Shown here: piece by piece, positions 1 to 64,000 of the stretch
Position numbering within the stretch: position 1 is the stretch's first letter
Layout of the letters: each line of letters starts with the position of its first letter
Translations under genes and position numbers: made by a program
Source: Patescibacteria group bacterium
GTDB lineage: Bacteria > Patescibacteriota > JACPGU01
Direction of reading: 5' to 3'
Length of the DNA stretch: 64,000 nucleotides
NCBI GenBank assembly: GCA_041675145.1
Contig: JBAYUK010000002.1
Coordinates: forward strand, 152,530 to 216,529
The notes under the pieces: model-generated
Told to the model about the DNA's origin: nothing
Databases searched by the model: none
What the model saw: the letters and a program-made list of their open reading frames with translations, nothing else

Positions 1-34
1 GATTCAATTCAGATACGCTAAAACAATAAATTAG

Positions 35-598
35 ATGAAAAAAATATTTGCTACACAAGGAGAAGATGAAGAAGTACGGGTTGTTTTAAATAAGCATGTT
101 TTTGTATTGTTGAAAGAGATATGGCTTCCTATTGTGCTGTGCCTTACGGCATTTTGTGGGATGCTCTTCTATTTCTATGTTCCATACTTCTTTCTTGTAT
201 CGTTTGCGTGTTTTGTTTTATTTCTTACATGGATCTTCTACGGTTATTTTGTGTGGAGTAGGGATCGCTTTATTATTACCAATAGAAGGATAATAGACTT
301 TGAACAGAGTGGTCTTTTTAGAACCTCACAGAAGGAAGCTGGGTATGACAAAATTCAGGATGTAACCGTTGATATAAAGAATATATTTGGTAGTTTGTTT
401 AACTTCGGGTCTGTCAGTATTAGTACTGCCAGTAATACGACACTAGTACTAGCTGATATAAAGAAACCGGTAGAAGTTCAGAAGATTATTTTCTCTCTTA
501 TGCAGGAATACGCGAGTCAGAATAATGGCGGTATAGATGAGAAGATGGTTCGTGAACTCTTGGCATTACTTAAAAAAACAAATAACACACCGGAATAG
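35..598 (+). CDS. membrane protein with bacterial PH (bPH_2, YdbS/YdbT-like) domain
   Basis: N-terminal hydrophobic helices followed by FRTSQKEAGYDKIQDVTVDIKNIFGSLFNFGSVSISTAS, matching the bPH_2 pattern. Confidence 0.6.
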   Translation: MKKIFATQGEDEEVRVVLNKHVFVLLKEIWLPIVLCLTAFCGMLFYFYVPYFFLVSFACFVLFLTWIFYGYFVWSRDRFIITNRRIIDFEQSGLFRTSQKEAGYDKIQDVTVDIKNIFGSLFNFGSVSISTASNTTLVLADIKKPVEVQKIIFSLMQEYASQNNGGIDEKMVRELLALLKKTNNTPE

Positions 599-630
599 TG
601 TGTTATTTGAAGAGAGTCCGTATGTTCTAA

Positions 631-906
631 TTAGACCGTAACGTTGACTACCTTTATCTCTTTAGTAGCTCCTGTAAAGTTTTTTATGGTCTTGTCGGTG
701 AACTGTACAGTACCCTTCACGGTAGAGTAGATAGTGTAGTCCTTACCAATGCGTACATTTACTCCAGGACGATACGCTACACCTCTTTGGCGTACAATAA
801 TACTACCTGGCTGAACGGCTTGGTTACCGTACACTTTTATACCTAGGCGTTTGGCGATACTATCTCTATTCTTTTTGGCGCTTCCCAGCGCCTTTTTGGT
901 TGCCAT
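631..906 (-). CDS. rpmA: 50S ribosomal protein L27
   Basis: 91 aa, MATKKALGSAKKNRDS...YRPGVNV, typical L27 sequence. Confidence 0.95.
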   Translation of the reverse strand: MATKKALGSAKKNRDSIAKRLGIKVYGNQAVQPGSIIVRQRGVAYRPGVNVRIGKDYTIYSTVKGTVQFTDKTIKNFTGATKEIKVVNVTV

Positions 907-933
907 ACACTAACCTCCAGTCTATAAAACGCG

Positions 934-2184
934 TTATGCGTTATCTTTTGTTATGATTATGATCTCACGGCCAACTACTTGATCCTCGCGTCGGTACAAA
1001 ATACTTTCGCGATTCTTTATGTATTCTCGTAGTTTCTGGTCGGGAGAGGTTATTAAAAGCCCTTTGAAAGGACTCCTGATAGTATAGCCGAGTTTACGAA
1101 TTTCGTCAAGAATAGGCAAAAAATATGATTTTCCAGCGACAGTGTAAAACGGTACAGCCATCACAAAACCTGCGATGTGGCTGGTGTTGCTCGCTATGTT
1201 TTTGAGGAAACGAATAAAGAGATCTGTTTGATTTTTCACTTCCTGTTCGACAATACCAAGTGGTGGCTCTTTATAAAAAGCCTGGCCTAAGTACATCTCA
1301 CTTACTATCCAGGTAGGCTTCTTGTTCTGAAATTCCAAGCTGATGTTTGTAGCGTCTCCTTGCAGTGCCTCGTGAATGTTCTTTTGGTCTATATCAAAAT
1401 GTTTCGAGAGGAAGGTAATATTCTTATTCGCCATATCACAGGCTTCTTGAGAAAGGTCTGAGCCATAAATTACTTTGTTTTGTATTAGTGCTTCTCCCAG
1501 TACTGTTCCGGTACCACAAAACGGGTCGTAGATCTGGGTATATTTTTCAGGAATCAGGCCGAGCATAATCTGAGCAAGCTTAGGAGGGAGCATTCCCGAC
1601 TTGGCGTCTCGTTCTGGCTTGTCGTAGTCACGCAAGCTATAGCGCTCAAAATCTTGAATGGCCTCAGTTTCTCCAAGTGCTATATTCCCAGAGTCGTTGA
1701 TGATACATATCTCAGCTCCTTTGGTAATGAGTTTATTGTGGTGAATTTCGGCCGAGCTTAGTTTATTGTCTTTTTGGGCAATAACGAGGCGTACTGAGTA
1801 CTTTTCTTTAATTACCTTTTTAATTTCAAAAGCGAGCTTTTGTTTGCGCTGTGATGAGATATGAGGGCAGTTATACCACGACATACCAAACACATACTTT
1901 CCGTCAGACTTTACGCCTTCACCATAGTGCAATAAACCATCCATCAGGTTCTTTTCTGTAAAGCTATCTACAATGCGAATGATTTTTATGGTTCCCCCTA
2001 GTTGCTCCATAATTTTTGAAGCATTAGGGATAGGTACGCTAACCTTGATTATTGCGTACTCTCTTGTTATGCTGGGAGCAACAAAAGAAATGCCGTTCCT
2101 GTAAAGGGTGGCAGAAATCTCAGCAAGAGCAAGTGCGCTGTTCTTGCCTAAAATAAAACAGTACTGTGTTTCAGGGTTTACCAT
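934..2184 (-). CDS. THUMP/UPF0020-type SAM-dependent RNA (guanine-N2) methyltransferase (Trm11/RlmL-like)
   Basis: Class I methyltransferase motif DPFCGTGTVLGEA; N-terminal ferredoxin/THUMP-like region. Confidence 0.6.
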   Translation of the reverse strand: MVNPETQYCFILGKNSALALAEISATLYRNGISFVAPSITREYAIIKVSVPIPNASKIMEQLGGTIKIIRIVDSFTEKNLMDGLLHYGEGVKSDGKYVFGMSWYNCPHISSQRKQKLAFEIKKVIKEKYSVRLVIAQKDNKLSSAEIHHNKLITKGAEICIINDSGNIALGETEAIQDFERYSLRDYDKPERDAKSGMLPPKLAQIMLGLIPEKYTQIYDPFCGTGTVLGEALIQNKVIYGSDLSQEACDMANKNITFLSKHFDIDQKNIHEALQGDATNISLEFQNKKPTWIVSEMYLGQAFYKEPPLGIVEQEVKNQTDLFIRFLKNIASNTSHIAGFVMAVPFYTVAGKSYFLPILDEIRKLGYTIRSPFKGLLITSPDQKLREYIKNRESILYRREDQVVGREIIIITKDNA

Positions 2185-2205
2185 ATAGATTGATAGGATT
2201 TAACT

Positions 2206-5200
2206 ATGACAGAAGAGGAAGCTTCAAACAACCAGGAAACGGTCGTGGATTTTGTTCACCTCCATAATCACACCCATTATAGCCTGCTTGATGGGTTACA
2301 GAAAATACCCACTCTTATTGACCATGTGGTTGCCCTTGGTCAGAAGGCAGTAGCTATTACTGATCACGGTACTCTTTCTGGTGCTATTGAGTTTTATAAG
2401 GTATGTAAGAAAAAGGGCGTGAAGCCAATTATTGGTATTGAGACCTATGTTGCTCCCAGACTCCATACAGATAAATCGTCTCAGGAAGATCGTACTCCGT
2501 TTCACCTCATACTTCTTGCAAAGAACTTTAAAGGGTACCAGAATCTGATGCGCCTTTCAACGACCGCTTGCTTGGATGGCTTTTATTACAAACCGAGAAT
2601 TGACCATGCACTACTTGAGCAGTATCACGAGGGACTCATTTGTCTTTCAGGGTGCGTAGGAGGAGAGCTTGGTACGCATATCCAAAATGGCAATATGGAG
2701 CGCGCACTTGAGATTGCTCAGTGGTACAAAAATTTATTTGGAAAAGAAAACTACTACTTAGAGATGCAACCCCACATAGAGTGGGAGCCACAACGGATAG
2801 TAAATGCAGGGTTACGTGAGATTGCAAAGACGCTCGATCTCGATCTTGTGATTACCGGAGATGCTCACTACACCAAAGCAGAGGATCATTACCCTCATGA
2901 TATCTTACTGTGTGTGCAAACCGGTAATATTATTACCGATGAGAATAGAATGAAGTTGGATCAAGATCTATCAGTTAGATCTGGAGCTTATCTTCTTGAA
3001 AGATTTCCTGATGACGCGCAGGCAATTGCTAATACGGTAAAGGTTGCAAGTCTGTGTGACCTAGAAATTGAGCTTGGAAAAATACTTATTCCAACATTTG
3101 AAGTCCCAGAAGGAGAAACAGAGAAGAGTTATCTCAGAAAAATGGTGTTTCACGGTGCAGGGTGGCGCTACGGAGGACTCAAAAGACATGAGTCAGAAGA
3201 GAAAACAGTTGAAGAGATAATGCCGTTACTACCAGAGCATGTGTTGACCCGTATAGAGTACGAACTAGAAGTAGTGGGTAAGATGGGGTACGAAGGATAT
3301 TTCTTAATCGTAGCTGATCTTATTTCATGGAGTAAGAAAAACGGAATTATCTGTGGTCCTGGTCGCGGGAGTGCAGCAGGGTCAATTGTTGCGTACTGTA
3401 CGACCATAACCGAACTCGATCCATTGCCGTACGGACTGCTCTTTGAGCGTTTTCTAAATCCGGATCGTATCTCGATGCCGGATATTGATATGGACTATGC
3501 TGATGATAGACGAGGAGAGGTTATTGAATATGCCACTCAGAAATACGGACAAGATCGTGTAGCTCAGATTATTACATTTGGTGTGATGGCAGCACGAAAC
3601 GCAGTTCGTGATACGGGTAGAGTACTGGGTATGCCATATGCTGAAGTGGATGCAATTGCAAAACTAATTCCTGCCCCTGTTCAGGGAAGGCATGTACCAC
3701 TCTCTAAGTCTATTGTTGAAGACCCAGAACTAAAGAAAGAATACGATAATAATTCTCGTGCAAAAGAGCTCATAGATATTGCAATGAAGCTCGAAGGCAC
3801 TATCAGGAACGCGGGAGTACATGCGGCTGGAGTAGTGATCTCCAAAGATCCGATTGTTGAACATACCCCGCTGGTGCGCGCACAAAAGGGAGTAATCTCC
3901 ACGCAGTATTCAATGGGACCAATAGAAGACCTTGGACTTTTGAAGTTTGACTTTTTAGGTCTGGCCAACCTTACTATCATAAAAAATACTTTAAGAATTA
4001 TGCGGCGTGCCTACAGCATTGATTTAGATATGAACGATATTCCTATCGATGATGTGGCTACCTACGAGTTACTCACTCGTGGCGATACGACTGGAGTATT
4101 CCAGCTGGAATCAGCTGGTATGAAACGCTACATTAAGGAGCTGAGGCCAAACCGGTTTGAAGATATCGTTGCGATGGTAGCTCTGTACCGTCCAGGTCCT
4201 ATGCAGTGGATTGATGACTTTATTAAAAGAAAGCATAACCCAGAGCTTATTACCTACGAGCATCCAAAAATGGAAGAGGCTCTCAAAAATACCTATGGGA
4301 TTATTGTGTACCAAGAACAGGTGATGCAAATCTCCAAAGATCTATGTGGTTTTACCGGTGGCCAAGCAGATACACTGCGTAAGGCAATTGGAAAGAAGCA
4401 GTTAGAGACACTTGCTAAGATGAAAAAAGAATTCGTAGATGGTGCTATCGAGCATAGTGGTGCGAAACCAGAGTTTTTGGAGTCACTATGGAAAAGTCTC
4501 GAAGACTTTGCAGCCTATTGTTTTAACAAGTCGCACGCCGCATGTTACGCCCTTATTTCTGTACAGACTGCATATCTAAAAGCCCACTATCCTGATGCGT
4601 TTATGGCGGCTCTTCTAACATCAGATAAAGATGATCTCGACCGTATCGCAATTGAAATAGATGAGTGTCGCAGTATGGGGCTCTTAGTAGTAGCGCCAGA
4701 CGTGAACGAAAGTTTCATGGATTTTGCGGTTGTGCCGAACGAGAAGAAAATTCGTTATGCACTCTCTGCTATTAAAAATGTTGGAGAAGGACCTATTACG
4801 GTTATTGAAGAAGCTCGTAAGAACGGTGGCGTCTTTACTTCTTTAGAGGACTTTTTATCCCGTACTGCTAGTGGTGAGATAAATAAAAAGTCTCTAGAAA
4901 GTCTAGTCAAAGCGGGAGCCTTGGATGAGTTTGGTGAACGAGCTACACTTATTGCTTCGATGGATAACATGCTCGCTTTTGCCAACCAAATTCGTAAAAA
5001 CGAACATAGCGGCCAGATAGATATTTTTGGAAGTTTAGCGGGTACGGATAAAGTCCAGACACTTCATATGGTGGTAGTTGAACCAGCTTCTTCGAAACAA
5101 AAACTAGATTGGGAACGAGAATTAGTAGGAGTCTATGTTAGTGGTCATCCACTCGACTCATACAAGGACATTCTACTCGGTTCTGGGCTCAAGCCTATTA

Positions 5201-5742
5201 TTGAGGTTGGAGTAGGCGGTGAGGAAGGCAAGGAAGTGAGAGTGGCTGGTGTGATATCGAGTATCCAGAAGATTTACACCAAGAAAAATGAAGCGATGCT
5301 TTTTGTTAAAATAGAAGACCTCACTGGAATAATTGAAGTGTTAGTATTCCCTAAAAAACTCGCTGCAGATGTGAACTTCTGGGTAGACGGAAAAGTGGTA
5401 GCTGTACGAGGGAAGTTGTCTCTCAAAGATGGTGCAGCGAAGATATTGCTTGAGGAAGCGAAGGAGCTAAAGATAGGGAAGAAGATGGAGGATGAACGGG
5501 TAGTAGTAACAGGCCAGATAGTAATTCACTGCCATCCAGGTACGGACAAGACGATGTTGGAGCGTTTAAAGCACGCTCTCATCAGGCATGACGGAGGTGC
5601 GTACGATGTCTTCTTGGTTCTTGCAACTTCGTCCGGTGAGCAGAAAATAAAGACCAACCTTGCTGTCATGGATGATGATGCTATGCGGTTAGATGTACGG
5701 TCTGCATTAGGCTACGAGCCTGAGTTTGAGGTGCTAAACTAG
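2206..5742 (+). CDS. dnaE: DNA polymerase III alpha subunit
   Basis: 1178 aa; PHP domain HLHNHTHYSLLDG; polymerase core; OB-fold C-terminus. Confidence 0.95.
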   Translation: MTEEEASNNQETVVDFVHLHNHTHYSLLDGLQKIPTLIDHVVALGQKAVAITDHGTLSGAIEFYKVCKKKGVKPIIGIETYVAPRLHTDKSSQEDRTPFHLILLAKNFKGYQNLMRLSTTACLDGFYYKPRIDHALLEQYHEGLICLSGCVGGELGTHIQNGNMERALEIAQWYKNLFGKENYYLEMQPHIEWEPQRIVNAGLREIAKTLDLDLVITGDAHYTKAEDHYPHDILLCVQTGNIITDENRMKLDQDLSVRSGAYLLERFPDDAQAIANTVKVASLCDLEIELGKILIPTFEVPEGETEKSYLRKMVFHGAGWRYGGLKRHESEEKTVEEIMPLLPEHVLTRIEYELEVVGKMGYEGYFLIVADLISWSKKNGIICGPGRGSAAGSIVAYCTTITELDPLPYGLLFERFLNPDRISMPDIDMDYADDRRGEVIEYATQKYGQDRVAQIITFGVMAARNAVRDTGRVLGMPYAEVDAIAKLIPAPVQGRHVPLSKSIVEDPELKKEYDNNSRAKELIDIAMKLEGTIRNAGVHAAGVVISKDPIVEHTPLVRAQKGVISTQYSMGPIEDLGLLKFDFLGLANLTIIKNTLRIMRRAYSIDLDMNDIPIDDVATYELLTRGDTTGVFQLESAGMKRYIKELRPNRFEDIVAMVALYRPGPMQWIDDFIKRKHNPELITYEHPKMEEALKNTYGIIVYQEQVMQISKDLCGFTGGQADTLRKAIGKKQLETLAKMKKEFVDGAIEHSGAKPEFLESLWKSLEDFAAYCFNKSHAACYALISVQTAYLKAHYPDAFMAALLTSDKDDLDRIAIEIDECRSMGLLVVAPDVNESFMDFAVVPNEKKIRYALSAIKNVGEGPITVIEEARKNGGVFTSLEDFLSRTASGEINKKSLESLVKAGALDEFGERATLIASMDNMLAFANQIRKNEHSGQIDIFGSLAGTDKVQTLHMVVVEPASSKQKLDWERELVGVYVSGHPLDSYKDILLGSGLKPIIEVGVGGEEGKEVRVAGVISSIQKIYTKKNEAMLFVKIEDLTGIIEVLVFPKKLAADVNFWVDGKVVAVRGKLSLKDGAAKILLEEAKELKIGKKMEDERVVVTGQIVIHCHPGTDKTMLERLKHALIRHDGGAYDVFLVLATSSGEQKIKTNLAVMDDDAMRLDVRSALGYEPEFEVLN

Positions 5743-5827
5743 CAAGAGAGGGGTGAAGCTTGTCACAGGGGTAAAAATGTGATATACTTCCTGTTAAACG
5801 CTTATTAGATCAACGGAGTATCTCGTT

Positions 5828-6322
5828 ATGAACGCAATAATTGACCGAATTTCAAAGCAGTATCTCAAGAAGGTTCTTCCAGATGTTACCACTGGAGATA
5901 TTGTTCGTGTAGCACAGAAAATCCAAGAAGGTGGTAAGACTCGAAGCCAGGTGTTTGAAGGTATTGTTATTGAACGATCTGGTGGAGTAGGTATTGCCTC
6001 TTCTATTACAGTACGAAAGGTATCTAACGGAGTAGGGGTTGAAAAGAAGTATCTTCTCAATTCACCAACAATTGAAAAAATTACCGTTCTTCGCAGTTCT
6101 AAGGTTCGTCGTAAGAAGATCTTCTTCTTGCGTAACCTTTCTGGTAAGGCAACAAAGCTTAAGGAGCGTAAGCGTATGGTAGCGCTTGGCCTTGAACCAG
6201 ATGCTATGGTAGCTCCTAACGAAGATGATATGGAGCTTGCTCAACCAGAAGTGGCTGAAGAGGTATCTGAAGTAGTGGAAACACCAACAAGTGAAGAAAC
6301 TAATGAAACACCAGAAGCGTAA
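5828..6322 (+). CDS. rplS: 50S ribosomal protein L19 with acidic C-terminal extension
   Basis: L19 core NAIIDRISKQ...VRVAQKIQEGGKTRSQVFEGIVI; E/T-rich tail. Confidence 0.9.
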   Translation: MNAIIDRISKQYLKKVLPDVTTGDIVRVAQKIQEGGKTRSQVFEGIVIERSGGVGIASSITVRKVSNGVGVEKKYLLNSPTIEKITVLRSSKVRRKKIFFLRNLSGKATKLKERKRMVALGLEPDAMVAPNEDDMELAQPEVAEEVSEVVETPTSEETNETPEA

Positions 6323-6941
6323 AAAAGTACTCTACCCGAATGGGAAGATAGAAAAAGCCCTCTTTAATCAGGGCTTTTCTTATGTCTCAGGTGTCGATGA
6401 AGTAGGGCGTGGGGCACTAGCAGGTCCAATGGTGGCGTGTGCTGTCACAGCTAATAGCAAACAAGTTCAGCTACTTAAGAAGCTGAAGGTACGAGACTCA
6501 AAGATGGTAGCTGAGGATAAGCGTGAGGAGTTATATGATAAGTTACTTGCTGTATTGAACGGTGGTTATAGTATTTCATCTATATCTTCTAGTGATATAG
6601 ATACTAAGGGTTTGTCATATGCTAATAACTTCGTGCTAGAGCAGGCGATTTTAACGCTAAAAGATACTCCAGAATATGTACTAGTAGATGGCTTTTATAT
6701 TAATAGTATTAATATAAAACAGGAAAAGATTATACATGGAGACGAGATGAGCGTTGTGATCGCTACCGCAAGTGTTATTGCGAAAGTTACTCGTGACCGA
6801 TTGATGCGGGAACTAGCAAAAGAGTACCCGCAGTACGGCTTTGAACTTCATAAAGGATATGGTACTGCAAAGCACTTGGATGCAATCTCTCGTCATGGAT
6901 ATTCTCCTCATCACAGGAAGAGCTTCAAAGTAAGTATATAG
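6291..6941 (+). CDS. rnhB: ribonuclease HII
   Basis: GVDEVGRGALAGPMVACAV catalytic motif; overlaps the rplS 3' end, so the start could be a few codons downstream. Confidence 0.9.
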   Translation: MKKLMKHQKRKKVLYPNGKIEKALFNQGFSYVSGVDEVGRGALAGPMVACAVTANSKQVQLLKKLKVRDSKMVAEDKREELYDKLLAVLNGGYSISSISSSDIDTKGLSYANNFVLEQAILTLKDTPEYVLVDGFYINSINIKQEKIIHGDEMSVVIATASVIAKVTRDRLMRELAKEYPQYGFELHKGYGTAKHLDAISRHGYSPHHRKSFKVSI

Positions 6942-6959
6942 GTATGTTATAATCTTTCT

Positions 6960-8429
6960 ATGACAAGAACACGTTTCGCTCCAAGTCCAACTGGATATAT
7001 GCATATAGGTAGTCTCAGGACTGCTCTTTTTGCGTACCTATATGCAAAGAAGAATAACGGCCACTTTATTGTGCGTATTGAAGATACGGACCGTGAGCGA
7101 TTCGTTCCTGATGCTGAAGAGAGAATTCTTGAATCTCTTAAGTGGGCAGGTATTACTCCAGATAATGCGACCTACTTTATCTCACCTGAAGAATACTCAC
7201 TAGATAGTCATGGACCATATGTGCAGTCGAGGAGACTGGATATATACAAAACATATACCAAGCAGCTGATTGATTCAGGACACGCCTACTACGCGTTTGA
7301 TACCTCAGAGGAGCTTGATGCTATGCGTAAAAAGCAGGAAGCAGAAAAGAAAGCTCCTCGTTACGACAGAAACGCTATGCGTAACCAAATGACACTAGAG
7401 GAAGAAGAGACTACAGCGCTCATTGCTTCAGGAACTCCCCATACTATTCGCCTTAAAGTCCCTGAGAACGAGGTAGTTGCTTTCCAGGATGTAATTCGTG
7501 GAGAAGTGTCATTTAAAACATCTGAGATAGATGACCAGATCTTGATGAAGTCAGATGGATACCCAACCTACCACTTAGCGGTGGTGGTAGATGACCACCT
7601 CATGGAAATTACCCATGTAATTCGTGGGGAAGAGTGGTTGCCCTCTACACCAAAGCATATCTTGCTCTACCAAGCATTCGGTTGGGAGGCACCGTTCTAT
7701 GCTCACCTGCCACTTCTTGTTAATGAACAAAAACAAAAACTCTCAAAGCGAGAAGGGGATGTTTCAGTAGAAGACTTCAAAGATAAGGGCTATCTGCCAG
7801 AGGCTCTTGTCAATTTCATAGCTCTACTTGGATGGAATCCGGGCGACGAGCGTGAGTTCTTTAATCTTGGACAACTAGTTCAGGAATTCTCGCTGGAGCG
7901 TGTCCATAAAGCGCCAGCAGTTTTTGACATCAAAAAGCTTAACTCTATAAACTCACACTATATTCGCCAGATCGAGGTACTCGATCTCGTTGAAATGGTG
8001 AAGCCGTTCTCAAAACTTACTGTCTCTCCTGATGTGATGCTTAAAATTACCCTCGTACTGCGAGACAGATTAACTCATCTTGCCGAGTTTGACGCCCTCG
8101 CACAAGGCTTCTTAACTGTTCAAGAATACAGCTCAGAACTCTTGCAGTTTCCAAAGAGTACAAATGAGCATACCGTGCTTGGTTTGACAAAAGCGCTTGA
8201 AATACTGCAAAATAGTGAGACTGGTATATGGGATGACCAGGAGATGCTCACAGAAACACTTGGAAGTGTTGTGCATGAATTAGGGCTCAAGAACGGTGAT
8301 GTATTCTGGCCAGTGCGTGTTGCGCTCTCAGGACAAGAGAAGTCTGCCTCTCCGGTAGAGTTCCTCTGGGTGCTAGGAAAAGAGGAAAGTATAAAGCGTA
8401 TTGAGAAAGCTGTATCTTACCTGAAATAA
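6960..8429 (+). CDS. gltX: glutamyl-tRNA synthetase
   Basis: TRFAPSPTGYMHIGSLRTALF (HIGH region) and KLSKR (KMSKS-type) motif. Confidence 0.95.
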   Translation: MTRTRFAPSPTGYMHIGSLRTALFAYLYAKKNNGHFIVRIEDTDRERFVPDAEERILESLKWAGITPDNATYFISPEEYSLDSHGPYVQSRRLDIYKTYTKQLIDSGHAYYAFDTSEELDAMRKKQEAEKKAPRYDRNAMRNQMTLEEEETTALIASGTPHTIRLKVPENEVVAFQDVIRGEVSFKTSEIDDQILMKSDGYPTYHLAVVVDDHLMEITHVIRGEEWLPSTPKHILLYQAFGWEAPFYAHLPLLVNEQKQKLSKREGDVSVEDFKDKGYLPEALVNFIALLGWNPGDEREFFNLGQLVQEFSLERVHKAPAVFDIKKLNSINSHYIRQIEVLDLVEMVKPFSKLTVSPDVMLKITLVLRDRLTHLAEFDALAQGFLTVQEYSSELLQFPKSTNEHTVLGLTKALEILQNSETGIWDDQEMLTETLGSVVHELGLKNGDVFWPVRVALSGQEKSASPVEFLWVLGKEESIKRIEKAVSYLK

Positions 8430-8435
8430 CTATAT

Positions 8436-8506
8436 TGCGGGATCGTCTAGTGGTAGGACATCGCCCTCTGGAGGCGAGTACCTTGGTTCGAATCCAAGTC
8501 CCGCAG
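8436..8506 (+). tRNA. tRNA-Gln (anticodon CUG)
   Basis: Manual fold: acceptor TGCGGGA/TCCCGCA, U8, D-arm GTCT..GGAC with GG in the loop, anticodon stem TCGCC/GGCGA, loop CTCTGGA, T-arm CTTGG-TTCGAAT-CCAAG, discriminator G. Confidence 0.75.
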
Positions 8507-8612
8507 TTCTCTAGGGCACCCGACCGAGAGGGGTCAGGAGCCCTACTAGGCTACAGAAGCATTCTGAACTCTAGATAAGAAAAGTCACACATTTTAGGTG
8601 TGACTTTTCTGT
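8507..8612 (+). repeat. copy E of the island repeat family: 3' module only (tRNA-Gln trailer) plus intrinsic terminator
   Basis: ctagggcacccgaccgagaggggtcaggagccctactaggctacaga is near-identical to copies at 10317, 12378 and 28397; ends with hairpin gtcacacattttaggtgtgac + T-tract. Confidence 0.8.
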
Positions 8613-8884
8613 ATATTTAAAAAGAGACTTCATAAGAGTCTATATGGTAAGTAATGTTTTCAATTGCCATCAAGGCAGGTGAATGTTGTGGTAGTATTTG
8701 TAATAGTCTAATAAGTATGTTATAGTAACTGTATGAATAGAGCTATTCAAAACACTATGATGATGAAAATGACTAACCCATTAATGAGGGCTTGTTTTCT
8801 TGTCTAATTGTTTACATAGATAACCAAAGAAAACAGCCCTCTCACGGGGCTGTTTTTTAATTATAATAGTAAATAACTAAAAGT

Positions 8885-9664
8885 ATGAATATAACAATCA
8901 TAAACGATTGCCGGGATGCAAACGCTGTGGGCAGGCAGACAGCGAGAGTGGCTACACTTACAGGTTTCCCAGTCTCCTTTATTGGTGTTAAAAGTGATCT
9001 TGAGGCTGCAGGAAACCTTATTGATATTATAGATGCTCTCGAGGAAAGTACCGGAGCTATTCTCGTCAATGTTGCCCCCAGGAATGGCAAAGCCAAGAAG
9101 TGGAAAAATGGAACACCTTTTGGCTACTTTCGATACAAGAATATTCTTGTACTAACGAGTATAGACGGTTTTACGCTTTCTCTAGTAAAAAAGCTTAAGC
9201 TCATTGAGTCTATAACTATTCTTGATATACCAAAGGCACTGGATCAAATGATCTCAGGAGGGGTATTATCGAAGGAAATCAAGGATTTAGTTACGAGGAC
9301 GCAATTTAGAAGTTACGACTTCCTACCTCGTGTAGCTACCTACTTACTTAGTGGTAAAAACTTAGAAGGTGCTAAAATGAGCATAAAAGATGTACCGGAT
9401 GCACCAGCAGTAGTGTGGTGGGTTGATAACTTTGGAAATTGCAAAACGACTTTTCTAAATGAGGATAGAAAAGATGGTATTAGTTTTTACTCCAAATTTA
9501 GTAATCTGCCCTATTTTGAGAGATTAAAGGATGTTCCTGATGATACTGCTTCAATAGTTTCAGGAAGTTCTGGGATTGGAAAAAAACGTTTTCTAGAAAT
9601 TATTATTCAGGGCAAAAGTGCAGCAAATGAGTTTAATGTCTTCACTGGAGATGCCGTTGCCTAG
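8885..9664 (+). CDS. DUF62-family SAM hydroxide adenosyltransferase-like protein (chlorinase/fluorinase superfamily)
   Basis: N-terminus ITIINDCRD..VG..ARV, VNVAPRNGK (compare VDPGVG), and C-terminal WWVDNFGNCKTTF (compare IDRFGNLITN). Confidence 0.55.
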   Translation: MNITIINDCRDANAVGRQTARVATLTGFPVSFIGVKSDLEAAGNLIDIIDALEESTGAILVNVAPRNGKAKKWKNGTPFGYFRYKNILVLTSIDGFTLSLVKKLKLIESITILDIPKALDQMISGGVLSKEIKDLVTRTQFRSYDFLPRVATYLLSGKNLEGAKMSIKDVPDAPAVVWWVDNFGNCKTTFLNEDRKDGISFYSKFSNLPYFERLKDVPDDTASIVSGSSGIGKKRFLEIIIQGKSAANEFNVFTGDAVA

Positions 9665-9687
9665 ATACATATCCTCAAAATCTTATA

Positions 9688-10074
9688 GTGTTACAGACAG
9701 GAAGATTCAATTATAATAATACTAAATATTCTACTATGACAAATGTAAAATTAATTAAGTTTAGATTCAAGCCAGGTGCAAAGCGCATTTGGATTAATTG
9801 GTCTGAAGAGCTCAAGCATAGAAATAGCGAGGTAGTAGAGACTCTCAAGAATGAAGGTGTTATTTCTGAATCTTGTTTTATTTCGGAAGATGGTGAGTCA
9901 ATATACTATTTTATGGAAGCAGAAGACTTCGAAAAAACTCGTAAGGCTGTTGCGAATAGCATCTACTTGATAGATGCTGATCATAAGAAAGCTCGGGAGA
10001 GTAGCTTAGAATTTGTCGCAAAACTAGAATGTCTTTTTCATTTTGAGAACCGAACATCACACTTCAATTCTTAA
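9688..10074 (+). CDS. hypothetical protein
   Basis: ORF only; no recognisable motif. Confidence 0.4.
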   Translation: MLQTGRFNYNNTKYSTMTNVKLIKFRFKPGAKRIWINWSEELKHRNSEVVETLKNEGVISESCFISEDGESIYYFMEAEDFEKTRKAVANSIYLIDADHKKARESSLEFVAKLECLFHFENRTSHFNS

Positions 10075-10212
10075 ATTCTGATTTTCTAGCACTAGCTTGC
10101 CCCTCAAGTGCATCAATAGTTCTCGCTTCTCAATAACTGGTCCATCTCGTAGGGCGTACTTCGCGTAGTCTCGAATATTTATATCGGGACCTATTTTCTT
10201 CTTTTCACTGTC
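10060..10212 (-). pseudogene. C-terminal remnant (about 50 codons) of a second large serine recombinase
   Basis: Minus-strand translation ...EKKKIGPDINIRDYAKYALRDGPVIEKRELLMHLRGKLVLENQNLRIEV* aligns with the intact recombinase C-terminus ...EKQKKVDVSEIDIKNYAKYILKEGMLAEKRELLKNFKNKIILEDEILRIS*; DNA similarity is also visible against 19290-19390. Confidence 0.65.
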
Positions 10213-10214
10213 TC

Positions 10215-10440
10215 ATCTACCCTAGACCGAGACCCCTCAGATTACATAACTTACAACCTACTGGAAAAGACCTCAACTGACCCAATACTGGAGGTTCTTG
10301 ACCGAAGTAGCCAGTTGTCTAGGGCACCCGAGAGCCTGTCCTGAGCCTGTCGAAGGAAGACCGGTCAGGAGCCCTACTAGGCTACAGAATCTCTGTAAAG
10401 TCTAGATAAGAAAAACCACCTCATATGGGTGGTTTTTCTT
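10215..10440 (+). repeat. copy A of the island repeat family (5' module + 3' module with expanded variable loop + terminator)
   Basis: ctagaccgagacccctcagattacataacttacaacctactggaaaag..ctcaactgaccc..tggaggttct.gaccga ... agggcaccc..ggtcaggagccctactaggctacagaa ... aaagtctagataagaaa + hairpin ccacctcatatgggtgg + TTTTT. Confidence 0.85.
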
Positions 10441-10466
10441 TATAATTGTGGGTGGTTTTGGTATAG

Positions 10467-11088
10467 TATGCTTATTACACAGAAGATACTTAGTAGTAAT
10501 ACTGAAAACAAAATGATAACTAATTACGTTTCAGATATTGATAGTTGGGAGAAGTGGGAAAAAGAGTATCGTTATGGTCTTATCCTAGTCATGCCGCCAG
10601 AACCCACCTTCTCGATGGTTAATTCTCTTCGCGCAAAATATGATCCGAAATCCCAAGCTAGTTGTGATGCACATATTAGTTTATCAGTTCCAATCCCAAG
10701 ACCTGTAACTGAAGAAGATTGGGAAGAGTTACAAAACATCGCTTCAAAAATTGAACCATTTGAGATTAATTATGGTAAGCCCAAGGACTATCCGCCCTAT
10801 CCAGGAGTCGCTTATCCATTAGAAGACCAAACAGAATTAAATTCGGTGCGAGAGAAGATTGAAGCCGCTTCGTTATTTTCAGATGCTAAACCGAGAAAGT
10901 TTCCATTTAACCCACATATGACAATTGCAGAGTTTATCTCGAAAGAAGAAACCGTAGAGTTGTTAAAAGAACTAGAAAATAAAACGACTGCTGGCAGTTT
11001 TATGTGTGATGGGCTGGTTTATATTGTTCCTGATAAGAATATGTATTTTAATGTAGTGCGTAAACTTAACTTTGGGCAGAAAAAATAA
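10467..11088 (+). CDS. 2H phosphoesterase superfamily protein (LigT-like 2'-5' RNA ligase / cyclic phosphodiesterase)
   Basis: Two H-x-S/T-x motifs, HISLSV and HMTIAEF. The ORF-track start at 10429 lies inside the copy-A terminator hairpin, so the true start is downstream (10467 or 10513). Confidence 0.65.
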
Positions 11089-11204
11089 AGTAATTTGACA
11101 GAGAGATTAGTATTACCATGTAGAGCTTGAAGCTAAAGATGTGATTAGTTTAGTCAAAATAGTTTAGTGTTCCCCACCTTTTATCAATATTAAATTTAAT
11201 AGTA

Positions 11205-12269
11205 GTGAGTAGCTATATAGGAAAAGAATATATTGAAGATACGGAAAAAATAGAAGTACTTATTAAGTATAGTATTAGAGTTCCCGATAAGTTTGGGGAC
11301 TTCAATATGGATCTAAACAGTAGGCTGAAAGTGAGGGAAGGAAATGGAGTTCTATATATTAATATACATAGGAGTATATCGAAAAAACTATTTTCTGTTT
11401 TAGTAGAAGACTTTGCTAGTTCAGCAAAAGGCGATATCAGAGCAGCAGAGCGTTTAGTGCACCTGAGTGGTTATATAATTGGCTATATTCGCCCAACACT
11501 TCCTATTGTAGTTGATGAAATATATAAGAGAAAATATCTAGGGGGTCATATATTAACGCATTCTGTTTCAATGGTAGACGTATTTGATGTTAGTGTGTTG
11601 GATAGCCAAGGAAATGGGGTTGTCCTTGCATGGTGGCCTTCCACTATATCTTCTTTTCCTCCCTCTAGTGTTCTAGCCGCTGTATCAGATGCTGTATATA
11701 TTAGAGATTATATTGAGGTAATGGCAAGCTATTTTAACTACAATATAGATGATGGCATTAGAAGATCTATTACGTCTCTAGAAAATTACTTCATTCACTA
11801 CGGAGTAAAACCTAGTATAAAAAAAGGAAGATATCTTTATATAAAAAGGTTATTTCGCATGAAGGAAAGAAAGTTTAAAAGACTAGTTAACTATTTAGTT
11901 AGCGATAAGTATTACTCTATTAAAGAAAGTCATTTGAGAATACTAAGAAATAATATTTTATATATTTATCATGTCAGAAATAAAATAGTTCATGACAAGA
12001 CTCGAATATCGGCCTCTGATTCGTATATTGCAAAAAAGGCTATAGGTACGTTGTCTTATATTTATCAAAATACTATTACTTCGCAGAATCACTTAGAATA
12101 CATAAAGTCACTCACTCAGCAATTTATCGGTATAGAAGAAATATATTTTGGGATCAATTTAGATGAAATCGAACATCACAGAAGTAATACCAAGAAAGAA
12201 TCAAATTCTGATATAGATGATTTTATGTTTAGCGGCCTGGAGATAACTAAAGCTCAAAAAAAGTTTTAG
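11205..12269 (+). CDS. hypothetical AT-rich protein with C-terminal HEPN-like Rx4H motif (possible abortive-infection-type RNase)
   Basis: GTG start; YHVRNKIVHDKT (R-x4-H); strongly AT-biased codon usage compared with flanking genes. Confidence 0.4.
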   Translation: MSSYIGKEYIEDTEKIEVLIKYSIRVPDKFGDFNMDLNSRLKVREGNGVLYINIHRSISKKLFSVLVEDFASSAKGDIRAAERLVHLSGYIIGYIRPTLPIVVDEIYKRKYLGGHILTHSVSMVDVFDVSVLDSQGNGVVLAWWPSTISSFPPSSVLAAVSDAVYIRDYIEVMASYFNYNIDDGIRRSITSLENYFIHYGVKPSIKKGRYLYIKRLFRMKERKFKRLVNYLVSDKYYSIKESHLRILRNNILYIYHVRNKIVHDKTRISASDSYIAKKAIGTLSYIYQNTITSQNHLEYIKSLTQQFIGIEEIYFGINLDEIEHHRSNTKKESNSDIDDFMFSGLEITKAQKKF

Positions 12270-12279
12270 TAGCTTTATT

Positions 12280-12479
12280 TCACTCTAGACCGAGACCCCT
12301 CAGATTACATAACTTACAACCTACCGGAAAAGCCCTCAACTGACCCGATTGTGGAGGTTCTAGACCGAACTAGCCAGTTGTATAGGGCACCCGATCGAGA
12401 CTGGTCAGGAGCCCTACAAGGTTAGAGGATTAATGTAAAGTCTTGGTAGAAATAATCACCCAAAAAGGTGATTATTTCT
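12280..12479 (+). repeat. copy B of the island repeat family
   Basis: Same 5' and 3' modules as copy A; variable loop cccgatcgagactggtcagg; own terminator aatcacccaaaaaggtgatt + T-tract. Confidence 0.85.
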
Positions 12480-12511
12480 ATGAAAAGTGTTCTGTGTTAG
12501 AATAATCTCAT

Positions 12512-12826
12512 ATGAAAAACGAAGACAAAGAATCTGTTATAGAATGGCTTCAGGTTTTTGGATGGGGAGTATTAGCTCTTTCCCTATTTCTATTCATTGG
12601 ATTTATATATGCGTTAAGAGTATATCCTGGCACAGCATCAGTGTTCTATCTTATCTTTCCTATTGCAGGTTTTGCCTGCTTGATAGACTACGCAGTATTG
12701 TTTCTTATTCGAACCCAATATAGCCAAGGAAGAAAATACTTATTAATTCCAGGCATTTTATTTGTGCTTATAACACTCGTCCTTATTTTGGCATTTGCTG
12801 CAGGGCCACTTATTGGGCTTTTATAG
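12512..12826 (+). CDS. small integral membrane protein
   Basis: 104 aa with three hydrophobic helices; overlapping alternative-frame ORF 12487-12723 rejected. Confidence 0.4.
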   Translation: MKNEDKESVIEWLQVFGWGVLALSLFLFIGFIYALRVYPGTASVFYLIFPIAGFACLIDYAVLFLIRTQYSQGRKYLLIPGILFVLITLVLILAFAAGPLIGLL

Positions 12827-12873
12827 AATTTAGATTGGGCTTATTTTCATTTGACCATGTAGGGTCAGTGACA

Positions 12874-12910
12874 CATAAAACACGCCAAAAGGCGTGTTTT
12901 ATGATATAAT
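12874..12910 (+). promoter_or_regulatory. conserved hairpin (cataaaacacgc-N5-gcgtgttttatg) fused to extended -10 TGaTATAAT
   Basis: Perfect 12-bp stem; the same stem sequence recurs at 17920, 29145 and 29974. Confidence 0.6.
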
Positions 12911-12930
12911 AAATACAATATGCTCGTAAT

Positions 12931-13677
12931 ATGGATAAAAAAATGATTAGCAAAAAATCTATTCTATATATTAGCGCTCTGACTTTATTGCTAGCAATCA
13001 TAGGTGTTGGGTACTTCCTATCGACAAAAAACTCGCAACCGAGCACAACAATTAATACGCTTACTAACTCTAATGGCAATGATGCCTCCAGTGAGGAAAC
13101 TGAAAAAGAGACGGAGCCAGCTACTAATACTCAGACTATGGCCTCAGAAGACGTCAGCGCACAGACTATCAAAAAACTCCCTCTTGGAGGTAGTGTCTTA
13201 CAGGCAAAAAATAAACCAGGATACGAATACTATATTTGGCGAAACAACGAGATCGCCTATAGCGTATTTCATAATAAAGAAAAAAGTGTTAATGGAAATG
13301 CAGAAGGATTTTTCAGTCTTTCAAAAATAGGTCTTCGCCCTATAGCATTTAAGATTTATAAAGTATCAGAGCCAAGTTTAGAGTCATTTATTCAAAATCG
13401 CTACCATGAAGACGCTTCTGGTAATGGAGGGTATGATGGTCTTTTTAAGCTAAATAATCCAGGCAGTTCATTTGAAGAAGTTAAGCCTTTTGCAAAACCA
13501 CAAGGAGTACAAGATGCTCAATATATAAAAATAGGTCAATATGGCAGCGACTTGATGCAAATACACGAAGTCTGCTATATCTATTTCCACTCATATATAC
13601 TTGAAGGTTCATCTTGTCACTATGACGACTATAGTGATTTTATTAATTCTGGAGCTTTCCGGATCTACAAACTATAA
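12931..13677 (+). CDS. exported hypothetical protein (N-terminal signal anchor, S/T-rich linker)
   Basis: ORF with N-terminal TM/signal; internal overlapping ORF 13004-13330 rejected. Confidence 0.5.
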   Translation: MDKKMISKKSILYISALTLLLAIIGVGYFLSTKNSQPSTTINTLTNSNGNDASSEETEKETEPATNTQTMASEDVSAQTIKKLPLGGSVLQAKNKPGYEYYIWRNNEIAYSVFHNKEKSVNGNAEGFFSLSKIGLRPIAFKIYKVSEPSLESFIQNRYHEDASGNGGYDGLFKLNNPGSSFEEVKPFAKPQGVQDAQYIKIGQYGSDLMQIHEVCYIYFHSYILEGSSCHYDDYSDFINSGAFRIYKL

Positions 13678-13694
13678 GCTCACATAAAATCAAA

Positions 13695-13913
13695 ATGAAC
13701 AATATGATAATATTTGGAATTATTGGCCTACTTGGGATCTCCGCTGCCGTCTGGGTCAAAGATGAAAGACGACAGGATATCCTCTTTATTATCGGCGGTG
13801 CTTTTCTGCTCGCCTACAGCATCTACATTAACGATGCGATCTTCATTGCTCTGCAGATTATTTTTATTGTTTCGACCCTCTTTGAGTTAATTAAGATAAA
13901 TAAAACTAAGTAA
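13695..13913 (+). CDS. small membrane protein
   Basis: 72 aa, two hydrophobic helices. Confidence 0.35.
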   Translation: MNNMIIFGIIGLLGISAAVWVKDERRQDILFIIGGAFLLAYSIYINDAIFIALQIIFIVSTLFELIKINKTK

Positions 13914-13957
13914 CTATAGTTATTACATCGGCTGAGAAATAACGCTCAAGCTCTAAC

Positions 13958-15730
13958 CTAAGTTATTCTAACCTTACTTGCTTCATATAGTTCTCTAAAT
14001 AGGCCGCCATTCCTCTTTAGTTTTTCAAATGGACCGTTCTCAATAATGCATCCATCGCTGAGTACTATAATGGTATCGAATGAGTCGAGCATGGAATATT
14101 TGTGTGTTACATAGAGTAGGGTAAGGTCTGGGTATGCCTTCATGATATTTCCAACGACTTCTCGTTCAGTCTTTGGATCAAGGCTGGCAGTTGCCTCGTC
14201 GAGGATCAAGACGGGGTGATTTTGGAAAAGGGCACGTGCTATACCAATACGCTGTCGCTCTCCGCCAGAGATATTTAACGAACCTTCAAATAGCTGTTCG
14301 TCTACTCCCCTTGGTAATTGATTGATAAATTCCCCAAGACAGCAGATTCTTAGTAGCTCGCTTAGTTCTCCATCACTAGGGGACTCTGAGCTTGACGAGA
14401 TGTTTTCTCGTATGGTACCTCGGAATAGTTGCACTTCCTGCGGAACTATGCTAAAAACATCAACAATATCTTTTCCGTTTAGTTTGCGATACTCAATGTT
14501 ATTGATCGTAACCGATCCTTGGTAATCGGTAATTGCTTTTAATATTACATCGAGTAGGGTTGATTTTCCGCCTCCAGTATGTCCGACAATAGCAATCTTC
14601 TCCTTTTCTTTTATTGTGAAACTAGCGTTGGTTAGATTTTCTCGCTCGTCACGAGAGACTCCTACATTAGACAGAGCAAGCTTTTTAAAACGATCCTTGA
14701 GTAGACCTGTTTTTACTAGAGATTGTCCTTCAAGGGGTATAGCAATCTCTTCGTTGAAGCGCTGGAGTGCCGTCGCTCTTTCAGAGAAACTTTCCAAGTA
14801 GCCCACCAGGGTGCCTATCTGCCCCGATAGTTTACCAACGAAGGCAAGAACAACGGTCATAGTTCCGATGGTGAAGTTTCCGTTCATAACATTCGTCACA
14901 CAGAAAATAAATACCAGGATCATAGTCACTTGTTCTAGTTGTCCATTGTTGTACCATTTGCGTAAGCTGCGTCGAATTACTTCGGTACGTTTTTTATATG
15001 ATTCCTCTATTTTTTCTGCGATATCGGCTTGTTGTTTGGCAAATAAGTTAAGATAGAAGACCGTCTTGAAGTTGTTCAAAAATTCGACAATTCCACCCGT
15101 TAGAGCTTCTTCTTTCTTTGACCATTCTATTCTGGCCTTTTCTTCTCTTCTTCCAAATACGATAACATTTACTATCGAGAGTCCTGAGGTTATAAGGAAA
15201 ATAACCAAAATAAGTGGCTTAATAAATGCAGTAGACATCAGAATACCTATCACTGATCCAACAGAGCTTAAGTAGCGATGGAGGATATCGTCAGTCAGAC
15301 GATATATGCTGTCATATGCAGAATCAATAATCTTTAAAAACACCCCGCGATTTTTTAGTTTAAAGAAATCGATCGGAGCATTTTCGAATAATCGGATCGC
15401 GTCGTTTCTGAAGTCTCGGCCAACTTTGGCTGCGATATTGAGACATTTGGATACTGTAATAATGCTTATTGCGGGAGAGATAAACAAGAACACTACATAT
15501 ATTACCAATAGTGTGTAGAGTTCTCTGGAACTGAAATCTCCGGTAGCTAACGCATCAATAATAGCACCGAAAATAATTGGAGTAGCTATTCCAATACCAA
15601 CGAGAATAGTTTGAATAAAAAACCAAAACCAATAGCTCGGATAGCGATTTATATATCGAATGGTGAGCCTGAGGGCGTATAGGTCGTTTTTTGTCATGAT
15701 TATTTGGATTGTATCATAAGATACCCCCAT
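13958..15730 (-). CDS. ABC exporter, fused permease/ATPase (MsbA-like)
   Basis: Walker A GHTGGGKST, signature LSGGERQRIGIARAL, Walker B ILDEATASLD; six N-terminal TM helices. Confidence 0.9.
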   Translation of the reverse strand: MGVSYDTIQIIMTKNDLYALRLTIRYINRYPSYWFWFFIQTILVGIGIATPIIFGAIIDALATGDFSSRELYTLLVIYVVFLFISPAISIITVSKCLNIAAKVGRDFRNDAIRLFENAPIDFFKLKNRGVFLKIIDSAYDSIYRLTDDILHRYLSSVGSVIGILMSTAFIKPLILVIFLITSGLSIVNVIVFGRREEKARIEWSKKEEALTGGIVEFLNNFKTVFYLNLFAKQQADIAEKIEESYKKRTEVIRRSLRKWYNNGQLEQVTMILVFIFCVTNVMNGNFTIGTMTVVLAFVGKLSGQIGTLVGYLESFSERATALQRFNEEIAIPLEGQSLVKTGLLKDRFKKLALSNVGVSRDERENLTNASFTIKEKEKIAIVGHTGGGKSTLLDVILKAITDYQGSVTINNIEYRKLNGKDIVDVFSIVPQEVQLFRGTIRENISSSSESPSDGELSELLRICCLGEFINQLPRGVDEQLFEGSLNISGGERQRIGIARALFQNHPVLILDEATASLDPKTEREVVGNIMKAYPDLTLLYVTHKYSMLDSFDTIIVLSDGCIIENGPFEKLKRNGGLFRELYEASKVRIT

Positions 15731-15763
15731 TTTTAGTATCCTTTATGATATAATGCACACATT

Positions 15764-16840
15764 ATGGCAATCATTATTTCAAAAAACGGCAAGGATGCGA
15801 AAAAAGTAGATAAGTCTACTTTTGATAGAGAAGACTATCTCCAGCAGTATATTTATGACAATCCGGAAAGCATACCGCTTTATGAGATCAGAGAAGATAT
15901 ACGGATGGTGATTCTAGCTCGCGAGTTTAATACAAATAGTGGTCCTATTGATGCTATTGGATTTGATAAAGACGGAGAAATATACATTGTTGAAACAAAA
16001 CTCTACAAGAATCCAGACAAGAGGACAGTTGTCGCTCAAGCACTAGATTATGGTGCTGCCCTCTGGAGACACGCCAACGATTTTAATGTATTTATCGATA
16101 CACTGAATGCATATACGAGCAAGCATTTCCAGCAAAGCGTACAAGAAAAGTTGCAGAATTTCTATGAGATCTCAGAAGATGAATCGTTAAAGATAGTCGA
16201 AAAAGTTCGAACAAATCTCAACGACGGCATATTTCATTTTGTAGTACTCATGGATCAGCTGAGCGATAGACTCAAAGACCTGGTTGTATATGTGAACCAA
16301 AACAGTCAATTTGATATCTATGCAGTCGAACTCGAATATTATCGTCATGAAGAACATGAAATTATTATTCCAAAGATCTTTGGTGCAGAGGTGAAAAAAG
16401 ACATCAAGGTATCTACCTCAAATAGCGCTCGCAAAAGATGGAGTGAAGACGAACTTCTGAATGCCGCAAAAAGCACATTATCTTCTGAGGGATATGCCGC
16501 CTTTGAAAAGTTGTATGTGTTTTCAAAGGAGCATGCGGATAATGTTAGTTTTGGCACTGGTACATCTTCGGGATCATTTAGTCCTATTTTTAGCAGTGTT
16601 TGCCCACGCTCTCTTTTTACACTTCGCACTAACGGCACACTGAGTCTTAACTTCCAATGGATTAATGGCTACGATGGAGCAGAGGAATTCCGCAGTCTGT
16701 ATTTTGATAAGATGAGGCAAATAGGGTTGGACTTGTTGCCTGCTGATATTGAGAAGTACCCAAATTTTTCATTAGACCAATGGCTGCAATACTCTGACAA
16801 TATCCTCGCCGTGTTGAGTGATATTACGAGGTTAAAATAG
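15764..16840 (+). CDS. PD-(D/E)xK nuclease, RecB-family-like
   Basis: PIDAIGFDKDGEIYIVETK (D..D/E-x-K) followed by QALDY (QxxxY motif). Confidence 0.5.
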   Translation: MAIIISKNGKDAKKVDKSTFDREDYLQQYIYDNPESIPLYEIREDIRMVILAREFNTNSGPIDAIGFDKDGEIYIVETKLYKNPDKRTVVAQALDYGAALWRHANDFNVFIDTLNAYTSKHFQQSVQEKLQNFYEISEDESLKIVEKVRTNLNDGIFHFVVLMDQLSDRLKDLVVYVNQNSQFDIYAVELEYYRHEEHEIIIPKIFGAEVKKDIKVSTSNSARKRWSEDELLNAAKSTLSSEGYAAFEKLYVFSKEHADNVSFGTGTSSGSFSPIFSSVCPRSLFTLRTNGTLSLNFQWINGYDGAEEFRSLYFDKMRQIGLDLLPADIEKYPNFSLDQWLQYSDNILAVLSDITRLK

Positions 16841-16907
16841 TTAACTATCAGGACAGTACCCGACCAATAATGGTCGGGATTGTTACATACACCAAGAGCT
16901 TCACACC

Positions 16908-17819
16908 ATGCTAATTATATTTGTAGTTTTTCTCCAGTCTCTATTGTTCGCTATCTTTAATCTAAATATCCGTAAACTTGAGGAGCAAGGGGTTTCTGCC
17001 CATACCATTGCCGGGCTACAACGGTACGCAGTTATCCCGTCAGCCATGCTTTTGCTAGTAACATATAAGCATGAATATCTCTTGATTCTATTACGAAATC
17101 CCGAGTCTTTTTGGTGGATAGCAGGTATCGCATTTTTTTGGGGTATCGCTCAATATATTGGATATACTGTTATTAATTCAGCAAGCTCTCTTTCTATAGT
17201 AAGTACATTTAGTTCGTTAATAGGAATTCCTGTTATGGTGGCAATGGGCGTGTTAATTAATAATGACTATCCAAACCCTTTAATTATTGTTGCTTTGATG
17301 TTGTTGGTTGTGGCAATTATCATCAAGCCTACTCAACATAATGAAAATAAGCTCCATCTTCTCAAATATAGTTTAATTATGGTTATTAGTCTTGTGTTCA
17401 CGAGCAATGTTGGTCATGCGTTAGACGGGGCTCTCTACAAGAATCTTCTTTATGTACTTGATTCGAGAGCGGTGCTCTTTGGTATCTCGGTTTATACGTT
17501 TGTAACTTCGGCAACATTGGGCGTGATATATCTTTTACCGATATTTAGGAAACCATCAAAAGAAGAACAAGCACTAGTTAAAAAACACTTTTTGGTAGCA
17601 TATTCTATACCTGTTTTTTGGTTTATTGCATCAATTCCAGAAGGATACTCATTTGCAAATCTACCATTATTTACCTTGAGCGCGCTCGGTGCGTTTGGTT
17701 TCCTGATCAAGATGTGTTCTGACCTTACAAATAAACGTCTTGCCTGGAGTTGGCGCACCGCTTTATTCATTGCAATTATTATTGCGAGTATTGTTTTCTC
17801 AGCTCTTTCTTTGCAATAA
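16908..17819 (+). CDS. polytopic membrane protein (about 10 TM), function unknown
   Basis: Hydrophobicity pattern only. Confidence 0.45.
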   Translation: MLIIFVVFLQSLLFAIFNLNIRKLEEQGVSAHTIAGLQRYAVIPSAMLLLVTYKHEYLLILLRNPESFWWIAGIAFFWGIAQYIGYTVINSASSLSIVSTFSSLIGIPVMVAMGVLINNDYPNPLIIVALMLLVVAIIIKPTQHNENKLHLLKYSLIMVISLVFTSNVGHALDGALYKNLLYVLDSRAVLFGISVYTFVTSATLGVIYLLPIFRKPSKEEQALVKKHFLVAYSIPVFWFIASIPEGYSFANLPLFTLSALGAFGFLIKMCSDLTNKRLAWSWRTALFIAIIIASIVFSALSLQ

Positions 17820-17919
17820 CTAATTTTTAATAGACCGAGAACTGCCAGTTACTCCTGGCAGCAGACCGAAAGGTCTATTCCGCCAGGTTAGAAATCGTTC
17901 GAGCCCGAGACGGATCGAA

Positions 17920-17960
17920 CACATAAAACACGCTACAATTAGCGTGTTTTATGTTAAAAT
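17920..17960 (+). promoter_or_regulatory. conserved hairpin (acataaaacacgc-N8-gcgtgttttatgt) + extended -10 TGtTAAAAT; ATG of downstream gene 7 nt after the -10 (leaderless)
   Basis: Same stem as 12874, 29145 and 29974; the -10 ends at 17960 and the ATG is at 17967. Confidence 0.6.
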
Positions 17961-17966
17961 AGAATC

Positions 17967-18440
17967 ATGGAGCCATCAAAATCTCAAAGAAAATACGAAG
18001 AACTTCAACGATCCTGTGCCAGGATAGAGGATCTCTATAAGGGTTTGATTATAAATAATGAAGGGCAGGACACTCTTCAATCACCAAAAGATATCTTACT
18101 GAATTTCTTTAGGGTTTGTTATGAGCTGAAAGAAGCTTTAAAAAGAGATCCTACTCTACCTATAGAATTTAAGGATGGGGTCGAGAAGTTTTGGAAAACT
18201 AATAGATATGCTGCGCTTAGCCTTGATGTTGCCAATCAGGAAAAACATATTACTCTTGGCAGTAATAATAAGTCAGGCCATAGGATTGGTAAGATTAATA
18301 CCCAGATACATTCATTATCACCCGACGGAAAGCCTGATCATACTAGAGTAACTATTGAGATAGATGGTGTGGCACAGGATGGTCTAGATCTGGCTAAGAA
18401 AGTTTTACTGGCTTGGAAGGAACTATATGAAAAGATATAG
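17967..18440 (+). CDS. hypothetical protein (first gene of a two-gene cassette)
   Basis: ORF; the stop overlaps the next start. Confidence 0.5.
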   Translation: MEPSKSQRKYEELQRSCARIEDLYKGLIINNEGQDTLQSPKDILLNFFRVCYELKEALKRDPTLPIEFKDGVEKFWKTNRYAALSLDVANQEKHITLGSNNKSGHRIGKINTQIHSLSPDGKPDHTRVTIEIDGVAQDGLDLAKKVLLAWKELYEKI

Positions 18441-19242
18441 AGTATCAAACTTTTATATAAACACAGAAGGAAATCTGCTAAGAAATTTACCCCAAGGCTT
18501 GGGGCCAGATGATGTGAATTACCAATCTTTTGTTGAAAGATATGGAAAAAGGGATTTTGATCAAAAATTGCAACGATATCTAAGCATTGAGAATCCAGTA
18601 CTTTCTGTAGTACAGGATCACATCCCTTTATTAGAAGAGATTAATAACTCATATGTAGCTGGAAATTTTTATTCATGTTTAACGGCCGCATGTTGTCTTG
18701 GAGAGAGAATATTTAATGATGTATTCTTTGCCATAAACGGCGATCATAAATCTTCTGATTGGTATAGAAAATACTGGAATAAGGGGGTAATACAGAACTG
18801 GCCAGATGGAATTAGTATGTTACATGAATGGAAGGTTATAGATGAAGAAACAAGAAAGAAGTATCTACTGCTCTATAAATTGCGAACCTATTCGGTTCAC
18901 TTTCAGAAAAGTGAACAGGACTTCGAGAAGATGTCGTTTGAGGCTATCGAGATAATTAATTGTATCGTCAGAAGAATATTTGGTATGAATGAGTATAGAA
19001 AGGATATACTTATTCATTTCGAAGTTCCAGGAGAGATATTCATAAGAAAAGGAGCTGAGTTGCTGCCTATAGTAAAAGCGTTTTATATACCCGCATCCCA
19101 CAAGTTGGGATATATGTATAAGGTTGAGTCTACTGCAAATCCGGGCCAATATCAGATCACAGATGACAACGAATACGAAAGCAAAGAAATTACGGACGAA
19201 GAATTTGTAGTTTTAAGGAATAACTTCGTTAGTAATCCTTAG
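18427..19242 (+). CDS. hypothetical protein (second gene of the cassette)
   Basis: ORF; 3' end convergent with and overlapping the recombinase stop. Confidence 0.5.
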   Translation: MKRYRVSNFYINTEGNLLRNLPQGLGPDDVNYQSFVERYGKRDFDQKLQRYLSIENPVLSVVQDHIPLLEEINNSYVAGNFYSCLTAACCLGERIFNDVFFAINGDHKSSDWYRKYWNKGVIQNWPDGISMLHEWKVIDEETRKKYLLLYKLRTYSVHFQKSEQDFEKMSFEAIEIINCIVRRIFGMNEYRKDILIHFEVPGEIFIRKGAELLPIVKAFYIPASHKLGYMYKVESTANPGQYQITDDNEYESKEITDEEFVVLRNNFVSNP

Positions 19243-20567
19243 GATATTCTGAGTATTTCATCCTCTAGTATTATTTTGTTCTTAAAGTTCTTCAATAGCT
19301 CTCGTTTTTCAGCTAGCATACCTTCTTTCAGAATGTACTTCGCATAGTTCTTGATATCTATTTCTGACACATCTACTTTCTTTTGTTTTTCATTATTTCC
19401 CAACACATGTGCTTGAAAGTTTCCGTATCGTTTGAGCTCATGTTTTACGCGTTCGTAAATACCCAGCTCGTTCATATCAATCTGGTCAATAATCTTTATT
19501 AACTCGCTGATAAGGTTAGTCTCATTGATGCTATTGCTGCAGCTCTTGTCTCTGCTTTTCGTGCAGGCATAGTAAATATGCTTATTGAACGACCCATTGA
19601 TCAGTTTCTTATACTTCTCATTAGCGGATATACCTGAGCCACATTTACCGCAGGTAAGTAATCGCGTGAAGGCGAATTCTTTTCCTGTTACTGCTGAGTT
19701 ATATCTTTCCTTGAGACACTTTTGTGCCTCGTCAAAGAGTTCTTTAGATATTAGTGGAGTATGTGCTCCCTGATACCAATTGCCACTTTTCTTCGGGTAT
19801 TCAAAGCTACCGTAGTAGAAGTGATTATTGAGGATGGTGTAGATGTTGCTGAGTGACAAATGTTTTCCGCTACTGGCTCTGAAGTCTTTTTCAAACTTTA
19901 ACCAGGCGTACATCTGTCTCCCGCTTATTCCCTGATACACGACTCGCTCAAATATCTCTCGAATAACTGGTGCTCGTTCCGGATCGAGGACAGGATCGCA
20001 CTTTTTCATTCGGTTAGGGTTGTTGAGGTACCCAGTAGGAGCTCGTGAAGGCCACATACCCATCTCACAGCGGGTTCTTAAACCTCGCTTCACATTCACT
20101 CCCTTGTTATCATTCTCGAGCTTGGCCTGAGAACCGAGGATCATGAGGAGAAACTTCTCATTCGGATTGTTAGAGAACTTTTGTCCGTAGGTTCTAATCT
20201 CAATGATCTTCTTCTGATCCATCATGTCGACGATGGAGCCGAGGTCTCCTGCGTTACGGCTCAAGCGGTCAGGCGCCCAGGTGAGAATAGAATTGTATGT
20301 ACCATTCCGAATACCGGCTATCATTTCGTTAAAGACCGGGCGTTGCCCGGTCTCTTTCGCTGAGTGACTTTCTCGCAAGATGTCGATAATCTCAATACCT
20401 TCTCGTTGGGCCAGGACCATCATCTCCTTGATTTGTGAATCAATGGACAGCGCCTGGCGCTCGTCTGACTCGGTTGACTTCCTCGCATAGAGGCAGTACT
20501 TGGTTTCTTCTGCTATTACGGTACTTGCTTGTGTTTGCATCATATCTAATGAATGACGCGAACCCAC
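19239..20567 (-). CDS. large serine recombinase (integrase)
   Basis: Resolvase catalytic domain YARKSTESDERQ...PDRLSRN, recombinase domain, C-terminal zinc-ribbon CGKCGSG...YYAC. Confidence 0.9.
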   Translation of the reverse strand: MGSRHSLDMMQTQASTVIAEETKYCLYARKSTESDERQALSIDSQIKEMMVLAQREGIEIIDILRESHSAKETGQRPVFNEMIAGIRNGTYNSILTWAPDRLSRNAGDLGSIVDMMDQKKIIEIRTYGQKFSNNPNEKFLLMILGSQAKLENDNKGVNVKRGLRTRCEMGMWPSRAPTGYLNNPNRMKKCDPVLDPERAPVIREIFERVVYQGISGRQMYAWLKFEKDFRASSGKHLSLSNIYTILNNHFYYGSFEYPKKSGNWYQGAHTPLISKELFDEAQKCLKERYNSAVTGKEFAFTRLLTCGKCGSGISANEKYKKLINGSFNKHIYYACTKSRDKSCSNSINETNLISELIKIIDQIDMNELGIYERVKHELKRYGNFQAHVLGNNEKQKKVDVSEIDIKNYAKYILKEGMLAEKRELLKNFKNKIILEDEILRIS

Positions 20568-20908
20568 CCAGTAGTCTAGGCTTATTATTCGTTGCTAATA
20601 AAAGCTCTTCGCAAGGCTCCAGATGTAAGCTAAGATACGTGGACTTTTGCCGTATTCGTGGTAAAATGACTTAACAATTGAGTAGTGCCTAACCCCGAAG
20701 TTTTCGCTTCGGATATGGCGCAAAACCCCCAACCAAGATACTGAACCCCGTGTTCAGCAACTCTTGGTTGGGTCATATCGGGAAACTGATATGGAGTCGC
20801 AAGACTCGGCTGGCGCGGGGCTTAGTGTATCTAAGCGTTGTTGCCAGCTACTTATTATAGAGAGCTGGATTTTTTTATTATTAACGCACAATACTAATAA
20901 CTACATAT

Positions 20909-21370
20909 ATGAGCAATACAACAAACGATAAAGAGTTTAAGGGGTATAACGGCACGCTAATACTCACCAATACAGGAATTATCATAAAGCGTGGCACGAA
21001 GGGATTCCTGCTCGGTGGCTTCCAGATGAGAGGAGACAAAACGATACCGTATAGCAGTATTGTGGCAGTACAGTTTAAGAAGGCTGGGTTATCTGCCGGT
21101 TATATCCAGTTTACTCTCAAGGGAGGATCAGAGGCAAAAGGCGGTTTGCTCCAGTCAACCAGAGATGAGAACAGTATTAATTTCCACTCCAATAGAAACA
21201 AAGAGTTTATTGAAGCAAAGGAGCTTATCGAACAGCGCATTGGTTCAGAAGGATCATCTGCTAGACCAAGCGAACTCGATGAGCTTACAAAACTCGCTAC
21301 TCTGAAAGACAAAGGCATTATTAATCAGAAAGAGTTTGACGCTAAGAAAAAACAGCTCCTTGGCTTATAA
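20909..21370 (+). CDS. PH-like (DUF4429-type) domain protein with C-terminal SHOCT domain
   Basis: C-terminal LKDKGIINQKEFDAKKKQLL matches the SHOCT pattern. Confidence 0.55.
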   Translation: MSNTTNDKEFKGYNGTLILTNTGIIIKRGTKGFLLGGFQMRGDKTIPYSSIVAVQFKKAGLSAGYIQFTLKGGSEAKGGLLQSTRDENSINFHSNRNKEFIEAKELIEQRIGSEGSSARPSELDELTKLATLKDKGIINQKEFDAKKKQLLGL

Positions 21371-21392
21371 TAATCATTAGTAACTCACCACA

Positions 21393-22055
21393 ATGGCATT
21401 TATCAATGGCTTCTTTTCGTTCCTATTCTTTATTTCGTTTATTTTATTGATTGTGGGGCTAATTGCTCCTAAGAAAGTAAGTAGGCTTTTGAAGAAAGAT
21501 TGGGACCGCAAGATGATCGCAAAAACTATCGGTCTGGTCTCGTTGGCATCCTTCGTTATTGCAGTGGCTACTACGCCCGCTGTTCCGGTATCTCCAAAAG
21601 CTACTAAAACGTCTACAGTTACTGAAACCACTGAGCAGGTTCAGGCAATAAATGTAGAGGAGCCACAAGAAATTGTGTCAGAGGAAGTTAAAGAAGCGGC
21701 CAAGGATTCAGCAGTAAGTGAAACTAAGCCAGCAACATCATCGCCGACTCCTCAAAAGACCACCAACTCGAGTCCTGCTCAAACGACCACTTCTCCTACG
21801 CCAGCGACATCGAGCCCTACACCAACTCCACAACCAGCACCAACAACCCCCGCGCCTACTCAACCAGCACCACAACCAGCACCAGTTCCATCTGGTCACA
21901 CGTTTTATACCAGTTCGCACTATAGCGCAAAATTATATTACTGTGATACAGATGAAGGGTGGAGAGGCCTTTCACCAAGTTATCTCAAATCTTTTCCTAG
22001 CGCCGAAGCATTATTGAAAGTATACCCAAGAACACTTCACGAGCCGTGTAAATAA
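21393..22055 (+). CDS. secreted/anchored Pro-Thr-rich protein with conserved Cys-containing C-terminal domain (paralog of the next gene)
   Basis: N-terminal TM, PT-rich linker, C-terminal HTFYTSSHYSAKLYYCDTDEGWRGLSPSYLKSFPSAEALLKVYPRTLHEPCK. Confidence 0.6.
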   Translation: MAFINGFFSFLFFISFILLIVGLIAPKKVSRLLKKDWDRKMIAKTIGLVSLASFVIAVATTPAVPVSPKATKTSTVTETTEQVQAINVEEPQEIVSEEVKEAAKDSAVSETKPATSSPTPQKTTNSSPAQTTTSPTPATSSPTPTPQPAPTTPAPTQPAPQPAPVPSGHTFYTSSHYSAKLYYCDTDEGWRGLSPSYLKSFPSAEALLKVYPRTLHEPCK

Positions 22056-22058
22056 AGT

Positions 22059-23189
22059 ATGGAAAGTAGCGCTTTAACCCTTTTATTCTTCTTACTGTTT
22101 ATAGCTTCAGTTGTATTACTGATTGCTGGATTAATATGGCCGCCGATTCTCAAGCGACTTATTAAGTCTGTTCCCACTAGAAAAGCAATAGCCTTATTCT
22201 TCTCGGGGCTAATAGTGACTTCTTTCATTGGAGTAGCGGTCTTCGTTCCGCATAGTAATAGTAGAATAACTGCTGATACTGTTTCAGAGGAAAAAACAAA
22301 CATAGAGCAAGAAGCTCAAGGCGTACCTGTTAGCACCCAAGACGGTGTCGGTGCTGGCACTATTGAAGAAGTTACTGCCGAGAAAACGGTGCGGTCACTT
22401 CCTGATCAAGCTTCTAGTAGCACAAAAACAGCGACACCGACGCCCGCGCCGAGCCAACCAACTTCAGCACCCGCCAAGCCCGCGCCGAGCCAAGTTCCAG
22501 TAGTTGCACCACCTGCACCCACACCAGCCACGACCACGTACTTCTCAGTCGTTTCCGTAACTGACGGAGATACTTTTAAAGTATCTATAGATGGGAAGAC
22601 TGATACTATACGTATTATCGGTGTAGATACTCCAGAAACTGTTGATCCAAGAAAACCCGTGCAATGTTTTGGGGTAGAAGCTTCAAGCAGAGCCAAGGCT
22701 TTACTTACTGGAAAGAAAGTAAGATTGGAGTCGGATAGTGTCTCGGGTGATCGAGACAAGTATAACCGCTTGCTTCGTTATGTGTGGCTCGAGGATGGTA
22801 CTTTTTTTAACGAGACCATGATATCCGAAGGATACGCCTTCGAATACACTTATCAAAGTCAGGCATATGTGTACCAGTCTGAATTCAAGAAAGCTGAACA
22901 GAACGCAAAGAATTCAAAGCTAGGACTTTGGGCGGATAATGCCTGTAATCAGACAACGCAATCTGCCGTAGTGCCACCTGTAGTTTCGCCTCCCGCAACA
23001 GCTCAGCCCGTACCTACTACAACATCTTCGCATGTATTTTATACGAGCTCATATCATACTGCTCAATATTACTATTGCGATACTGACAACGGATGGAAGG
23101 GTCTTTCGCCGAGTTATCTTAAATCATTCCCAAGTGCTGAGGCGTTACTGAAGGTATACTCGAGAACACTTCACGAACCCTGTAAGTAG
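22059..23189 (+). CDS. secreted thermonuclease (staphylococcal nuclease fold) with the same C-terminal domain
   Basis: SNase core DGDTFKV...IRIIGVDTPE...RLLRYVW...GYA; C-terminal HVFYTSSYHTAQYYYCDTDNGWKGLSPSYLKSFPSAEALLKVYSRTLHEPCK. Confidence 0.8.
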   Translation: MESSALTLLFFLLFIASVVLLIAGLIWPPILKRLIKSVPTRKAIALFFSGLIVTSFIGVAVFVPHSNSRITADTVSEEKTNIEQEAQGVPVSTQDGVGAGTIEEVTAEKTVRSLPDQASSSTKTATPTPAPSQPTSAPAKPAPSQVPVVAPPAPTPATTTYFSVVSVTDGDTFKVSIDGKTDTIRIIGVDTPETVDPRKPVQCFGVEASSRAKALLTGKKVRLESDSVSGDRDKYNRLLRYVWLEDGTFFNETMISEGYAFEYTYQSQAYVYQSEFKKAEQNAKNSKLGLWADNACNQTTQSAVVPPVVSPPATAQPVPTTTSSHVFYTSSYHTAQYYYCDTDNGWKGLSPSYLKSFPSAEALLKVYSRTLHEPCK

Positions 23190-23636
23190 CTATTCTGATA
23201 TGCCCTTTTCCTCTTCAGCCATCTCCTTATGAAGCTTTAGTGCCCATTCTGCGATCGTCTCCGGTGGCGTTTCATTGATGATTATGGAGTGTACTGGAAC
23301 GAATGACTCAACATCTTTTGTAGGTACTTTGGGTGTATACTCCGGGTCTCTGCTCTTAAGCTGAAATACGATAGCCTGCATATTGCCTTCTTTTATCTTT
23401 TGCGTTAAGGCAGACTTAGCAAGATCGTTTAATGCAGCTCTTCCGAGTTTACGCGCCTTGGTTACTTCATCTGCAAGATCCATATCTTCTTCGATCCAGC
23501 GATAGAATGTTGCACGGGAGACGCCTGCCTTTTTGCATACTATGGATATATTGTCGAGTTCACTTAACAAGGCAAGAATCTCTTTCTTGTTTTTAGCAAT
23601 TCTTTTTTGGTCAGTTTTAGCTTTCTTGTCTTCCAT
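23190..23636 (-). CDS. HTH protein resembling phage terminase small subunit
   Basis: CKKAGVSRATFYRWIEED helix-turn-helix near the N-terminus; located next to two DNA methyltransferases as in phage packaging modules. Confidence 0.45.
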   Translation of the reverse strand: MEDKKAKTDQKRIAKNKKEILALLSELDNISIVCKKAGVSRATFYRWIEEDMDLADEVTKARKLGRAALNDLAKSALTQKIKEGNMQAIVFQLKSRDPEYTPKVPTKDVESFVPVHSIIINETPPETIAEWALKLHKEMAEEEKGISE

Positions 23637-24381
23637 GAGCTTTTTTACCCGTTAACTTTTCCCACCGTTGAACGATCGTAGCGCAGTACTCCAAATCCTG
23701 CTCGACCATAACACACTTCCGCTTCGTATGCTCGCACGCAACTATTGTGGTTCCTGATCCACCGAATGGGTCGTACACCACATCTCCCACCTCAGTGCAG
23801 TTTAGAATGAGCTTACGAATGAGGCCGACTGGCTTCATGGTGGGGTGGAGCTTGCTCTGTTGTGGCTTGGGCGCAAACAACACCGACTTATCTTTACTAT
23901 GCTTGAAGTCATGCGTACCATACCAGCCATAGAGGATTAGTTCGTGTTGCGGGAGATAGTCAAGTCGACCAATGACAGGTTTGTCTTTGACCCAAATAAG
24001 CAACTGCGCTACTTTGATCTTCATATCTACGCAGGCTTGGCGCAGGGCAAAGACCATCTTGTCTGAATTGAAGATGTAGATACTATTCTTCTTCGTGAGA
24101 TACGGCAGCGCGGGACCAAGCCACCCTTGCGTAAAGGTCGCGTACTGCGCATCTGACATATGCCCGTCATTTTGGATATCTTTATCTTTGGATACTTTTT
24201 GTAAATCTCGCTTGCTGGCGACATAGTCGATACCGTACGGCGGATCCGTGATAATAGCGTTGATCTTGCCATCTTTCAGGATAGCCTTCAGATCTAAGGT
24301 ACTGGCATCCCCACAGACTAAGGTGTGGTCACCGAGCTGGATAATATCCCCGGACTTAATTGAGTTTGATGGCTGTGTCAT
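23617..24381 (-). CDS. DNA (N6-adenine/N4-cytosine) methyltransferase, beta class
   Basis: Motif IV IITDPPYGIDY before motif I VYDPFGGSGTT; start placed at MTQPS (24381) with GGGAGAA upstream rather than the longer ORF from 24438. Confidence 0.85.
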   Translation of the reverse strand: MTQPSNSIKSGDIIQLGDHTLVCGDASTLDLKAILKDGKINAIITDPPYGIDYVASKRDLQKVSKDKDIQNDGHMSDAQYATFTQGWLGPALPYLTKKNSIYIFNSDKMVFALRQACVDMKIKVAQLLIWVKDKPVIGRLDYLPQHELILYGWYGTHDFKHSKDKSVLFAPKPQQSKLHPTMKPVGLIRKLILNCTEVGDVVYDPFGGSGTTIVACEHTKRKCVMVEQDLEYCATIVQRWEKLTGKKAHGRQES

Positions 24382-25630
24382 TGGTAAGGTTCTCCCAGCG
24401 GTTAATAATAAGTTGGCAAAAAACAGGACTTTGCTCAATCAGATACGCGACACGCTTTAGTTGTTCGCAGGCGAGCAAAGTTGAGCCACTCCCACCGAAT
24501 AGATCGAGTACCGTATCGCCGATCTTGGTACAGCGCATCAGCGGTCGCTCGTGTAAAGTGAGTGGCTTCTGGGTGGGGTGATTGTAGTCGTCACTCGCAT
24601 CTCGCTTAACCAACCAAATGTCGATCAGGTCGGCGACATCATCAAGAGTGGCATTGCCAATGCCGACTTCAGTATTTAAGATCTCCGCAAACTTGGTATG
24701 TTTATCCGACAAGTACGGTTTTCCCACCGTGCCATAGACACACGGTTCATACAACTTCGAGAAGGCTATCTGCGGAGTCGGATTAATACCGTTCTTAATC
24801 CACAAACACGTCCGTTGGTATTTGATTCCCAGCTCCTCGTATACCGATTGCACCATCCCGACGTAGCGCTCATCACACCACCAGAATAGATGCGTATCTT
24901 TTTGCGCAACACCCAGGGCGTTACCTAAAGTCTGCTTCGTAAAGAGTCGGAACGCATCGTCGGACAAGGAATCGTTAACTGCGCCACCATAGTTAGCTTT
25001 GCCGCCAATCCCTTTGTTATAGTCGAGGCTAATATTGTATGGGCTGTCGCAATACACCATATGTACTCGTGTTTCGCCAACTAACTTTTGTACAGCTTCC
25101 ATGTCGGTGCTATCTCCGCACAGTAACCGGTGATTGCCCAGCTGAAACAGGTCACCGGACTGGATGTCTGTAGTTAGCGCTTTCTCGATCTCTTCCTCCT
25201 CATTGAAGCTGTCGTCTTCCAATTCCAGAACATCGTCCCAGATACTGGAAAGATCGGTATCGTCAAAGCCGATATCGAGTAAGAATTCGGTATCGAATTC
25301 CTTGAGGAGATCAAAATTCCACGAACCCGTATTGCGGTTGGAGCGCAGTAAATATTCGTCGAATTCTTTTTGATCAAGTAATCGACTCGGTACTCGCACA
25401 TCGATTAGTTCTTCGCCACGACCCAGTTCACGCAGGATAAAGAGTCGTTGGTGACCAGCAATCACTGTGTTATCTAAGTTGATCGCTGGAATTTCAACGA
25501 GGTCAAACTTCGTAATACTTTTTGTCAGATCCTTTTTCTGCTGCGCGCTCAAGGTACGCGGGTTCTTGGAATAGGGCACCAAATCTGAGACTTTACGTTT
25601 TTCTGTGTGCCACTGAATAGATTTTTTCAT
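24356..25630 (-). CDS. ParB-N-like domain fused to DNA methyltransferase
   Basis: N-terminal ParB-like nuclease domain (...IAGHQRL...), CDSPYNISLDY (DPPY-type) and LDLFGGSGSTL; start at MKKSIQW (25630) preceded by AGGAGA SD; the longer ORF start at 25675 lies inside an upstream terminator hairpin. Confidence 0.85.
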   Translation of the reverse strand: MKKSIQWHTEKRKVSDLVPYSKNPRTLSAQQKKDLTKSITKFDLVEIPAINLDNTVIAGHQRLFILRELGRGEELIDVRVPSRLLDQKEFDEYLLRSNRNTGSWNFDLLKEFDTEFLLDIGFDDTDLSSIWDDVLELEDDSFNEEEEIEKALTTDIQSGDLFQLGNHRLLCGDSTDMEAVQKLVGETRVHMVYCDSPYNISLDYNKGIGGKANYGGAVNDSLSDDAFRLFTKQTLGNALGVAQKDTHLFWWCDERYVGMVQSVYEELGIKYQRTCLWIKNGINPTPQIAFSKLYEPCVYGTVGKPYLSDKHTKFAEILNTEVGIGNATLDDVADLIDIWLVKRDASDDYNHPTQKPLTLHERPLMRCTKIGDTVLDLFGGSGSTLLACEQLKRVAYLIEQSPVFCQLIINRWENLTNDTAIKLN

Positions 25631-25654
25631 AATATATTCTCCTAAATTTACCAA

Positions 25655-25730
25655 TAAAAAATGCCCACTCTGCAAAATAACAAACCAGGAAGATTTACTC
25701 CCTAAATTTATTTTTCTGCAAAGTGGGCAC
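25655..25730 (-). terminator. large-loop intrinsic terminator for the 117-aa gene
   Basis: Inverted arms atgcccactctgcaaaata / ttttctgcaaagtgggcac followed on the minus strand by TTTTTTATT. Confidence 0.5.
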
Positions 25731-25805
25731 GACCGAGGCGAAGCCTCTCTGGTGTCTTACGACACCTTCTATCACCCGAAGGTGAAATACGTGATACTCA
25801 CTGTG

Positions 25806-26159
25806 TTATCTACTGCTCGATTGTAAAAATGCTGTCAACTCGTTAGGGCGATGTGCCTTCAGAAATTCTATCGCATCTTTTCCAAGAAATACCGGCGCGC
25901 CACCCTCCGGCATACGAATACGAAGTTTTTTACCTTGTTTCTTTGCCAAAGCATGGGCACGTTCAATCTCAGGATTATGGAAAATAACTCGAACCGTATC
26001 TTTACTACCCTCGATCTGCTTGATGTCCGTACTATACGCACGCTGTTCTGTCTTGGTATTGATCGATCGCTCAATAACGCGACCAACAGATTTTGGTTTG
26101 CGCGGCAGCTGAACATTCAGCTCGAGGTCATAAATGTATACATCGATAAACTCTTCCAT
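25806..26159 (-). CDS. hypothetical protein, divergent from the repressor gene
   Basis: ORF only. Confidence 0.45.
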   Translation of the reverse strand: MEEFIDVYIYDLELNVQLPRKPKSVGRVIERSINTKTEQRAYSTDIKQIEGSKDTVRVIFHNPEIERAHALAKKQGKKLRIRMPEGGAPVFLGKDAIEFLKAHRPNELTAFLQSSSR

Positions 26160-26267
26160 ATCCGTATACTAGCACGAAGGGAAAGTGGGTGTCAAGCGTG
26201 AAACATATGTTACGGCTCTTTACGAAAAAGTTATTGAAAGTTCAAAAAAGTATGTTATTATTCAAGT

Positions 26268-26918
26268 ATGAATCCTATCCAAAATGAATTGATGACCCTA
26301 GCCAAAGACCACGATCTCGGTAAAATGAGTTATCGTCAGATAGCAAAACTGATCGGAAAAGAAGGCAGGCCTCAGCTAGTGAAGCATCATCTTGAACAAC
26401 TTGATAGGCAGGGATTAATGCAGGTCAATCTGAAAGAAAAGGTAATTCGCCTGGTCAAGAAAGGGTTCAATAAAACTAAAACAGAAAATTCGTTTTACTC
26501 GTTACCAATTGTTGGTTCGGCGAATTGTGGTCCAGCTACCATATTCGCTGACGAGAGCGTCCAGGGATATTTGAGAGTTTCAGCAAATGTGTTACCTCGA
26601 AAAAAACAGGACCTGTATGTGCTCGTAGCAGATGGCGGATCAATGGATCGGGCTTCTCTTAAAAAAGGAGGTCCTACTATTGAGGATGGCGATTTCGTGG
26701 TTGTAGATAGCTCAAAAGTCAGTCCAAAAGATGGTGAAGTTGTGGTGGCGGTTATTGATCGCATGGCGACTATTAAGCGCTACAAAAAAGATCCAAAGAA
26801 TCACCGCATTATCCTTCAGCCCGAATCAACAGAGAACTATTTCCCAATCATTGTGCAGCAAGGTGATAACTTTCAAGTCAGCGGAACAGTCATCGACATC
26901 ATCAAGAAAGCAAAGTAA
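26268..26918 (+). CDS. LexA/CI-like repressor (winged HTH + S24 peptidase domain)
   Basis: N-terminal HTH YRQIAKLIGK...; C-terminal VADGGSMD (Ser nucleophile) and ...ATIKRY (Lys). Confidence 0.75.
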   Translation: MNPIQNELMTLAKDHDLGKMSYRQIAKLIGKEGRPQLVKHHLEQLDRQGLMQVNLKEKVIRLVKKGFNKTKTENSFYSLPIVGSANCGPATIFADESVQGYLRVSANVLPRKKQDLYVLVADGGSMDRASLKKGGPTIEDGDFVVVDSSKVSPKDGEVVVAVIDRMATIKRYKKDPKNHRIILQPESTENYFPIIVQQGDNFQVSGTVIDIIKKAK

Positions 26919-26966
26919 TTTTGCCTATGGTCGATATTATTAGTAGTGATTAGAAAGGTGGTATTC

Positions 26967-27107
26967 ATGACTAACACTAAAAAGGTGAAGTTGCCAAAAA
27001 GTGCTGTGACCGGACGTATCGTAACATCGGCATATGCAAAGGCACATCCAAACACAACCGTTTTCCAAACAGTTGTGAAGAAGCAAGCATCAGGTAAGAA
27101 AAAATAA
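26967..27107 (+). CDS. small basic protein (46 aa), hypothetical
   Basis: AAAGGTGG SD-like sequence 7 nt upstream of ATG; not in the ORF track because it is under 60 aa. Confidence 0.3.
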   Translation: MTNTKKVKLPKSAVTGRIVTSAYAKAHPNTTVFQTVVKKQASGKKK

Positions 27108-27198
27108 ACAGGCTGAATGGGAAAAGTTATCGAGTAGTACGCGTTTGAGAAGATTGTTTCTTTATCTTCAATTACGGCCGAAAGGTATGCCTGCCCAT

Positions 27199-27228
27199 CA
27201 GAAATCGATCTGCAAGGATCGATTTCTG
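27199..27228 (+). promoter_or_regulatory. perfect 12-bp inverted repeat CAGAAATCGATC-N6-GATCGATTTCTG, candidate operator
   Basis: 35 nt upstream of the 27263 gene start, no T-tract, contains two GATC sites. Confidence 0.4.
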
Positions 27229-27262
27229 ATTCAAATCATATCTACCCTATAAATATTAACTT

Positions 27263-28210
27263 ATGGCAAACAAGAAGTTTTTAGAAGAATATCCACTATA
27301 CAAGAAGTATGAAACCGCATGGAATCAGGAAGAGCACGACTATTCATGGATGACCCTCGGTAAGCTTCCCGAACCAGCGATCCATATGTATTGCACTGTT
27401 TGTGATTCTGATCAAACATTCAATATGCGTAACGAGTATTATGACGATAGCTATATGGGGCTTGAGAGGAATAATACAGAATTTCAAAAGTATGCCGAGG
27501 AGGTGAAGTTAGTATATTGTGAGAAAATTCCTGCAGCAGGAAAGGTGCTCCGGAGTGACTATTTGTGTTCGGCTTGCGGTAAAGGGAGGATGATATTCCT
27601 TATTTATTTCTTTAGGGAAAAGATTGGTTCAAGATCTGTTCTATGCATGATGAAGGTTGGCCAAACTCCTCCTTGGAGCATAGTAGTAAATAAAGAGATG
27701 GAGAAGCTTTTGGGTAGTAACGCAGAGCACTATAAGAAAGGGTTGATTTGTGAATCACAGTCTTACGGTATTGGTGCATACGCCTATTTCAGAAGAATCA
27801 CCGAGACTATTATTGATGAACTATTGGACTCTATTTCGGATTTGTTAGAAGGTAAAGAAAAGGAGCTATATGCTGATGCGCTTGCAAAAACGAAAGCCAC
27901 TCGAGTGACTCAAGATAAGATAGATTTAGTTAAACACCTGTTGCCAGTTTCTTTACGACCTGACGGTCTTAATCCGCTTGATATTCTTCATTCTGCGCTG
28001 AGTCAAGGGCTACACGTAGAAGACGATGAGGTATGTCTAGAACAAGCAGAGGCCATAAAGAAGGTATTGGTCTTTCTAGTCAGCCAGATTATTAAGAAGA
28101 AAGATGAAGCCAAGGAATTTACTAAAGGCATGAGAGAGATACTAAACAAGAAGTCGAAACCTACCGTTGTTGAGGATGGGAAAGAAAAAAAGGCAGATGA
28201 ATCAGAATAG
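27263..28210 (+). CDS. hypothetical protein with N-terminal Cys4 zinc-ribbon-like motif
   Basis: CTVCDSD...CSACGKG; lysine-rich C-terminus. Confidence 0.5.
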   Translation: MANKKFLEEYPLYKKYETAWNQEEHDYSWMTLGKLPEPAIHMYCTVCDSDQTFNMRNEYYDDSYMGLERNNTEFQKYAEEVKLVYCEKIPAAGKVLRSDYLCSACGKGRMIFLIYFFREKIGSRSVLCMMKVGQTPPWSIVVNKEMEKLLGSNAEHYKKGLICESQSYGIGAYAYFRRITETIIDELLDSISDLLEGKEKELYADALAKTKATRVTQDKIDLVKHLLPVSLRPDGLNPLDILHSALSQGLHVEDDEVCLEQAEAIKKVLVFLVSQIIKKKDEAKEFTKGMREILNKKSKPTVVEDGKEKKADESE

Positions 28211-28291
28211 TTATTATGTGGCTATAATAAGCTATTTAAGTCAATAATTACTTACTCTCAAAAATGAGTCAGAGGTGTCTCATTTGTCTCA

Positions 28292-28492
28292 TTTACCCTA
28301 GACCGAGACCCCTCAGATTACATAACTTAAAACCTACTGGAAAAGCCCTCAACTGACCCGATTATGGAGGTTATAGACCGAGACTGCCAGCTTTCCAGGG
28401 CACCCGACCGAGAGGGGTCAGGAGCCCTACTAGGCTACAGAGTTTCTCTAAAGTCTAGATAAGAAAAACCATCCGAAAGGATGGTTTTTCTT
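28292..28492 (+). repeat. copy C of the island repeat family
   Basis: Full 5' and 3' modules; 3' module identical to copy E over 45 nt; terminator ccatccgaaaggatgg + T-tract. Confidence 0.85.
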
Positions 28493-28517
28493 ATGGCATT
28501 CAGGGCTATATGGGCAA

Positions 28518-28982
28518 TTAAGCTATCAACATTCTGTAGTGATCTTCCCAAAGCACATAGTCTTTGTCTCTACCTTCTCGTGGTAGGTCATTGATTTCAC
28601 CTTTAGTTAGGAATATAAGCTCGTCGTGATCTGGACTGAGCTGTATCTCCGGCTCTTTATCTAGTTCTATAGTAAAAGCAAACTTTGTTTTATGCTTATT
28701 GGTCTCGATATTATGGAATTCAAATATGCCGAGCGGTTGAAGCTTTTCAGGTAAAACTACGATACCTGCTTCTTCAAATAGCTCTCGTACAGCTGCATGC
28801 GTCAGCTCCTCAGATTCATCGACTGAACCACCAGGTATCTCGAGTATTCCAGAACATGAGTCTGTAGCCGATCGTTTTAATAAAAGGAACCTGTCTTGCC
28901 ATTGCACTCGTATGCACGCACCGATGTTGTGACCAGCACTAATTGCTGATTCTAATTTTTCTTTAAAATTGTTACCCGACAT
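28518..28982 (-). CDS. NUDIX hydrolase
   Basis: Nudix box GGSVDESEELTHAAVRELFEEAGI. Confidence 0.85.
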   Translation of the reverse strand: MSGNNFKEKLESAISAGHNIGACIRVQWQDRFLLLKRSATDSCSGILEIPGGSVDESEELTHAAVRELFEEAGIVVLPEKLQPLGIFEFHNIETNKHKTKFAFTIELDKEPEIQLSPDHDELIFLTKGEINDLPREGRDKDYVLWEDHYRMLIA

Positions 28983-29024
28983 ATAGATTTATTGTAAGTA
29001 TAGCTTGCACTATTATAGCACTAT

Positions 29025-29145
29025 TTTTGTATCACTCTATACCGAGATCCTTCAGATTGCGTAACTTACAACCTACCGGAAAAGCCTTCGACTGACCCGG
29101 TTGTGAAATTTCTGGAGCGAGGTAGCCCACCCGACCGTGAGGGGT
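29025..29145 (+). repeat. copy D of the island repeat family (divergent, 3' module truncated and fused to the hairpin/-10 element)
   Basis: taccgagatccttcagattgcgtaacttacaacctaccggaaaagccttcgactgacccggttgtg ... cccacccgaccgtgaggggttagtgcc. Confidence 0.7.
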
Positions 29146-29181
29146 TAGTGCCTCATAAAACACGCATAAAGGCGTGTTTTA
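29145..29181 (+). promoter_or_regulatory. conserved hairpin (cataaaacacgc-N5-gcgtgttttatg) + extended -10 TGgTATAGT
   Basis: Same 12-bp stem as 12874, 17920 and 29974. Confidence 0.6.
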
Positions 29182-29220
29182 TGGTATAGTAGTACTATAA
29201 GTTATACAACTCAACCTTAT

Positions 29221-29904
29221 ATGAAGAAGCTGTCGAATGTTACACTACTCGGGATAGATTGTATTAATATTGAAAGACTTCAAAAAGCCTTAGATATCTC
29301 TTCTCTGAATATTGAATTTGGTGAAGTCAAACTACTTACTTCACTACCAACAGAAGATTCAAGAAAAGTAGAAATTCCTCATATTGGATCAATAGAAGAT
29401 TTTTCAAAGTTCTCAATTTGTGATTTATATAAATACGTAAGCACGGACTATGTTTTGTTGGTTCAGTATGATGGTTTTGTTTTGAATCCAGACTCTTGGA
29501 ACGACGAATTCTTAAAATACGACTATATTGGAGCCCCATGGCTTGTAGCGGACTGGGCAACTAAAAATTTTGATTTCCCAGAGGAGCTACTAGGAACTTG
29601 GATTGTGGGAAATGGAGGATTTTCTTTAAGAAGCAAGAAGTTTCTAGAAACTAGTAGTCGCCTCGCTAAAGAAGGAGCTTTTAAAAAGTATCACCCAGAA
29701 GATGTAGTTATGTGTGTATGGGATAGAGACAAGCTTGAGAAAGAAGGAATAAAGTTTGCGCCAGTAGATATTGCTAAACAGTTTAGTATTGAGGGAGATG
29801 ATGATGTCTATGATAAACAGTTCGGTTTCCATAGCTTAAAATGGACAAATATTCAAAAATGGATTGATGACAACTCGAAGTGGACTATAAAGCTAGTTCA
29901 ATAA
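29221..29904 (+). CDS. hypothetical protein (GNGGFSLR motif, possibly DUF5672-like)
   Basis: ORF; motif WIVGNGGFSLRSKKF. Confidence 0.45.
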   Translation: MKKLSNVTLLGIDCINIERLQKALDISSLNIEFGEVKLLTSLPTEDSRKVEIPHIGSIEDFSKFSICDLYKYVSTDYVLLVQYDGFVLNPDSWNDEFLKYDYIGAPWLVADWATKNFDFPEELLGTWIVGNGGFSLRSKKFLETSSRLAKEGAFKKYHPEDVVMCVWDRDKLEKEGIKFAPVDIAKQFSIEGDDDVYDKQFGFHSLKWTNIQKWIDDNSKWTIKLVQ

Positions 29905-29973
29905 CCTATTAACCTAGAAATACGAGACGTAATTCAAGGTGCCTAAGGTACTATATTGATAGGGTTAAGGATT

Positions 29974-30010
29974 CATAAAACACGCCAGAAAGCGTGTTTT
30001 ATGATATAAT
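29974..30010 (+). promoter_or_regulatory. conserved hairpin + extended -10 TGaTATAAT; ATG 7 nt downstream (leaderless)
   Basis: Stem cataaaacacgc/gcgtgttttatg; the -10 ends at 30010 and the ATG(MNISIRD) is at 30017. Confidence 0.6.
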
Positions 30011-30016
30011 GTGCCT

Positions 30017-30556
30017 ATGAATATATCTATTCGAGACGCTAAACCTGAAGATATAGCAGAAGTTACCCAGGTACTTTATAAGACCTGGCTCTCTACTTAT
30101 CCTAACGAGTTTGTTGGTATTACGAGAGAAGATATTGAACAGAGGTTTTCTGGTAGATTTACCGATGAGGCTTTGAGTGAAAGGGCAGAGAAAATAAAGA
30201 ACCTTCCTTCAAATCAGAGATACCTAGTTGCTGTACAGGGCGACAAAATAGTTGGTCAGTGTTTAGTAACAAATGAGAAGGAGCGTAATTTTTTGAATGT
30301 AATTTATGTACTGCCGGAGCATCAAGGTAGTGGTATTGGAAAAAAACTCTGGGAAGAAGCGAGTCACTTTTTAAATAGGAAAAATGATACCGAATTGCTT
30401 GTAGCTAGTTACAATGACGGGGCAATTAACTTCTATAAATCTCTGGGATTTATTGATACTGGTGAAGTTATTAGAGATGAAAAATATAAAATGGGTGCAA
30501 GTGGCACAATAATGCCAGAGCTTAAAATGATTCTTCCAGCCAAACAAGAAAAGTAG
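30017..30556 (+). CDS. GNAT family N-acetyltransferase
   Basis: QGSGIGKKLWEEA acetyl-CoA binding motif; start moved from GTG 30011 to ATG 30017. Confidence 0.8.
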   Translation: MNISIRDAKPEDIAEVTQVLYKTWLSTYPNEFVGITREDIEQRFSGRFTDEALSERAEKIKNLPSNQRYLVAVQGDKIVGQCLVTNEKERNFLNVIYVLPEHQGSGIGKKLWEEASHFLNRKNDTELLVASYNDGAINFYKSLGFIDTGEVIRDEKYKMGASGTIMPELKMILPAKQEK

Positions 30557-30637
30557 TTCTTTTAAGGAATCTTATTAGGGCTATTTAAGATAGTACTCCA
30601 GAAAAGTTATATTAATTATATAAATCCAGTAACCGAT

Positions 30638-31255
30638 ATGACGAATAAAGTACTCCTAGCAACATTTAACGAGGGCAAGATAGAGAGATTCAAAAGTCTC
30701 ATAGCTCAAACGGGCTTAAGTGTAGAAGTATTTACTCCTGCGGACTTAAGTATTCCACCTATTCATATTGAAGAGAACGGGAGTAGCCTAACAGAGAACG
30801 CAGAAATTAAAGCACGTGCATTTTTGGGTAAAGTGGATATGCCTATTCTTGCTAATGACGCAGGATTTTGGGTTGAAGGGGAAGGACTCATTGAGGCACC
30901 TAAACGCTTAGCTTTAGGGAGTCACGCTGAGGAATCATTAAGTAAAGAACAAGCAGCTATACTAATCTTAGATTTTTGGAAGAATATTGCTTGTAAAAAA
31001 GGTGGCAAGGTTGACGCTGCTTGGGTTGAGACATTTGTTCTTCTAGATCCAGACGGAAAACTTCATACTGCCGAATCAAGAAGAGAAGTTACTCTCACAG
31101 ACCAGGAATTTGGAAAGCCACACATTCAGTTTCCTATGAGAGCGTTATATATATCCAAAGATACAAATAAGCCAGCCTTGCACCACTCTCCTCAAGAAGA
31201 ACTGCTCGAGATGAAGCCTATAACAGATGCCTTGCGTACAATTTTAAGCGAATAA
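30638..31255 (+). CDS. hypothetical protein
   Basis: ORF only. Confidence 0.45.
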   Translation: MTNKVLLATFNEGKIERFKSLIAQTGLSVEVFTPADLSIPPIHIEENGSSLTENAEIKARAFLGKVDMPILANDAGFWVEGEGLIEAPKRLALGSHAEESLSKEQAAILILDFWKNIACKKGGKVDAAWVETFVLLDPDGKLHTAESRREVTLTDQEFGKPHIQFPMRALYISKDTNKPALHHSPQEELLEMKPITDALRTILSE

Positions 31256-31305
31256 ATATATGATTAGTTTGACTAAGCTAAATTAGGATTTAAAATAACT
31301 AAGCC

Positions 31306-32007
31306 ATGCAAAAGAATATCCTCATCACAGGTAAGCCGAAGAGTGGAAAGTCTACGCTACTGCGTACACTCATTACTCCTATTCAAAATAAAGTTGGCTT
31401 AGTTGCTGATGAGGTTTTAGGTGAAGAGGGAAGAATAGGGTTTGACGTAGAGACACATACTGGAGCGAAAGTACCTCTTGCTCGTGTTGATATTGAGACA
31501 CCATACAGGGTTGGTAGATACTTCGTTGATATTAAAAGTCTAGACTCTATTATTCCTGAAGTATCTCGCTTCACAAGCGACGATCTCTTGTACCTCGATG
31601 AAATAGGTCAAATGCAACTTTTGTCTGAGAAGTTTAAGAAGCTAGTTACTACATATCTTGATGCTTCAAATACATGTATTGCCACTATCTCGAATGTGTT
31701 TGAGGATGACTGTATAAAAAGTGTAAAAGAACGAGATGACATCATCTTAGTTGAAATTTCTCCAGAAGACCGAGAAGAGAGAGCGCAGTTCATATCTCAA
31801 CTATTAAGGAAGATAGAAAAAGCTAAAAAGTATGTCTTAGAGCCCGAACGCTTTAGTATCCAGGGTTCAGTTTGTGAAATGAGATCTGAGCACGATACGA
31901 GAAGGTTAGTTTTTGCGGAAAGTAAGTGGCAGTGCGACTGTGATTTCTATAAGAAGTATAGTACCTGTAGTCATGTAATAGCAGTTACAGAAATTGCCAG
32001 GAAATAG
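31306..32007 (+). CDS. THEP1-like P-loop NTPase with C-terminal SWIM-type zinc finger
   Basis: Walker A GKPKSGKST, Walker B LLYLDEIG, C-terminal CDCDF..CSH. Confidence 0.65.
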   Translation: MQKNILITGKPKSGKSTLLRTLITPIQNKVGLVADEVLGEEGRIGFDVETHTGAKVPLARVDIETPYRVGRYFVDIKSLDSIIPEVSRFTSDDLLYLDEIGQMQLLSEKFKKLVTTYLDASNTCIATISNVFEDDCIKSVKERDDIILVEISPEDREERAQFISQLLRKIEKAKKYVLEPERFSIQGSVCEMRSEHDTRRLVFAESKWQCDCDFYKKYSTCSHVIAVTEIARK

Positions 32008-32050
32008 CTTTTTGAAGACGGGTAGAATAGTGTGTTGAAAGTGTGAGGAA

Positions 32051-32869
32051 GTGCTAGGCCCAAGGCATGAGACTACCATGTATAGTATAATTATCTATAT
32101 GATTACCGATGGACCATTACTAGATAAGGTGAAGATTGCTTTTCAGGAAGGACTAGACTTCTCTTTGTACCCCTTCTCTTTAGGGATTATTAAAAACCTT
32201 ACAGATATTGTTTTTCCTACCCAAGTAACTTTTTTTGTAGGTGAAAACGGTACCGGGAAGTCTACAATACTTGAAACTATTGCACATAAAGCAGGTTTTG
32301 GCCCTGAAGGAGGAAGTAAGAATATTAACTTCAATACTACAGAAGAAACTCATAGCTCACCTATCGACCTTTTGTCATCACAGATAGTGCTTTCGTGGAG
32401 AAAGAAGCCAAAAGACGGATATTTCTTTAGAGCAGAGAGCTTTTTTAATCTCGCGAGCCACATTGATACGATTGCAGTCGAAGGTGGTCAGGGTAGGCAT
32501 GTTGCTTACGCAAGTTACGGGGGCAAGTCACTTCATGAACAGTCTCATGGTGAGAGTTTTCTTAACTTTTTTAGAAACAGGTTGGGTGGTGGAGGGTTCT
32601 ATATCTTTGACGAGCCTGAAGCTGCGCTCTCTCCGCAACGGCAACTAGCTTTGCTTAAGATTATTCACGATCTATCTCGCAATCCAGAGACTCAGTTTAT
32701 TATTGCTACTCACTCACCAATACTGCTTGCGTATCCTAATGCTCGAATCTATTCTTGTGATAGTGATACTCTGGAGACTATCCAGTACAAGGATACGAAG
32801 CATTATCAAATAACCAAAGGTTTCCTTGATAATCCAGACCAGTACTTTACGCATCTTTTTAATGACTAA
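32051..32869 (+). CDS. AAA_21-type ABC-like ATPase (stand-alone)
   Basis: Walker A GENGTGKST, Q-loop, FIFDEPE Walker B, H-loop ATHSP; start may be at an internal Met (MYSII). Confidence 0.7.
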   Translation: MLGPRHETTMYSIIIYMITDGPLLDKVKIAFQEGLDFSLYPFSLGIIKNLTDIVFPTQVTFFVGENGTGKSTILETIAHKAGFGPEGGSKNINFNTTEETHSSPIDLLSSQIVLSWRKKPKDGYFFRAESFFNLASHIDTIAVEGGQGRHVAYASYGGKSLHEQSHGESFLNFFRNRLGGGGFYIFDEPEAALSPQRQLALLKIIHDLSRNPETQFIIATHSPILLAYPNARIYSCDSDTLETIQYKDTKHYQITKGFLDNPDQYFTHLFND

Positions 32870-32880
32870 ATAATAAAAGT

Positions 32881-33429
32881 ATGTCGATTATCCGTTTTAA
32901 ATCTAAACTCGTTAGTGTCGGCTCACATACTCTTCTTGTGTTACCAAAAAGTGCAAGTGAAAAGCTTCCATCGCGCGGTATGGTGATGGTGGAAGGTACT
33001 ATCAATGAATCTAAGTTTCAAGCGCCACTTGAGCCAGACGGTCGAGGTAGTCACTGGCTCAAAGTTGATAAGGCTACTCTCAAGAATACTGGAGCAAGTG
33101 TAGGTGATACACTAACGCTTGTAATTACACCCTCTCAGCTGTGGCCAGAACCTACAGTACCGACAGACTTACCGGTGGCACTTATAACTAGCTCAAAAGT
33201 ATATACTCTCTGGAAGGATATTACGCCCATGGCGCGCTGGGACTGGATCCGCTGGATACGATCAACAAAAGACCCAGAAACACGCAAGAGACGGATTGAA
33301 GTAATGTTCTCAAAACTTAAAGCTGGAAGTAGAAGACCGTGTTGTTTTAATCGTACTATATGCACCGTGCCAGATGTATCACATAACGGGGTGCTTCTCA
33401 ATCCGGCACAAGCTAAAACAATTAAATAA
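32881..33429 (+). CDS. DUF1905-domain protein
   Basis: N-terminal beta-barrel pattern ...LVLPKSASEKL...GMVMVEGTIN. Confidence 0.45.
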   Translation: MSIIRFKSKLVSVGSHTLLVLPKSASEKLPSRGMVMVEGTINESKFQAPLEPDGRGSHWLKVDKATLKNTGASVGDTLTLVITPSQLWPEPTVPTDLPVALITSSKVYTLWKDITPMARWDWIRWIRSTKDPETRKRRIEVMFSKLKAGSRRPCCFNRTICTVPDVSHNGVLLNPAQAKTIK

Positions 33430-33443
33430 ATAATACTAAAAAA

Positions 33444-33938
33444 ATGATTAACTTGCCGTATACACTCGAAGAATACTTTGCCGATGACTCATATCGTCAT
33501 ATATCTGAGATTAACAGATTCTACGAAGATCTTGGTCATGATGGTACCGATGAAGCTGAGTGGAGAGAATTTCTCTATGAAGGCTTTCTTGTTATTTTGA
33601 GAAGTAAAGAAGTGATGGTTGGATATATGATCATTAGTTACAGCTTGCCAAAGCTAGGAAATGATTTTTTTGACGCAAAAACTGATGGGTATCTATTTCA
33701 GCTGTATTTAGCAGACGAAATTAGAGGACATGGAATAGGTACTAAACTTATTCATTACGCTGAACAAAAAACTTTAGATTATGGACGCAATCGACTTTTT
33801 GTAGAAACTCATTATATGAACTCAGGAATGGAGAAACTACTAAACAACTTAGGTTATAAATTTGTAGAAAAAAGAGATTATACGAAACAATATAAAGACA
33901 TAGACTCTTTTTACTTATTGTATGTTAAGTCGCTATAA
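33444..33938 (+). CDS. GNAT family N-acetyltransferase
   Basis: IRGHGIGTKLIHYAEQ motif. Confidence 0.7.
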   Translation: MINLPYTLEEYFADDSYRHISEINRFYEDLGHDGTDEAEWREFLYEGFLVILRSKEVMVGYMIISYSLPKLGNDFFDAKTDGYLFQLYLADEIRGHGIGTKLIHYAEQKTLDYGRNRLFVETHYMNSGMEKLLNNLGYKFVEKRDYTKQYKDIDSFYLLYVKSL

Positions 33939-34028
33939 CGAATGTCGCCTCAAAGTATACTGATTAATATATAATAGAATTCTTTTAACATAAAACTACA
34001 TTTTACCGAATCGTTACAGAAGATAATT

Positions 34029-34502
34029 ATGAAGTCGTATAAAAAAGAAATTAAAACAGTAGATCAATACATTGGATTATTTCCAAAAGATGTTGCGAAT
34101 AAGCTTAGCGTTATTCGAGGCATTATTCATAAGCTAGCACCACATGCAGTAGAAGCTATTAGCTACAATATGCCGGCCTTTAAGCTTAATGGCATTTTAA
34201 TTTACTTTGCAGGATACGAGCACCATATTGGGCTGTACCCTATGGCTTCAACTATTAAAGCTTTTAAGGAAGAATTAGCTGAATATAAAACATCTAAAGG
34301 CACAATACAAATTCCTTTAGATAAACCTCTGCCATTGCCTTTGATTCGTAGAATCGTAAAATATCGTATAGAGGAAAGTCTAAAAGATAAAGATACATAT
34401 GGAGTAAAAAAAGTATGCAGTAGAGGACACCAGTTTTTAAAAGGCAAAGAGACTCCAGTGTGTCCTAAGTGTTGGCCAGGATATTATAAGAGTAAGAAAT
34501 AG
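34029..34502 (+). CDS. DUF1801 (YdhG-like) domain protein
   Basis: Conserved N-terminal pattern; C-terminal CxxC..CPKC. Confidence 0.5.
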   Translation: MKSYKKEIKTVDQYIGLFPKDVANKLSVIRGIIHKLAPHAVEAISYNMPAFKLNGILIYFAGYEHHIGLYPMASTIKAFKEELAEYKTSKGTIQIPLDKPLPLPLIRRIVKYRIEESLKDKDTYGVKKVCSRGHQFLKGKETPVCPKCWPGYYKSKK

Positions 34503-34508
34503 AACATT

Positions 34509-34907
34509 ATGAAGGAATATACAGGAATTATTATAGAGGAGTCTTTATCTAATAAAGATATCCTTACAAGAACGATAACTACCTCAACTAAAGTTGAGCC
34601 CGTCACTCCTGAGCATAAAACCCCATGGCTTACGCAGTGGACACTTCATACGGTTGAGATACCAGAAGAAAGTATAGAGAAAGTTTCAGAAGAGATTAGT
34701 AAGTCATTTGACCCAATGCACCTAGGTTCATGGTATGTAGATTTTAAGAACGATACACATCACTACATAATTTATCCAGAAAAGGTATTTTATGTAGACA
34801 GATCTAGTGTAGAGCAATATAACGAAGCAAGTCGGTATGGAATTTCTATAGGAATACCAGACTATCAGGTAGATTTTAGTTCACACGTAAAACAGTGGGA
34901 TAGGTAA
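34509..34907 (+). CDS. hypothetical protein
   Basis: ORF only. Confidence 0.45.
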   Translation: MKEYTGIIIEESLSNKDILTRTITTSTKVEPVTPEHKTPWLTQWTLHTVEIPEESIEKVSEEISKSFDPMHLGSWYVDFKNDTHHYIIYPEKVFYVDRSSVEQYNEASRYGISIGIPDYQVDFSSHVKQWDR

Positions 34908-34929
34908 TACATTGTAATTAAAAAATATT

Positions 34930-35772
34930 ATGCAAAACGTCACCCCGTTCTTGTGGTTAAATAATCAGGCAGAAGAAGCAGCTACTCTATACACCTCACT
35001 TTTTCCAGATTCAAAAATTGAATTTGCAAGTAGGCAATATGTTACATATGAACTAGCTGGTCAAAAATTTATGGCTTTAAATGGTGGGCCGATGTTTACT
35101 ATGACCCCATCAGTATCATTTTTTGTGTACTGCGAGACGGTTGAAGAAATAGATAGAATCTGGGAGAAGTTATCCCAGGGTGGCAAGGTTATGATGGAGC
35201 TTCAACAGTATCCATTTAGTGAAAAATATGGGTGGCTTAACGATAAGTATGGTGTCTCGTGGCAGCTGATGGTTGGAGAAGCAGAGCATAAGGTAACTCC
35301 TTTCTTGTTCTTTACCGGCAAGCAAAACGGCAAAGCAGAAGAAGCTGTAAACTACTATGTATCGGTATTTAATAACTCGAGTATCGGTACTATCACATAT
35401 TACCAGCCTGGCATGGGTGAACCAGAGAAGGCAGTGGTGCACGCAGATTTCGTACTTGCCGGACAGCCATTTATGGCAATGGAAAATAGTGGTCCTCATG
35501 CATTTACATTCTCTGAAGCCAACTCGTTCTTCATTGGTGTAGAAACTCAAGCAGAAGTTGACGAACTGTGGGAGAAGTTGTCTCAGGGAGGTAGTAAAGG
35601 TCAGTGCGGGTGGTTAAAAGACAAGTACGGTCTCTCATGGCAGGTTATCCCAAAAAAGTTAAGTGAGCTTTTGGCGGGAGAGAGTGAAAAAGCAGGAAAA
35701 GTATATAAGGCTATGCTCACTATGACGAAGTTGGATATAGCGCAATTACAGGAAGCATACGATCAGGATTAG
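34930..35772 (+). CDS. tandem PhnB-like / VOC (glyoxalase-fold) domain protein
   Basis: Two repeats of TPFLWF..EEA..Y..F...KYGVSWQ. Confidence 0.7.
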   Translation: MQNVTPFLWLNNQAEEAATLYTSLFPDSKIEFASRQYVTYELAGQKFMALNGGPMFTMTPSVSFFVYCETVEEIDRIWEKLSQGGKVMMELQQYPFSEKYGWLNDKYGVSWQLMVGEAEHKVTPFLFFTGKQNGKAEEAVNYYVSVFNNSSIGTITYYQPGMGEPEKAVVHADFVLAGQPFMAMENSGPHAFTFSEANSFFIGVETQAEVDELWEKLSQGGSKGQCGWLKDKYGLSWQVIPKKLSELLAGESEKAGKVYKAMLTMTKLDIAQLQEAYDQD

Positions 35773-35791
35773 TATATTTCGCTTCGTATCT

Positions 35792-36640
35792 ATGGAAATT
35801 CTAAACATAAAAATAAAGTCAGAGTATAGTAGTATATTGGACCAGGGAGTAAAGAGAAACTTTACTCCTGTATTTGCCATGCTTGGTATTGGGGTGTTCA
35901 ATATTCTTATAGAACTCTTCTCCCGGCATTTCATGTCTGTTCACGCAGCAAACATACTGGTAGAGTCGTTCCATGTTCTCATCTACTTTGGTATCCCACT
36001 GCTACTTGTGGGGACGAGTCGGCCGTATCAGGGATATGCCTTTGTGGCGCTTTATACTATAGCAACATCACTACTCTATGCTCTTGTTGAGTTGCAGTAT
36101 ATAAGCACCTACTGTAGTGTGCTTTTTATCGTACTTCTCTTCATATACATACTCTGTACTAAGAAGAGATCTCGTTTACTTATTCAGGTAAAGCCACTCA
36201 AAGAGGTGGTGGTCTATAGTCTCACCGCAGCGTTTTTGATTATAGGGCATGTATTCTTTGTGGTTTCAACGTCTACTAACTACCAATTCAATGCAGTAGT
36301 GCTGCACGAGATACTGCCAAAGATTTTCTATATGGTATTTGGTATCTTCGGGATGGAAGTGTTCTTTAGGGGCTATATATTCAATCAGTTAAATAGAGAG
36401 CTTAAGATTCCATTTTGGATATCTGCAGGTGTTTCAACAATACTCTTCATGGGTCCATTCTTGGTAAACCCTTTTTTCACAACCAATATCTACCTAGGAG
36501 TAGTAATAGGGTTTTACTTACTACTCATTGGATTTGTCTGTTGCGCTTTAGCTAAGAAAACAAAAAGTATTATCCCTCCATTTGTTGTGAGCTTGGTTAT
36601 TGCAATCATTCGCTACTCAGTAATTTTTGGTCCTATATAA
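35792..36640 (+). CDS. CPBP-family intramembrane metalloprotease (CAAX protease / Abi domain)
   Basis: Polytopic; MEVFFRGYIFNQL matches the EExxxR / FxxxH motif region. Confidence 0.55.
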   Translation: MEILNIKIKSEYSSILDQGVKRNFTPVFAMLGIGVFNILIELFSRHFMSVHAANILVESFHVLIYFGIPLLLVGTSRPYQGYAFVALYTIATSLLYALVELQYISTYCSVLFIVLLFIYILCTKKRSRLLIQVKPLKEVVVYSLTAAFLIIGHVFFVVSTSTNYQFNAVVLHEILPKIFYMVFGIFGMEVFFRGYIFNQLNRELKIPFWISAGVSTILFMGPFLVNPFFTTNIYLGVVIGFYLLLIGFVCCALAKKTKSIIPPFVVSLVIAIIRYSVIFGPI

Positions 36641-36643
36641 AGC

Positions 36644-37911
36644 ATGAAAGTACTCTATAGAAATATGTTCGTTACGGTGGTTCTCGTTTTTCTCGCAACA
36701 ATTGTTGTGTACTGGGCAGAGCAAGCAAAACTACCGCACTTTGAATTATTTCGATACCTGTACTTTATACCAATACTTTTTTCAGCGCTTACTTTTGACT
36801 TTGCTGGTGCAGTATATGCATCGGTTACCGTTGTTTCTCTCTACATTCCGATATTGTTCTTAAGGCTTGAAAGCCGGGGCGTAGATGATGCTTCTGTTGA
36901 GCTGTTTATTACCTTAATGCTCTTCGTAGTTATTGGAGTTATAGTGGGAATTGCTTCAGGCAACGAAAGAAGGAAGCGCGAAACATACCAGGCTTTATCT
37001 GAACTAGGTAATATTATTTCGTACTCGTTTACGATCGATAAACTACTACCTGAAGTGCTCAATACAATTGTGAGAGTGACAGAAAGTGCACGGGGTGCCA
37101 TTGTATTTATAGATACAGAAAAAGAGTTCTTCACTCTACTGGATAGTAACAATCAGGTACAAAAGATTCGTAATAATTCAGATACGCCATTGCACGACTT
37201 ACTGACAATAAAAAAACCGTTCTTCATTAATAACATTGCACAAGATGAAAGGTTGCTCGTGTCTGATGATATGGGTGAGTTCGTATCTATGATGGTATCT
37301 CCAATTATAGTAAAAGATAGAACAATAGGTTTGGTGATTGTAGAAGACAAGGTTGAGGAGAAGCGATACGCAACAGACAATGCCCAACTACTCTTCACGA
37401 TTGCCACACAACTGGGTGCAAATGTTACGAACCTCAAGCTGTACGAGCTTGCCGTCATTGATGGACTAACTCAGACATATACGCATCGTTTCTTCCAGAA
37501 CAAACTCAAAGAAGAACTAAAACAGAAACCCGTCTCGTTACTGTTGGCAGATATTGATCATTTTAAAAGTGTAAACGATACCTATGGTCATCCTGAAGGA
37601 GATGTAGTGTTAAAGCAGGTTGCCAAGATTATGCAGGAAGTAGTTGGTGACATGGGGGAGAAGAATTCAGTATTATTCTCCCCGGTACGAGTAAGGAAGA
37701 AGCACTAAGAATTGCACAGGCAATCTGTGACGCGGTCTCGCTGTATCCTTTTGTATTGAAGGATCAGAAGAAGGTTATAACCATTAGTATTGGGGTATCA
37801 TTCACAGATAGTGATTGCCATCCTCGAGAGTTAATTGAAAAAGCAGACAAGAACCTATACGTCGCAAAAGACACGGGAAGAAATAGGGTCTGTTCGACCC
37901 ATGCCGTATAA
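36644..37911 (+). pseudogene. membrane sensor with GAF-like domain and GGDEF diguanylate cyclase, interrupted by a 1-nt frameshift in a G5 tract at the GGEEF motif
   Basis: Frame A ends ...VVGDMGEKNSVLFSPVRVRKKH* at 37708. Shifting one base within GGGGG at 37654-37658 gives GGEEFSIILPGTSKEEALRIAQAI...LYVAKDTGRNRV*, a complete GGDEF C-terminus ending at 37911. Confidence 0.7.
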
Positions 37912-37952
37912 ACTGGTATACTGTCGACATTACATAGAACCATATCAGTGTT

Positions 37953-38567
37953 ATGAGGGATGCATATACAGAAGCTGTACTCGCCTTAGGCCAACTCGCC
38001 TTACAATTCGGACGAGTTAACCGTATTACTCGCCACGAGGATGGAGTAACGCCTGAGTCGGATACGGACCATACGGTGATGATGGGGCTTGTTGCATGTT
38101 CATATGCATCTAGTTTTGCTCCACATCTAGACTTGGGAAAGGTGTCTCAGTTTGCACTCGTACATGACTTAGTAGAGGCCTATGCCGGGGATACAGCCAG
38201 TATTGGTGGTAAGTTATCTCAAGAGAAGAGGAGTCTTAAAGAGCACAAGGAACGCGAAGCGCTTGAAAGACTTGAAAAAGAGTTTTCCGGTTCCTTCCCG
38301 TGGCTTATAGATATGATTAAGCAGTACGAAGCCTTGTCGTGCCCTGAAGCGCGCTTTATAAAGGCGATAGACAAGGTCATGCCTAAAATCACCAACATCT
38401 TAAGTGGTTGTGTGGTAGTAAAACAAGAAGTCTCGGTTGAGGAGTTTGAAGAGAGACTAACAAAGCAGCGAATAGATATGTATAGCACCTATGCTAAGGA
38501 TCAGCCTGAGGCTATGGATTTGTTTGATAGCCTCACCGCTAAGATGCTACATCTTATGAAACAGTAA
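37953..38567 (+). CDS. HD-domain phosphohydrolase (YfbR-like)
   Basis: H...HD...D pattern: SDTDHTVMM, VHDLVEAYAGD. Confidence 0.75.
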   Translation: MRDAYTEAVLALGQLALQFGRVNRITRHEDGVTPESDTDHTVMMGLVACSYASSFAPHLDLGKVSQFALVHDLVEAYAGDTASIGGKLSQEKRSLKEHKEREALERLEKEFSGSFPWLIDMIKQYEALSCPEARFIKAIDKVMPKITNILSGCVVVKQEVSVEEFEERLTKQRIDMYSTYAKDQPEAMDLFDSLTAKMLHLMKQ

Positions 38568-38583
38568 TAGAGGAGAGTCTTTT

Positions 38584-40404
38584 ATGCCATCAGCACAAGA
38601 AACAATAGATATATTCAATACAACACACACTAGTCTTCATCAAAAGTTTGAAGAACTCTTTTGGAAAGTAAAGATGGGAGAGCACGACCTATCTGATGAG
38701 CAAGACCGTGCAGAAAAAGAAAGAGATGCCTTTGCAGCCGATAGTACTAATCTTGAACAGGTTACTTCACTTCTCGGTACAGATGATCTCACAGATGAGG
38801 AAAGAAAAAGTCTTACAATCTGGAAAAACTTTTTTGAGTTATATCAAACCCCCCTTTCTTTAGTGCCATTGCGCGACAAGATTGCCCAGCTAGAATCAAA
38901 GATTGAAACAATGTTTGGAACCCGTGCAGAAGGATATATAGATCCTGGGACAAGTGGGTTTGTAGAAGCATCAGAGAATAAGATGCGCATGATAGTTCGT
39001 ACGCACGATGACGAGCTGATGCGCAAGGCGTGTTGGGTAGCAACACAGGAACTTGCAAAGCAGGCTCTACCAGATTTTATAGAACTGGTTACGTTGCGTA
39101 ACGAATATGCACAAGGCTTAGGGTTTGAAGACTTCTACTCATACAAGGTACATATCAATGAGGGAATGACAAAGCAACAGGTACGGGACCTGTTTGGAAA
39201 GATATATACCGATACTCTCACCACCTTTGAAGATATTCGTGGCTTAGAGAAAGAGAAGCCAGGTCTTAGAAGGCCATGGAACTTTGGGTATATGATGGCA
39301 GGAGACTTTACAAAAGAAGAAGATCAGTATTTTGACTTCAAAGATGCACTTATGAACTGGGGCAAGTCTTTTGCTGCCCTAGGCATAAACTACCAAGGAG
39401 GCACCCTCCAGCTCGATCTCCTAGATCGTAGAGGAAAATACAGTAATGGGTTCTGTCACTATCCAAAGCTAGTAAACTTTAATGAAGGTCCTCGTATGAG
39501 CGGTGCCGCTAACTTTACGTGTAATGTGGTGTACGGTCAGGTTGGAGCAGGTTCGACTGGAATGGAAACCCTTTTTCACGAAGGTGGACACGCAGCAGAT
39601 CGGTTGTGTAGTGAGCAAAAAGAAACATGTCTTAATTCAGAATACCCTCCAGCCTCTGTTGCATGGGCAGAGACACATAGTCAGTTTTTAGATACCATGT
39701 TCTCAAGTATTGAATGGAGGACCCGTTACGCAAAAGATAGCAGTGGTAATGCATATCCCTTTGACCTTTTTGAGAGAAAGGTTCGTCGTTTAAGAATTAT
39801 GTCTCCACATGCTCTCCATAGCATCATGATGGTAACTGAGTTTGAACAAGAAGTGTACGCAATGTCTGATATTACACAAGAGAAAGTACTGCAGCTAGCA
39901 TGCGCCATGACTAAAAAGTACTATGACTTCAGTGAAGAGTCAGTAGCGGTACTGGGAATTCCTCATATCTACTCGTGGAATAGTTCAGGGTACTATCAGG
40001 GATACGGTTTAGCGGAGCTTGCTCTGATGCAGTGGCGTAAGTATTTTTATGATAAGTACGGATACATAGTAGATAACCCAGAAGTGGGTCGTGAAATGAT
40101 TGAGGTGTGGAAGCTAGGATCTCTACATCCCTTCGCACAGTTCGTACGTATTGCAACTGGTAAAGATTTATCTCCTGATGCATTTATAGAGGATGTGACG
40201 CTTGATACTGAAGCGTATCTTATGCGCGCAAAAGAAAGAATAAAGAAAGTTCAGTCGATTCCTGAATACAACGATCCAATAAATCTCAACGCTCAGATAC
40301 AAATGGTGCATGGAAAAGAGTTAGTAGCGGATAACAAAAAGAGCTTTGAGGATATGGCAAAAGCGTATGCGAGTTGGCTTGAAACGCAGCGTCAGGATTC
40401 GTAG
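38584..40404 (+). CDS. neurolysin-fold (M3/M32-type) zinc metallopeptidase
   Basis: HEGGH zinc-binding motif within a roughly 600-aa helical protein. Confidence 0.7.
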   Translation: MPSAQETIDIFNTTHTSLHQKFEELFWKVKMGEHDLSDEQDRAEKERDAFAADSTNLEQVTSLLGTDDLTDEERKSLTIWKNFFELYQTPLSLVPLRDKIAQLESKIETMFGTRAEGYIDPGTSGFVEASENKMRMIVRTHDDELMRKACWVATQELAKQALPDFIELVTLRNEYAQGLGFEDFYSYKVHINEGMTKQQVRDLFGKIYTDTLTTFEDIRGLEKEKPGLRRPWNFGYMMAGDFTKEEDQYFDFKDALMNWGKSFAALGINYQGGTLQLDLLDRRGKYSNGFCHYPKLVNFNEGPRMSGAANFTCNVVYGQVGAGSTGMETLFHEGGHAADRLCSEQKETCLNSEYPPASVAWAETHSQFLDTMFSSIEWRTRYAKDSSGNAYPFDLFERKVRRLRIMSPHALHSIMMVTEFEQEVYAMSDITQEKVLQLACAMTKKYYDFSEESVAVLGIPHIYSWNSSGYYQGYGLAELALMQWRKYFYDKYGYIVDNPEVGREMIEVWKLGSLHPFAQFVRIATGKDLSPDAFIEDVTLDTEAYLMRAKERIKKVQSIPEYNDPINLNAQIQMVHGKELVADNKKSFEDMAKAYASWLETQRQDS

Positions 40405-40430
40405 TGGGGAATGTTCTCCAGAAGGGTTTT

Positions 40431-40460
40431 TTGACTTACCGTTTAGCTACCAGGTATAAT
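40431..40460 (+). promoter_or_regulatory. sigma70-like promoter TTGACT-N18-TATAAT
   Basis: Consensus -35/-10 hexamers upstream of the 40541 gene, with a hairpin-containing 5' UTR. Confidence 0.5.
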
Positions 40461-40540
40461 ACAGGTAATACAACTAATTCTGTGGATAACTTCACAGATG
40501 CATTCTCTGGCTTCGGCTCGAGAAAGCGGGAGGTTACAAG

Positions 40541-40756
40541 ATGAGCTTTACAGTTGTGAGCAAGAAAAGTGGTAAGACATATTACCTACATGGTAAGGAT
40601 GTAGAACTAAAGGGTGCGAAAGGCCGCAAGCAGCGCATTCACTGGTTCTCAGGTAAGGACAAGTTGAATCCTGAAAATGCACTTGATGCAATGCCAGAAG
40701 GATACAAGGTTATTGAAAACCCTAAGACCGGTTTGCCAATGTTGAAAAAGGCATAA
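40541..40756 (+). CDS. small hypothetical protein (71 aa)
   Basis: GGAGG SD 6 nt upstream of the ATG. Confidence 0.5.
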   Translation: MSFTVVSKKSGKTYYLHGKDVELKGAKGRKQRIHWFSGKDKLNPENALDAMPEGYKVIENPKTGLPMLKKA

Positions 40757-40824
40757 TCGTTTCAAAATATCATAGAAAAGACCCCAGTGATGGGGTTTTT
40801 TCTATGATATGGTAAAATGAGTAT

Positions 40825-41547
40825 ATGAAACTCAAAAGATCCCACTACCGCTTTTTTATCGATCCTACTGGCATAAGCCCTCAAGGAGAGGTAGTAATTA
40901 CCGATGAAGGTATTATTCGCCAGATAACTAAAGTTTTTCGCTTGCATGTTGGTGATCTGGCAGTAGTGTTGGATAACACAGGGTATGAATATGAGGTTGA
41001 GCTTACAAAGATCTCTCGTGACCAGGTAGTAGGTAAGGTTATTAGTACAGTACAAGAGGAGTTGGGGAGTACAAGACAAGTGATCCTGTTCTTTCCGGTA
41101 TTGAAGCCAGGTAGAGTAGAGTTTCTTCTAGAAAAGGCAACAGAGCTGGGAGTAACCCAACTGATTCCGGTTATATATGAGAAGAGTATTAAGAAAGAAC
41201 ACTTCAAGATGGATCGTTGGAAGAAGATTATTCTCGAAGCAGCCGAGCAGTCTCACCGCAGATTCCTGCCCATACTAGAGAGCCCCGTGGATCTTACTTC
41301 TGCACTCCAGCGAGTTCAGGGGGATGTATTGGTAGCTGACGAAAAAGCTAGAGAGGATAGTACAAAGATACCACAACGAACTGGTGTATCCTCGGTATCA
41401 TTACTTATAGGCCCTGAGGGAGGCTTTAGTGATGCCGAGAGGGATATTTTTAGAGACAAGGGGTACCAGTTCATCTCCCTGAGTGAAAACGTTCTCAGGG
41501 CAGAAACAGCTGCTATCCTGGCAGTTGGAAAAGTATTGTTGGTATGA
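40825..41547 (+). CDS. rsmE: 16S rRNA (uracil1498-N3)-methyltransferase
   Basis: RFFIDP N-terminus and LLIGPEGGFSDAE motif. Confidence 0.85.
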   Translation: MKLKRSHYRFFIDPTGISPQGEVVITDEGIIRQITKVFRLHVGDLAVVLDNTGYEYEVELTKISRDQVVGKVISTVQEELGSTRQVILFFPVLKPGRVEFLLEKATELGVTQLIPVIYEKSIKKEHFKMDRWKKIILEAAEQSHRRFLPILESPVDLTSALQRVQGDVLVADEKAREDSTKIPQRTGVSSVSLLIGPEGGFSDAERDIFRDKGYQFISLSENVLRAETAAILAVGKVLLV

Positions 41548-41731
41548 TAGGATACTTTCACGCTGGTACAAACACGGGATGGATAGGCTTTATACGTAGG
41601 GAACAGAATACAAGAAACAGTGTATTTTGGTTAGGAAATATATATAGATTCTTAAGTATTCTTGTTTTTTACTCGTAAAAAGTATAGAATATATCAGTAC
41701 CGATTGTATTAGAGCACGAAGTACCTAGTAC

Positions 41732-41803
41732 GGTCTCATCGTCTAGTGGTTAGGACAACAGGTTCTCATCCTGTAAACAGGGGTTCGATTCCCCTTGAGA
41801 CTA
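41732..41803 (+). tRNA. tRNA-Glu (anticodon CUC)
   Basis: Acceptor GGTCTCA/TGAGACT, anticodon stem ACAGG/CCTGT with loop TTCTCAT, T-arm AGGGG-TTCGATT-CCCCT. Confidence 0.85.
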
Positions 41804-41818
41804 TAGTTTTTTTAGATC

Positions 41819-41846
41819 TATAAAACCCGCATCAGGCGGGTTTTAT
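41819..41846 (+). terminator. intrinsic terminator after tRNA-Glu (variant of the conserved AAAAC hairpin family)
   Basis: ataaaacccgc-atcag-gcgggttttat flanked by A and T tracts (bidirectional). Confidence 0.6.
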
Positions 41847-41915
41847 GATGATTTTGCAAGAGTGACTGAGGATGCTTTTTTATGAGACAATAGGGACAAT
41901 AAAAGGAGTTGCAAT

Positions 41916-43580
41916 ATGCGTTTTATTCTCCACCGTGCATTAATGGTCGTGTGTGTATTCCTTGCGGTTTTTTCCGTACTTACTATTCCTATGCGTGCTG
42001 AGACTAAGACTACCGACGGAAGGTTTGGGATAAATAGTTTTGTATTTAATAGGTATGAATGGCAGAAATGGGATCAGCCAACAAGTGAAATACAAGAACT
42101 TGGCGTTTCCTGGGTGCGCGAGGAGTTTGTCTGGGGGCAGATCGAACCAGAAAAAGATAACCTTAACTGGGACTTTTATGACAACGCTTTCAACTCGTTA
42201 TCTAAAAGTAATGTAAAAGTTTTGGGAATTATAGACTATAGTGCTCCGTGGGCGACTAGTAATCCAGGTTTAGATCAGGCAGATAAATACATGCCAGACT
42301 TAGCCCAGTGGGAGAAGTATGTTTCTCGGGTTGTGGAACGGTACGGAGAGAGGGTGGATGCATGGCAGATTTGGAATGAACCAAATATACCGACCTTTTT
42401 TAAGCCACAGCCAAATATAGATCAGTATATAAGTATATTAAGAACAGCAAGCAGTGTTGTACGAGAGAAGGACCCTAACGCGCAGATACTCGTAGCTGGT
42501 ATGTCCGGAGTCGATGTTGGATACCTAGAAATTATGAAAAGCAAAGGAACTGAAGAGCTTTTTGATGTCGTAGCAGTTCACCCCTACCAGGTTTTTCGTT
42601 CTATTCCTGAGGATGGAGCGTATTTGCGTGACCTATCTCATGCCCAGCAACTTGGAGATCTATACAATAAGCCAGTATGGATCACCGAGATTGGCTGGCC
42701 AACCGACAGGCAGGTTGGGGTAGATGAGAAAACTCAGGCTCAGTATCTTGTTCGTTCTCAGTTACTTGCCTATAAGTTTCCTCGAATAGAGAAGGTTTTT
42801 TGGTATGACCTAAGAAACGATGGGACTGATCCAATGGATCGGGAGAATAACTTTGGTCTCATCCGCGCTGATTTTACCCCAAAGCTTGCGTTTACTGCAT
42901 ATAAGAGTCTTATCTCTGTTCTTTCAGGAGCTACATTTGTGAGAGACCAGTCAGACCCTTCAAATAGGTCATATGACTTGGTCTATAAAAAAGGGAGTGA
43001 ATTTATTCGGGTTATATGGAAATCGACAAACGATGGAGTCGCTGAAATTAGTGGCGATAACGATATTAGTATAGTGAGTATGACCGGTGAAAAAAGTCTT
43101 TTAAGACAGAGTAAGGATAACCGGTACATTGCTCTGAGTAACTCTCCATTATATTTATTTTCTAAAAATGAAATTCTTGATGCAGATACAAGAGGAGATA
43201 GATATGATTATGAATTCATAGATCAGTCTGCACATATCTCGGCAATCCAAGGGGGAAGTTATCCTGTGTGGGTTACCCTACGCAATACCGGTAATACGAT
43301 TTGGTCCAAAGACGGGAGTGGTCCGCATGTGATGCTTGGTACGTGCCGTAATATCGATCGTCATTCTTCGTTTCATACTGCAGGTAAATGGATTGGTGCA
43401 AATAGACCCGCAGAGCCTGAGCAGGACATGGTACTTCCGGGCGGTATGGCAACCTTCCGTTTTGATTTAGATACAAAGATGGTAAGCTCAGGTGAGTACC
43501 GGGAGTACTTCTGTCCATTAGTTGAAAGCGTTACATGGATGAAGGATGTAGGAATATATTGGGATATTAATATTCGGTAG
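41916..43580 (+). CDS. secreted glycoside hydrolase (GH5-like catalytic domain) with C-terminal beta-sandwich domain
   Basis: Signal peptide; QIWNEPN (NEP catalytic acid/base region); C-terminal domain homologous to the N-terminal domain of the 60620 protein. Confidence 0.6.
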   Translation: MRFILHRALMVVCVFLAVFSVLTIPMRAETKTTDGRFGINSFVFNRYEWQKWDQPTSEIQELGVSWVREEFVWGQIEPEKDNLNWDFYDNAFNSLSKSNVKVLGIIDYSAPWATSNPGLDQADKYMPDLAQWEKYVSRVVERYGERVDAWQIWNEPNIPTFFKPQPNIDQYISILRTASSVVREKDPNAQILVAGMSGVDVGYLEIMKSKGTEELFDVVAVHPYQVFRSIPEDGAYLRDLSHAQQLGDLYNKPVWITEIGWPTDRQVGVDEKTQAQYLVRSQLLAYKFPRIEKVFWYDLRNDGTDPMDRENNFGLIRADFTPKLAFTAYKSLISVLSGATFVRDQSDPSNRSYDLVYKKGSEFIRVIWKSTNDGVAEISGDNDISIVSMTGEKSLLRQSKDNRYIALSNSPLYLFSKNEILDADTRGDRYDYEFIDQSAHISAIQGGSYPVWVTLRNTGNTIWSKDGSGPHVMLGTCRNIDRHSSFHTAGKWIGANRPAEPEQDMVLPGGMATFRFDLDTKMVSSGEYREYFCPLVESVTWMKDVGIYWDINIR

Positions 43581-43584
43581 TAGT

Positions 43585-45084
43585 ATGTCTTTATACAGAG
43601 ATTATCGACCACAAAACTTTAACGACATCATAGGACAAGAGACTGTTGTTCAGGTTTTGCGTGGTGCGCTTTCGCTAAACAATATCGGACATGCATATAT
43701 TTTTGCTGGTCCTCGTGGTACTGGAAAGACCTCGCTCGCTCGTGTATTTGCTAAGGCAGTTAACTGTTTGGCAGAAGGAGAAAGGCCATGTGGAGTTTGT
43801 ACTGTTTGTCAGCAGGTGACATCAGGCAGCTTCTTGGACTTGATAGAGATTGATGCTGCGAGTAACCGTGGAATTGATCAGATTCGAGACCTAAAAGAAA
43901 AAGTGCAGTTTATGCCTACCAGTGGACGATACAAGGTGTATATCATCGATGAGGCACATATGTTAACCAAAGATGCTTTTAATGCTCTTCTCAAGACCCT
44001 TGAAGAGCCCCCAGCGCATGTCATCTTTATACTTGCAACAACTGAGACTCATAAGATACCGATAACTATTCTATCTCGTTGTCAGAGGTTGGATTTTTAC
44101 CGCATCGATAGAGAAGCCGTCCTCAACGCTTTAATGGTGATTTGCGAGAAGGAAAATATTCAGTATGAAGCCTCAGCTCTTCATCGTATTATCACAATAG
44201 GCGAGGGATCGATGCGAGATACCTTATCATACCTTGATCAGATACGATCGTTCTTGGGCAGTGGGGTGATAACTGATGAATCAGTTTCTCGAGCTTTAGG
44301 ACTCTCGTCTTCTGAATATATTGAGCAGCTACTGATCAGTATCTTCAAGTCAGACTATAAAGCGGCAGTCACAATAACAGAATCTTTGTACTCGAAAGGA
44401 ACCGACTTCGAGTTCTTTTTGAAGGAAGTAATCTTGTTCTTACATGACACGCTTGTGCTTAGTTTTTCCAAGAAGAACGAAAACAAATCAAATCTTGAAG
44501 TGGTATTAGAGTCAGTTGACCAAAAGAGAGTCGGAGAAGTTTTACACATCCTCACTGATGGAATTAAGATGGTGCGCAATGTGTTACTACCTCATGTGGC
44601 GTTGATGGTTATCGTTTTTGACTGCATCAATACTATGCAACCAATCTTAGCAGGGAAAATAAATGACACCCCTCAAGCATCAAGTAGCCCACTACCCACT
44701 CCTTTACAGGATGGTACTGTGAAGGAAGTACCTATTCCTCCTGCAAAAAAAGAAGTGGTACCAGAGAAGAACGATTCAGGTCAGGGTGATTTCTGGAGGA
44801 GGTTTCAGGATGAAGTAAAAACTCAAAGGCTGTCTATGGGACTTGCTTTGCAAGATGCTCGATATGTCCAGGAAAACGACCAGCTTACGATTTATATAAC
44901 GAATCCGTTTTTACTTAAGCAGTTATCTGATACGAAGAACTCAGTGTTCTTAAGTGAAGTGGCTAGTGCAGTTATGGGTAAGAAACTGACTATTGTAGTA
45001 GAGAAAGATTCAGTTGCGCCACAAAAAAAAGAGCTTATAGATGAGGCACTTGAGGTCTTTGGTGACGGAGAGATTATTGACTAA
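43585..45084 (+). CDS. dnaX: DNA polymerase III subunit gamma/tau
   Basis: GPRGTGKTS Walker A, zinc module CGVCTVC, SRC motif ILSRCQ. Confidence 0.9.
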   Translation: MSLYRDYRPQNFNDIIGQETVVQVLRGALSLNNIGHAYIFAGPRGTGKTSLARVFAKAVNCLAEGERPCGVCTVCQQVTSGSFLDLIEIDAASNRGIDQIRDLKEKVQFMPTSGRYKVYIIDEAHMLTKDAFNALLKTLEEPPAHVIFILATTETHKIPITILSRCQRLDFYRIDREAVLNALMVICEKENIQYEASALHRIITIGEGSMRDTLSYLDQIRSFLGSGVITDESVSRALGLSSSEYIEQLLISIFKSDYKAAVTITESLYSKGTDFEFFLKEVILFLHDTLVLSFSKKNENKSNLEVVLESVDQKRVGEVLHILTDGIKMVRNVLLPHVALMVIVFDCINTMQPILAGKINDTPQASSSPLPTPLQDGTVKEVPIPPAKKEVVPEKNDSGQGDFWRRFQDEVKTQRLSMGLALQDARYVQENDQLTIYITNPFLLKQLSDTKNSVFLSEVASAVMGKKLTIVVEKDSVAPQKKELIDEALEVFGDGEIID

Positions 45085-45094
45085 AGGTAATGTT

Positions 45095-46462
45095 ATGAAA
45101 AAGACGCAAGACACTGTACAGAAGAGTTTGGATAAGATACTACCTCACAATAGTGAAGCTGAAGAGGCTATGATAGGATCACTATTCATAGATAACGAAG
45201 CGATCTTAAAGGTAGTAGACTATGTGAGCTCAGACGACTTCTATAGTCCTGCAAATGCTGCTGTATACCAGTCAATTAGTAATCTCTTCCAACAAAAAAG
45301 CCCAATAGACCTTGTGACGGTTAGTGAGGAACTGGAAAGACAAGGCCTGCTCGAAACTATAGGTGGCGCTTTGTATTTGTCGCGTCTCGTAAACTCTGTA
45401 CCCACAGCCTCTCATGTTCTTCAGTACGCAACAATTGTGAAAGAAAAGAAAACCTTAAGAGACTTAATTGTAGTGGCACAAGACATCTCGGCTCTTGGGT
45501 ACGCAGAATCTGAGAAAATAGATGTTATCCTGGACCATGCGGAGCAGTCACTGCTTGGTATTGGACATAAGAGCCTAAAACAGAATTTCGTTGCGCTAAG
45601 AAGTATGTTAACCGATACATTTGACCGTATAGATCACCTTCATCGTAATCGAGGACAACTCAGAGGAGTACCAACCGGCTTTCATGAACTAGACTTCTTA
45701 CTTGGTGGACTACAAAAGAGTGACTTGGTTATTCTTGCAGCACGTCCATCAATGGGAAAAACAAGTTTTGCTCTTAACCTTGCTCTTAACGCCGCTACGA
45801 AGCATAAGATTGGTGTGGCTATCTTCTCTCTGGAAATGAGTCGAGATCAGCTTGCGGATCGTTTACTGTCCTCGACTTCTGGTGTAGACGCATGGAAGTT
45901 GCGTACGGGAAACCTCTATGAAGACGACTTTGCAAAGATCGGCGAGGCGATGGCGGTTCTCGATGAAGCTCCGGTATATATAGATGACTCGGCTAATATT
46001 ACGGTTATGGAGATGCGAGCGAAAGCAAGAAGACTGAAGTCTGAGCATGGACTTGGGTTGATTGTTATCGACTACCTTCAGTTGATGGGAGGTAATAGCG
46101 AAAACCGTGTTCAAGAAATATCTGAGATCTCTCGTTCTCTTAAAGGACTTGCTCGTGAGTTAGATGTCCCAGTAATTGCATTATCTCAGCTGAACCGTGC
46201 ACTAGAAATGCGTCCAGATAAAAGGCCACAGCTTTCAGACCTTAGAGAATCAGGTTCGATCGAGCAAGACGCCGATGTTGTCGTCTTTATCTACCGTGAA
46301 GAATATTATGATAAGGATACAGATCGTAAGAATATTGCAGAAATATTAGTGAGAAAACACCGTAATGGACCTATTGGCTCTGTTGATCTATTCTTCATTG
46401 GAGGTCAGATGAAGTTTGTGGATCTTGAGAAAAAGCGGGTTGAGTCTAACTCTGTTTTCTAG
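45095..46462 (+). CDS. dnaB: replicative DNA helicase
   Basis: LPHNSEAEEAMIGSLFID N-terminus, Walker A ARPSMGKTS, RecA-like core; start set at ATG 45095 just after the dnaX stop. Confidence 0.9.
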   Translation: MKKTQDTVQKSLDKILPHNSEAEEAMIGSLFIDNEAILKVVDYVSSDDFYSPANAAVYQSISNLFQQKSPIDLVTVSEELERQGLLETIGGALYLSRLVNSVPTASHVLQYATIVKEKKTLRDLIVVAQDISALGYAESEKIDVILDHAEQSLLGIGHKSLKQNFVALRSMLTDTFDRIDHLHRNRGQLRGVPTGFHELDFLLGGLQKSDLVILAARPSMGKTSFALNLALNAATKHKIGVAIFSLEMSRDQLADRLLSSTSGVDAWKLRTGNLYEDDFAKIGEAMAVLDEAPVYIDDSANITVMEMRAKARRLKSEHGLGLIVIDYLQLMGGNSENRVQEISEISRSLKGLARELDVPVIALSQLNRALEMRPDKRPQLSDLRESGSIEQDADVVVFIYREEYYDKDTDRKNIAEILVRKHRNGPIGSVDLFFIGGQMKFVDLEKKRVESNSVF

Positions 46463-46474
46463 GACAATACATAG

Positions 46475-46927
46475 ATGACTGATACAAAAAAAGTTTTTAC
46501 AAAAGATAGTTTATTTCGGCAGGTAATACTGTTCTTTGGAGTTGGTGTTATTAATACAGCAATTGATTTTTTTATTCTCAATGTTTTAACATACAGTACA
46601 CAAATTCACCAAGGTATTTGGTTTTCAGTATTTAAGGCTATTTCTTTCTCTGCGGCTACTGCAAATAGTTACATCATGAATAGTAGGTTTACATTCTCGG
46701 TAGAAAAGGAGAGAGCAGTAAAAGATGTGCCCGCTTTCTTGTTGGCGAGCATGGTAGGCCTTCTTCTTAATGTCTCAGTAGCAAGTGTTATTGTGCATTA
46801 CTGTAACGCACTACTTCCTGAAATGAGTGGACAGCTCGTAATAAACATCGGGGGTCTTGCTGGTACTGCAACGAGTTTGGTTTGGAATTTCGTGAGCTAT
46901 AAGTATCTCGTATTCAAAAAGAAATGA
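46475..46927 (+). CDS. GtrA-family membrane protein
   Basis: Four TM helices; FFGVGVINTAIDF pattern. Confidence 0.7.
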   Translation: MTDTKKVFTKDSLFRQVILFFGVGVINTAIDFFILNVLTYSTQIHQGIWFSVFKAISFSAATANSYIMNSRFTFSVEKERAVKDVPAFLLASMVGLLLNVSVASVIVHYCNALLPEMSGQLVINIGGLAGTATSLVWNFVSYKYLVFKKK

Positions 46928-48705
46928 AAAAAATAATAATAGCATTTATCGTTTCGTTGTGTGTCCTAATCCACTTCTCGTTGGGTTTATATGCGATGCA
47001 AGGAGACAGTGCTATTGTAGATGAGCTTGCACATATACCTGCTGGGTATAGCTACGTCACTTTACATGATTACCGGTTAAACCCAGAGCACCCTCCGTTA
47101 CTAAAGATACTAAGTGGTTTATCTTTGAGTACTCAAGATTTACATTTTGATACAAACGAGAAATCCTGGAGCCAAGATATAAACGGTCAGTGGGAATCAG
47201 GGTGGAGTTTTCTGTACCACCAAGGTAATGACCCGGATGTGATTCTCTTTTATGCACGACTACCTTTCTTAGTAATTAGCTCCTTATTTGTTCTCCTATT
47301 CTTTTTTATTACAAGGTATCTAGTGGGGGTAAGGGCGGCGGTTCTCGGAACTGTACTTTTAGCTTTTTCTCCAACGCTACTTGGGCATAATCATTTTGTT
47401 ACTACTGATGTTGGGGTAGCGATACTAACATTCCTTTCGTTATTCTCAGTTTGTTATTCATTAGAAAAAAAGACTCGGGTGAGCTTTGCGGTTTCTGCTC
47501 TTATTACAGGTCTGGCACTTTCTGCTAAGTTCTCTGCCTTCCTTATACTGCCGGTAATCTTTTTGGCGTACACAGTATTTACAGTTCGCGATGTTGTTGC
47601 TCAGAAAGAGAAAGTACATATTAAGAAGGTGCTCTATGTGCTGCTGAAGAGGGCAGGTGAGCTCATTGTTTTTATGGCTTTGGCATACACGGTAGTGTGG
47701 TTGGTGTATGTCTTTGCGATGTATAACATGCCCGCAGATAAGATACAGGAGCTTGTTACTGTTGCGATTCCAAGTAAGGGATTGTTGCAAGAACTACTTC
47801 TCAGATTTAGTAGCAACCCGGTGCTTAAGTATTTTGTGCAGTATGTTGTTGGTTTTATTATGGTTCTTCATCGTGTTGATGGCGGTAACACTACTTTCTT
47901 GCTCGGAAATGTTACGAACCAGTCGTTTAAGTGGTACTTTCCATTCGCATTTATTGTGAAGGAGACGGTAGGATTCCTAGTCCTTTTTGCTCTTACAATT
48001 CTAGTTTTTACAAGAAGTGTATCGTGGAATAAACTTGTTTCTCGTTTCAGTAGCGGTAGAAAAGCGGCAGACTGGATTATATATACGATAAAAAGTCTGG
48101 ATGTATCTCAGTTATTTACTATTTCTTCTATAGTCTTTGTTTTTATTTATCTGTATTTTTCAATAACTGGTAACTTAAATATAGGGATTAGGCATCTCAT
48201 GCCAGTACTGCCTTTCCTTTACTTTATTACTGCAAAGCAAATTTCTATTTGGTTAGGCAGTAGGTTTAGTTGGAGAACTATTTTTGTAGGGTTATGTATT
48301 ATAGGTACTGTATCTTCAGTTATTATCTCTGCACCGTATTATCTAGCATACTTCAATGAGCTATCTGGAGGACGCAACTCCGGGTATAAGTTGTTAACGG
48401 ACTCTAACTTAGATTGGGGTCAAGATTTGGTGAGACTAAAAAAGTTTATGAATGATAATAATATACCCAAGATAAAACTGGATTATTTTGGTGGTGGGTT
48501 GCCTGAGCATTACTTAGGAACTAGCTACGAAAAATGGTCTAGTCAAAAAGGGGAAACAAGTGGCTGGGTTGGTGTTTCTGCGACTTATCTACAAAATAGT
48601 CGTTGGTATCACATACATAACAACGAGCCTGATTATGACTGGCTAAGAAGTAAAAAACCGTTTACTATCATTGGCGGATCTATTTTAATTTACTACATAC
48701 CCTAG
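46924..48705 (+). CDS. GT-C glycosyltransferase (PMT/ArnT-like, GT39/83)
   Basis: Polytopic; first-loop DE motif DELAHIP. Confidence 0.65.
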   Translation: MKKIIIAFIVSLCVLIHFSLGLYAMQGDSAIVDELAHIPAGYSYVTLHDYRLNPEHPPLLKILSGLSLSTQDLHFDTNEKSWSQDINGQWESGWSFLYHQGNDPDVILFYARLPFLVISSLFVLLFFFITRYLVGVRAAVLGTVLLAFSPTLLGHNHFVTTDVGVAILTFLSLFSVCYSLEKKTRVSFAVSALITGLALSAKFSAFLILPVIFLAYTVFTVRDVVAQKEKVHIKKVLYVLLKRAGELIVFMALAYTVVWLVYVFAMYNMPADKIQELVTVAIPSKGLLQELLLRFSSNPVLKYFVQYVVGFIMVLHRVDGGNTTFLLGNVTNQSFKWYFPFAFIVKETVGFLVLFALTILVFTRSVSWNKLVSRFSSGRKAADWIIYTIKSLDVSQLFTISSIVFVFIYLYFSITGNLNIGIRHLMPVLPFLYFITAKQISIWLGSRFSWRTIFVGLCIIGTVSSVIISAPYYLAYFNELSGGRNSGYKLLTDSNLDWGQDLVRLKKFMNDNNIPKIKLDYFGGGLPEHYLGTSYEKWSSQKGETSGWVGVSATYLQNSRWYHIHNNEPDYDWLRSKKPFTIIGGSILIYYIP

Positions 48706-48710
48706 CTACC

Positions 48711-49523
48711 ATGGAAAAAAAACCAACAGACATATTTATCAAAGAAAAAGTAGTTACTGGAGCACGACACCGAGAGGGTGGTGGTGTTTATTTGTCTGTA
48801 GTTATTCCGGCATATAATGAATCACAAAGAATAATACCTACACTTGAAGCAGTTGATCAGTATCTTAAAAAGCAAGACTACTCGTATGAGATTATTGTGG
48901 TGGCAAATAACTGCACAGATAATACAGTTGAGGTCTTGCTTGATCAGCAGAATAAGATTCAGCACTTAGAAATATATGATCTTGAGATTTTAAAGCCTGG
49001 AGGAGGTAAAGGGTACGCCGTAAAAAAAGGTGTCGAGAAGTCGCGCGGTGAGTATATCGTTTTTATGGATGCTGATAACGCCACTAAGATAGATGAGATA
49101 GGTAATTTTTGGAAATTCTTTAAAGAAGGGTATTCTGTTGTAATTGGAAGTCGCCATATTAAAGGATCTAAAATAGTAGTCCAACAACCCCTCCATAGAA
49201 GAATCTTGGGTAGGGTAGCTAACTTAGTTATTCGCTTACTCCTCCTTCCAGGAATCCACGATACGCAATGTGGCTTTAAAGCGTTTACGAGAGATGCTGG
49301 CAAAAAGATTTTTGCTTTAAGTGAAATTGGGGGGTGGGGGTTTGACATGGAGCTTCTTGCTCTTGCTCGGCACTTTAGATATACAGTAGCCGAAGTACCA
49401 GTAAGTTGGTACGAGGCAGGTGACTCTCGTCTTCGGGCAGTAAAGGCTGCTAGTAGTACGCTTAGTGAACTCTTCCATATTCGAAACAATATAAAAACAG
49501 GCTACTATGACAAAAAGAAATAA
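48711..49523 (+). CDS. GT2 polyprenol-phosphate glycosyltransferase (dolichol-P-mannose synthase-like)
   Basis: LSVVIPAYNES, FMDADN (DxD), QCGFKAF. Confidence 0.85.
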   Translation: MEKKPTDIFIKEKVVTGARHREGGGVYLSVVIPAYNESQRIIPTLEAVDQYLKKQDYSYEIIVVANNCTDNTVEVLLDQQNKIQHLEIYDLEILKPGGGKGYAVKKGVEKSRGEYIVFMDADNATKIDEIGNFWKFFKEGYSVVIGSRHIKGSKIVVQQPLHRRILGRVANLVIRLLLLPGIHDTQCGFKAFTRDAGKKIFALSEIGGWGFDMELLALARHFRYTVAEVPVSWYEAGDSRLRAVKAASSTLSELFHIRNNIKTGYYDKKK

Positions 49524-50139
49524 GACGCACATACCTTTTTGGGATAACGTAGACCGATACCTAAAAACAGAGACCACAGACAGTATTACCCTTGCTCTTC
49601 TTGAAGCAGATAAGACATGTACAGTAATTGCAAAACAAAAGTACTCTAATTTTAAAACCGAGAAAGAGCAGCTCGATGCATTTACAAAGGATCTTAAGAG
49701 ACCAGAGACTTTTTTACAACTTAAAGAGTATGTAGATAAGATTCGTTACGAACCTGGGTTTATATTACCCGACCCATACCAAGGGATGGAATATATACAA
49801 CGATACAGAGAGTTGTTACAGGAATCTTTATATGGTGAAATTTCCGAGGAAGAGTATTCAGTAAGTAAACTCCTTCTGCGTCGTATCCATTCTTTTTATT
49901 TACTGAGAAAACAAAACATAAAAAAAGCCGTGCTATGGCTTCTGGTAATTGTGGCAGTTATGTTGTTTATATCTGACACTCAGGTAGGGGCTAATGTATT
50001 TACGTTTATAATAGAGCAGCTCCATTTTATATTAAAGATGATAGTTATAGGTGTAGCGGTAATTGCACTGGTTGGATTTATTTTGATATTTTTTATAACG
50101 GGTCTTGAAAAGAGAACACTCTCAAGAAAGAGGCGTTAA
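49507..50139 (+). CDS. hypothetical membrane protein
   Basis: ORF with C-terminal TM helices. Confidence 0.4.
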   Translation: MTKRNKTHIPFWDNVDRYLKTETTDSITLALLEADKTCTVIAKQKYSNFKTEKEQLDAFTKDLKRPETFLQLKEYVDKIRYEPGFILPDPYQGMEYIQRYRELLQESLYGEISEEEYSVSKLLLRRIHSFYLLRKQNIKKAVLWLLVIVAVMLFISDTQVGANVFTFIIEQLHFILKMIVIGVAVIALVGFILIFFITGLEKRTLSRKRR

Positions 50140-50559
50140 TTAGGCCGTAAGTTGCTTCATCCATTGTGACTTTCTAATTCCTACCGACTGGATAGTCATA
50201 GATTTAATATACGAGTTCAGCCGATTTCGTTTGTATGTATCGAGTTTTTCGTAGAGGAGGGAACTGATCTCAATAATGGTACTTTCATCGAGATCTGGCT
50301 TTAGGACATGGAGCATTTCATGTACGAGAGTCTCATCCATAGGGAACATGTATGGGTTTAGGACGATAGCATTATTCTCGTAGTCGATGTACCCACCTTC
50401 GTTGCGAGTCCTTGAAGAGACTACAATATCAAACTCTCCTTTATTGAGCTCTCTAAAGATGCGTTCGAACAGGATAGAAGACATGCTACGCGTATACTCG
50501 CGTGTCCTGTTTTTTATAAATTTCGAGCCCCTCTTCCTAGTGATAGTTGTACTATTCAT
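50140..50559 (-). CDS. SprT-like zinc metalloprotease-domain protein
   Basis: HEMLH (HExxH) preceded by an IVLNPYMF-type segment as in the SprT N-terminal domain. Confidence 0.45.
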   Translation of the reverse strand: MNSTTITRKRGSKFIKNRTREYTRSMSSILFERIFRELNKGEFDIVVSSRTRNEGGYIDYENNAIVLNPYMFPMDETLVHEMLHVLKPDLDESTIIEISSLLYEKLDTYKRNRLNSYIKSMTIQSVGIRKSQWMKQLTA

Positions 50560-50630
50560 AGGAAGTTTTTATTACACAGCCATTATAGCATAGAAATGCT
50601 ATTTTGTCAAATAATAGACCAGGGATTTGC

Positions 50631-52682
50631 CTATGGCAGCTGTACTGAAATATCTTGGCTTAGTTGAGCTGTATTTGAGTAGAGAGTGCTCGTTTCAGAG
50701 TTAGACTTCATGGTTACCTGAAGGGTATAGGTGGTGTTGTTTAGTCCTGCTTGTTTCTGGATATACAACTGGTAGGGCTGTAGTGTAACTGGAGTATCAT
50801 AGGTGATCGAAAAAGAGTTAGTCTCTCCTGGTTTTACTGTCGTCCAGCCTCCGAAGACGGTTTTTTCATGCTCAGTTGTGGTATCTAGTGGCTGTTTCTT
50901 TACTTCTTCCTGCCCTGGGCTGTAGGTAAGCATCCCATCTTCCCCACGTTGTATCTTAGAAGGGTCTATAAGGCCTCCAGAATCAATAATGGTAGTGTCT
51001 TTAGGGGTATACCACCTAAAGTAGGAATAGTTGGTTCCGCTCGGCCAACTAAAGCTTCCATGGTGCTTTCTCGTAACCGTTACGGTGTGGCGGGCCGTAC
51101 CCTCGTTCTTTGTAAGTTGAATAGTATGAACTACAGAGGTTTCGATCTCGTTGTTTGTTTTCATGCCTCCTATGTTTGCATCAACCATCATAAGGTAGTC
51201 ACCAGGGGGGTTCTTAATAGATCCCGTAACGCCAAACGTATCTAGTGCGCTCTCCAGCCTTTCTTCTGGGTGGTAGAATTGAATGTCTCTACTTATGATG
51301 CTCTTTGAGAATACGTTATATATCTCAGTTTGCTTGTCTTGGCCTAGGTGGCTGATAGCAGATAAGAGGAATGGTGCAAAGTCACCAATAAATTTTTTAG
51401 GGTTATTCTCGTTGGGATCATACTCTATGCTAGTTTTGTATTGAGTAAGGGAAATAAAGTTCTCATCTGTCACAACAGCATTATCTTGGGGTACAGATAT
51501 TGGACCGGTAATCTTCAAGAGGTTAACGAATAAATTAGTATCAACTGCAATTACTCCATCAGGGGTAAAGCCACCCTCCGCTTCATAGAAGTGAATGAGT
51601 TGTTTTGCGGTAGCTGGGAAATCTGGATCCCAGTTTGCATCTCTCATTGCGAGATACGGAGTAATCTTTTGTAGTGGGGTAGGGGGAGTAATCTTTTGGG
51701 TGAGCTGTCCATCTGGATTGTAGATGCTGTCGACAAATATTTTACTTATTACTCCTTTATGAACTGTAACTATCCCGTATGAGCCAATAAAGCCACCGGT
51801 TGGTCTAAGCTCTGTATTGTTCTGAAAAACCATCAGATACTTCTTGTCGTATGAGCTGGCAAGTAGTTCGGAGGAAGAGCCTGTAAGTGCGTCTAGTGCC
51901 TCTTTGTTTTCTTTATAGTAGTTAAAGGCCTTACTAACTTTAATGAGAGTATTCTTTTGGCTATCTGAAAGTGAGCTGTTGTGTGCTAGCGCATCCAAAT
52001 CTCGGGTAGTTTGTGTGATTATAGGTTGGTTGCTTTGTATCTTAAAGGATAGAGAGTTGAGGTGCTCAATAAGTTGCGTGTTATCTTTGGATTTATCAAA
52101 TACTGTGCCTATTTCAAAGGTTTTGAAGTACTTAACTTCATCTAAAAATTCTAGCCCTAATGATGTGAGGTTATAGGCGACTCTTACAAATGCCTCTTTT
52201 TCGTTAATAGGATCACTAAAGGAGAGATGATTATCAAGGAAGTAGTTATTCTGGCCTACCGCTTCTATCTGACCCTTAATATATGAAAGCTTACCTTGAG
52301 CTTGTGTAAGCTTATTTCGTGCTTCTTCAAAGTTATTTTCTTCTATGTCCTTTTGTGCGCTTGTGAGTAGTGGCTGGATACTGCTTCCTTCATCTACTAT
52401 ATTTGAAGCAAATGTTTTTAGTTTGATAGGTAGAACTATAATTGTGGCTATTAGTAAAGTAAAGAAAGAGTATCTAAGAATGAGAAGGCCGTAGTTACTT
52501 TTTTTAGTATTTAGTTTTACTTCGGGTATATTTTTTTCTAAGTCTACCCATGGGTGCGATTCCTCCAGAACATCTCTTTTGTCTATATAGTCTTTCTTGG
52601 ATATAAAAATACCATCAATTTTTTTTGATAGATTACTTGAGCCCATGTTGTTTTCTTCTTCAGATCTATCACTAGTATGCAT
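50631..52682 (-). CDS. large exported hypothetical protein (N-terminal TM anchor; possibly DUF4012-like)
   Basis: 683 aa ORF, N-terminal TM, no catalytic motif recognised. Confidence 0.5.
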   Translation of the reverse strand: MHTSDRSEEENNMGSSNLSKKIDGIFISKKDYIDKRDVLEESHPWVDLEKNIPEVKLNTKKSNYGLLILRYSFFTLLIATIIVLPIKLKTFASNIVDEGSSIQPLLTSAQKDIEENNFEEARNKLTQAQGKLSYIKGQIEAVGQNNYFLDNHLSFSDPINEKEAFVRVAYNLTSLGLEFLDEVKYFKTFEIGTVFDKSKDNTQLIEHLNSLSFKIQSNQPIITQTTRDLDALAHNSSLSDSQKNTLIKVSKAFNYYKENKEALDALTGSSSELLASSYDKKYLMVFQNNTELRPTGGFIGSYGIVTVHKGVISKIFVDSIYNPDGQLTQKITPPTPLQKITPYLAMRDANWDPDFPATAKQLIHFYEAEGGFTPDGVIAVDTNLFVNLLKITGPISVPQDNAVVTDENFISLTQYKTSIEYDPNENNPKKFIGDFAPFLLSAISHLGQDKQTEIYNVFSKSIISRDIQFYHPEERLESALDTFGVTGSIKNPPGDYLMMVDANIGGMKTNNEIETSVVHTIQLTKNEGTARHTVTVTRKHHGSFSWPSGTNYSYFRWYTPKDTTIIDSGGLIDPSKIQRGEDGMLTYSPGQEEVKKQPLDTTTEHEKTVFGGWTTVKPGETNSFSITYDTPVTLQPYQLYIQKQAGLNNTTYTLQVTMKSNSETSTLYSNTAQLSQDISVQLP

Positions 52683-52686
52683 AGAT

Positions 52687-53814
52687 CTATAATACTATAC
52701 TTTCTAGAGTTTTTTGAGCCACTTCTTTCCACTGAATAAAATCTTGTTTTGTTGTGTCTGGAGTAAGACTCTTGATATTATCTGTGTCTATTAGTAGATC
52801 TAGGGCTTTGGTGTAGTAGGAGGTTACATGTGGATTAATAAATAACGCCCCTTGATTGATTATTTCTGGTATCGATGATACTGATGAGGTAACTACTGAC
52901 TTACCAAAAGAACTCGCCTCTATTACTGGTACACCAAATCCTTCATACAGAGCAGGGAATAGGAACAGGTAGCAGTTTCTAAAAAGTGCCTCCTTCTCTC
53001 TGTTAGTGATATAGTCGGTAAAAACAATATCTGGGTGTTTCTCTTTTAATACTGAAAGTGCTTTCTTGTATAACCATCCTTTTTTTCCTGCAATAACAAG
53101 TTTTTTATTTATTAGTTTAGATTTGAGATATGAGTCTATTACCATAGATACGTTCTTTCTTGGTTCAATTGTTCCTAAGAAAAGAATATATTCATTTGTC
53201 TCAAGGGACCATTTGCGCAGTGTATCCAAGTCATTGTTGTGTGTATCTTTCGACTTGGTATCAAAATCGTAGGCATTTGGTATAACAACAATTTTGTTTT
53301 CGTCTATGTTATAGATATCTATGAGATCATTTTTTGTAGCCCGTGAGACGGCTATTATTTTATCGGCTTTTTTTGCCATTACTTTTGGATTCATCTGGAG
53401 ATGCCACAGATTTTTCCTAAAAGAGAAGTACCGCTTATCTTTTTCAAAAGATAAGTCGTGAATAGTTAGTACTTTCTTAACTTTTTTAGAGAGAGGAATA
53501 AAGTAAAAGTGGGGAGAGAAAAAGTAATCCACTTTAAGAATCGTATCTATCTTCGGATAAGGAAAGAACCTCCATGTCCATTCTAGGATTTTGTTCGGTA
53601 TTCTAAATATTTTATATTCAGATATTTCTAAAATGTCCTTAGGTATAATATTTGAAACATTTCTAAATGAGTTGAAGAAAAGTACAAAAGTATAATCAGG
53701 ATTATTTAAGATAATATTTTTTATTACATAATAAGCATACTCTGGTATTCCAGAAGAGTATGCTTCTTGCAGCATTCGGGCATCAATACCAATTCTCTTT
53801 TTTGTTGTATTCAT
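52687..53814 (-). CDS. GT4 (GT1 superfamily) glycosyltransferase
   Basis: EGFGVPVIEASSFGKSVVTS motif. Confidence 0.8.
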   Translation of the reverse strand: MNTTKKRIGIDARMLQEAYSSGIPEYAYYVIKNIILNNPDYTFVLFFNSFRNVSNIIPKDILEISEYKIFRIPNKILEWTWRFFPYPKIDTILKVDYFFSPHFYFIPLSKKVKKVLTIHDLSFEKDKRYFSFRKNLWHLQMNPKVMAKKADKIIAVSRATKNDLIDIYNIDENKIVVIPNAYDFDTKSKDTHNNDLDTLRKWSLETNEYILFLGTIEPRKNVSMVIDSYLKSKLINKKLVIAGKKGWLYKKALSVLKEKHPDIVFTDYITNREKEALFRNCYLFLFPALYEGFGVPVIEASSFGKSVVTSSVSSIPEIINQGALFINPHVTSYYTKALDLLIDTDNIKSLTPDTTKQDFIQWKEVAQKTLESIVL

Positions 53815-53819
53815 TTGTA

Positions 53820-55097
53820 TTACGAAACAATCAAGTTTGTTGTTGTCTCATGTCGTGAGAGGAGTGAGGCAATATATTTGAGATTATTGACTGGAGTATT
53901 CCCAAGGGAAATAGATATAAGAGTGTTCTTTGTTAGTAGCAGAAGAGGTAGACATTCAGATGAGATAGCAAGTGAAGGTACATGGAAAATTATACACTCA
54001 AACTTTTCTCCAAATTCAGTCATGAGCTCTTTTAGCTTCGCTCTCTCTATAGTATCTGCTGCATACGTGAGCTTATTTCCAGTTGAAAGTAACCATAAGT
54101 TTTGTTCGTCAGTTTTTTTAATGTGCTGAGTAAAGTTGTTTTCCTGAGTTAGGGTTTCTGCAAAGCCAGTATCGTTTTTAACATGCCAGAAATCGTGGAT
54201 TTGTGGTTGGTCAAAATACGCATCAACGACGAGAGTTTTCTTACCAGACCTTGCGTATGAGAGGGCTAGGTTTGCGGCAATCGTGCTGCTTACAATTGGT
54301 CTCTTCCCGGCATCAGACACAACTATACTGAAGTTGCCATTATTGCCTTTAAATAAGTTTAAGTTTGATCTAATGTAGCGGAATTTTTCGGCAACTCGTG
54401 TCTCAGGATGAAAAAGACCCTGAAGCTTTATCTTACGAAGAGAAAGGGGTAGTGTGTTGAAGATAGAGAGCACTGCAAAAGTAGTATTTATAGTTGGACT
54501 AAACGATTCTCTAATAAATGTAGCAATGAGGGCAAGTATAAGAGAGATAATAAAAGCGACAAAAATAGTTAGTAGTGTGTTTTGCTGAACGGGAGTGGTT
54601 ATGAGTTGAGAAGAGACAATCTCAAAGTCTGTTGAAGCTTGGTCTAGCTTTCCAAGTTGGGCTATTCTTTCCTCGACTGTCTTAATAATATTACTCGCAA
54701 CTTCTTCTGCCTGTTTTTTATTGCTATTAGAAACAATCAAAGAGATGTTCTGAGGAGGAATCTTTTGAGTGTAAATACTTTTACTGAGGGCATTTAGTTT
54801 TCCTGACTCAACAGATATTCCTGATTTTGCATATACATCTGAGACGAAACTAGTACTTCTAATCCAGCCAATAATGGTGTTAATAAAGAGTTCACTTGCT
54901 TGAATTGCGTAAAAACTACTGTACTGATACTGTGTACTGTTTTCTCTTTTTGCTTGAACGGTAATAATTGCAGAAGTCTGAAAAGATTCCTTTTGATTGA
55001 GCGAGTAGTACGACGCAGCTCCCGTTATAACAACAACTATAAGAATAATTAATAGTAGTCTTCTTTTCACAATGGCGAAAAATTCTGTAATTTCCAT
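53820..55097 (-). CDS. polysaccharide co-polymerase (Wzz-like) fused to degenerate BY-kinase-like domain
   Basis: Two TM helices flanking a periplasmic coiled region; C-terminal P-loop-like VVSDAGKRPIVSSTIAANLA lacking the canonical Walker lysine. Confidence 0.5.
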   Translation of the reverse strand: MEITEFFAIVKRRLLLIILIVVVITGAASYYSLNQKESFQTSAIITVQAKRENSTQYQYSSFYAIQASELFINTIIGWIRSTSFVSDVYAKSGISVESGKLNALSKSIYTQKIPPQNISLIVSNSNKKQAEEVASNIIKTVEERIAQLGKLDQASTDFEIVSSQLITTPVQQNTLLTIFVAFIISLILALIATFIRESFSPTINTTFAVLSIFNTLPLSLRKIKLQGLFHPETRVAEKFRYIRSNLNLFKGNNGNFSIVVSDAGKRPIVSSTIAANLALSYARSGKKTLVVDAYFDQPQIHDFWHVKNDTGFAETLTQENNFTQHIKKTDEQNLWLLSTGNKLTYAADTIERAKLKELMTEFGEKFECIIFHVPSLAISSECLPLLLLTKNTLISISLGNTPVNNLKYIASLLSRHETTTNLIVS

Positions 55098-55106
55098 GGT
55101 ATGTAC

Positions 55107-56240
55107 CTATGATATAAAGGATGTATATTGTTTTTCTACAAACGACTGAAAAGATTCTTTAAATGAACTAAGATTAAATTTTTCTGCATTCTTTCTGCAT
55201 TCTTCTGGGCTAAACTGTATTTTTTCAAATCGTTCGATTGCATCAATAAGTGACTCTGGAGTTTGCGTATCAAAGAACACTCCAGTTTTATTCTCTACAA
55301 CCGTTTCCATTGCGCCACCTGCCCTATAGGCGATCACTGGTCTTCCTGCAGCTTGAGCCTCAAGTGGAGTAATGCCAAAGTCTTCTTCTTGAGGGAAGAT
55401 AAATCCCTTACATCGTGAGTAGTAGGTTGCAACTTCTTCATCTGAGAGACGGCCAAGAACCTGTACTGTGGGTCCTGCGGCTTGTTTGATCTTTTTAAGA
55501 TTTGGTCCGTTACCAATAATGATGAGAGGCTTCTTGAGGGTATTAAAAGCATCAATGACTATATCAGTTCTTTTGTAATCTACTTGCCTGCCAACTACCA
55601 AGTAGAAATCTTCAACATGTGCTGAAATCTGAAACTTCTGGGTATCTACCGGGGGATAGATAACGGTGCTTTCACGTCTGTAATATTTCTTTGTTCTCTT
55701 TTGGATGTAGTTAGAAATAGTAACAATGTGGTCTGGTCTTTGAGCTGCTATATAGTCCCATTGGCGTAGTACGTGAAGTTTTGCACGAACTATATTTTTT
55801 AAAACAGAATCAATGATCTTAAATGGAGTGAAGCGAACATACGCAACATATAAGTAATAGTAGTCGAGCATGTATCGGGTAGGGCTGTAAAGGTAGCATA
55901 TATGTAAAGCAGAGGGCTTGGTCATGACTCCTTTTGCAACCACATGGCTCATTGAGATAACGATATCGTACTGGGTTAAATCAAACTGCTCGATAGCACA
56001 CGGCATATAGTGGAGATAGAACTGCCATTTCTTTTTGGCTAAAGGCATTTTTTGTAGATATGAAGTCCTGATGTCAGCATCTTTAAACTCAGGCATCTTT
56101 TTTTCATCGTACATTAAGGTATATATGGGTGCATCTGGCCATATCTCATGAACTGCCATAAGGCACCGTTCTGCGCCGCCCCAGTTGGTCATCCAGTCGC
56201 ACACAATTGCTATGTTCGGTTGTAAGGTATGTTCTTGCAT
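55107..56240 (-). CDS. GT4 glycosyltransferase
   Basis: EDFGITPLEAQAAGRPVIAY motif. Confidence 0.8.
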   Translation of the reverse strand: MQEHTLQPNIAIVCDWMTNWGGAERCLMAVHEIWPDAPIYTLMYDEKKMPEFKDADIRTSYLQKMPLAKKKWQFYLHYMPCAIEQFDLTQYDIVISMSHVVAKGVMTKPSALHICYLYSPTRYMLDYYYLYVAYVRFTPFKIIDSVLKNIVRAKLHVLRQWDYIAAQRPDHIVTISNYIQKRTKKYYRRESTVIYPPVDTQKFQISAHVEDFYLVVGRQVDYKRTDIVIDAFNTLKKPLIIIGNGPNLKKIKQAAGPTVQVLGRLSDEEVATYYSRCKGFIFPQEEDFGITPLEAQAAGRPVIAYRAGGAMETVVENKTGVFFDTQTPESLIDAIERFEKIQFSPEECRKNAEKFNLSSFKESFQSFVEKQYTSFIS

Positions 56241-56255
56241 ATCGTTAGTATATCC

Positions 56256-57665
56256 CTAGTAAGCTCCTTTGCGAGTAGCTAAAACAAATACTGTTTTTAC
56301 AATGATATATAGATCCATAGTAAATGACCAGTTTTCTATATAGTAGACATCAAGTTTTACCCAGTCATCAAATGATATATCAGAACGACCAGATACTTGC
56401 CACAGTCCTGTTATGCCAGGCTTAACAGCACCAAGACGCTTCTTCTGTTCTCGTGTATAACGGGCAACTTCCATTGGCATGGGAGGTCGTGGTCCAACCA
56501 AACTCATATTGCCTATAAAGACATTATAGAACTGAGCTATTTCATCAATGCTGGTCTTGCGAATAAAGCGACCAATTGGAGTTACGCGCGGGTCTTGGTC
56601 TGAGCGCAACTTAAACATAATGCCATGTTTCTTTTGTAGAGCAGCATGTCTAGCGTCTATATCGTCTGCATGATACATACTGCGAAATTTAAATAGTTTG
56701 AAATTACCATCGCGGCCGACTCGTTCTTGAATGATGAGAAGAGGACCTTTAGATGTTGTTTTGATAATAATCGCAACTAGGATTTGTATAGGGAGTGTAA
56801 GAATAATCCCAAAAGTAGCTCCGACAATATCTAGCATTCTCTTTGCGATTCTGCCCCATCCTTGGAGGGGACTGCGGTGTACGGCAAAAACTGGAATTTT
56901 ACCAAAGGTTTCAGCTGTATTATTTTTTGCATAAAGACTAAAAAGACTTGGTACAAATCTGAATTGAAGATTCTTATCTTCACATAAGTGAATGATGTTG
57001 ATGTTGTCTTCATTTGTCATATTAGGATCAGTCTGGATTATTTCATCAGGGGAGTGTTCAACAACTAATGGGCCTAGTTTATCTATTGAGCCGATAACCA
57101 AATCTGTATCAATTCTTTCATTGTGGTTCTCATCGGTAGTAATGATTCCAATGAGCTCATAACCTCTGCGAGTATGGCGCATTAAATCGTGAGCAATAAT
57201 AGCAGTGGTTTCGTTATTCCCAATAAGAAAGACCCGCTTTACGCCCACCCCATACTTATGGAGTAGTCTTTTAAGCCAAAGTAAAATAAATCTTGAGATA
57301 ATAACTGTTGTACAGATGCAAAGCAATGAATAGATAATAATTAAACGAGAAAAGTATGCATCACGAATAAAGAACATAATAGTTACAAAAAGCATCAAGC
57401 TTGTCGTAACGGCAACGAGCACCTTAATGGTTGAAACTCGTGAAATGCGGATGTACTTCGGGGAGTACAGTCCAGCCAGCGCAAAGGTTATGACCCAAAG
57501 GGGAATAAAGTATGAGACGTATTGTATGAATTCAGCTAGAGGAGGAACATAGATAAACTCGAAACTGTTGATTCTTAAAAAGTATGCAACAATAAAACCT
57601 CCCATAATAGCCAGTATGTCTATTGGGATTAGGAGGAGAGTGAATAAGAGTTCAGAGCGTTTCAT
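56256..57665 (-). CDS. polyprenyl-phosphate sugar phosphotransferase (WbaP/bacterial sugar transferase family)
   Basis: TM N-terminal half and C-terminal catalytic domain RMLDIVGA...KGPLLIIQERVGRDGNFKLFKFRSM. Confidence 0.85.
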   Translation of the reverse strand: MKRSELLFTLLLIPIDILAIMGGFIVAYFLRINSFEFIYVPPLAEFIQYVSYFIPLWVITFALAGLYSPKYIRISRVSTIKVLVAVTTSLMLFVTIMFFIRDAYFSRLIIIYSLLCICTTVIISRFILLWLKRLLHKYGVGVKRVFLIGNNETTAIIAHDLMRHTRRGYELIGIITTDENHNERIDTDLVIGSIDKLGPLVVEHSPDEIIQTDPNMTNEDNINIIHLCEDKNLQFRFVPSLFSLYAKNNTAETFGKIPVFAVHRSPLQGWGRIAKRMLDIVGATFGIILTLPIQILVAIIIKTTSKGPLLIIQERVGRDGNFKLFKFRSMYHADDIDARHAALQKKHGIMFKLRSDQDPRVTPIGRFIRKTSIDEIAQFYNVFIGNMSLVGPRPPMPMEVARYTREQKKRLGAVKPGITGLWQVSGRSDISFDDWVKLDVYYIENWSFTMDLYIIVKTVFVLATRKGAY

Positions 57666-57675
57666 AGATTTGGAA

Positions 57676-58031
57676 CTTTTAGCGTATCTATAAGCCGGGT
57701 TCTGTACCTTGATATAATCAAGGCGACAATCATCTCTCTAGCCTTAATATTGCTACTAAGGTCATGCGATAGGACTGTATATACATGCCAGGAACAGCTC
57801 AGTATATATAAGCCTTTCTATCTTGCACCAAGTGGGGTTTACCCTCGACTATGTCACCATAGCCGTAGATTCGCCGAAGCGAAGCGTTTCACATTAATCG
57901 TCTCTGTGGCACTATTCCCTAGATTTAGCTCTTGCGAGCGTATGTCTGGTGGCCGTTAGCCATCACTATGTTCCTGAGGTGCCCGGACTTTCCTCCCACA
58001 AGAAGCGGGCGATTGTCCAATACGCTAAAAG
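57676..58031 (-). ncRNA. rnpB: RNase P RNA (bacterial type A)
   Basis: Minus strand carries GGAGGAAAGTCCGGGCACC (P4 5' strand), GGGTAAACCCCAC, GTGCCACAGAGACG and ACAGAACCCGGCTTAT (P4 3' strand). The 12-bp P1 helix is CTTTTAGCGTAT/ATACGCTAAAAG. A TATAAT lies just upstream. Confidence 0.85.
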
Positions 58032-58072
58032 TCTATAAAAATTATACCTTTTACAGTGTAGAAAGTCAATTT

Positions 58073-58723
58073 TTACCTTTGTTTAGCCATTTTCTCAATT
58101 TCTTTGGAAATCACTGACTCTATAAGTTCTTTCGATTGAGCTCCTACGACTTTTTTGTCGTTAATAAATAGGGTGGGAGTAGAGGATAAGTTGAGTATTT
58201 TTGCCTCACTGATGCCTCCTTTTACCCTGTTCATCAGTGATTGGTTCTTGCTGTCTGAGTTGAAGCGAGACATATCGAGCTGTAAGAGCTTGGCAAAGGA
58301 TGTGAAGCTACCTATATCAAGGGTATCTTGGTTGGCAAAGAGTAGATCGTGCATTTCCCAAAATTTACCCTGTTTTCCTGCAGCTTCAGAGGCAATTGCC
58401 GAAGGTGTTGCTAAGGGGTGTATGCCTTCTAGAGGGAAATGGCGGTATACAAGCTTTATCTGGTTTGGGTAGTCTTGCATGATCTCATTTAGTACTGGCT
58501 CAAGTTGAGCACAATATGGGCACTGAAAGTCGCTGTATTCAATGATTGTAACGGGGGCATCTTGCGGTCCGAGAGCATGATCTTCTTCGGTGACTCTTGG
58601 TGGGAGTGAACTAGCAGCAATTGCGTTATCTTCTGGCTCGCTGATACTAAAAAGAGCAAATCCAAGAATCGCAAGAGATACTGTAAAGAGAAATACAGGA
58701 AGAATTTTTTGTATAAATGACAT
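58073..58723 (-). CDS. DsbA-family thiol-disulfide oxidoreductase
   Basis: N-terminal TM anchor, CPYC active site in thioredoxin fold. Confidence 0.75.
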   Translation of the reverse strand: MSFIQKILPVFLFTVSLAILGFALFSISEPEDNAIAASSLPPRVTEEDHALGPQDAPVTIIEYSDFQCPYCAQLEPVLNEIMQDYPNQIKLVYRHFPLEGIHPLATPSAIASEAAGKQGKFWEMHDLLFANQDTLDIGSFTSFAKLLQLDMSRFNSDSKNQSLMNRVKGGISEAKILNLSSTPTLFINDKKVVGAQSKELIESVISKEIEKMAKQR

Positions 58724-58748
58724 AAAAGGCGCTTTTTGTATAAAAAAA

Positions 58749-58819
58749 CTCAGGGACCTGGGCTCGAACCAGGATTGACGGCTTCAAAGGCCGCTGTCCT
58801 ACCATTAGACGATCCCTGA
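58749..58819 (-). tRNA. tRNA-Gln (anticodon UUG)
   Basis: Reverse complement folds as acceptor TCAGGGA/TCCCTGA, anticodon stem GCGGC/GCCGT with loop CTTTGAA, T-arm CCTGG-TTCGAGC-CCAGG; followed by a T-run. Confidence 0.85.
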
Positions 58820-58908
58820 ATGCCCAAAAATCGTATCATATTTAGTGAAAAATTAAAATAGTCTCGACTGGAAGTGTAATGTATGGATAATAAAAGAAAA
58901 AAACAATT

Positions 58909-60600
58909 GTGATTCAACAAGATATTTTTCTTCAAATTGGCTTTGCGATTATGTGTGCAACAATACTGGGCGTATTAGGTAAGCTAATGCGACAGCCTCT
59001 GGTAGTTGCCTATATATTAACTGGTTTCTTGCTCGGACCTTTTTTGTTTGGAGTAATAAATAACCAGGAAGTAGTATCTCTTTTCTCTACAATCGGAATC
59101 GCCTTCTTACTTTTTATAGTAGGAATGGAGCTAAATTTCGAACGGCTCAAGCAAATAGGGCACAGAGCGATTATTATTGGCGCTGTCCAGATAGTTGCTA
59201 GTTTTATACTCGGATACGCACTGTTGTTATTTCTGGGCTTTACCTCAATAGTTAGTTTCTATGTATCACTCGCACTCACCTTTAGTAGTACCGTTATAGT
59301 TGTAAAATTACTCTCAGATAAGAAATCTCTTTTCTCTCTACATGGAAAGATTGCTCTCGGTATATTAATTGTTCAAGATGTAGTAGCACTCCTTGCGTTA
59401 ATCTTGTTTTCAAGTTTTAGCGCTTCAGGATCAATATCGCTTATCTCTGGAGTGGAGATATTTACCAAAGGAATAGTTTTAACACTATTAGTATTCTTCT
59501 TAGGTAAATTTATTTTCTATAGAATATTTAGATACTTGGCGCATTCGGCTGAGCTGCTGTTTTTAGCGAGTATTGCGTGGTGTTTTTTTGTTTCGAGTAT
59601 CTTTGCTTACCTTGGATTTTCAATTGAAATGGGAGCTTTTGTTGCTGGAGTAACCTTAGCAGGACTTCCTTTTCATGAAGAAATAACCGCTAAGCTAGTT
59701 CCTCTTAGAGACTTCTTCCTTATATTGTTCTTCGTTACTCTTGGTATGCAGATAAACCCAGGAGTACTTTCTGGTGTCTTGCTCCCTACAGCTTTACTTG
59801 TTCTTTTCGTGGTTATAGTGAAGCCCTTCTTGATCATGCTTACTATGAACGGCTTGACCTTTAATAAGAGAACTAGTTTCTTTACTGCTTTTTCTTTATC
59901 TCAAATCAGTGAGTTCTCATTGATTATTGTTGCCCTTGGTTTGAGAGTGGGGCACCTCGACCAGACAATTGTCTCTATGATTGTAGTGGTGATGGGAGTA
60001 ACGGTTTTGATATCTTCATACATCATCACCTATATGGGACATATCTATGTTTGGGCGAGAAAGTTGCTGTATGTTCTTGAGATAGATTCAGAGGAAGACG
60101 ACCTTGAGCTTCCAAGAATTAAAAATCACACGATACTTTTTGGATACCGTAACCTCGGTCGTTTTATATTTCCAACACTTGAAAAGATAAATAAAAAGAT
60201 TGTAGTTGTTGACCTTGATCCAGATATTTATGACGAATTGACCAAAAAAGGTATCTACAATATCTACGGTGATGCATACGATCCAACAGTGTTAGACAAG
60301 CTCCACTTGCAGTACGCCAAGATGGTTGTTGCTACTTTCTCGGGAGTTAAGAGTAATAGCTATCTCGTACGCAAAATTCGTGAGCAAAACAAAAAGGCGA
60401 CCATTATATCTTTCTCGAATAAGTTGAAGGATGCGTTAGCTCTTTACGAGGCAGGGGCGGATTATGTTATTTTCCCACACATGTTAAGTGCTCAGTATTT
60501 AAACCAGATGCTACTTAAGACCAGCAGAAAAGACAAGAAGTTGGTTTCAATTCGTAAAGAACATCTAAAAACCTTGCGTTTACTAGATAAGAGTGTTTAA
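58909..60600 (+). CDS. CPA2-family cation:proton antiporter with C-terminal RCK/TrkA-N domain
   Basis: About 12 TM helices, then an NAD-binding-like fold LFGYRNLGR...VVVDLD. Confidence 0.8.
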   Translation: MIQQDIFLQIGFAIMCATILGVLGKLMRQPLVVAYILTGFLLGPFLFGVINNQEVVSLFSTIGIAFLLFIVGMELNFERLKQIGHRAIIIGAVQIVASFILGYALLLFLGFTSIVSFYVSLALTFSSTVIVVKLLSDKKSLFSLHGKIALGILIVQDVVALLALILFSSFSASGSISLISGVEIFTKGIVLTLLVFFLGKFIFYRIFRYLAHSAELLFLASIAWCFFVSSIFAYLGFSIEMGAFVAGVTLAGLPFHEEITAKLVPLRDFFLILFFVTLGMQINPGVLSGVLLPTALLVLFVVIVKPFLIMLTMNGLTFNKRTSFFTAFSLSQISEFSLIIVALGLRVGHLDQTIVSMIVVVMGVTVLISSYIITYMGHIYVWARKLLYVLEIDSEEDDLELPRIKNHTILFGYRNLGRFIFPTLEKINKKIVVVDLDPDIYDELTKKGIYNIYGDAYDPTVLDKLHLQYAKMVVATFSGVKSNSYLVRKIREQNKKATIISFSNKLKDALALYEAGADYVIFPHMLSAQYLNQMLLKTSRKDKKLVSIRKEHLKTLRLLDKSV

Positions 60601-60619
60601 ATAAAGTAATATCTCAACT

Positions 60620-61588
60620 ATGAAAAGATTTTTTATTGGCTTTATTACAGTGATCTTAATTTTGGCGGCAGTAGCGGCCATACTTTTTTTTGGAGGAAGT
60701 AATCTATTCGCGCGCGCATCTTTAAAGCCTAAAGCAGTAGATCTTACTAATATAGCCAAAACATCTGCGATCTCGGCTCCTCTCTATGCGTATGAAGTAG
60801 TTGAGCAATCGAGCTATATAACGCTAAAGCCAGGAGAAAAGAGCACACTTACACTTAAGATCAAGAATATCGGTAACACTACCTGGCAGCAAACAGGTGA
60901 ATTTCCTGTGTATTTAGCTACAAGTCGCCCAGACGAACGAGTTACCCAGTTCTATACTAAGGGCTTAGAAGGCTGGATCAGTGGGGATAGAATCCGTTTT
61001 ACGCAATCGTCTGTTGCGCCAGGAGAAACCGCAGAGTTTGTCTTTACAGTTGTAGCGTCAAAGAACCCGGGTATATATAGGGAATACTTTAGGCCCGTTG
61101 TGGAGCATGTTCAGTGGCTGTCTGACCTCGGAGTGTACTGGGATATAACGGTTCCGTCAAAAGATCCAAAAGCTAACTTAACAACGTATGTTAGTGGAAA
61201 GCCAGAAAAGTATATTTTAGTGGATATTTCAGAACAAAGACTCAAGGTATATGAAAATGGACTCGAGAAGTACTCGTTTGTTACTTCTACAGGTAGGTCA
61301 GGAATGGATACTCCAATCGGGGAGTTCACTATTCATAATAAATACCCAACTGCCTACAGTAAGCCCTTTGACCTATATATGGATAACTGGATGGCTATCA
61401 CCGCGGATGGTGAGTACGGGCTCCACTCGTTGCCATATTGGAAGCTGAAGACTGGTGGTCGTCTCTATGAAGGTGAAGAGCATCTAGGAACTCGTGTGTC
61501 GCACGGATGTATAAGGACTGGGCTAGAACAGTCTAAAATTCTCTATGAATGGGCTCGGGTAGGAACAAAGGTATATATACAGAACTAG
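60620..61588 (+). CDS. L,D-transpeptidase (YkuD domain) with N-terminal beta-sandwich domain
   Basis: Catalytic HxxxxxxSHGCIR; the N-terminal domain ...REYFRPVVEHVQWLSDLGVYWDI is shared with the C-terminus of the 41916 protein. Confidence 0.8.
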   Translation: MKRFFIGFITVILILAAVAAILFFGGSNLFARASLKPKAVDLTNIAKTSAISAPLYAYEVVEQSSYITLKPGEKSTLTLKIKNIGNTTWQQTGEFPVYLATSRPDERVTQFYTKGLEGWISGDRIRFTQSSVAPGETAEFVFTVVASKNPGIYREYFRPVVEHVQWLSDLGVYWDITVPSKDPKANLTTYVSGKPEKYILVDISEQRLKVYENGLEKYSFVTSTGRSGMDTPIGEFTIHNKYPTAYSKPFDLYMDNWMAITADGEYGLHSLPYWKLKTGGRLYEGEEHLGTRVSHGCIRTGLEQSKILYEWARVGTKVYIQN

Positions 61589-61705
61589 ACTAGTGTATTT
61601 AGGCGGGCAACCAATCCGACTCCTGGTTGCTCGAACTCTATATCTTTGTTATACTAGTTAAACCATGCTGTGCGAGCTGGTCTTCATTTTGATTAAAAAA
61701 GCATT

Positions 61706-63757
61706 ATGGCAAAAGAGCAAAAAAATCAACAATATACTGGTGAATCTATCCAGGTACTGGAGGGGTTAGACCCTGTCCGTAAGCGGCCTGGAATGTACAT
61801 CGGTTCAACTGGTGTAGCAGGACTCCATCACCTTGTTTGGGAGTTACTCGATAACTCTGTGGATGAAGCGATGGCGGGTTATTGTACTAAGATTATTGTT
61901 GAGCTTTTGCCCGATAACCGCGTGTCTGTTTTTGATAATGGTCGTGGTATTCCAGTAGATATCCATAAACAAACTGGAAAATCTACTCTAGAAACAGTCC
62001 TAACCGTTCTTCACGCAGGAGGTAAGTTTGGTGGTGGTGGATATAAAGTCTCTGGCGGTCTTCACGGAGTAGGAGCTTCAGTAGTGAATGCACTTTCTAC
62101 ATTTGTGCGCGCCGAAGTTATGCGTGATGGAAAGCTGTACGTCCAAGAGTTTAAAGCAGGTGTTCCAATTGGGCCGGTAAAGGCAGAAGGAAAAGTAGAG
62201 GGGACAGGAACAAAAATTACCTTTACGCCAGACCCAACAATTTTTGAAACAGTAGTATTCAACTTTAAAACTATTATTGATAAGGTTCGTCAAACAGCTT
62301 ACCTTACAAAAGGGCTCGAGCTTATTGTTGTTGATAGTCGTGAAGTAATTGAGGTTGGTACTGGGAAATCTAAGCAGGTATTCCCAGTTCAGAAACAGAG
62401 CTATTACTTTGAGGGAGGAGTTAGTTCGTATGTACTCCATTTAAATAAGAAGAAAGAGCAACTTCATTTCCCTCCTGTCTACATGAATAAAACAGTGGAT
62501 GATATTAATGTAGAAGTTGCCATCCAGTATACGAATAGCTTTACAGAAAACGTGTATAGCTTTGCAAACAATATCTATACCCCTGAAGGTGGAATGCATT
62601 TAACTGGATTCCGCAGTGCCTTAACACGTGCCTTAAATGACTACGCACGTAAGAATGGAATTCTAAAAGATAAAGACGAGAACTTGAGTGGTGATGATGT
62701 TCGTGAAGGTCTTACAGCTATTATTTCTGTGAAGATTACTAACCCGCAGTTTGAAGGTCAAACTAAGCAGAAGCTTGGAAACCCAGAAGCTCGTCCAGTA
62801 GTTGAATCTATTACAGCAGAAGGTCTTATCACATACCTCGAAGAAAACCCAGGTGAAGCGCGCAGAATGATTGAGAAAAATATTTTAGCTGCTCGAGCTC
62901 GTTTAGCAGCTAAAGCGGCGCGTGACACCGTTATTCGTAAAGGCGCACTCGAGGGAATGACACTCCCTGGTAAACTTGCAGACTGTTCTAGTAAGAAAAG
63001 AGAAGAGTGTGAAATCTACATAGTTGAGGGTGACTCTGCGGGTGGTAGTGCAAAGACAGGCCGTGACCGTAAGTTCCAGGCAATTCTGCCGCTAAGAGGA
63101 AAAATCTTGAATGTGGAGAGAGCGCGACTTGACCGTATGCTTGCTTCAACTGAAGTGAGAGCGCTTATCATTGCTTTAGGTGTTGGTATTGGTGAGACAT
63201 TTGATATTGAGAGGTTACGCTACGATAGAGTTATTATTATGACCGATGCAGACGTAGATGGGGCTCATATTAGAACTCTTCTTTTAACGTTCTTCTTCCG
63301 TCATATGCCAACTCTTGTAGAGGGTGGTCATATCTATATCGCACAGCCTCCTTTATATAAAATCACAAAGGGAAGAGATAGTTTGTATGCATACAGTGAT
63401 CAAGAGAAGGAAAGTATTATTTTGGAGATAGAGAAAAAGGCAAATGATTCAAAAAAGAAGAAAGAGGAGATTATTGAAGAAGAAGTTGAGATTGAGACAG
63501 GAGAGGAAGGTGAGGAACTAGTTGTTAAAAAGGGAACTCGTATAAACATCCAGCGCTACAAAGGTCTTGGAGAAATGAATGCAGAACAGCTATGGGAGAC
63601 TACTATGGACCCAAAGAATCGGATTCTACTACAAGTAGGAATAGAAGATGCGGCAAAAGCTGATGAGGTGTTCTCAACGCTTATGGGTGACGAAGTTCCT
63701 CCTCGCAAGAAGTTTATTCAGACTCACGCAAAAACAGTAAAGAATCTTGATATTTAA
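61706..63757 (+). CDS. gyrB: DNA gyrase subunit B
   Basis: GHKL ATPase motifs (ELLDNSVDE, GLHGVGASV), Toprim EGDSAGG, C-terminal QRYKGLGEMN; K/E-rich insertion in the C-terminal domain. Confidence 0.95.
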   Translation: MAKEQKNQQYTGESIQVLEGLDPVRKRPGMYIGSTGVAGLHHLVWELLDNSVDEAMAGYCTKIIVELLPDNRVSVFDNGRGIPVDIHKQTGKSTLETVLTVLHAGGKFGGGGYKVSGGLHGVGASVVNALSTFVRAEVMRDGKLYVQEFKAGVPIGPVKAEGKVEGTGTKITFTPDPTIFETVVFNFKTIIDKVRQTAYLTKGLELIVVDSREVIEVGTGKSKQVFPVQKQSYYFEGGVSSYVLHLNKKKEQLHFPPVYMNKTVDDINVEVAIQYTNSFTENVYSFANNIYTPEGGMHLTGFRSALTRALNDYARKNGILKDKDENLSGDDVREGLTAIISVKITNPQFEGQTKQKLGNPEARPVVESITAEGLITYLEENPGEARRMIEKNILAARARLAAKAARDTVIRKGALEGMTLPGKLADCSSKKREECEIYIVEGDSAGGSAKTGRDRKFQAILPLRGKILNVERARLDRMLASTEVRALIIALGVGIGETFDIERLRYDRVIIMTDADVDGAHIRTLLLTFFFRHMPTLVEGGHIYIAQPPLYKITKGRDSLYAYSDQEKESIILEIEKKANDSKKKKEEIIEEEVEIETGEEGEELVVKKGTRINIQRYKGLGEMNAEQLWETTMDPKNRILLQVGIEDAAKADEVFSTLMGDEVPPRKKFIQTHAKTVKNLDI

Positions 63758-63790
63758 TACGCCTACACGTTCTTAAACTAAATTATCCAT

Positions 63791-64000
63791 ATGGCAAAGA
63801 AGAAAGACATAACCGAAAACCAGGAAGTGGTAGCGCAGGTTGCCCCAAAAAGTGATATGCGTTTTGGGCAAGTAAATGCCCGCGGTATTACTGAAGAGAT
63901 GGAGCAAAGCTATCTAGATTACGCTATGAGCGTAATTGTTTCTCGTGCACTTCCTGATGTTCGTGACGGAATGAAGCCAGTTCACCGTAGAATTCTTTTT
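63791..64000 (+). CDS. gyrA: DNA gyrase subunit A (N-terminal fragment, runs off the window)
   Basis: ...[30 protein letters not shown]. Confidence 0.9.

Follow-up and report, generated by a model that had tools for sequence, protein, structure and literature searches.

An array of repeats that starts at the 3' end of a tRNA-Gln(CUG) gene partitions an accessory island in a 64-kb stretch of DNA (the window), and we consider it likely that these repeats are the attachment (att) junctions of integrative elements inserted in tandem by large serine recombinases (LSRs), members of a family that targets tRNA genes throughout the candidate phyla radiation (CPR). A sequence-only reading of the window had described five plus-strand copies, A to E, as dividing up the island, and had considered two explanations for them: foremost a novel family of structured RNAs, and otherwise serial integration beside tRNA-Gln with boundary or att-type repeats remaining behind. 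Both the five copies and the partitioning were borne out, and of the two explanations it is the second that we favour, on account of the recombinase family and of parallels in other genomes; the repeats probably do not constitute a new family of RNA genes. The features on which the argument rests are, in order along the window:

8436 to 8506, plus strand: tRNA-Gln(CUG), called by ARAGORN and Rfam
8504 to 8612, plus strand: copy E, right half only, with core CAG/TT, GACC at +16, second hairpin and two-way terminator
10075 to 10212, minus strand: C-terminal LSR remnant of 46 aa, 42% identical to residues 393-437 of the intact LSR (BLASTP E 1e-10)
10209 to 10445, plus strand: copy A, a full junction of left arm P, core, right arm P' and terminator
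12272 to 12484, plus strand: copy B, a full junction with GACC changed to GATC
12853 to 12911, plus strand: hairpin with host-style terminator (83% identity with the right part of copy D)
17828 to 17960, plus strand: copy F, a divergent junction of TAGACCGAGAACTGCCAG/TT, 15 nt, GACCGAAAGGTC and a host-style terminator
19239 to 20567, minus strand: intact LSR of 442 aa (Pfam Resolvase, Recombinase and Zn_ribbon_recom)
28285 to 28497, plus strand: copy C, a full junction with the GACC motif intact
29024 to 29190, plus strand: copy D, left arm followed by a short hairpin and host-style terminator
29953 to 30011, plus strand: a further copy of the host-style terminator, after a DUF5672 gene

An nhmmer profile built from copies A, B and C and run against the 64 kb recovered these three with E-values of 6e-74 (C), 3e-72 (B) and 5e-71 (A) and the half copies D and E with 5e-25 and 5e-23, respectively, and nothing beyond these five apart from the divergent copy F; two diagnostic patterns yielded four matches each, with 0 expected from shuffled sequence. 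Copy F, a divergent sixth member, had been overlooked earlier. The conserved unit spans about 200 nt, its sites are 82-92% identical, and its left edge is discrete and common to all four 5' modules. Two further descriptions needed correction: the cargo is AT-rich at 9-14 kb (32-37% GC) but not at 20-26 kb (44-48% GC), and the 5' module, said to contain no ATG, has one in copy C, where the only long open frame contains a stop.

All copies were found on one strand inside 21 kb, the other 43 kb of the window being free of them, a distribution that fits poorly with a non-autonomous dispersed repeat (MITE, BOX or REP-like), spread by transposition and clustered here by chance. Such an element would share with our repeats a modular build with partial copies, a discrete left edge, ends that give a 6-bp inverted match (CTAGAC/GUCUAG) and a recurring motif (GACCGAGA, 11 matches versus 3.2 expected), but the half copies are complementary rather than randomly truncated, there are no target-site duplications, real terminal inverted repeats or transposase, and neither phage and plasmid collections nor exact-pattern scans of public collections yielded a copy, leaving this explanation highly improbable.

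The way in which the copies are divided is itself a first argument for att junctions: E consists of the right part only, A, B and C of both parts, and D of the left part with a different tail. Copy E does lack the 5' module, as reported, yet its similarity to copies A to C begins not after the tRNA gene but at CAG, with which the tRNA-Gln(CUG) gene ends. It contains an imperfect palindrome (TAGGGCACCCGACC..GGTCAGGAGCCCTA), and a candidate recombinase site of ~41 bp lies at 8485-8525. The 3' module is not an ancestral tRNA trailer, since a relative of 64% identity carries a plain terminator directly after its tRNA-Gln. We propose that the T-arm and acceptor 3' strand of tRNA-Gln(CUG) constitute the left half of the chromosomal attachment site (attB), and that copy E is an attL, joining the tRNA side to the element's right arm P'. 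Similarly, copy F is proposed to be the attL of the element carrying the intact recombinase, formed by integration into a resident junction, and copy C to be both the attR of this 10.5-kb element and the left boundary of a NUDIX cassette. In copy A, the GACC motif is broken by a 23-nt insertion, inside which GAGCCTGTC is duplicated, and so this site is probably inactive.

Copy D does not fit this scheme cleanly. Its 5' module lacks 12 nt (AGTTGTCTAGGG), and its end belongs to a different terminator family, of the same design as the tRNA-Glu terminator, preceded by a hairpin that resembles the one in the right arm; it may be regarded either as the distal attR (P plus the chromosomal side) or as a deleted junction. 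The related hairpin and terminator at 12853 are possibly a further degenerate junction, and the terminator copy at 29953 suggests that the array may extend beyond D.

The placement of the LSR genes provides a second argument, with a remnant near the tRNA and an intact gene near copy F, both on the strand opposite to the repeats and both pointing towards att-type sites. The remnant abuts copy A, confirming the earlier observation of a truncated serine recombinase at its 5' edge; it is convergent with tRNA-Gln, with 1,569 nt between its stop and the 3' end of the tRNA, and about 40 members of the family match it at their C-termini; no N-terminal piece of it was found within the window. The intact LSR, a candidate for the enzyme that serves the array, ends 1,391 nt from copy F, a distance typical of that between LSR and tRNA in this family. 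The element it belongs to (17849-28390) looks phage-like, encoding two DNA methylases, a small-terminase-like HTH protein and an S24 repressor.

We then weighed the possibility that the copies are small RNA genes or structured 3'-UTR RNAs, each giving a ~200-nt regulatory transcript that ends at its own terminator. Multi-copy sRNA families exist, and in size and in their terminal intrinsic terminator the repeats resemble many sRNAs; moreover, whole copies folded better than shuffles (z of -4.7 and -5.9). The four terminator stems quoted in the sequence-only reading were correct (folding at -18.5 to -22.7 kcal/mol), as were their compensatory changes, with seven terminator pairs altered on both sides. 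Covariation did not extend to the central hairpin, whose helices had been described as retained: none of its 12 pairs was compensatory, though its one-sided changes were mostly G-U compatible, and outside the terminators a single pair, in the second hairpin, was altered on both sides. Covariation in the terminators is expected in any case from selection on intrinsic terminators, and terminator and palindrome supply most of the folding energy. The 98-nt 5' module had no consensus structure (consensus energy only -4.3 kcal/mol), no conserved promoter was found upstream of the copies, copy B begins 3 nt past a stop codon and copy A adjoins an antisense gene remnant. The repeats matched no Rfam family at the gathering threshold or at E ≤ 10, chance terminator-like matches aside, in agreement with the earlier statement that no known RNA family was recognised. 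An RNA family would also leave unaccounted for the abutment on the tRNA, the placement of the recombinases and the complementary half copies at both ends, and we consider it quite unlikely.

A third argument comes from relatives of the LSR, of which we compared 58 in CPR genomes. Around these loci no tRNA was found in 247 kb of upstream sequence and 61 were found in 270 kb downstream, and the first downstream tRNA was convergent with the LSR in 40 of 40 loci, at a distance of 29-5366 nt; in five loci the target was again tRNA-Gln(CUG). The GACC motif, present at +16 in copies E, C and F, occurred 11-24 nt beyond the tRNA 3' end in 30 of 39 loci, compared to 3 of 39 in a control window. The WWE3 genome UBA1397 is an independent parallel, with a half copy beside the tRNA, further copies that are full and a tandem pair of LSRs, in the order tRNA-Gly, R1 (starting from the last 6 nt of the tRNA), recombinase 1, R2, R3 and recombinase 2; R2 and R3 exceed R1 by about 50 nt on the left, and this extra part imitates the tRNA T-arm. 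Long repeats at the tRNA end were found in other loci too (L027, ~170 nt; L054, 73 nt at 97%; L038, 42-58 nt in three copies; L047, 42 nt; L036, 37 nt; L025, 20 nt; L033, 17 nt), and within recombinase subfamilies right arms of 90-190 nt are conserved between different genomes. The module itself was not found in other genomes apart from one weak match (E 0.05), a distant homologue that adjoins tRNA-Ser in L014 and keeps the CGCAGTT end, the GACCGAGA..GGTCAG motif and the 75-nt spacing.

These parallels also bear on a build-up independent of recombinase, in which module-sharing circular DNAs or duplicated segments were joined by homologous (Campbell-type) recombination or gene conversion and the recombinase genes are bystanders. 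Two hundred nucleotides at the observed identity suffice for RecA-type recombination, copy A resembles B on its left and C on its right, and copies E and C are identical over a 45-nt core but differ in their flanks, which suggests gene conversion. Several observations would remain unexplained, however: that similarity sets in precisely at the 3' end of the tRNA, that the T-arm mimicry of the left arm is in register, that the family-wide GACC motif stands at +16, and that unrelated repeats are laid out in the same way around related recombinases elsewhere. We judge such a build-up unlikely.

Returning to att junctions, the attP of the circular element would comprise the left arm (5' module), the short core CAG/TT and the right arm (3' module). 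The last 22 nt of the left arm appear to imitate the tRNA T-arm and acceptor strand (GGTTCTAGACCGAACTAGCCAG versus GGTTCGAATCCAAGTCCCGCAG), and the right arm would present the GACC recombinase motif followed by hairpins and the two-way intrinsic terminator. Integration at the tRNA 3' end would leave attL (copy E) beside the tRNA; later elements would enter the resident site, so that full junctions (A, B, F and C) would accumulate between elements, and the far end would be a left arm joined to a host-style trailer (D). Most elements would since have been left without a recombinase, as cis-mobilisable remnants, element 1 presumably retaining only its stub. The terminators would shield upstream genes and the tRNA against the convergent recombinase operon, and this could account for the compensatory upkeep of their stems. 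The data show the anatomy of the repeats, the identity, placement and orientation of the recombinases, the tRNA association and GACC motif of their family, and the parallel arrays elsewhere. The exact crossover point, the order of insertion and the continued recombination of the sites we infer from this arrangement; crossover could alternatively take place at the palindrome centre, as copy E is like A to the left of it and like C to the right.

Some observations speak against att junctions, among them the imperfect fit of copy D, the recovery of the module from no other genome apart from the weak match in L014, and the lack of an intact recombinase in four of the five inter-repeat segments. 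LSR sites need ~40-50 bp, and the conserved unit is far longer; the mechanism gives no role to the first 75 nt of the left arm, its discrete edge included. Recombination of attP with attL is disfavoured by LSR directionality, and so accretion requires an attL that is still usable as attB. For this genome we saw neither excision products nor circular junctions nor empty sites, and in the other assemblies we saw only breaks inside the repeat.

Among known systems, integron attC arrays likewise consist of short, mostly same-strand cassettes of one or a few genes, separated by imperfectly palindromic sites of variable loop length. Yet the region here has no IntI tyrosine recombinase, its sites end without the RYYYAAC/GTTRRRY consensus and are similar in sequence, attC sites having a structure in common but not a sequence, and a tRNA stands at the head of the array. 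SCCmec and composite SCC islands resemble the present array in that serine recombinases (CcrAB or CcrC) insert one island after another at the 3' end of a housekeeping gene, orfX/rlmH, and in that direct-repeat integration sites separate the islands, but their repeats measure ~15-27 bp and their target is protein-coding; the SCC comparison has also been made for the ssrA islands of Dehalococcoides (PMC3146451).

The layout as such is already known elsewhere, from ICE/CIME accretion and from those ssrA islands. In the ICESt1/CIME model, integration is followed by loss of the recombinase with att sites kept and by new integration into a resident att site, resulting in arrays partitioned by att repeats (reviewed in PMC5704250). 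These steps match the present array, although the best-studied cases involve tyrosine integrases and conjugative transfer, and here we found an LSR and no conjugation or mobilisation genes. The Dehalococcoides islands (McMurdie et al. 2011, PMC3146451) differ in their target (tmRNA rather than tRNA-Gln), in their overlap with the RNA gene (an exact 20-bp repeat, compared to ~3-5 nt plus a degenerate T-arm mimic here) and in their junctions (~85 bp, compared to ~200 nt with built-in terminators); no second small recombinase of the DsiA/CcrA type was seen here, and the host here is a CPR bacterium. Four features are nonetheless common to both: tandem islands downstream of a small-RNA gene, bounded by its 3' end or by repeats of it; a reverse-strand integration module beside attL with the LSR first; a motif upstream of each repeat, unalignable to the RNA gene in Dehalococcoides, that marks insertion in or near the T-loop; and islands without recombinases, read there as cis-mobilisable and gained by accretion (PMC3146451).

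Five same-strand copies of a repeat of about 200 nt (A to E), described in a sequence-only reading of this DNA, were recovered at the positions it had given: a repeat finder grouped them, they aligned over 268 columns, a profile of copies A, B and C searched against the 64 kb returned just the five (E 5e-23 to 6e-74), and two diagnostic patterns gave four matches each, against 0 expected from shuffles. A sixth, divergent copy (F), absent from that reading's list, was found at 17828-17960. The copies, the large serine recombinase (LSR) genes and the unrelated cargo genes that separate the copies are listed here, the 5' module of a copy being its left arm and the 3' module its right arm.

Repeat copies, recombinase genes and cargo in the window
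8436-8506: tRNA-Gln(CUG)
8507-8612: copy E
E to A: a 259-aa protein and a DUF6176 protein
10075-10212, reverse strand: 46-aa C-terminal LSR remnant
10215-10440: copy A
A to B: a LigT-like 2'-5' RNA ligase and a 354-aa unknown protein
12280-12479: copy B
B to F: an ABC transporter and unknown proteins
17828-17960: copy F
F to C: a phage-like block with the intact recombinase, an SNase, a small-terminase-like HTH protein, two DNA methylases and an S24 repressor
19239-20567, reverse strand: intact LSR, 442 aa
28292-28492: copy C
C to D: a NUDIX gene
29025-29145: copy D

The left arm opens with 75 nt that are unstructured and 82-92% conserved, and whose left boundary is sharply defined in each of the four copies; three direct GACCGAGA motifs, spaced by 75 and 30 nt, occur in this region. 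Copy E, the first repeat of the array, is a half copy without the 5' module, as had been claimed, and it adjoins tRNA-Gln(CUG), its similarity to copies A-C opening at CAG, the last 3 nt of the tRNA. Copy D possesses the 5' module and is missing 12 nt (AGTTGTCTAGGG); its terminator, preceded by a hairpin that resembles the one in the right arm, is host-style and differs from those of the other copies. The 5' module had been said to contain no ATG, which fails for copy C, where an ATG is found along with a stop in the long frame, and the cargo, said to be AT-rich, is so over ~9-19 kb but not at 20-26 kb, the most GC-rich part of the region. The exact pattern TAACTTANAACCTACNGGAAAAG had 0 matches in GTDB genomes and 0 in IMG/VR, and its 1 match in JGI metagenomes was a chance one in coding sequence; copy B had no blastn match among phages or plasmids.

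The repeats had been proposed to represent a novel structured RNA family, and the tests of the palindrome, of the 5' module and against Rfam all came out against this reading. Consistent with the earlier statement that no described family is involved, Rfam searches at gathering thresholds on the whole window, and at E<=10 on 8.4-12.7 kb, placed none over the copies. Whole copies were more stable than shuffles (z -4.7 and -5.9), a signal that originates in their 3' half, the 98-nt 5' module having a consensus energy of just -4.3 kcal/mol across four copies. For the central hairpin (TAGGGCACCCGACC ... GGTCAGGAGCCCTA), 12 pairs are predicted in the 3' modules of E, A, B and C; not one of these (0/12) changed in a compensatory manner, and two or three are broken or changed on one side. 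The second hairpin has one compensatory pair in seven, though outside the terminator such tests rely on 4-5 sequences and have low statistical power. Compensatory changes are found in the terminators (seven pairs), whose stems had been quoted correctly and fold at -18.5 to -22.7 kcal/mol each. The covariation is therefore real and confined to the intrinsic terminators, which would be selected regardless of the role of the rest of the element.

These terminators have the makeup of intrinsic (Rho-independent) ones, with a U tract behind a GC-containing stem-loop (-17 to -23 kcal/mol), and the A tract before the stem together with the T tract after it gives them a two-way design. No conserved -35/-10 was found upstream of the copies; copy B begins 3 nt past a stop codon, copy A abuts the antisense gene remnant and copy D lies within a divergent promoter region. 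The window's other two tRNAs have plain trailers, and a bacterial class A RNase P RNA (183.8 bits; 57675-58028, reverse strand), an ordinary housekeeping gene, adjoins tRNA-Gln(UUG) at 58749-58819.

A second repeat family in the window consists of terminators with the layout CATAAAACACGC-loop-GCGTGTTTTATG and, behind it, a TATAAT-like box.

Second terminator family
12877-12900
17925-17950
29157-29180
29977-30000

The terminator after tRNA-Glu (compare 41820-41848) is of the same design, and so this family looks like a house style of the host that may mark chromosomal, not element-borne, DNA. Its copies at 12853 and 29953 could be further degenerate junctions, in which case the array would possibly extend further rightward.

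Other identities for the repeats were also considered. The 5' module contains a frame (TLDRDPSDYITYNLPEKPSTDPIVEVLDR) that is protein-like and open in A, B and D, but it carries a stop in C, varies 10/4/12 by codon position, has an antisense frame that varies least at third positions, and lacks both a paralogue in the window and any homologue in a search of 5.8 billion proteins. Nor is the module a degenerate tRNA or pseudo-tRNA, its local alignment scores equalling those of shuffles with the exception of a 22-nt mimic of the T-arm. An array of integron attC sites is contradicted by the lack of a tyrosine recombinase or IntI (Pfam and PHROGs, 5.8-31 kb) and of an R''/R' consensus (RYYYAAC/GTTRRRY) in the sequence, and no hidden tyrosine integrase was found by Pfam or PHROGs among the unknown ORFs there. 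Repeats of the MITE or IS-derived type were rejected as well, as the copies have a 6-bp inverted match at most and no target-site duplication, and are confined to 21 kb of one strand.

As had been noted from the sequence, a recombinase gene is truncated at copy A: the remnant at 10075-10212 ends within ~5 nt of the left edge of the copy, and its 46 aa share 42% identity with residues 393-437 of the intact gene (E 1e-10). An N-terminal half, as expected of a split gene, was sought elsewhere in the window and not found. From tRNA-Gln it is 1,569 nt to the remnant, and from copy F 1,391 nt to the intact gene, both on the opposite strand, so that the layout of a recombinase near the proposed attL (att, recombinase attachment site), pointing at its target, is present twice in the window.

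Two neighbours of the repeats were considered as parts of the system. At 20686-20807 on the forward strand, 119 nt upstream of the intact LSR gene and divergent from it, there is a full-length LOOT RNA (Rfam RF03000, 88.7 bits, E 1.7e-15); it is absent from 11 other LSR loci and was rejected as a component. The 315-aa protein encoded before copy C (27263-28210, forward strand; PHROG 25239) has hundreds of CPR homologues, one of which (at L067, a separate locus) is inserted between the genes of type I restriction S and R subunits; as the homologues occur in unrelated contexts and without the module, the gene was rejected as a marker of element ends.

A scan of species-representative genomes and IMG/VR yielded 58 loci encoding relatives of the intact LSR, with 48-73% identity and from many CPR lineages. 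Members of this same family match the 46-aa remnant at their C-termini. Around these loci, tRNA genes numbered 0 in 247 kb upstream and 61 in 270 kb downstream, and in 40 of the 40 loci having a downstream tRNA the nearest one was convergent, at 29 to 5366 nt from the LSR stop. Because of this asymmetry and orientation, we conclude that the family comprises tRNA-targeting integrative elements whose recombinase gene is tRNA-proximal and points at the tRNA. The nearest tRNA is tRNA-Gln(CUG) in five loci, the types found downstream across the family being Ser, Gln, Arg, Lys, Gly, Trp, Asn, Leu and Glu. The right arms of these elements measure 90-190 nt, commonly end in a strong terminator and are conserved between genomes within LSR subfamilies, and therefore long conserved flanks are normal for them. 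The module itself is no general companion of the family, being absent from the 58 loci bar a weak match at one (L014). At another (L023), a group I intron (Rfam, 57.9 bits; 9487-9684, reverse strand) lies downstream of the LSR at the usual tRNA position, and ARAGORN found no tRNA in this region, which may represent an intron-containing tRNA target.

We aligned the sequences downstream of the family's tRNA 3' ends and used a stretch 80 nt further on as a control. GACC occurs 11-24 nt beyond the tRNA end in 30/39 loci, versus 3/39 in the control stretch, and in the repeats it falls 16 nt after CAG (E and C) or after CCAG (F); by this register, the left side of what had been read as an inner helix (CCCGACC) is the family-wide site motif. 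Upstream of CAG, full copies carry GGTTCTAGACCGAACTAGCCAG in the place where the chromosomal tRNA has its T-arm and acceptor strand, GGTTCGAATCCAAGTCCCGCAG, and the two match in register at 11-12/22 positions, GGTTC and CAG among them. The span from GGTTC to GACC measures 41 bp and has the tRNA 3' end at its centre, and 41 bp is the usual size of an LSR site (phiC31/Bxb1-type enzymes). From the homology break points we infer a crossover at CAG/TT, the alternative being the centre of the palindrome; copy E is A-like to the left of that centre, and over the 45 nt that start there it is identical to C.

The identical 45-nt core of E (8514-8558) and C (28398-28442), AGGGCACCC...GGCTACAGA, has flanks that differ at several positions, which suggests gene conversion or recent recombination between the two sites. 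Contig ends of the same organism in Logan were rejected as evidence for an empty site, the k-mer graph breaking inside this shared 45-mer. The sites of copies A and B look damaged: the palindrome of copy A (10331-10360) has a 23-nt insertion with a direct duplication (GAGCCTGTC..GAGCCTGTC), whereby the GACC motif is lost, and in copy B GACC has become GATC. As a marker across genomes, the palindrome GACCG.GA..GGTY was discarded, its rate outside the window's genome being close to chance except at L014.

The same architecture, with a repeat sequence unrelated to that of the window, was found in the WWE3 genome UBA1397, where two LSR loci (L049 and L052) merge into one array.

Array in WWE3 UBA1397, DBQJ01000019.1
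tRNA-Gly: start of the array
4979-5169: repeat R1, opening at the last 6 nt of tRNA-Gly
Between R1 and R2, reverse strand: recombinase 1
11048-11273: repeat R2
13946-14187: repeat R3
After R3, reverse strand: recombinase 2

R2 and R3 are ~50 nt longer than R1 on the left, and the extra part mimics the T-arm and acceptor of tRNA-Gly. The two tandem LSR genes, downstream of tRNA-Gly, are 82% identical at the DNA level, and each of the three junction repeats (~190-240 nt) has three AAGTTCCGAC motifs. Further repeats of tRNA ends were found on the far side of the recombinase or near it.

Further tRNA-end repeats at LSR loci
L027: ~170 nt, tRNA-Gln UUG
L054: 73 nt at 97%
L038: 42-58 nt, three copies, tRNA-Trp
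L047: 42 nt, tRNA-Gln CUG
L036: 37 nt
L025: 20 nt
L033: 17 nt

In L025, L033 and L038 the elements are flanked by direct repeats of tRNA 3' ends. The weak match at L014 (8290-8900) is distantly homologous to the window's 5' module and lies next to tRNA-Ser(UGA): the tRNA ends in CGCAGTT, 12 nt on comes a GACCGAGACAGGTCAG palindrome, then a single 133-aa ORF, followed by TATAGACCGAGACGGGTCAG, 75 nt and GGTTCTAGACCGGAGAAC, a spacing that is the same as in the window. This arrangement resembles a cassette of a single gene, in a CPR genome other than that of the window.

Taken at the level of DNA, the repeats are most likely att junctions of a tandem array of LSR integrative elements at tRNA-Gln. 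Circular elements would bring an attP consisting of the left arm, the CAG/TT core and the right arm with its terminator, and the LSR would join attP to the 3' end of tRNA-Gln, copy E being the predicted tRNA-proximal product, attL, composed of the tRNA and a right arm. Later elements entering the resident site would create the full left-plus-right junctions between neighbours (A, B, F and C). Recombination between attP and attL is not expected of LSRs, and thus the accretion route is one that we infer. Copy F would combine a module-type left arm (TAGACCGAGAACTGCCAG) with a right arm that belongs to the intact element and has diverged. Copy C would be that element's other end, giving a putative 10.5-kb element (17849-28390), whose core of methylase, HTH protein and recombinase is found again at other CPR loci and on one contig of IMG/VR. 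Copy D would be the distal attR, with a tail made up of a short hairpin and a terminator of the host tRNA-Glu design; it is not a clean attR. Most elements appear to have decayed, the first presumably retaining 46 recombinase codons. The two-way terminators would stop transcription both from the tRNA and upstream genes and from the convergent recombinase operon, which would explain why their stems were kept by compensatory change as lineages diverged.

The best non-self match of the window's GluRS has just 64% identity, so its lineage is thinly sampled; the remaining matches are to Parcubacteria-type CPR bacteria. In the 64%-identity relative, tRNA-Gln is followed by a plain terminator alone and by different neighbours, which is consistent with insertion.

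We consider it unlikely, yet worth stating, that the long arms carry accessory functions, as arm-type binding sites or an element-encoded RNA, making tRNA-Gln a serine-recombinase cassette platform; this reading is prompted by the three GACCGAGA motifs, the retention of their spacing in L014 and the analogous triple AAGTTCCGAC in WWE3. If it were true, the arm sites or RNA would provide directionality control, or an attL usable as a landing pad, and the locus would perform integron-like cassette capture in streamlined CPR genomes with a serine instead of a tyrosine recombinase.

To summarize, a candidate new RNA family is replaced by a testable DNA-level mechanism, and a widespread CPR/Patescibacteria LSR family is defined that is aimed at tRNA 3' ends, targets that are usually the domain of tyrosine integrases. 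Its site signature (the T-arm, a core where the tRNA ends, and GACC at ~+16 to +21) aids in delimiting mobile elements and prophages in poorly annotated CPR genomes. One hotspot can let tiny streamlined genomes collect accessory genes, here a LigT-like ligase, a NUDIX gene, an ABC transporter and a methylase-bearing prophage, and the putative att sites are candidates for recombinase toolkits in CPR organisms, which are presently without genetic tools.

The array is of a known architecture, being neither an integron, nor a MITE-type repeat, nor an Rfam family. The closest described system is that of the ssrA-specific genomic islands of Dehalococcoides, which form tandem series downstream of the tmRNA gene, have repeats of that gene's 3' end as their boundaries and encode an LSR on the reverse strand beside attL; there, insertion in the T-loop is marked by a motif that precedes each repeat and does not align with the RNA gene, and islands without a recombinase were read as cis-mobilisable elements acquired by accretion (PMC3146451). 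A general accretion model for tandems of ICEs, IMEs and CIMEs has been reviewed (PMC5704250), and SCC composite islands are a further analogue. Compared with the Dehalococcoides islands, the window's array differs in its CPR host and its tRNA target, and in that its identity with the target is very short whereas the conserved junction is long, ~200 nt with built-in terminators.

Follow-up and report, generated by a model that had tools for sequence, protein, structure and literature searches.

What does a 51-codon piece of a recombinase gene signify when it lies at the edge of a long direct repeat in the genome of a Patescibacteria bacterium? The window analyzed here, the whole 64-kb stretch of DNA, encodes one intact large serine recombinase (LSR). 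An earlier note had described a truncated second copy ending at the left edge of a repeat and had read it as a recombination or deletion scar. The features that bear on the fragment itself are the following.

10057 to 10212, minus strand: LSR pseudogene stub (last 51 codons plus stop), identified by homology to the LSR C-terminal tail and lacking a start codon
19239 to 20567, minus strand: intact LSR of the putative element E3, with the Pfam domains Resolvase, Recombinase, and Zn_ribbon_recom
9736 to 10074, plus strand: DUF6176 gene (Pfam PF19673, E 2.2e-17), a gene called in L087 and L088

The stub was confirmed as the dead 3' remnant of a second large serine recombinase gene. Its minus-strand translation from 10060-10212 is DSEKKKIGPDINIRDYAKYALRDGPVIEKRELLMHLRGKLVLENQNLRIEV, and a TGA stop occupies 10057-10059. 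BLASTP matched this peptide without gaps to residues 393-441 of the 442-residue intact LSR (22/49 identities [45%], 76% positives, E 9e-12). When the intact LSR was searched against the whole 64-kb window by tblastn, as the note had suggested for a narrower region, the stub was the second match (E 1.2e-7), and no further LSR piece, the N-terminal part included, was found. The DNA similarity to the 19290-19390 region was present but modest (roughly 60% across about 140 nt). Among 120 family members, the best relatives of the stub (P0006, P0003, and P0004) were 56-58% identical to it (E 1e-16 to 4e-15), with alignments reaching their last residues. These best alignments ended no more than 1 residue from the C termini (e.g., residues 366-415 of 415 in P0006), and the stub is related to the family by descent, having significant tail homology and ending at the family stop position. 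A protein database search with the 51-aa stub alone returned 0 candidates, as too few exact words were in common. Because the stub is so divergent from the intact LSR at the amino acid level, it is not a recent duplicate, and a second recombinase-bearing element was once present at the locus, which agrees with the proposal that at least two such elements have occupied it.

The features of a functional LSR are missing from the stub. The resolvase catalytic domain with its serine nucleophile is absent, as are the Recombinase and zinc-ribbon domains, and only the residues equivalent to 393-442 remain. No translatable open reading frame (ORF) of ≥20 aa with a start codon exists in the stub frame, and in-frame stops lie upstream at 10213-10215 and 10219-10221. 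The DNA to the right of 10212 is occupied by repeat copy A, whose left edge was placed at 10211 by repeat finding and at 10209 by an HMM of its 5' half (designated X). The stub and the outer edge of X in copy A (X_A) meet within about 5 nt, and the reported coincidence of the two boundaries held at this resolution. At its other end, the last 18 nt of the stub are overlapped by the convergent DUF6176 gene. The stub itself is an ordinary pseudogene, a product of routine gene decay. Of the scar reading, the dead remnant stands, whereas the way in which the N-terminal 390 codons went is treated below as part of a proposed model.

An assembly artifact, in which a chimeric join or a repeat collapse hides an intact second LSR, was highly improbable. 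Assemblies of MAGs frequently break or misjoin at repeats, but the stub/repeat boundary here is unique sequence. A 300-kb ENA contig and a 1720-nt Logan contig, which come from independent assemblies, match the window at 100% across the junction, so the truncation is not an assembly artifact. The short Logan contig (window 8528-10247) ends inside repeats on both sides, which might raise the same suspicion but is normal where repeats occur, and it spans the stub/repeat boundary; the boundary was the same in three assemblies from different runs. No additional LSR-like sequence was found within the window.

We likewise give next to no credence to the idea that the LSR gene was split on purpose, either by an excisable intervening element or by an attP inside the integrase gene that detaches the tail on integration. 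Such arrangements exist for other genes and phages, as in sigK/skin, spsM/SPbeta, and mycobacteriophage BPs. At this locus, however, the 64 kb contained neither an N-terminal LSR part nor a C-terminally truncated LSR, the intact LSR has its own tail, and two in-frame stops stand at the boundary. A split or reconstitutable gene was rejected, since tblastn found no matching LSR portion in the window.

The stub is convergent with a tRNA-Gln(CTG) gene 1550 nt away, directly downstream of the GltX gene. From this tRNA onward, the island comprises the following features in addition to those listed above.

8435 to 8507, plus strand: tRNA-Gln(CTG), the island anchor (ARAGORN; Rfam tRNA, 61.6 bits)
8508 to 8610, plus strand: putative attL-type module M3, with the palindrome TAGGGCACCCGACC-GAGA-GGGGTCAGGAGCCCTA, a 21-nt core (8517-8537), and a terminator hairpin (8578-8610)
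8885 to 9664, plus strand: small cargo ORF (259 aa) of the putative element E1, with a weak SAM_HAT_C match; a gene called in L087 and L088
10208 to 10315, plus strand: 5' half of repeat A (X_A), with the 9-mer TGTCTCAT, then ACCCTAGACCGAGACCCCTCAGAT... and ...GGTTCTTGACCGAAGTAGCCAG (nhmmer E 2e-36); candidate LSR-distal end of E1
10316 to 10442, plus strand: 3' half of repeat A (M3_A), a copy of the tRNA-Gln flank with its core split by a 23-nt insertion and a terminator hairpin at its end
10468 to 12269, plus strand: cargo of the putative element E2, without a recombinase (a 2'-5' RNA ligase/LigT-like gene and a 354-aa ORF)
12271 to 12505, plus strand: repeat B (X_B and M3_B), core at 12388-12408
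17828 to 17961, plus strand: partial junction remnant (AATAGACCGAGAACTGCCAG...) with a D4-type hairpin, 1.4 kb past the 3' end of the intact LSR
20686 to 20807, plus strand: LOOT RNA (RF03000; 88.7 bits versus a gathering score of 46.4), divergent from the intact LSR
20909 to 28210: putative E3 cargo (SHOCT/DUF4429, SNase, small-terminase-like HTH, two N6_N4 methyltransferases, and S24 peptidase)
28284 to 28497, plus strand: repeat C (X_C and M3_C), with an exact core at 28401-28421 and tandem TGTCTCATT 9-mers before it
29023 to 29191, plus strand: putative attR-type junction (X_D at 29023-29127, core at 29128-29148, then a native-type D4 terminator hairpin)

Repeats A (10208-10442), B, and C are each ~210 nt long and about 80-90% alike. 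The fourth copy, D, consists of the 5' half X alone, and the 3' half, M3, stands alone directly 3' of tRNA-Gln(CTG). The M3 half of the repeats copies this tRNA flank, forming an imperfect palindrome with the terminator hairpin at its end, and M3 was absent after two control tRNAs of the window. The 21-nt core CACCCGACCGAGAGGGGTCAG occurs at 8517, 12388, 28401, and 29128, always on the plus strand, with 0 occurrences expected by chance, and the att-like junctions have in common the consensus CACCCGACCG[A/T]GAGGGGT[C/T]AG. The island thus starts at the 3' end of the tRNA gene, with M3 taking over at 8508, and direct core repeats are found at both ends and at the internal boundaries, that of repeat A being disrupted. 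In repeat A, the core was not recovered at ≤3 mismatches. The insertion lies at the center of its palindromic core (about 10331-10358), with GAGCCTGTC repeated inside; should the core be a site of recombination, this junction would no longer be active.

A shorter motif, GACCGAGA, occurs eight times in the window, all on the plus strand (1.07 expected). It is found after tRNA-Gln, at the 5' edge of X in copies A, B, and C, and also in the middle of X and in the palindrome of copy C. Past the intact LSR, 1.4 kb and two ORFs separate its 3' end from an occurrence at 17833, a layout like that of the stub. One site is inside a coding region and is probably due to chance.

The composition of the window also varies along the island. 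The GC content dips at 10-14 kb and is raised at 20-26 kb. Across 12-26 kb, the GC skew drops to about zero or lower; the cargo region at 20909-28210 is higher in GC content and reversed in GC skew. The genes at 20.9-28.2 kb look like mobile-element cargo, and no tyrosine integrase was found among the island ORFs scanned against Pfam. Within this cargo, a 152-nt direct repeat (21903-22054 and 23037-23188, 74% identical) covers the 3' ends of the adjacent genes 21393-22055 and 22059-23189, and the C-terminal segment of the first of these recurs upstream of the LSRs in L010, L027, and L032. Elsewhere in the window, a second tRNA-Gln (TTG; 58748-58820, minus strand), which has no LSR-type flank and was used as a control, adjoins a class A RNase P RNA (57675-58028, minus strand, 183.8 bits).

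A hairpin family, CATAAAACACGC-loop-GCGTGTTTTATG, each copy followed by a TATAAT-like hexamer, was observed in the window. Copies occur at 12853-12911, 17903-17961, 29133-29191, and 29953-30011, and also after tRNA-Glu at about 41810-41850. In front of three copies stands GACC..G.(A/G)GGGT.AG, a sequence similar to the att core. The family looks like a combined terminator and promoter module that is reused between genes.

To place the stub, the intact LSR was compared with its relatives. It is a member of the LSR family by its Pfam domains, in the order Resolvase (E 4.8e-21), Recombinase (E 2e-14), and Zn_ribbon_recom (E 7.2e-07), and falls within a very large clade that extends across the Patescibacteria, with about 60% identity among its members. 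P0001, from a 366-kb contig of a Patescibacteria MAG, matched it at 100%. The nearest solved structure is SPbeta SprA/YokA (E 1.6e-16), and identity to phage LSRs is ≤27%.

We surveyed 82 LSR loci (L002-L086), 80 from GTDB genomes and two from metagenomes. Downstream of the LSR (329 kb) there were 59 tRNAs, 54 of them convergent with the LSR, and upstream (344 kb) there were 2. Where a tRNA lay within 5 kb downstream, the nearest one was convergent in all 44 of 44 loci, at 89-4289 nt from the LSR stop. The LSR-facing tRNAs were most commonly Gln, Ser, and Arg, with Trp, Met, Asn, and Asp also represented. This integrase family adjoins tRNA genes far more consistently than expected, and the stub lies where a working family member would sit relative to the tRNA. 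The small ORFs between the tRNA and the LSR (at the stub, at the intact copy, and at other loci) showed no homology among them.

A conserved block of about 28 nt, with GACC(C)GAG at its end, lies directly 3' of the LSR-facing tRNAs, as in AGACAATTTAGTATCGGAGTGACCCGAG or AGTCATATACTAAGTCAGGTGACCGAGAC. GACC(C)GAG was present within 50 nt 3' of 14/40 LSR-facing tRNAs versus 0/21 other tRNAs from the same loci (background, 0.003 per 50 nt), and its position relative to the tRNA end varied between loci. In the window, tRNA-Gln(CTG) is followed by ...CTAGGGCACCCGACCGAGAG, and nothing similar follows the two control tRNAs. An HMM of the flank block built from 33 loci had no significant match in the window, so the link between the window and the family rests on the 8-mer and on the likeness to one subtype.

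Homologs of X appeared only with an HMM and came from one other MAG (SO_2017_GW1_156). In one of its loci, L061, a 5.3-kb element is flanked by tRNA-fMet and a second tRNA-Met, and the homolog (E 4.5e-8) is found at the end of this element that is farther from the LSR. In the other, L012, the homolog (E 1e-22) abuts the 3' end of a 481-aa LSR paralog. Tandem TGTC[T/G]CATT 9-mers, a ACCCTAGACCGAGAC.CCTCA segment, and ...GGTTCTAGACCGAG..AGCCAG are common to the X homologs. When the LSR loci were searched by short-word blastn with X, M3, and the D4 hairpin as queries, nothing but LOOT was found. Scans with an X-half pattern gave 0 matches in genome contigs; the one match in metagenome contigs, inside a coding region, was attributed to chance, and so were 15 matches in viral contigs, which were unlike X beyond the pattern and lay on contigs with no LSR.

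Tandem 9-mers were also seen just outside X in two unrelated genomes, at window 28277-28295, at about 2450-2475 in L012, and at about 1305-1325 in L061. Outside X the unit is TGTCTCATT in two copies, and in L012 and L061 two copies of TGTCGCATT lie nearer to X. These 9-mers may be candidate binding sites for an accessory protein.

No other LSR remnants were found in the 82 LSR loci, and the only full paralog was that of L012 (861-2306). This paralog lies 2.7 kb upstream of the family LSR, its stop codon is overlapped by the X-like module, and it is 41% identical to the window LSR over residues 23-356 but has a different tail.

LOOT RNA was present in 7/13 other scanned loci of the LSR family, where it usually comes first on the divergent cargo side.

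L007, L010, L013, L027, and L032: LOOT RNA 150-600 nt upstream of the LSR, divergent from it
L031, 759 to 876: LOOT RNA
L023, 6353 to 6487: LOOT RNA

This distribution suggests that LOOT, an orphan Rfam motif, is a component of the LSR elements. Literature searches for LOOT function, for the LSR clade, and for CPR serine integrases at tRNA genes found nothing. A 358-aa protein encoded at window 15764-16840, for which a NucS_C match, a weak one, was the only match, has a 70% identical homolog in L031 (9-710) directly downstream of the LOOT RNA and may be a recurrent cargo of LSR elements.

Two comparisons bear on the outer boundaries of the island. The closest relative by GltX, L104, has in common with the window the order DnaE-L19-RNase HII-GltX-tRNA-Gln, and there a plain terminator hairpin, with no M3 or X, directly follows tRNA-Gln; with GltX only 64% identical, this relative is too remote for aligning a putative attB base by base. 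On the far side, the hairpin after X_D (CATAAAACACGC...GCGTGTTTTATG) is of the type found after the native tRNA-Glu of the window, and the hairpin in L104 is analogous to it. A tandem junction comparable to those of the window was present in L018 (4450-5700). There, the DNA that separates the intact tRNA-Asn from the LSR includes a second, 85-nt copy (88% identical) of the 3' end of this tRNA with its flank, and the partial tRNA-Asn runs straight into ...TATCGAGTGACCGAGAG.

These observations allowed us to weigh a rival account, in which a deletion simply left the stub behind and the ~210-nt repeats are unrelated to the recombinase. They would then be a lineage-specific intergenic repeat, for instance a MITE-like element, a small RNA gene, or a terminator module, adjoining the stub by chance. 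The repeats do fold stably (z about -4.6 on either strand) and carry terminator hairpins at their ends, they had no Rfam match over 8300-12700 at the gathering threshold or at E ≤1, they are rare outside the genome of the window, and the tRNA-flank HMM was not significant in the window. Nevertheless, they carry GACCGAGA, which is found after LSR-facing tRNAs in other genomes; their X half recurs beside LSRs in another MAG; and their M3 half is exactly the tRNA-Gln flank, which the closest relative lacks. Consistent terminal inverted repeats were also absent, the terminator hairpins being the only ones found in both copies examined (B and C); a weak 16-nt, 75% inverted pair in copy B was not found in copy C. 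We therefore consider this account rather unlikely. Its MITE or small transposable repeat version was rejected on this ground, such elements being expected to carry terminal inverted repeats and target site duplications. We also discarded a long-range base pairing of the X edge with the M3 loop, which only copy C has kept.

That the repeats mark mobile-element junctions, as first proposed, was supported by the copying of the tRNA-Gln flank in their 3' half and by the recurrence of their 5' half at the far end of an LSR element elsewhere, with further backing from the occurrence of GACCGAGA after LSR-facing tRNAs across the family. To the picture given by the earlier note, the present analysis adds the tRNA-Gln anchor, the canonical family position of the stub, and the appearance of the 8.5-29.1 kb region as one tandem array.

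We consider it likely that the stub derives from a mobile element inserted just 3' of tRNA-Gln(CTG) and that the region from 8508 to ~29150 is a tandem array of related elements, a reading that we infer from the arrangement of the sequence. The island would be a roughly 20-kb stack of mobile-element remnants adjoining tRNA-Gln, inserted between the tRNA and its original terminator. Its putative units are E1 (8508-10315), which carries the stub; E2 (10316-12378), with no recombinase; E3 (12379-28390), with the intact LSR, the LOOT RNA, and cargo genes; and a short terminal segment after E3. Every element would begin with M3 and finish with X, and repeats A, B, and C would therefore be X|M3 junctions laid out like attP. 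By the same logic, the tRNA|M3 boundary would correspond to attL and the boundary between X_D and the native terminator to attR. E1 may have undergone an internal deletion that removed everything from about LSR codon 392 to the outer edge of X, leaving the att-like ends in place and the recombinase lost. Directly observed are the homology of the stub, its missing start codon, the places of the repeats and cores, and the tRNA association across the family; from the layout of the junctions we propose att roles for the modules, a sequence of events, and a mechanism for this deletion.

Several points count against the array model. Integration by LSRs normally needs only a 2-bp shared core and does not itself make long direct repeats or tandem arrays, and long direct repeats, atypical of LSRs, are a weak point of the model. 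The putative deletion endpoint in E1 falls within 5 nt of the outer edge of X, a precision for which the model does not account. The flank-block HMM was not significant in the window, the place of the motif relative to the tRNA end varies, and the one candidate empty site is that of a distant relative. Finally, X is known from one other genome only.

More speculatively, the LSR clade may consist of dedicated integrases for tRNA 3' ends that are accompanied by LOOT, with the X|M3 sequences serving as live attP-like sites. The intact LSR might then capture, stack, and remobilize E1 and E2, and the stub would mark a unit that can be mobilized in cis rather than dead junk. We hold this extension to be possible but tentative.

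Whatever its mechanism, the stub serves as a marker: at least two serine-integrase elements have entered the tRNA-Gln locus of a CPR bacterium. It also pointed the way to the family pattern of LSR genes that face tRNA genes, with a conserved junction block and LOOT alongside. Such a setting, with serine integrases of one clade turned toward tRNA genes in CPR bacteria, is of moderate interest and still awaits proof. If the pattern is confirmed by experiment, the function of LOOT would become testable, the clade would offer a new set of serine integrases whose natural attB sites adjoin tRNA genes, and the island would show how gene cargo builds up in very small Patescibacteria genomes.

The nearest analogs of the proposed array appear to be the composite SCC islands of staphylococci and the tRNA-linked accretion of elements by tyrosine integrases. 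Composite or tandem SCC islands are built by Ccr large serine recombinases and contain repeated integration-site sequences and psi-SCC remnants without ccr. Like SCC, the island involves a large serine recombinase and insertion at the 3' end of a conserved housekeeping gene, and its putative tandem elements would be separated by direct att-core repeats, some units being without a working recombinase. Unlike in SCC, the anchor is a tRNA gene rather than rlmH, the host belongs to the Patescibacteria, the repeats at the putative junctions measure about 210 nt rather than about 15-20 nt, and the LSR is distant from characterized LSRs. The tRNA 3' end has been described as the usual target of tyrosine integrases (PMC4701971). 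With ICE/CIME accretion and tRNA-linked islands, the locus has in common the tRNA 3' end, direct repeats at each putative element boundary, and recombinase-less, putatively att-flanked units beside an element with an intact integrase, but the recombinase here is of the serine type. The intact LSR resembles the phage LSRs (SPbeta SprA/YokA, TP901-1, Bxb1, and phiC31) in its Resolvase, Recombinase, and zinc-ribbon domains, SprA being the best solved match. It differs from them in belonging to a distinct Patescibacteria-wide clade with a conserved tail of ~50 residues, in facing a tRNA gene, and in the LOOT RNA that is often adjacent.

Follow-up and report, generated by a model that had tools for sequence, protein, structure and literature searches.

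Intrinsic bidirectional terminators consist of a GC stem-loop with a U-tract on the 3' side and a complementary A-tract on the 5' side, and they are located just after stop codons. Extended -10 promoters of the sigma-70 type (TRTGn-TATAAT, the '-16 region') are best known from Gram-positive bacteria. Leaderless mRNAs are found in Actinobacteria, Deinococcus and archaea, where the -10 box lies about 7 nt before the start codon. Near-identical short palindromic intergenic sequences upstream of unrelated genes make up the Correia, ERIC, REP and REPIN families, and terminator or promoter activity has been described for Correia, ERIC and REPIN elements. The core sites of tyrosine recombinases (loxP, FRT, dif/pdif) are comprised of inverted arms of 11-13 bp and differing spacers of 6-8 bp; a GC core next to the spacer with A/T tracts pointing outward is not the signature of known Xer or Cre sites.

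The window analysed here, 64,000 nt of a Patescibacteria contig of at least 300 kb, contains a hairpin family, H, which shares features with these systems. An exact pattern search of the window for CATAAAACACGC-N6/8-GCGTGTTTTATG gave four matches, all on the + strand (Table 1), and none in 100 dinucleotide-preserving shuffles. The four identical stems with different loops described in an earlier note are thus present, although two of the starts given there, 17920 and 29145, are corrected to 17922 and 29154. The stem is 12 bp long and its GC core, ACACGC/GCGTGT, is flanked by an A-tract and a T-tract. The loops of copies 1 to 4 are 6, 8, 6 and 6 nt long and all differ; in copies 1 and 2 pairing runs on into the loop, which leaves tetraloops. 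Folded as RNA, the four hairpins have energies between -17.8 and -19.8 kcal/mol (z-scores between -5.5 and -8.1). Logan contigs and the ENA contig are base-for-base equal to the window over all four copies, and the end-extension loci of the ENA contig agree exactly with the window ends. Because the two directly compared assemblies agree, the copies are not an assembly artefact. Chance-level hits aside, the H units and the R repeat, a larger repeat of about 200 nt, matched no family among the Rfam covariance models at E<=5.

Table 1. Coordinates of the H copies and of associated features in the window
Feature	Position	Strand	Remarks
Gene upstream of H1, 104-aa membrane protein	12512-12826		stop 48 nt before H1
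H1 upstream box GACCATGTAGGGTCAGTGACA	12853..12873	+	resembles R-repeat core CCGACCGAGAGGGGTCAG; repeat family D4
H1 hairpin CATAAAACACGC-CAAAAG-GCGTGTTTTATG	12874..12903	+	-19.8 kcal/mol
H1 extended -10 TGaTATAAT	12902..12910	+	hexamer 12905-12910; predicted transcription start near 12917
Hairpin-free promoter string TTTATGATATAAT	15746..15754	+	9 nt before ATG at 15764
Structured stretch, three small hairpins	17833..17920	+	directly upstream of H2; z = -8.3
H2 hairpin, loop TACAATTA	17922..17953	+	perfect pairing 17921-17954, 15 bp, tetraloop
H2 extended -10 TGtTAAAAT	17952..17960	+	hexamer 17955-17960; 6 nt, then ATG 17967 of 157-aa ORF; predicted leaderless
Truncated R repeat	29026..29153	+	83% identity to R over 102 nt; family D2
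H3 hairpin, loop ATAAAG	29154..29183	+	divergent intergenic region, NUDIX gene (-) / DUF5672 gene (+)
H3 extended -10 TGgTATAGT	29182..29190	+	hexamer 29185-29190; DUF5672 ATG 29221, 30 nt past hexamer
H4 hairpin, loop CAGAAA	29974..30003	+	pairing spans 29973-30004; 70 nt after DUF5672 stop 29904
H4 extended -10 TGaTATAAT	30002..30010	+	hexamer 30005-30010; 6 nt, then ATG 30017, GNAT acetyltransferase; predicted leaderless
Unrelated terminator hairpin AAAAGACCCCA-GTGA-TGGGGTTTTTT	40776..40818	+	then TGgTAAAAT, 6 nt, ATG 40825 (RNA methyltransferase)
tRNA-Glu terminator ATAAAACCCGC-ATCAG-GCGGGTTTTAT	41820..41846	+	one compensated pair differs from H; no -10 after

H is probably a small family of four terminator-plus-promoter junctions, private to its lineage, in an accessory or defence-type island of an uncultivated, deep-branching member of the Patescibacteria (CPR). 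The hairpin would first end the transcript of the upstream gene, or a structured RNA derived from R in the case of copies 2 and 3. The final TATG of its 3' arm would then serve a second purpose, as the -16 TRTG/TG element of a promoter of the extended -10 type that needs no -35 box. Transcription would restart 7 nt past the hexamer, on the ATG itself in two copies and 14-24 nt before it in the remaining two. Like the Correia, ERIC and REP-type repeats, such junctions could rewire or insulate transcription.

Three of the four copies sit 48-103 nt after a co-directional stop codon, the largest distance being that of copy 2 from the gene of a 303-aa membrane protein. Copy 3 has no co-directional gene upstream and is preceded only by the truncated R repeat in a divergent intergenic region. 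UUUUAU directly follows GCGUGU in all four copies. In its GC stem-loop, 3' U-tract, complementary 5' A-tract and, for three copies, position just after stops, H resembles intrinsic bidirectional terminators and is predicted to be an intrinsic, potentially bidirectional terminator itself; it differs from them in that a 12-bp stem is repeated identically four times, in that the end of the stem also forms part of a promoter, and in that copy 3 has no upstream gene to terminate. H was not flagged by a generic terminator scan, which counts a T-run only after the full 12-bp stem. The other strong hairpins of the genome are perfect palindromes of 10-16 bp of the same A-tract/GC-core/T-tract form, in agreement with the terminator design proposed earlier for H, and long perfect palindromes of this form are, to judge from sequence, the usual terminators of the genome. 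The structured stretch before copy 2 opens with TAGACCGAGA, like R, and is a candidate sRNA or 3'-UTR element that the hairpin would terminate.

As the earlier note had stated, the 3' arm runs straight into an extended -10 box in all four copies. The TG at the end of the arm opens the string TGnTAnAnT, whose register is the same in each copy. The TG and positions T1, A2 and T6 of the hexamer are invariant, and changes occur only at n and at hexamer positions 3 and 5. This pattern of conservation is the one that a working promoter would be expected to show, and the reading that hairpin and extended -10 were inherited as one unit with a fixed register is supported. The last four bases of the arm, TATG, match the -16 promoter motif of the genome. 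TA precedes TGnTAnnnT at 10 of 26 promoter-proximal sites compared with 18 of 195 sites elsewhere, and the string TTTATGATATAAT occurs at 15746 with no hairpin; both observations indicate that the TATG of the arm belongs to the promoter consensus of the genome. The H promoters have no recognisable -35 box, and a promoter scan that needs one did not flag them. H is thus similar to the known extended -10 promoters in its TATGnTAnAnT string, a motif enriched at other starts in the genome, and differs from them in that the -16 element is built into the base pairs that close a terminator hairpin and in that its putative activity would be with a CPR RNA polymerase.

The genes downstream of the four promoters are all on the same strand, with gaps of 6, 6, 20 and 30 nt between hexamer and start codon. 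At 17967 and 30017 the ATG begins at the 7th nt after the hexamer, and leaderless mRNAs are predicted from both, as had been proposed; the starts at 12931 and 29221 do not have this spacing, so that only two of the four copies qualify. The prediction fits a strong genome-wide signal. In the 83 kb examined, the 6-nt gap is found at 8 of 80 genes, as against 0.5% of 2366 control ATGs (P~1e-8), and the Shine-Dalgarno (SD) core GGAG/GAGG is found at only 8 of the 80 gene starts. At other CPR loci the same spacing is seen in 5 of 50 genes (P~8e-6) and SD sequences are nearly absent, whereas a Firmicutes control has the spacing in 0 of 45 genes and an SD in 24 of 45. The likeness to the leaderless mRNAs of Actinobacteria, Deinococcus and archaea extends to two genes, both SD-less; the host here belongs to the Patescibacteria, for which no description of leaderless initiation was found in the literature searched. 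The gene after copy 1 starts at 12931 (12943 in the ENA annotation), 20 nt after the hexamer, and would have a short SD-less leader. The DUF5672 mRNA is predicted to start at about 29197, with an SD-less leader of about 24 nt. A small 8-codon ATG is also present at 12920, downstream of the -10 box of copy 1.

Fusion to a -10 box and a leaderless start, which the earlier note had taken to be properties of this family, are not specific to H. Six of the eight genes with the 6-nt gap have no H element. Hairpins outside the family abut a -10 box at 8830, 10408 and about 40776, and the junction at 40776 has the H architecture with a different sequence. At the locus of a relative, L068 (64% GltX), tRNA-Gln is followed by a 17-bp perfect palindrome, TGaTACAGT, 6 nt and the ATG of TspO. 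The terminator/-10 fusion with leaderless starts is the usual arrangement between genes in this genome and also at other CPR loci. H is an ordinary kind of element in the form of a local family.

All 24 stem bases are identical across the four copies. Between copies, only 3-5 of the 6-9 loop positions and 3-15 of the 24 nt upstream are identical, the lowest upstream value being that of copies 2 and 4. Given this frozen stem beside drifting flanks, selection for structure only would have to make the stem change more than 10-fold slower than the flanks, a requirement that is only just plausible for the 6-bp core and less demanding for the outer 7 bp with their dual use. Dual use of the stem as U-tract, A-tract, TRTG and pairing partner would slow its divergence. 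The stem may in addition serve as a recognition site for a protein, and in its stronger form this idea makes the palindrome an operator, at which a dimeric DNA-binding protein on the 12-bp arms (about -43 to -14 from the predicted transcription start) would co-repress the four promoters, the terminator shape being secondary. The identity of the stem, while R terminators of the same genome covary freely (five fully compensated pair changes among three copies), and the identical register to the -10 box in all four copies both favour an operator. The spacing of the half-sites, however, varies (6, 8, 6 and 6 nt), and the loops of copies 1 and 2 have changed in a way that lengthens the pairing, which suits a hairpin and not a duplex site. 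None of the copies has an HTH or regulator gene next to it, the genes that follow them have no function in common, and other promoters in the 83 kb show neither isolated half-sites nor degenerate sites. The U-tract and the TRTG motif already explain the outer 7 bp. The protein-binding site offered earlier as an alternative finds no support here and is unlikely as the chief role of the palindrome.

The four copies are singletons in a 17-kb stretch of an accessory-gene island that adjoins gltX and tRNA-Gln. Their neighbours encode membrane proteins, a NUDIX hydrolase, DUF5672 and GNAT proteins and products of unknown function, and the genes that follow the copies are neither homologous, with different Pfam families or none, nor related in function. 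All copies lie at boundaries of gene modules in this variable island by a tRNA gene, copies 3 and 4 enclose a single gene, that of DUF5672, and L068 holds a completely different island at the equivalent position. These features, together with conserved, perfectly inverted 12-bp arms and a 6-8-bp spacer that is different in each copy, are those expected if H were the core site of a site-specific recombinase of the lox/FRT/dif/pdif type bounding shufflable cassettes, with distinct spacers preventing deletion between direct sites. Such a role is nevertheless very unlikely. The 83 kb encode no tyrosine recombinase, their sole recombinase being the large serine type of an integrated element. No structural polymorphism or rearrangement was observed, as the ENA and Logan assemblies are collinear and 100% identical where compared. 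The GC core of H adjoins the spacer and the A/T tracts point outward, which is the signature of a terminator, and the element was not found in multiple copies in 185,579 species genomes.

Mobility has also to be considered. H is a palindrome that lies between genes, constant in its stem and variable in its loop, and precedes genes that are not homologous; in some pairs, such as copies 2 and 4, the flanks are unrelated and the shared unit is approximately the palindrome plus the -10 box. Small repeats that carry promoters have precedent (PMC3575422). H could thus be a REP-like or hairpin-mobilised miniature element with a unit of about 40-60 nt, copied for example by a Y1/HUH enzyme, its terminator and promoter activity being incidental. 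This is quite improbable, as there are only four copies, all in the same 17 kb, and the remaining 66 kb of the 83 kb examined contain no further one. No inverted doublets, conserved GTAG-type tetranucleotide or visible target-site duplications were found, and no RAYT or IS200-like gene is present in the 83 kb. REP/REPIN elements are dispersed in high copy number, often as inverted doublets, whereas H is present in the 83 kb as four clustered singletons. The MITE/Correia type has terminal inverted repeats, a duplication and a length of 100-400 nt, and differs from H, a unit of about 41-63 nt whose edges show no duplication. The very low copy number, the clustering and the lack of terminal inverted repeats and, in the 83 kb, of a partner transposase likewise set H apart from Correia, ERIC and REP-type repeats. 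Putative mobile promoters are defined by an identity of 80% or more across 50 nt or more in front of genes that are not homologous (PMC3575422; Matus-Garcia/Nijveen 2012). The pairwise identity of the H unit is 55-78% over about 63-65 nt, and beyond the 41-nt core it falls below the thresholds for all of these families.

The preferred reading, a local family of terminator-plus-promoter junctions, would instead trace the four copies back to a single ancestral junction, itself related to the R repeat at its 3' end, that spread locally along with rearrangements of the island. H is not the independent second family that it had been taken for. Copy 3 is fused to the truncated R, which is followed by an R-core remnant, CACCCGACCGTGAGGGGTTAGTGCCT, joined directly to the hairpin. 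A GGGTYAG box that resembles the R core is found upstream of copies 1, 3 and 4. In the R copy at 10211, TATAAT lies 13 nt after the loop, as far as in H. The hairpin after tRNA-Glu, previously listed as a related copy, is present and reaches 21.8 bits (E~0.01) with a model built from the four H copies; it may be at best a distant relative of H, or convergent.

The pattern CATAAAACACGC-N4-10-GCGTGTTTTATG has four exact matches in the window, all on the + strand, and none of 100 dinucleotide-preserving shuffles of the window contained a match. The four-copy hairpin repeat reported in the earlier note is thus real; two of the start positions given there were right and the other two were displaced by 2 and 9 nt. 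Each copy (H1 to H4) is a hairpin with an identical 12-bp stem and a variable loop that runs into an extended -10 box. Over all four copies the Logan contigs from SRR6484325 match the window at 100% identity, and the ENA contig agrees exactly at both window ends, so that the copies are not assembly artefacts. The hairpins have folding energies as RNA of -17.8 to -19.8 kcal/mol, and the outer loop bases of H1 and H2 are also paired, which leaves tetraloops.

Positions of the hairpin repeat H, the repeat R and neighbouring features in the window
Feature	Position	Strand	Remark
H1	12874-12903	+	loop CAAAAG
H2	17922-17953	+	loop TACAATTA
H3	29154-29183	+	loop ATAAAG
H4	29974-30003	+	loop CAGAAA
R	10211-10440		~200-nt repeat copy
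R	12274-12480		~200-nt repeat copy
R	28287-28494		~200-nt repeat copy
Truncated R	29026-29153		runs straight into H3
R 3' module alone	8508-8610		after tRNA-Gln
Defence-like protein	15764-16840		PADLOC PDC-S11/S18 match, NucS-like nuclease region
Defence-like AAA_15/AAA_21 ATPase	32078-32869		PtuA/AriA/GajA type
ORF pair (157 aa, predicted leaderless; 271 aa)	17967-19242		14-nt overlap at 18427-18440
Integrated element	~19.2-27 kb		45% GC vs 39%
Large serine recombinase	19239-20567	-	in integrated element
LOOT RNA	20686-20807	+	RF03000, 88.7 bits

The same window contains another repeat, R, of about 200 nt. The 5' 100 nt of R are nearly identical between copies, and the predicted fold comprises a P1-like closing helix (TCTAGAC...GTCTAGA) and a long core hairpin. 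Every full copy ends in a putative perfect-palindrome terminator of its own. The hairpins had been described as a second repeat family, but this independence is not borne out: H3 is fused to a truncated R, and the 12-20 nt before H1, H3 and H4 (GGGTCAGTG, GGGTTAGTG and GGGTTAAGG) resemble the R core GAGGGGTCAGGAG. In the R copy at 10211, TATAAT starts 13 nt past the loop, the same distance as in H. Because of the fusion at H3, the shared upstream box and this spacing, H appears to be a variant 3' end of R, a putative terminator and promoter, rather than a separate family. The 88 nt directly before H2 fold very stably (z = -8.3) and begin like R. Neither H nor R has an Rfam family at the gathering or E-value threshold. 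R is where Logan contigs of the same strain break; it could be a non-coding RNA family or the att-site remnants of island accretion at tRNA-Gln. Three other identities were rejected. R or H as the 3' guide-like RNA of a repeated TnpB/IscB-type protein is contradicted by the proteins before the R copies, which are mutually unrelated and have no Pfam match to such a nuclease. An integron would not fit, as R and H do not lie between every gene, most intergenic gaps from 30 to 37 kb are shorter than 25 nt, and an attC-like R'/R'' core is lacking. A riboswitch or leader was discarded since a convergent gene comes after the R copy at 28287 and the hairpin stands before the -10 box, not after it.

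The explanation favoured here, held with somewhat better than even confidence, is that H is a small lineage-private family of terminator and extended -10 junctions which would derive from the R 3' end, would insulate single-gene transcription units in an accessory island, and would give leaderless or short mRNAs lacking a Shine-Dalgarno (SD) sequence. The earlier note had suggested either a propagated terminator-promoter cassette or a palindromic protein-binding site at the -35 position. Its observation stands; its interpretation is supported in part, and the architecture turns out to be the norm of the genome. When perfect stems of at least 8 bp were sought in 83 kb (the window and 10 kb on each side), nearly all intergenic hairpins were long perfect palindromes made of an A-tract, a short GC core and a T-tract. 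Several of those unrelated to H adjoin a -10 box, at 8830 (TTAATTATAAT), 10408 (TATAAT) and about 40776, the last being followed by TGgTAAAAT, 6 nt and the ATG at 40825. The relative with a 64%-identical GltX (L068) has, after its tRNA-Gln, a 17-bp perfect palindrome, TGaTACAGT, 6 nt and the ATG of TspO. Perfect palindromes of 10-16 bp, A/T tracts included, make up many of the intergenic terminator-like hairpins (for example 579-609, 8578-8610, 8830-8856, 27197-27230 and 28459-28494), and the L066/L065 extensions add further examples.

In every H the last bases of the 3' arm are TG, and nTAnAnT comes next (TGaTATAAT, TGtTAAAAT, TGgTATAGT and TGaTATAAT for H1 to H4). Because TA precedes TG at 10 of 26 TGnTAnnnT sites lying no more than 60 nt upstream of starts, versus 18 of 195 elsewhere, the TATG that closes the H stem is read as the genome's putative -16 (TRTG-type) promoter motif. 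The gene at 15764 is preceded, with no hairpin at all, by TTTATGATATAAT, its putative promoter. The first base of the ATGs at 17967 and 30017 is the 7th after the hexamer, and the start codons of the remaining two H genes lie 20 and 30 nt past it. In a crude set of 80 ORFs, eight genes have a good -10 box (5 or more of 6 positions matching, A2 and T6 among them) whose end lies exactly 6 nt upstream of the start codon, as compared with 0.5% of 2366 control ATGs (P~9e-9), so that the leaderless starts proposed for 17967 and 30017 are statistically well supported. Six of the eight have no H (gltX at 6960, 26268, 32881, 40825, 50631 and 55107), and GGAG or GAGG occurs at -18 to -5 of only 8 of the 80 starts.

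Similar counts were obtained from loci fetched originally for other reasons (for Patescibacteria, or CPR, a subset of L004-L046). The 6-nt spacing was found in 5 of 50 genes of other CPR loci (P~8e-6) and 3 of 43 of Saccharibacteria loci (P~0.002), with SD cores in 4 of 50 and 2 of 43, respectively; Firmicutes loci had 0 of 45 and 24 of 45. The predicted leaderless starts are a trait of the lineage, not of the hairpin. This genome, the L068 relative and a dozen unrelated CPR loci have almost no SD cores, and in all of them -10 boxes at exactly 6 nt from the ATG are in sharp excess, apparently a leaderless, SD-poor design of initiation across CPR. The literature searched yielded no description of leaderless or SD usage in Patescibacteria. 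If the pattern holds, leaderless and SD-less initiation should be built into gene callers and expression designs for Patescibacteria, and this by-product is possibly weightier than the H family itself. H is a small local repeat of ordinary parts (putative terminator, extended -10 promoter and leaderless start), of value because it shows clearly how an ultra-compact CPR genome may fit a terminator and the promoter that follows into about 45 nt, with no 5' UTR.

The invariance of the stem calls for separate consideration. Its 24 bases do not vary among H1 to H4, whereas 3-5 of 6-9 loop bases and 3-15 of the 24 nt upstream are identical. Termination alone would not freeze a stem in this genome, because the putative terminator stems of the three R copies, whose bodies are mostly identical in alignment, have five fully compensated pair changes. 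In these diverged terminators the changes, an indel pair among them, are fully compensated, so that the palindromes remain perfect; this hints that inverted repeats are kept perfect by a DNA-level process, such as template switching. Double duty of the outer 7 bp, as A-tract, U-tract and TRTG promoter element, explains part of the freeze. The only arbitrary part of the stem is the 6-bp core ACACGC, for which zero change needs evolution about 6-8 times slower than in the flanks (a rough estimate); for paired positions this is borderline but not implausible. A sequence-specific reader of the stem, be it a regulator, a recombinase or an RNA-binding protein, may exist but is not required.

It is judged improbable that the arms are recognition sites of a lineage-specific protein (recombinase or regulator) and delimit, together with R, exchangeable single-gene cassettes in the accessory or defence island beside tRNA-Gln. 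Such boundaries would parallel pdif modules or attC sites, on a terminator-promoter scaffold, and would point to cassette exchange or co-regulation in CPR accessory islands. An operator of a DNA-binding regulator would fit the register to the -10 box, which is constant in all four copies; the half-site spacing, however, varies (6 vs 8), the loop changes extend the pairing, and no DNA-binding gene adjoins any copy, the downstream genes being unrelated. The 12-bp arms around all-different 6-8-bp spacers at module boundaries resemble a recombinase core site, but 83 kb contain no tyrosine recombinase and the assemblies show no rearrangement. These assemblies offer no strain polymorphism that could reveal insertion, excision or conversion: the Logan contigs compared by BLAST are 100% identical to the window, and the ENA loci carry the same genes in collinear order. 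Like a REP or MITE-like mobile unit, H is an extragenic palindrome that precedes unrelated genes, but it occurs only as four clustered singletons and lacks a target duplication, no Y1 gene is present in 83 kb, and its copies are less identical than the published threshold for putative mobile promoters demands (PMC3575422).

A covariance model built from the four 63-nt H units found only H1 to H4 at high score; the next match was the tRNA-Glu terminator (21.8 bits, E~0.01) and the rest were at noise level. The extra 19 kb outside the window contain no further H, and the 10 kb on either side no further R. A scan of 185,579 species, one genome each, for the 22-base core ATAAAACACGC-N4-10-GCGTGTTTTAT gave 46 single-copy matches in unrelated genomes. 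Among them are a conserved terminator of Sediminibacterium and about 11 CPR genomes, the latter being about a third of the matches outside Sediminibacterium. An extended -10 happens to follow in two CPR matches. Since the scan gave no multi-copy genome and none with the full unit, the H family appears private to this lineage; the bare hairpin is a common CPR-style putative terminator, and ATAAAA-core-loop-core-TTTTAT fits a generic form of it. Neither a copy of H nor the 5' domain of R occurs in viral contigs; two 17-mers there that match the R core were dismissed as chance. The full 24-nt pattern has 16 loci in JGI metagenomes, a collection that does not contain the source genome. One (L050/L057) is an ordinary terminator between convergent genes; most lie in GC-rich, ORF-poor DNA with a large unrelated palindrome family. 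These palindromes of about 45 nt, CGAACAC(A/G)TAAAACACGCCC-loop-GGGCGTGTTTTA(T/C)GTGTTCG, are many, dispersed or tandem (L047, L049, L051-L053, L055, L056, L058 and L060-L062; contigs QDKV01*, Ga0307508, Ga0307514 and Ga0137380), and are probably a eukaryotic (fungal?) repeat family that apparently has the 12-nt arm in common with H by chance. The extra CGAACA on the 5' side of H2 also occurs in them.

The window falls within the 300-kb ENA metagenome contig k141_1391779 of ERZ27247358, and an identical GltX is encoded on a 366-kb JGI contig. Because GltX has one relative at 64% identity (L068) and all others are at 54% or less, where named from assorted Patescibacteria lineages, the organism is placed, by this protein, in a sparsely sampled, deep CPR lineage. 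H1 to H4 lie within a run of small accessory genes at 8.5-38 kb, mostly on the + strand, just past gltX and tRNA-Gln, which includes LigT, DUF6176, an ABC exporter, the PDC-S11/NucS-like protein, NUDIX, DUF5672, GNATs, Ham1, an NTPase and the AAA_15/21 ATPase, the last with no obvious partner nuclease. At the post-tRNA-Gln position L068 has an entirely different island (TspO, a type I restriction-modification system and a KAP NTPase); its intergenic DNA is not alignable to the window, and L068 contains neither R nor H. The run is broken by the integrated element, which also encodes N6/N4 methyltransferases, an SNase-domain protein and an S24 (CI/LexA-like) peptidase. The LOOT RNA adjoins the large serine recombinase and is thereby placed on a mobile element of a Patescibacteria genome. 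The overlapping 157-aa and 271-aa ORFs, with no match in Pfam, NCBIfam or PADLOC, form a two-gene module directly before this element.

Follow-up and report, generated by a model that had tools for sequence, protein, structure and literature searches.

What kind of mobile element is represented by the region at approximately 19.24–28.25 kb of the window, the whole 64-kb stretch of DNA that was analyzed, which combines an integrase, a repressor and a protein resembling a small terminase (TerS)? The preliminary description had listed a recombinase, an S24 repressor, a TerS-like protein and methyltransferases, and each of these was recovered in place as an intact open reading frame (ORF). Our analyses indicate that the region is one copy of a compact family of phage-derived integrative elements that is common across the Patescibacteria (CPR). 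The suggested CPR origin of the DNA was borne out, as proteins identical to the recombinase and TerS are labelled "Patescibacteria group bacterium". The features of the region and its borders, with the basis for each assignment, are as follows.

17967–19242, plus strand: unit of two genes, 157 aa and 271 aa, convergent with the recombinase (homologue contexts)
19239–20567, minus strand: large serine recombinase (LSR, integrase), 442 aa (Pfam, PHROG)
20640–20667, plus strand: promoter-like site TGGACT-16-TAAAAT with TG, ahead of the LOOT/cargo unit (promoter scan)
20686–20807, plus strand: LOOT RNA, Rfam RF03000 (cmscan)
20844–20876, plus strand: hairpin CCAGCT...AGCTGG and T-run in the gap between LOOT and cargo gene 1 (read from the sequence)
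20909–21370, plus strand: cargo gene 1, DUF4429 and SHOCT protein (Pfam, PHROG)
21393–22055, plus strand: cargo gene 2, membrane-anchored Pro/Thr-rich protein (repeat D5)
22059–23189, plus strand: cargo gene 3, membrane-anchored staphylococcal-type nuclease, SNase (Pfam, PHROG)
23190–23636, minus strand: TerS-like HTH protein, 148 aa (PHROG, Pfam, AF2 model)
23617–24381, minus strand: orphan N6/N4 DNA methyltransferase (gene call; Pfam, PHROG)
24356–25630, minus strand: ParB-N domain fused to an N6/N4 DNA methyltransferase (Pfam, PHROG)
25806–26159, minus strand: 117-aa gene, first of the leftward operon, in the position a Cro or antirepressor would occupy
26160–26267, no strand: control region from which the 117-aa gene and the S24 repressor gene diverge (promoter scan)
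26268–26918, plus strand: LexA/CI-like S24 autopeptidase repressor, 216 aa (Pfam, PHROG)
26967–28210, plus strand: two genes past the repressor, 46 aa and 315 aa (PHROG, relatives' layout)
28287–28495, plus strand: intergenic repeat of the host ("copy C"), immediately beyond the right end (repeat search)
28518–28982, minus strand: NUDIX gene (2e-16)

The Pfam matches of the recombinase all exceeded the cut-offs (Resolvase 4.8e-21, Recombinase 2e-14, Zn_ribbon_recom 7e-7) and its PHROG match was to the integrases of phrog_95 (6e-64). In an alignment of 15 sequences, Ser31 and the motif around it (YCLYARKST) were invariant. The repressor matched Pfam Peptidase_S24 (6.4e-20) and the phrog_4 repressors (2.7e-20), and its translation contains GGSM and IKRY motifs as well as a Cys-Gly candidate cleavage site. 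As had been proposed, it is divergent from a small gene, the 117-aa gene. The two best promoter-like sites in the region between them face apart (26195–26166 on the minus strand and 26234–26261 on the plus strand), each matching 10 of 12 positions with a TG. The 117-aa protein had no family match in Pfam or PHROG; in at least eight relatives its position is taken by a gene of 128–175 aa (cluster c8), of which the member in locus L047 is 27% identical. Both methyltransferases matched phrog_498 (orphan enzyme 3.9e-67, ParB fusion 1.2e-85) and Pfam N6_N4_Mtase (4e-33 and 4.9e-26, respectively), and the fusion protein also matched the ParB-like phrog_620 (1.3e-20); the Pfam ParB_N domain was detected in relatives L003 and L167.

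At a threshold of E<1e-40 there are at least 8000 proteins related to the recombinase, with relatives in at least 595 species genomes, and roughly a third of about 160 loci with a related recombinase share a common gene order, so the expectation that such an element would be unusual for CPR did not hold. The order is fixed: (divergent S24), small gene, ParB-methyltransferase, (second methyltransferase), TerS, (large terminase, TerL), cargo slot and LSR. Among 159 clustered recombinase loci, order and orientation were constant, with the ParB-methyltransferase present in 56, TerS in 41, TerL (after TerS) in 34 and S24 in 15; an S24 homologue divergent from the ParB-methyltransferase was seen in 13–15 relatives. 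The median length from the start of the ParB-methyltransferase to the end of the recombinase is 4.6 kb. No portal, capsid, tail or lysis gene was found in any family member examined. The family, which is widespread in ultra-small Patescibacteria and apparently has no earlier description, retains phage DNA-packaging and control genes without particle genes, and a LOOT RNA precedes its swappable cargo slot. The window copy has all the family parts except TerL, its ORFs are all intact and its operon genes overlap. In the closest relative (L167, recombinase 66% identical) an RM system is the sole cargo and the borders are housekeeping genes (UDG and, at the opposite end, FtsX/FtsE/RF).

The cargo slot is hypervariable, lies on the opposite strand and has the LOOT RNA at its head; 52 of 75 cargo genes in the family were singletons. 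In the window, cargo gene 1 matched SHOCT (6.8e-8) and DUF4429 (7.9e-7) in Pfam and phrog_2700 (2.9e-19), and cargo gene 3 matched Pfam SNase (7.6e-27) and the phrog_20876 nucleases (6e-32). SNase homologues also lie downstream of LOOT in L008, L025 and L031. Cargo genes 2 and 3 had been called nuclease paralogs, which held for the latter only: cargo gene 2 lacks the SNase domain and had no family match in Pfam or PHROG. All that it has in common with the SNase protein is a transmembrane start, a Pro/Thr-rich linker and a C-terminal module of about 50 aa, and the repeat D5 (21903–22054 and 23037–23188) is 74% identical.

The LOOT RNA sits between the recombinase and the cargo genes, and its cmscan match was full length (88.7 bits; gathering score 46.4; E 1.7e-15). 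The conserved sequence overruns the Rfam model on both sides (about 20671–20832): on the 5' side, most of 46 loci retain a -10-like box and, after it, TAACAAYTGAATA, and the 3' extension has the consensus CTGGYGGSGAGCTTTTTGTGT. Across related loci, compensatory changes were found in 34 of 38 pairs, and 94.3% of cells were paired, compared with 32–44% when the partners were slid. LOOT was present in 43 recombinase loci and three element-type IMG/VR loci, and about 1 Mb of TerL-related viral contigs yielded no copy outside element-type loci. The presence of LOOT is associated with that of the packaging module (odds ratio 6.5, p 1.3e-4), and in 36 of 43 loci the next downstream gene has the same orientation, at a median distance of 70 nt. 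LOOT is a hallmark of the element family. The Rfam entry describes a stand-alone sRNA gene, but in these elements the RNA lies close to a promoter, extends past the model in both directions and heads the variable slot of a recombinase element. The hairpin and T-run that follow it, which recur in the closest LOOT relative (L025), resemble a terminator or attenuator. We found no paper describing the genomic context of LOOT. Neither the RNA nor the cargo-slot organization had been noted in the preliminary description.

At the left side, the two-gene unit that meets the recombinase tail-to-tail is either the integration target or terminal cargo. Its 271-aa gene is full length compared with 228 homologues. 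In two other CPR contexts (L257 and L261) homologues end near a convergent LSR, at a distance of a few bases or with one small ORF between, and in L263 and L265 there is no LSR. At the right side, the 46-aa and 315-aa genes are probably part of the element, as a small ORF and a larger gene likewise follow S24 in L038, L047 and L080; the 315-aa protein matched phrog_25239 (4e-40), whose function is unassigned in PHROG. The copy C repeat was rejected as an att duplication, being a host repeat with five copies from tRNA-Gln to 29.1 kb; it ends in a bidirectional terminator hairpin and had no family match in Rfam. The NUDIX gene, formerly counted with the element, is probably not part of it because it lies on the far side of this host-type repeat and related elements contain no equivalent.

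The TerS-like protein matched six PHROG TerS families (best 1.7e-8) and fell just below the cut-off of Pfam Sf6_terminase (26.4 bits, cut-off 27); 30 of 35 members of its family matched PF13022. Its AF2 model (pLDDT 92.3) had Sf6 gp1 and 2ao9 as top PDB matches, and was thus closest to Sf6 gp1 and phBC6A51-type small terminases, although the E values against solved structures were weak (0.03–0.25). Its BFVD matches included named small terminases (2.6e-4 and weaker). Together with the TerL gene downstream in relatives, these data support its identity as TerS and not as an unrelated HTH protein. TerL itself is missing throughout the 64-kb window: the best E obtained by tblastn from 35 TerL relatives was 0.08, with no pseudogene trace. 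The window copy has lost a TerL kept by its closest kin, of which the nearest with two methylases (L020, L045, L078 and L079) have the gene.

The best reading, toward which we lean on balance, is that the window element is a TerL-less variant of a helper-dependent, satellite-like island, with excision, a helper and packaging as its putative satellite functions. This agrees with the earlier view of a satellite-like element and not a full prophage, as integrase, repressor, TerS and anti-restriction methylases are present and no structural gene was found in the element. In such an island, the serine recombinase would integrate and excise the element, and the S24 repressor would silence the leftward operon (the 117-aa gene, both methylases and TerS) until DNA damage or a helper phage caused its self-cleavage or inactivation. 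The methylases may then pre-protect element DNA against the many CPR restriction systems, and TerS with TerL (the element's own in most relatives, the helper's for the window copy) would direct that DNA into helper capsids. In the integrated state, a separate conserved promoter would transcribe LOOT and read into the cargo, probably through a regulated terminator, and the cargo (DUF4429-SHOCT protein, membrane protein and membrane-anchored nuclease) may benefit or protect the host.

Since TerL is missing while the nearest two-methylase kin mostly have it, the window copy could instead be a disabled derivative, an immobilized remnant that is unpackageable and is kept as its methylases, nuclease or repressor help the host. 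An identical arrangement recurs in the sole other assembly carrying the element, no near-identical copy in a different context was found, and the G+C content is elevated (0.44–0.485) over 20–26 kb only, with 26–28 kb already host-like, all consistent with a remnant. No sign of the window element in excised form (a junction or an empty site), as a circle or inside particles was found. However, the remaining genes, including recombinase, repressor and TerS, are all intact and tightly packed, and TerL-less versions that contain TerS recur independently in about 16 loci of different sub-lineages, a pattern that points to a viable mode with TerS only, as in SaPIs, and not to random decay. We therefore consider a remnant unlikely.

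It is distinctly unlikely, in our view, that the element is a defence or anti-restriction island borne by a recombinase, never encapsidated and transferred by other routes, in which the HTH protein would be a regulator or recombination directionality factor, and the TerL-like ATPase-nuclease and ParB-methylases of relatives would serve DNA modification or defence. The cargo of the same recombinase family does include RM systems (type I, type III-like and type ISP) and further defence-like genes: the recombinase lies beside type I RM systems without packaging genes in 15–18 loci, and neither module is present in 33 of 81 well-covered loci. PADLOC candidates occur in the neighborhood (PDC-S11 2.6e-16, PDC-S07 3.6e-10), three TerS-family members also match Phage_AlpA, with generic HTH matches, and no helper phage was identified. 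Also in keeping with such an island, no primase, helicase or Rep was detected with Pfam or PHROG in the window element or the conserved core. However, phage late operons canonically begin with the order ParB-methyltransferase, TerS, TerL, which the nearest true phages have together with portal and capsid genes; small terminases outrank every regulator among the fold matches of the HTH protein; and the TerL of relatives is a terminase of full length, its ATPase and nuclease halves both being covered by the match (phrog_38 1.7e-73 over residues 12–471; PDB large terminases 4e-7).

A temperate prophage of the ordinary kind that lost its structural genes by deletion in this genome, the "degraded prophage" proposed earlier, would account for the integrase, CI-like repressor, methylases, TerS and the phage PHROG match of the 315-aa protein. 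It is highly improbable, because dozens of unrelated Patescibacteria genomes have this truncated layout with their genes intact, and independent deletions would not converge on a single architecture. In addition, the recombinase directly follows TerL in 17 of 35 cases, L167 is bordered by housekeeping genes, and neither capsid genes nor structural-gene fragments were found in the window.

For the helper-dependent island, the nearest phage relatives point to a possible origin. In IMG/VR, TerL relatives of at least 44% identity repeat the element layout, and those of 38–43% have portal (1e-99) and major head genes after them. The latter, Caudoviricetes contigs L187–L196, resemble the elements in the succession of ParB-methylase/Mom-like genes, a small gene and TerL, but have portal, protease and major head genes after TerL on the same strand and neither serine recombinase nor LOOT. 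These phages are distinct from the elements and likely represent their source lineage and candidate helpers; the helper proposed above would belong to this lineage, with its ParB/Mom-type modification genes, TerL, portal and major capsid module.

PICIs, including SaPIs, are small integrated islands that have an integrase, a divergent master repressor, their own TerS and cargo but are devoid of capsid, tail and lysis genes. The way SaPIs redirect helper packaging has its parallel in the TerS-only mode of the window copy. Unlike PICIs, the element has a large serine recombinase and not a tyrosine integrase, an S24 self-cleaving repressor, a ParB-methylase pair, a LOOT RNA and a CPR host; no capsid-size genes and, in contrast to PICI, P4 and PLE, no replication module such as primase/Rep were found in it with Pfam or PHROG, and most of its relatives encode their own TerL. 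Capsid-forming PICIs (cfPICIs) are satellites with TerS and TerL of phage origin, but they also encode capsid, portal and head-completion proteins, none of which occur in the elements examined. Known satellites with serine recombinases are the Vibrio cholerae PLEs and the marine VEIMEs of module 3 (PMC9618062). These too are small islands; TerS homologues, RM systems and defence cargo occur in some of them, and their recombinases are likened to ours by type only. The Patescibacteria element, in which no RepA-type replication or plasmid-like ParA/RepA genes were found, differs from them also in its core of ParB-methyltransferase, TerS and TerL, in its host phylum and in its structured RNA.

The preliminary description had placed a phage-satellite-like or degraded prophage module at 19239-28500, and the gene inventory that it gave was borne out by the ORF listing and by Pfam and PHROG scans. 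A LOOT structured RNA (Rfam RF03000), which it had missed, was added by the Rfam scan.

Features of the window element and its right border (window positions)
19239-20567, minus strand: large serine recombinase, 442 aa (ORF listing, Pfam/PHROG scans)
20686-20807, plus strand: full-length LOOT RNA (Rfam scan, 88.7 bits against a gathering score of 46.4, model positions 1-121)
20909-23189, plus strand: three co-oriented cargo genes, for a DUF4429-SHOCT protein, a membrane Pro/Thr-rich protein and a membrane-anchored SNase
26159-23190, minus strand: leftward operon of a 117-aa gene, a ParB-N methyltransferase, an N6/N4 methyltransferase and a 148-aa HTH/TerS-like protein (TerS, small terminase)
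26268-26918, plus strand: S24 repressor, divergent from the leftward operon
3' of the S24 repressor: a 46-aa gene and a 315-aa gene, the 315-aa protein matching phrog_25239
28518-28982: NUDIX gene, outside the host repeat

The G+C content was 0.44-0.485 across 20-26 kb compared to ~0.36-0.41 in the flanks. Host-type intergenic repeats were found at 17903-17961 and 28287-28495 and none between 19.2 and 28.28 kb, which fits the limits proposed for the element. Within the ~9 kb, no structural or lysis matches were identified with Pfam, PHROGs or a TerL (large terminase) search of the window, and no TerL, portal, major capsid, tail or lysis genes were contiguous with the window's lysogeny module. 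The same method did identify structural genes in two true-phage contigs (L189 and L192). No ORF of the element matched a primase, helicase or Rep protein in Pfam, PHROGs or PADLOC. A ~50-aa, Cys-containing C-terminal module (..YYCDTD.GW.GLSPSYLKSFPSAEALLKVY.RTLHEPCK) is common to the SNase protein and the protein encoded just before it, and the two copies of the module (21903-22054 and 23037-23188) are 74% identical in DNA.

The recombinase had a PF00239 resolvase catalytic domain at its N-terminus (4.8e-21), in which the nucleophile, Ser31 in YCLYARKST, was invariant in 15 relatives, and a C-terminus with PF07508 (2e-14) and a zinc ribbon, PF13408 (29.9 bits, cut-off 25.3). The S24 repressor matched PF00717 over residues 80-209 (6.4e-20), and its translation showed GGSM and IKRY motifs, as for a Ser/Lys dyad, and N-C-G, a candidate Cys-Gly cleavage site; residues 1-79 had no Pfam DNA-binding match. 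The repressor and the 117-aa gene form a divergent pair with promoter-like sites facing apart, and it is this architecture only that suggests a master-repressor role. The control region of the repressor (26160-26267) showed no clear operator repeats. Just upstream of the ParB-methyltransferase start is a 23-nt inverted repeat (25662-25684 and 25707-25729; 83% complementary, 22 nt apart). Situated between the 117-aa gene and the methylase, it could form a regulatory hairpin or serve to bind a protein.

The window is part of a 300-kb ENA contig. NCBI gives the name "Patescibacteria group bacterium" to proteins identical to the recombinase, to TerS and to the 271-aa protein encoded next to the recombinase. 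More than 8000 recombinase relatives were identified at E<1e-40. Relatives were present in no fewer than 595 species-level genomes, almost all being Patescibacteria MAGs. We called and clustered the ORFs of 159 loci (80 genome and 79 metagenome), and a recurrent order emerged: S24 repressor (-), small gene (+), ParB-methyltransferase (+), methyltransferase (+), TerS (+), a ~495-aa protein (+), cargo (-), LOOT (-) and recombinase (+), in which all but the ParB-methyltransferase, TerS and recombinase are facultative. The ParB-methyltransferase was present in 56 of the 159 loci, TerS in 41, the ~495-aa protein in 34 and the S24 repressor in 15, and the distance from ParB-methyltransferase start to recombinase end had a median of 4.6 kb (range 3.8-11.3 kb). 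The closest relative, with a recombinase 66% identical, was seen on 24 contigs with the layout UDG; ParB-methyltransferase, TerS, TerL; three-gene RM-like cargo; recombinase; FtsX, FtsE and release factor. Since housekeeping genes border it on both sides, this relative is a small island. Flanking genes differed between loci across the family. The window element thus belongs to a conserved, compact family of phage-derived islands, which combine a serine integrase with a repressor, methylases and TerS (TerL being present or absent), have a cargo slot headed by LOOT and lack structural genes.

The ~495-aa protein is, judged by its sequence, a large terminase, as it matched phrog_38 over residues 12-471 (1.7e-73) and the large terminases 8dgc and 4bij in the PDB (~4e-7), and was 23-29% identical to TerL of Mu-like and Bacillus phages. 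TerL followed TerS in the common order in 34 relatives, and the recombinase came directly after TerL in 17 of 35 cases. In the window TerS is not directly upstream of a TerL, and no trace of TerL was found there. About 16 other family members (e.g., L025, L038 and L082) likewise have TerS without TerL; in the nearest two-methylase kin of the window element TerL was mostly present.

The 148-aa protein matched six PHROG TerS families (best 1.7e-8) and scored 26.4 bits against Pfam Sf6_terminase, just below the cut-off of 27. Among the 35 members of its family, 30 matched PF13022 (best 8e-12) and six matched Sf6_terminase. An exhaustive HMMER search retrieved 2412 cluster representatives at E<=1e-3; a word-indexed homologue search found only the protein itself, and searches of IMG/VR with the window TerS alone or the 315-aa protein alone found nothing. 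An AlphaFold model built from an alignment of 83 cluster representatives (pLDDT 92.3) placed an HTH near the N-terminus (residues 30-50) ahead of a long helix (residues 52-82). The predicted fold, an HTH and then a putative oligomerisation helix, is of the Sf6 or phBC6A51 type. The top 14 PDB matches of the model were all to Sf6 gp1, a small terminase, or to the phBC6A51 protein 2ao9, with probabilities of up to 0.99 but E-values of only 0.25-2.2 and TM-scores of ~0.4. In BFVD the model matched proteins of Caudovirales, and several of these bear the name small terminase (E 2.6e-4 and weaker); a profile search of PDB sequences placed Sf6 gp1 first (E 0.03). Together with the presence of TerL in the 34 related loci, these matches indicate that the protein is not an unrelated HTH regulator, which the preliminary description had named as part of what would refute its satellite-like reading.

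Scanning IMG/VR with the TerL alignment separated two kinds of contigs. Those whose TerL was at least 44% identical had the island layout, recombinase included, and those at 38-43% identity were true phages (contigs L187-L196, e.g., L189 at 7099-21380). The phages have ParB-methyltransferase or Mom-like modification genes and TerL, followed on the same strand by a portal gene (phrog_2662, 1e-99 and 3e-107), head-morphogenesis genes and major head genes (phrog_10, ~1e-27). This comparison indicates that the islands correspond to the start of a phage late operon that breaks off behind TerL, where a serine integrase is attached. The L187-L196 phages are candidates for the source lineage, and possible helpers, of the islands.

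LOOT in the window lies 119 nt upstream of the recombinase start, in divergent orientation, with a promoter-like site just 5' of it. A covariance model built from the window copy and rebuilt from 26 matches identified LOOT in 43 recombinase loci and three island-type IMG/VR loci; elsewhere in ~1 Mb of TerL-related viral contigs there was none. Compensatory changes, with both sides altered, were seen in 34 of 38 pairs, and 94.3% of cells were paired compared to 32-44% with the partners slid. The covariation score was reached by none of 500 shuffles, in an alignment that was fitted to the model and so leans towards structure. We counted the association of LOOT with the packaging module in the 81 loci having at least 6 kb upstream of the recombinase (odds ratio 6.5, p = 1.3e-4).

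LOOT and the packaging module in 81 recombinase loci
Packaging module present: LOOT present 25, LOOT absent 14
Packaging module absent: LOOT present 9, LOOT absent 33

In our view this tie between LOOT and the islands is the most concrete novelty of the analysis, and our literature search found no paper on LOOT's genetic context. Placement of LOOT varied (between TerL and the recombinase, upstream of the ParB-methyltransferase, or after the recombinase), and for all three placements the gene 3' of it tended to be co-oriented (36 of 43 loci, median 70 nt). As many as 52 of 75 slot genes had no homologue in other loci; cargo that did recur included SNase, an OB-fold/Sie-like protein, a PDC-S11-type nuclease and reverse transcriptase. 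Beyond the Rfam model, a conserved -10-like box followed by TAACAAYTGAATA lies on the 5' side and a conserved motif, CTGGYGGSGAGCTTTTTGTGT, on the 3' side. A separate hairpin with a T-run is present 3' of LOOT in the window and in L025. RNAalifold, applied to the conserved 3' tail with a terminator or pairing with helix P5 or the 5' leader in mind, predicted 0 pairs. We read LOOT as a promoter-proximal RNA heading the cargo slot, which may work as an attenuator. A role as guide RNA for the recombinase was considered but seems unlikely: the recombinase is equipped with the full set of standard DNA-binding domains, and LOOT is missing from most recombinase loci.

A PDC-S11-like nuclease gene outside the element (15764-16840, plus strand; NucS-like, PADLOC PDC-S11 at 2.6e-16) had 70-72% DNA identity to the genes directly 3' of LOOT in two related loci, L024 (580-1223) and L030 (5064-5711), which indicates that such cargo moves among these genomes.

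To the left of the recombinase, a 271-aa gene (18427-19242, plus strand) is convergent with it, their stop codons overlapping. Judged against 228 homologues, this gene is full length. In two of four other CPR (Patescibacteria) contexts the homologue ends against a convergent serine recombinase (L257, 6001-6858; L261, 7001-7825), and in the other two (L263 and L265) no serine recombinase is alongside. The three recombinases beside such genes are 57-63% identical and mutually no closer than to the rest of the family. This tail-to-tail arrangement would suit either a preferred attB at the 3' end of the 271-aa gene family or a 271-aa gene that is terminal cargo. No long inverted repeat was found at the element ends, and when the 500-nt stretches 3' of the recombinases were compared all against all, no common end motif emerged. 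Exact look-ups and a metagenome scan found no empty site, circle or second context for the window element: for the recombinase and the two flanking proteins, the same arrangement was all that the look-ups gave, the short-read contigs breaking at the host repeats, and recombinase relatives in the metagenome scan never exceeded 66% identity. One related contig (L092, Ga0172379_10009260, 1-12191), with ParB-methyltransferase, TerS, LOOT and recombinase, has identical 113-nt ends and might have been a 12.08-kb circle. We did not accept it as an excised circle, given its host-like metabolic genes (Ldh_2, PNPOx, STAND ATPase) and a sister contig that breaks at the same point.

On balance we favour, by a modest degree of confidence, a satellite-like reading in which packaging of the island would depend on a helper. 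What has been retained is precisely the gene set for packaging specificity and DNA protection. In many genomes these genes are intact and conserved, and the nearest phages have the same module plus capsid genes. Set against this are the absence of a replication module, the lack of any sign of excision or particles, the absence of TerL from the window copy and the plain RM islands that this integrase family moves as well. The missing TerL and the negative excision searches would suit a window copy that is an immobilised remnant of such an island; none of its ORFs is broken, the leftward-operon genes overlap, and we regard this as unlikely. A defence or anti-restriction island that is not packaged seems to us rather improbable. 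It would be in keeping with the integrase appearing indifferent to its cargo, as recombinases of the same family (56-60% identical) adjoin complete type I RM systems (HsdM/S/R) in L033, L057, L062, L069, L178, L183 and ~10 more loci, and others adjoin type III-like or type ISP RM genes; the latter loci have no packaging genes. An ordinary prophage remnant is very improbable, and a full prophage, as the preliminary description had argued, is contradicted by the absence of TerL, portal, capsid, tail and lysis genes in a window where the control contigs show that they would be seen.

Among known satellites, PICIs and SaPIs are closest in working, likewise having an integrase, a divergent repressor, their own TerS and no structural genes. 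The proposed likeness to PICIs holds for the small size, the repressor and the lack of structural genes, but not for the integrase or for replication: described PICIs have a tyrosine integrase at one end and their own replication module (primase/helicase-Rep, origin), whereas the window element has a serine recombinase and no such module was detected. In cfPICIs, capsid, portal and head-tail connector genes accompany TerS and TerL, unlike in the window or any related element examined. PLEs and module 3 of the marine VEIMEs (PMC9618062) have a serine integrase in common with the window element, but their core genes differ.

A bolder proposal, which we make tentatively and think doubtful as a whole, is that the islands are the first CPR satellites and a new satellite design, with LOOT as a cis-acting sensor or attenuator heading a hot-swappable cargo slot. 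Such a satellite would be limited to genes for packaging specificity (TerS, usually along with a TerL of its own), methylases that protect its DNA, a repressor that cleaves itself and a serine integrase. Genes for replication or capsid remodelling would be absent, and LOOT would be an on/off switch for defence or host-benefit genes, set by the state of the cell or of helper infection.

Patescibacteria account for much of the diversity of bacteria and mostly lack CRISPR; to our knowledge, their mobile elements and phage relationships are barely known. Full-text literature searches returned no described Patescibacteria satellite, no paper joining Patescibacteria with a serine recombinase and terminase, and only incidental mentions of Patescibacteria together with phage satellites. 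If the proposal is correct, hyper-parasitism (a satellite on a phage on an epibiont) would reach the smallest bacteria, in a family present in hundreds of species genomes, and a very small gene set would be sufficient, or believed sufficient, for hijacking a tailed phage. The orphan LOOT RNA would gain a host phylum, a genetic context and testable roles. The family would also be of use to genome engineering, as a source of many and varied compact serine integrases that come with natural cargo slots. In Patescibacteria, the variable slot resembles a hotspot for defence genes.

We asked whether the ~200-nt repeats on either side of 12.5-28.3 kb could be att duplications and decided for a host intergenic repeat instead, as there are five copies, full length and not halves, terminator-ended, and one after tRNA-Gln.

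Copies of the ~200-nt intergenic repeat (five, full or partial)
8508-8583
10211-10419
12274-12482
28287-28495
29026-29127

All copies lie between tRNA-Gln(CTG), whose 3' end the first abuts, and 29.1 kb. Every copy is preceded by one or a few accessory genes and closed by a bidirectional terminator hairpin, giving the variable region at 8.5-29 kb a cassette-like look; no Rfam family matched the repeat. The surroundings of the nuclease gene at 15764-16840, with a mad3-like ABC ATPase (13958-15730) and a NUDIX gene matching PDC-S07, look like a defence island. A second repeat family (12853-12911, 17903-17961, 29133-29191 and 29953-30011) has its copies right in front of four genes. Its unit is a perfect hairpin, CATAAAACACGC..GCGTGTTTTATG, with a TATAAT-like box directly after it, and it is probably a host terminator/promoter or operator module.
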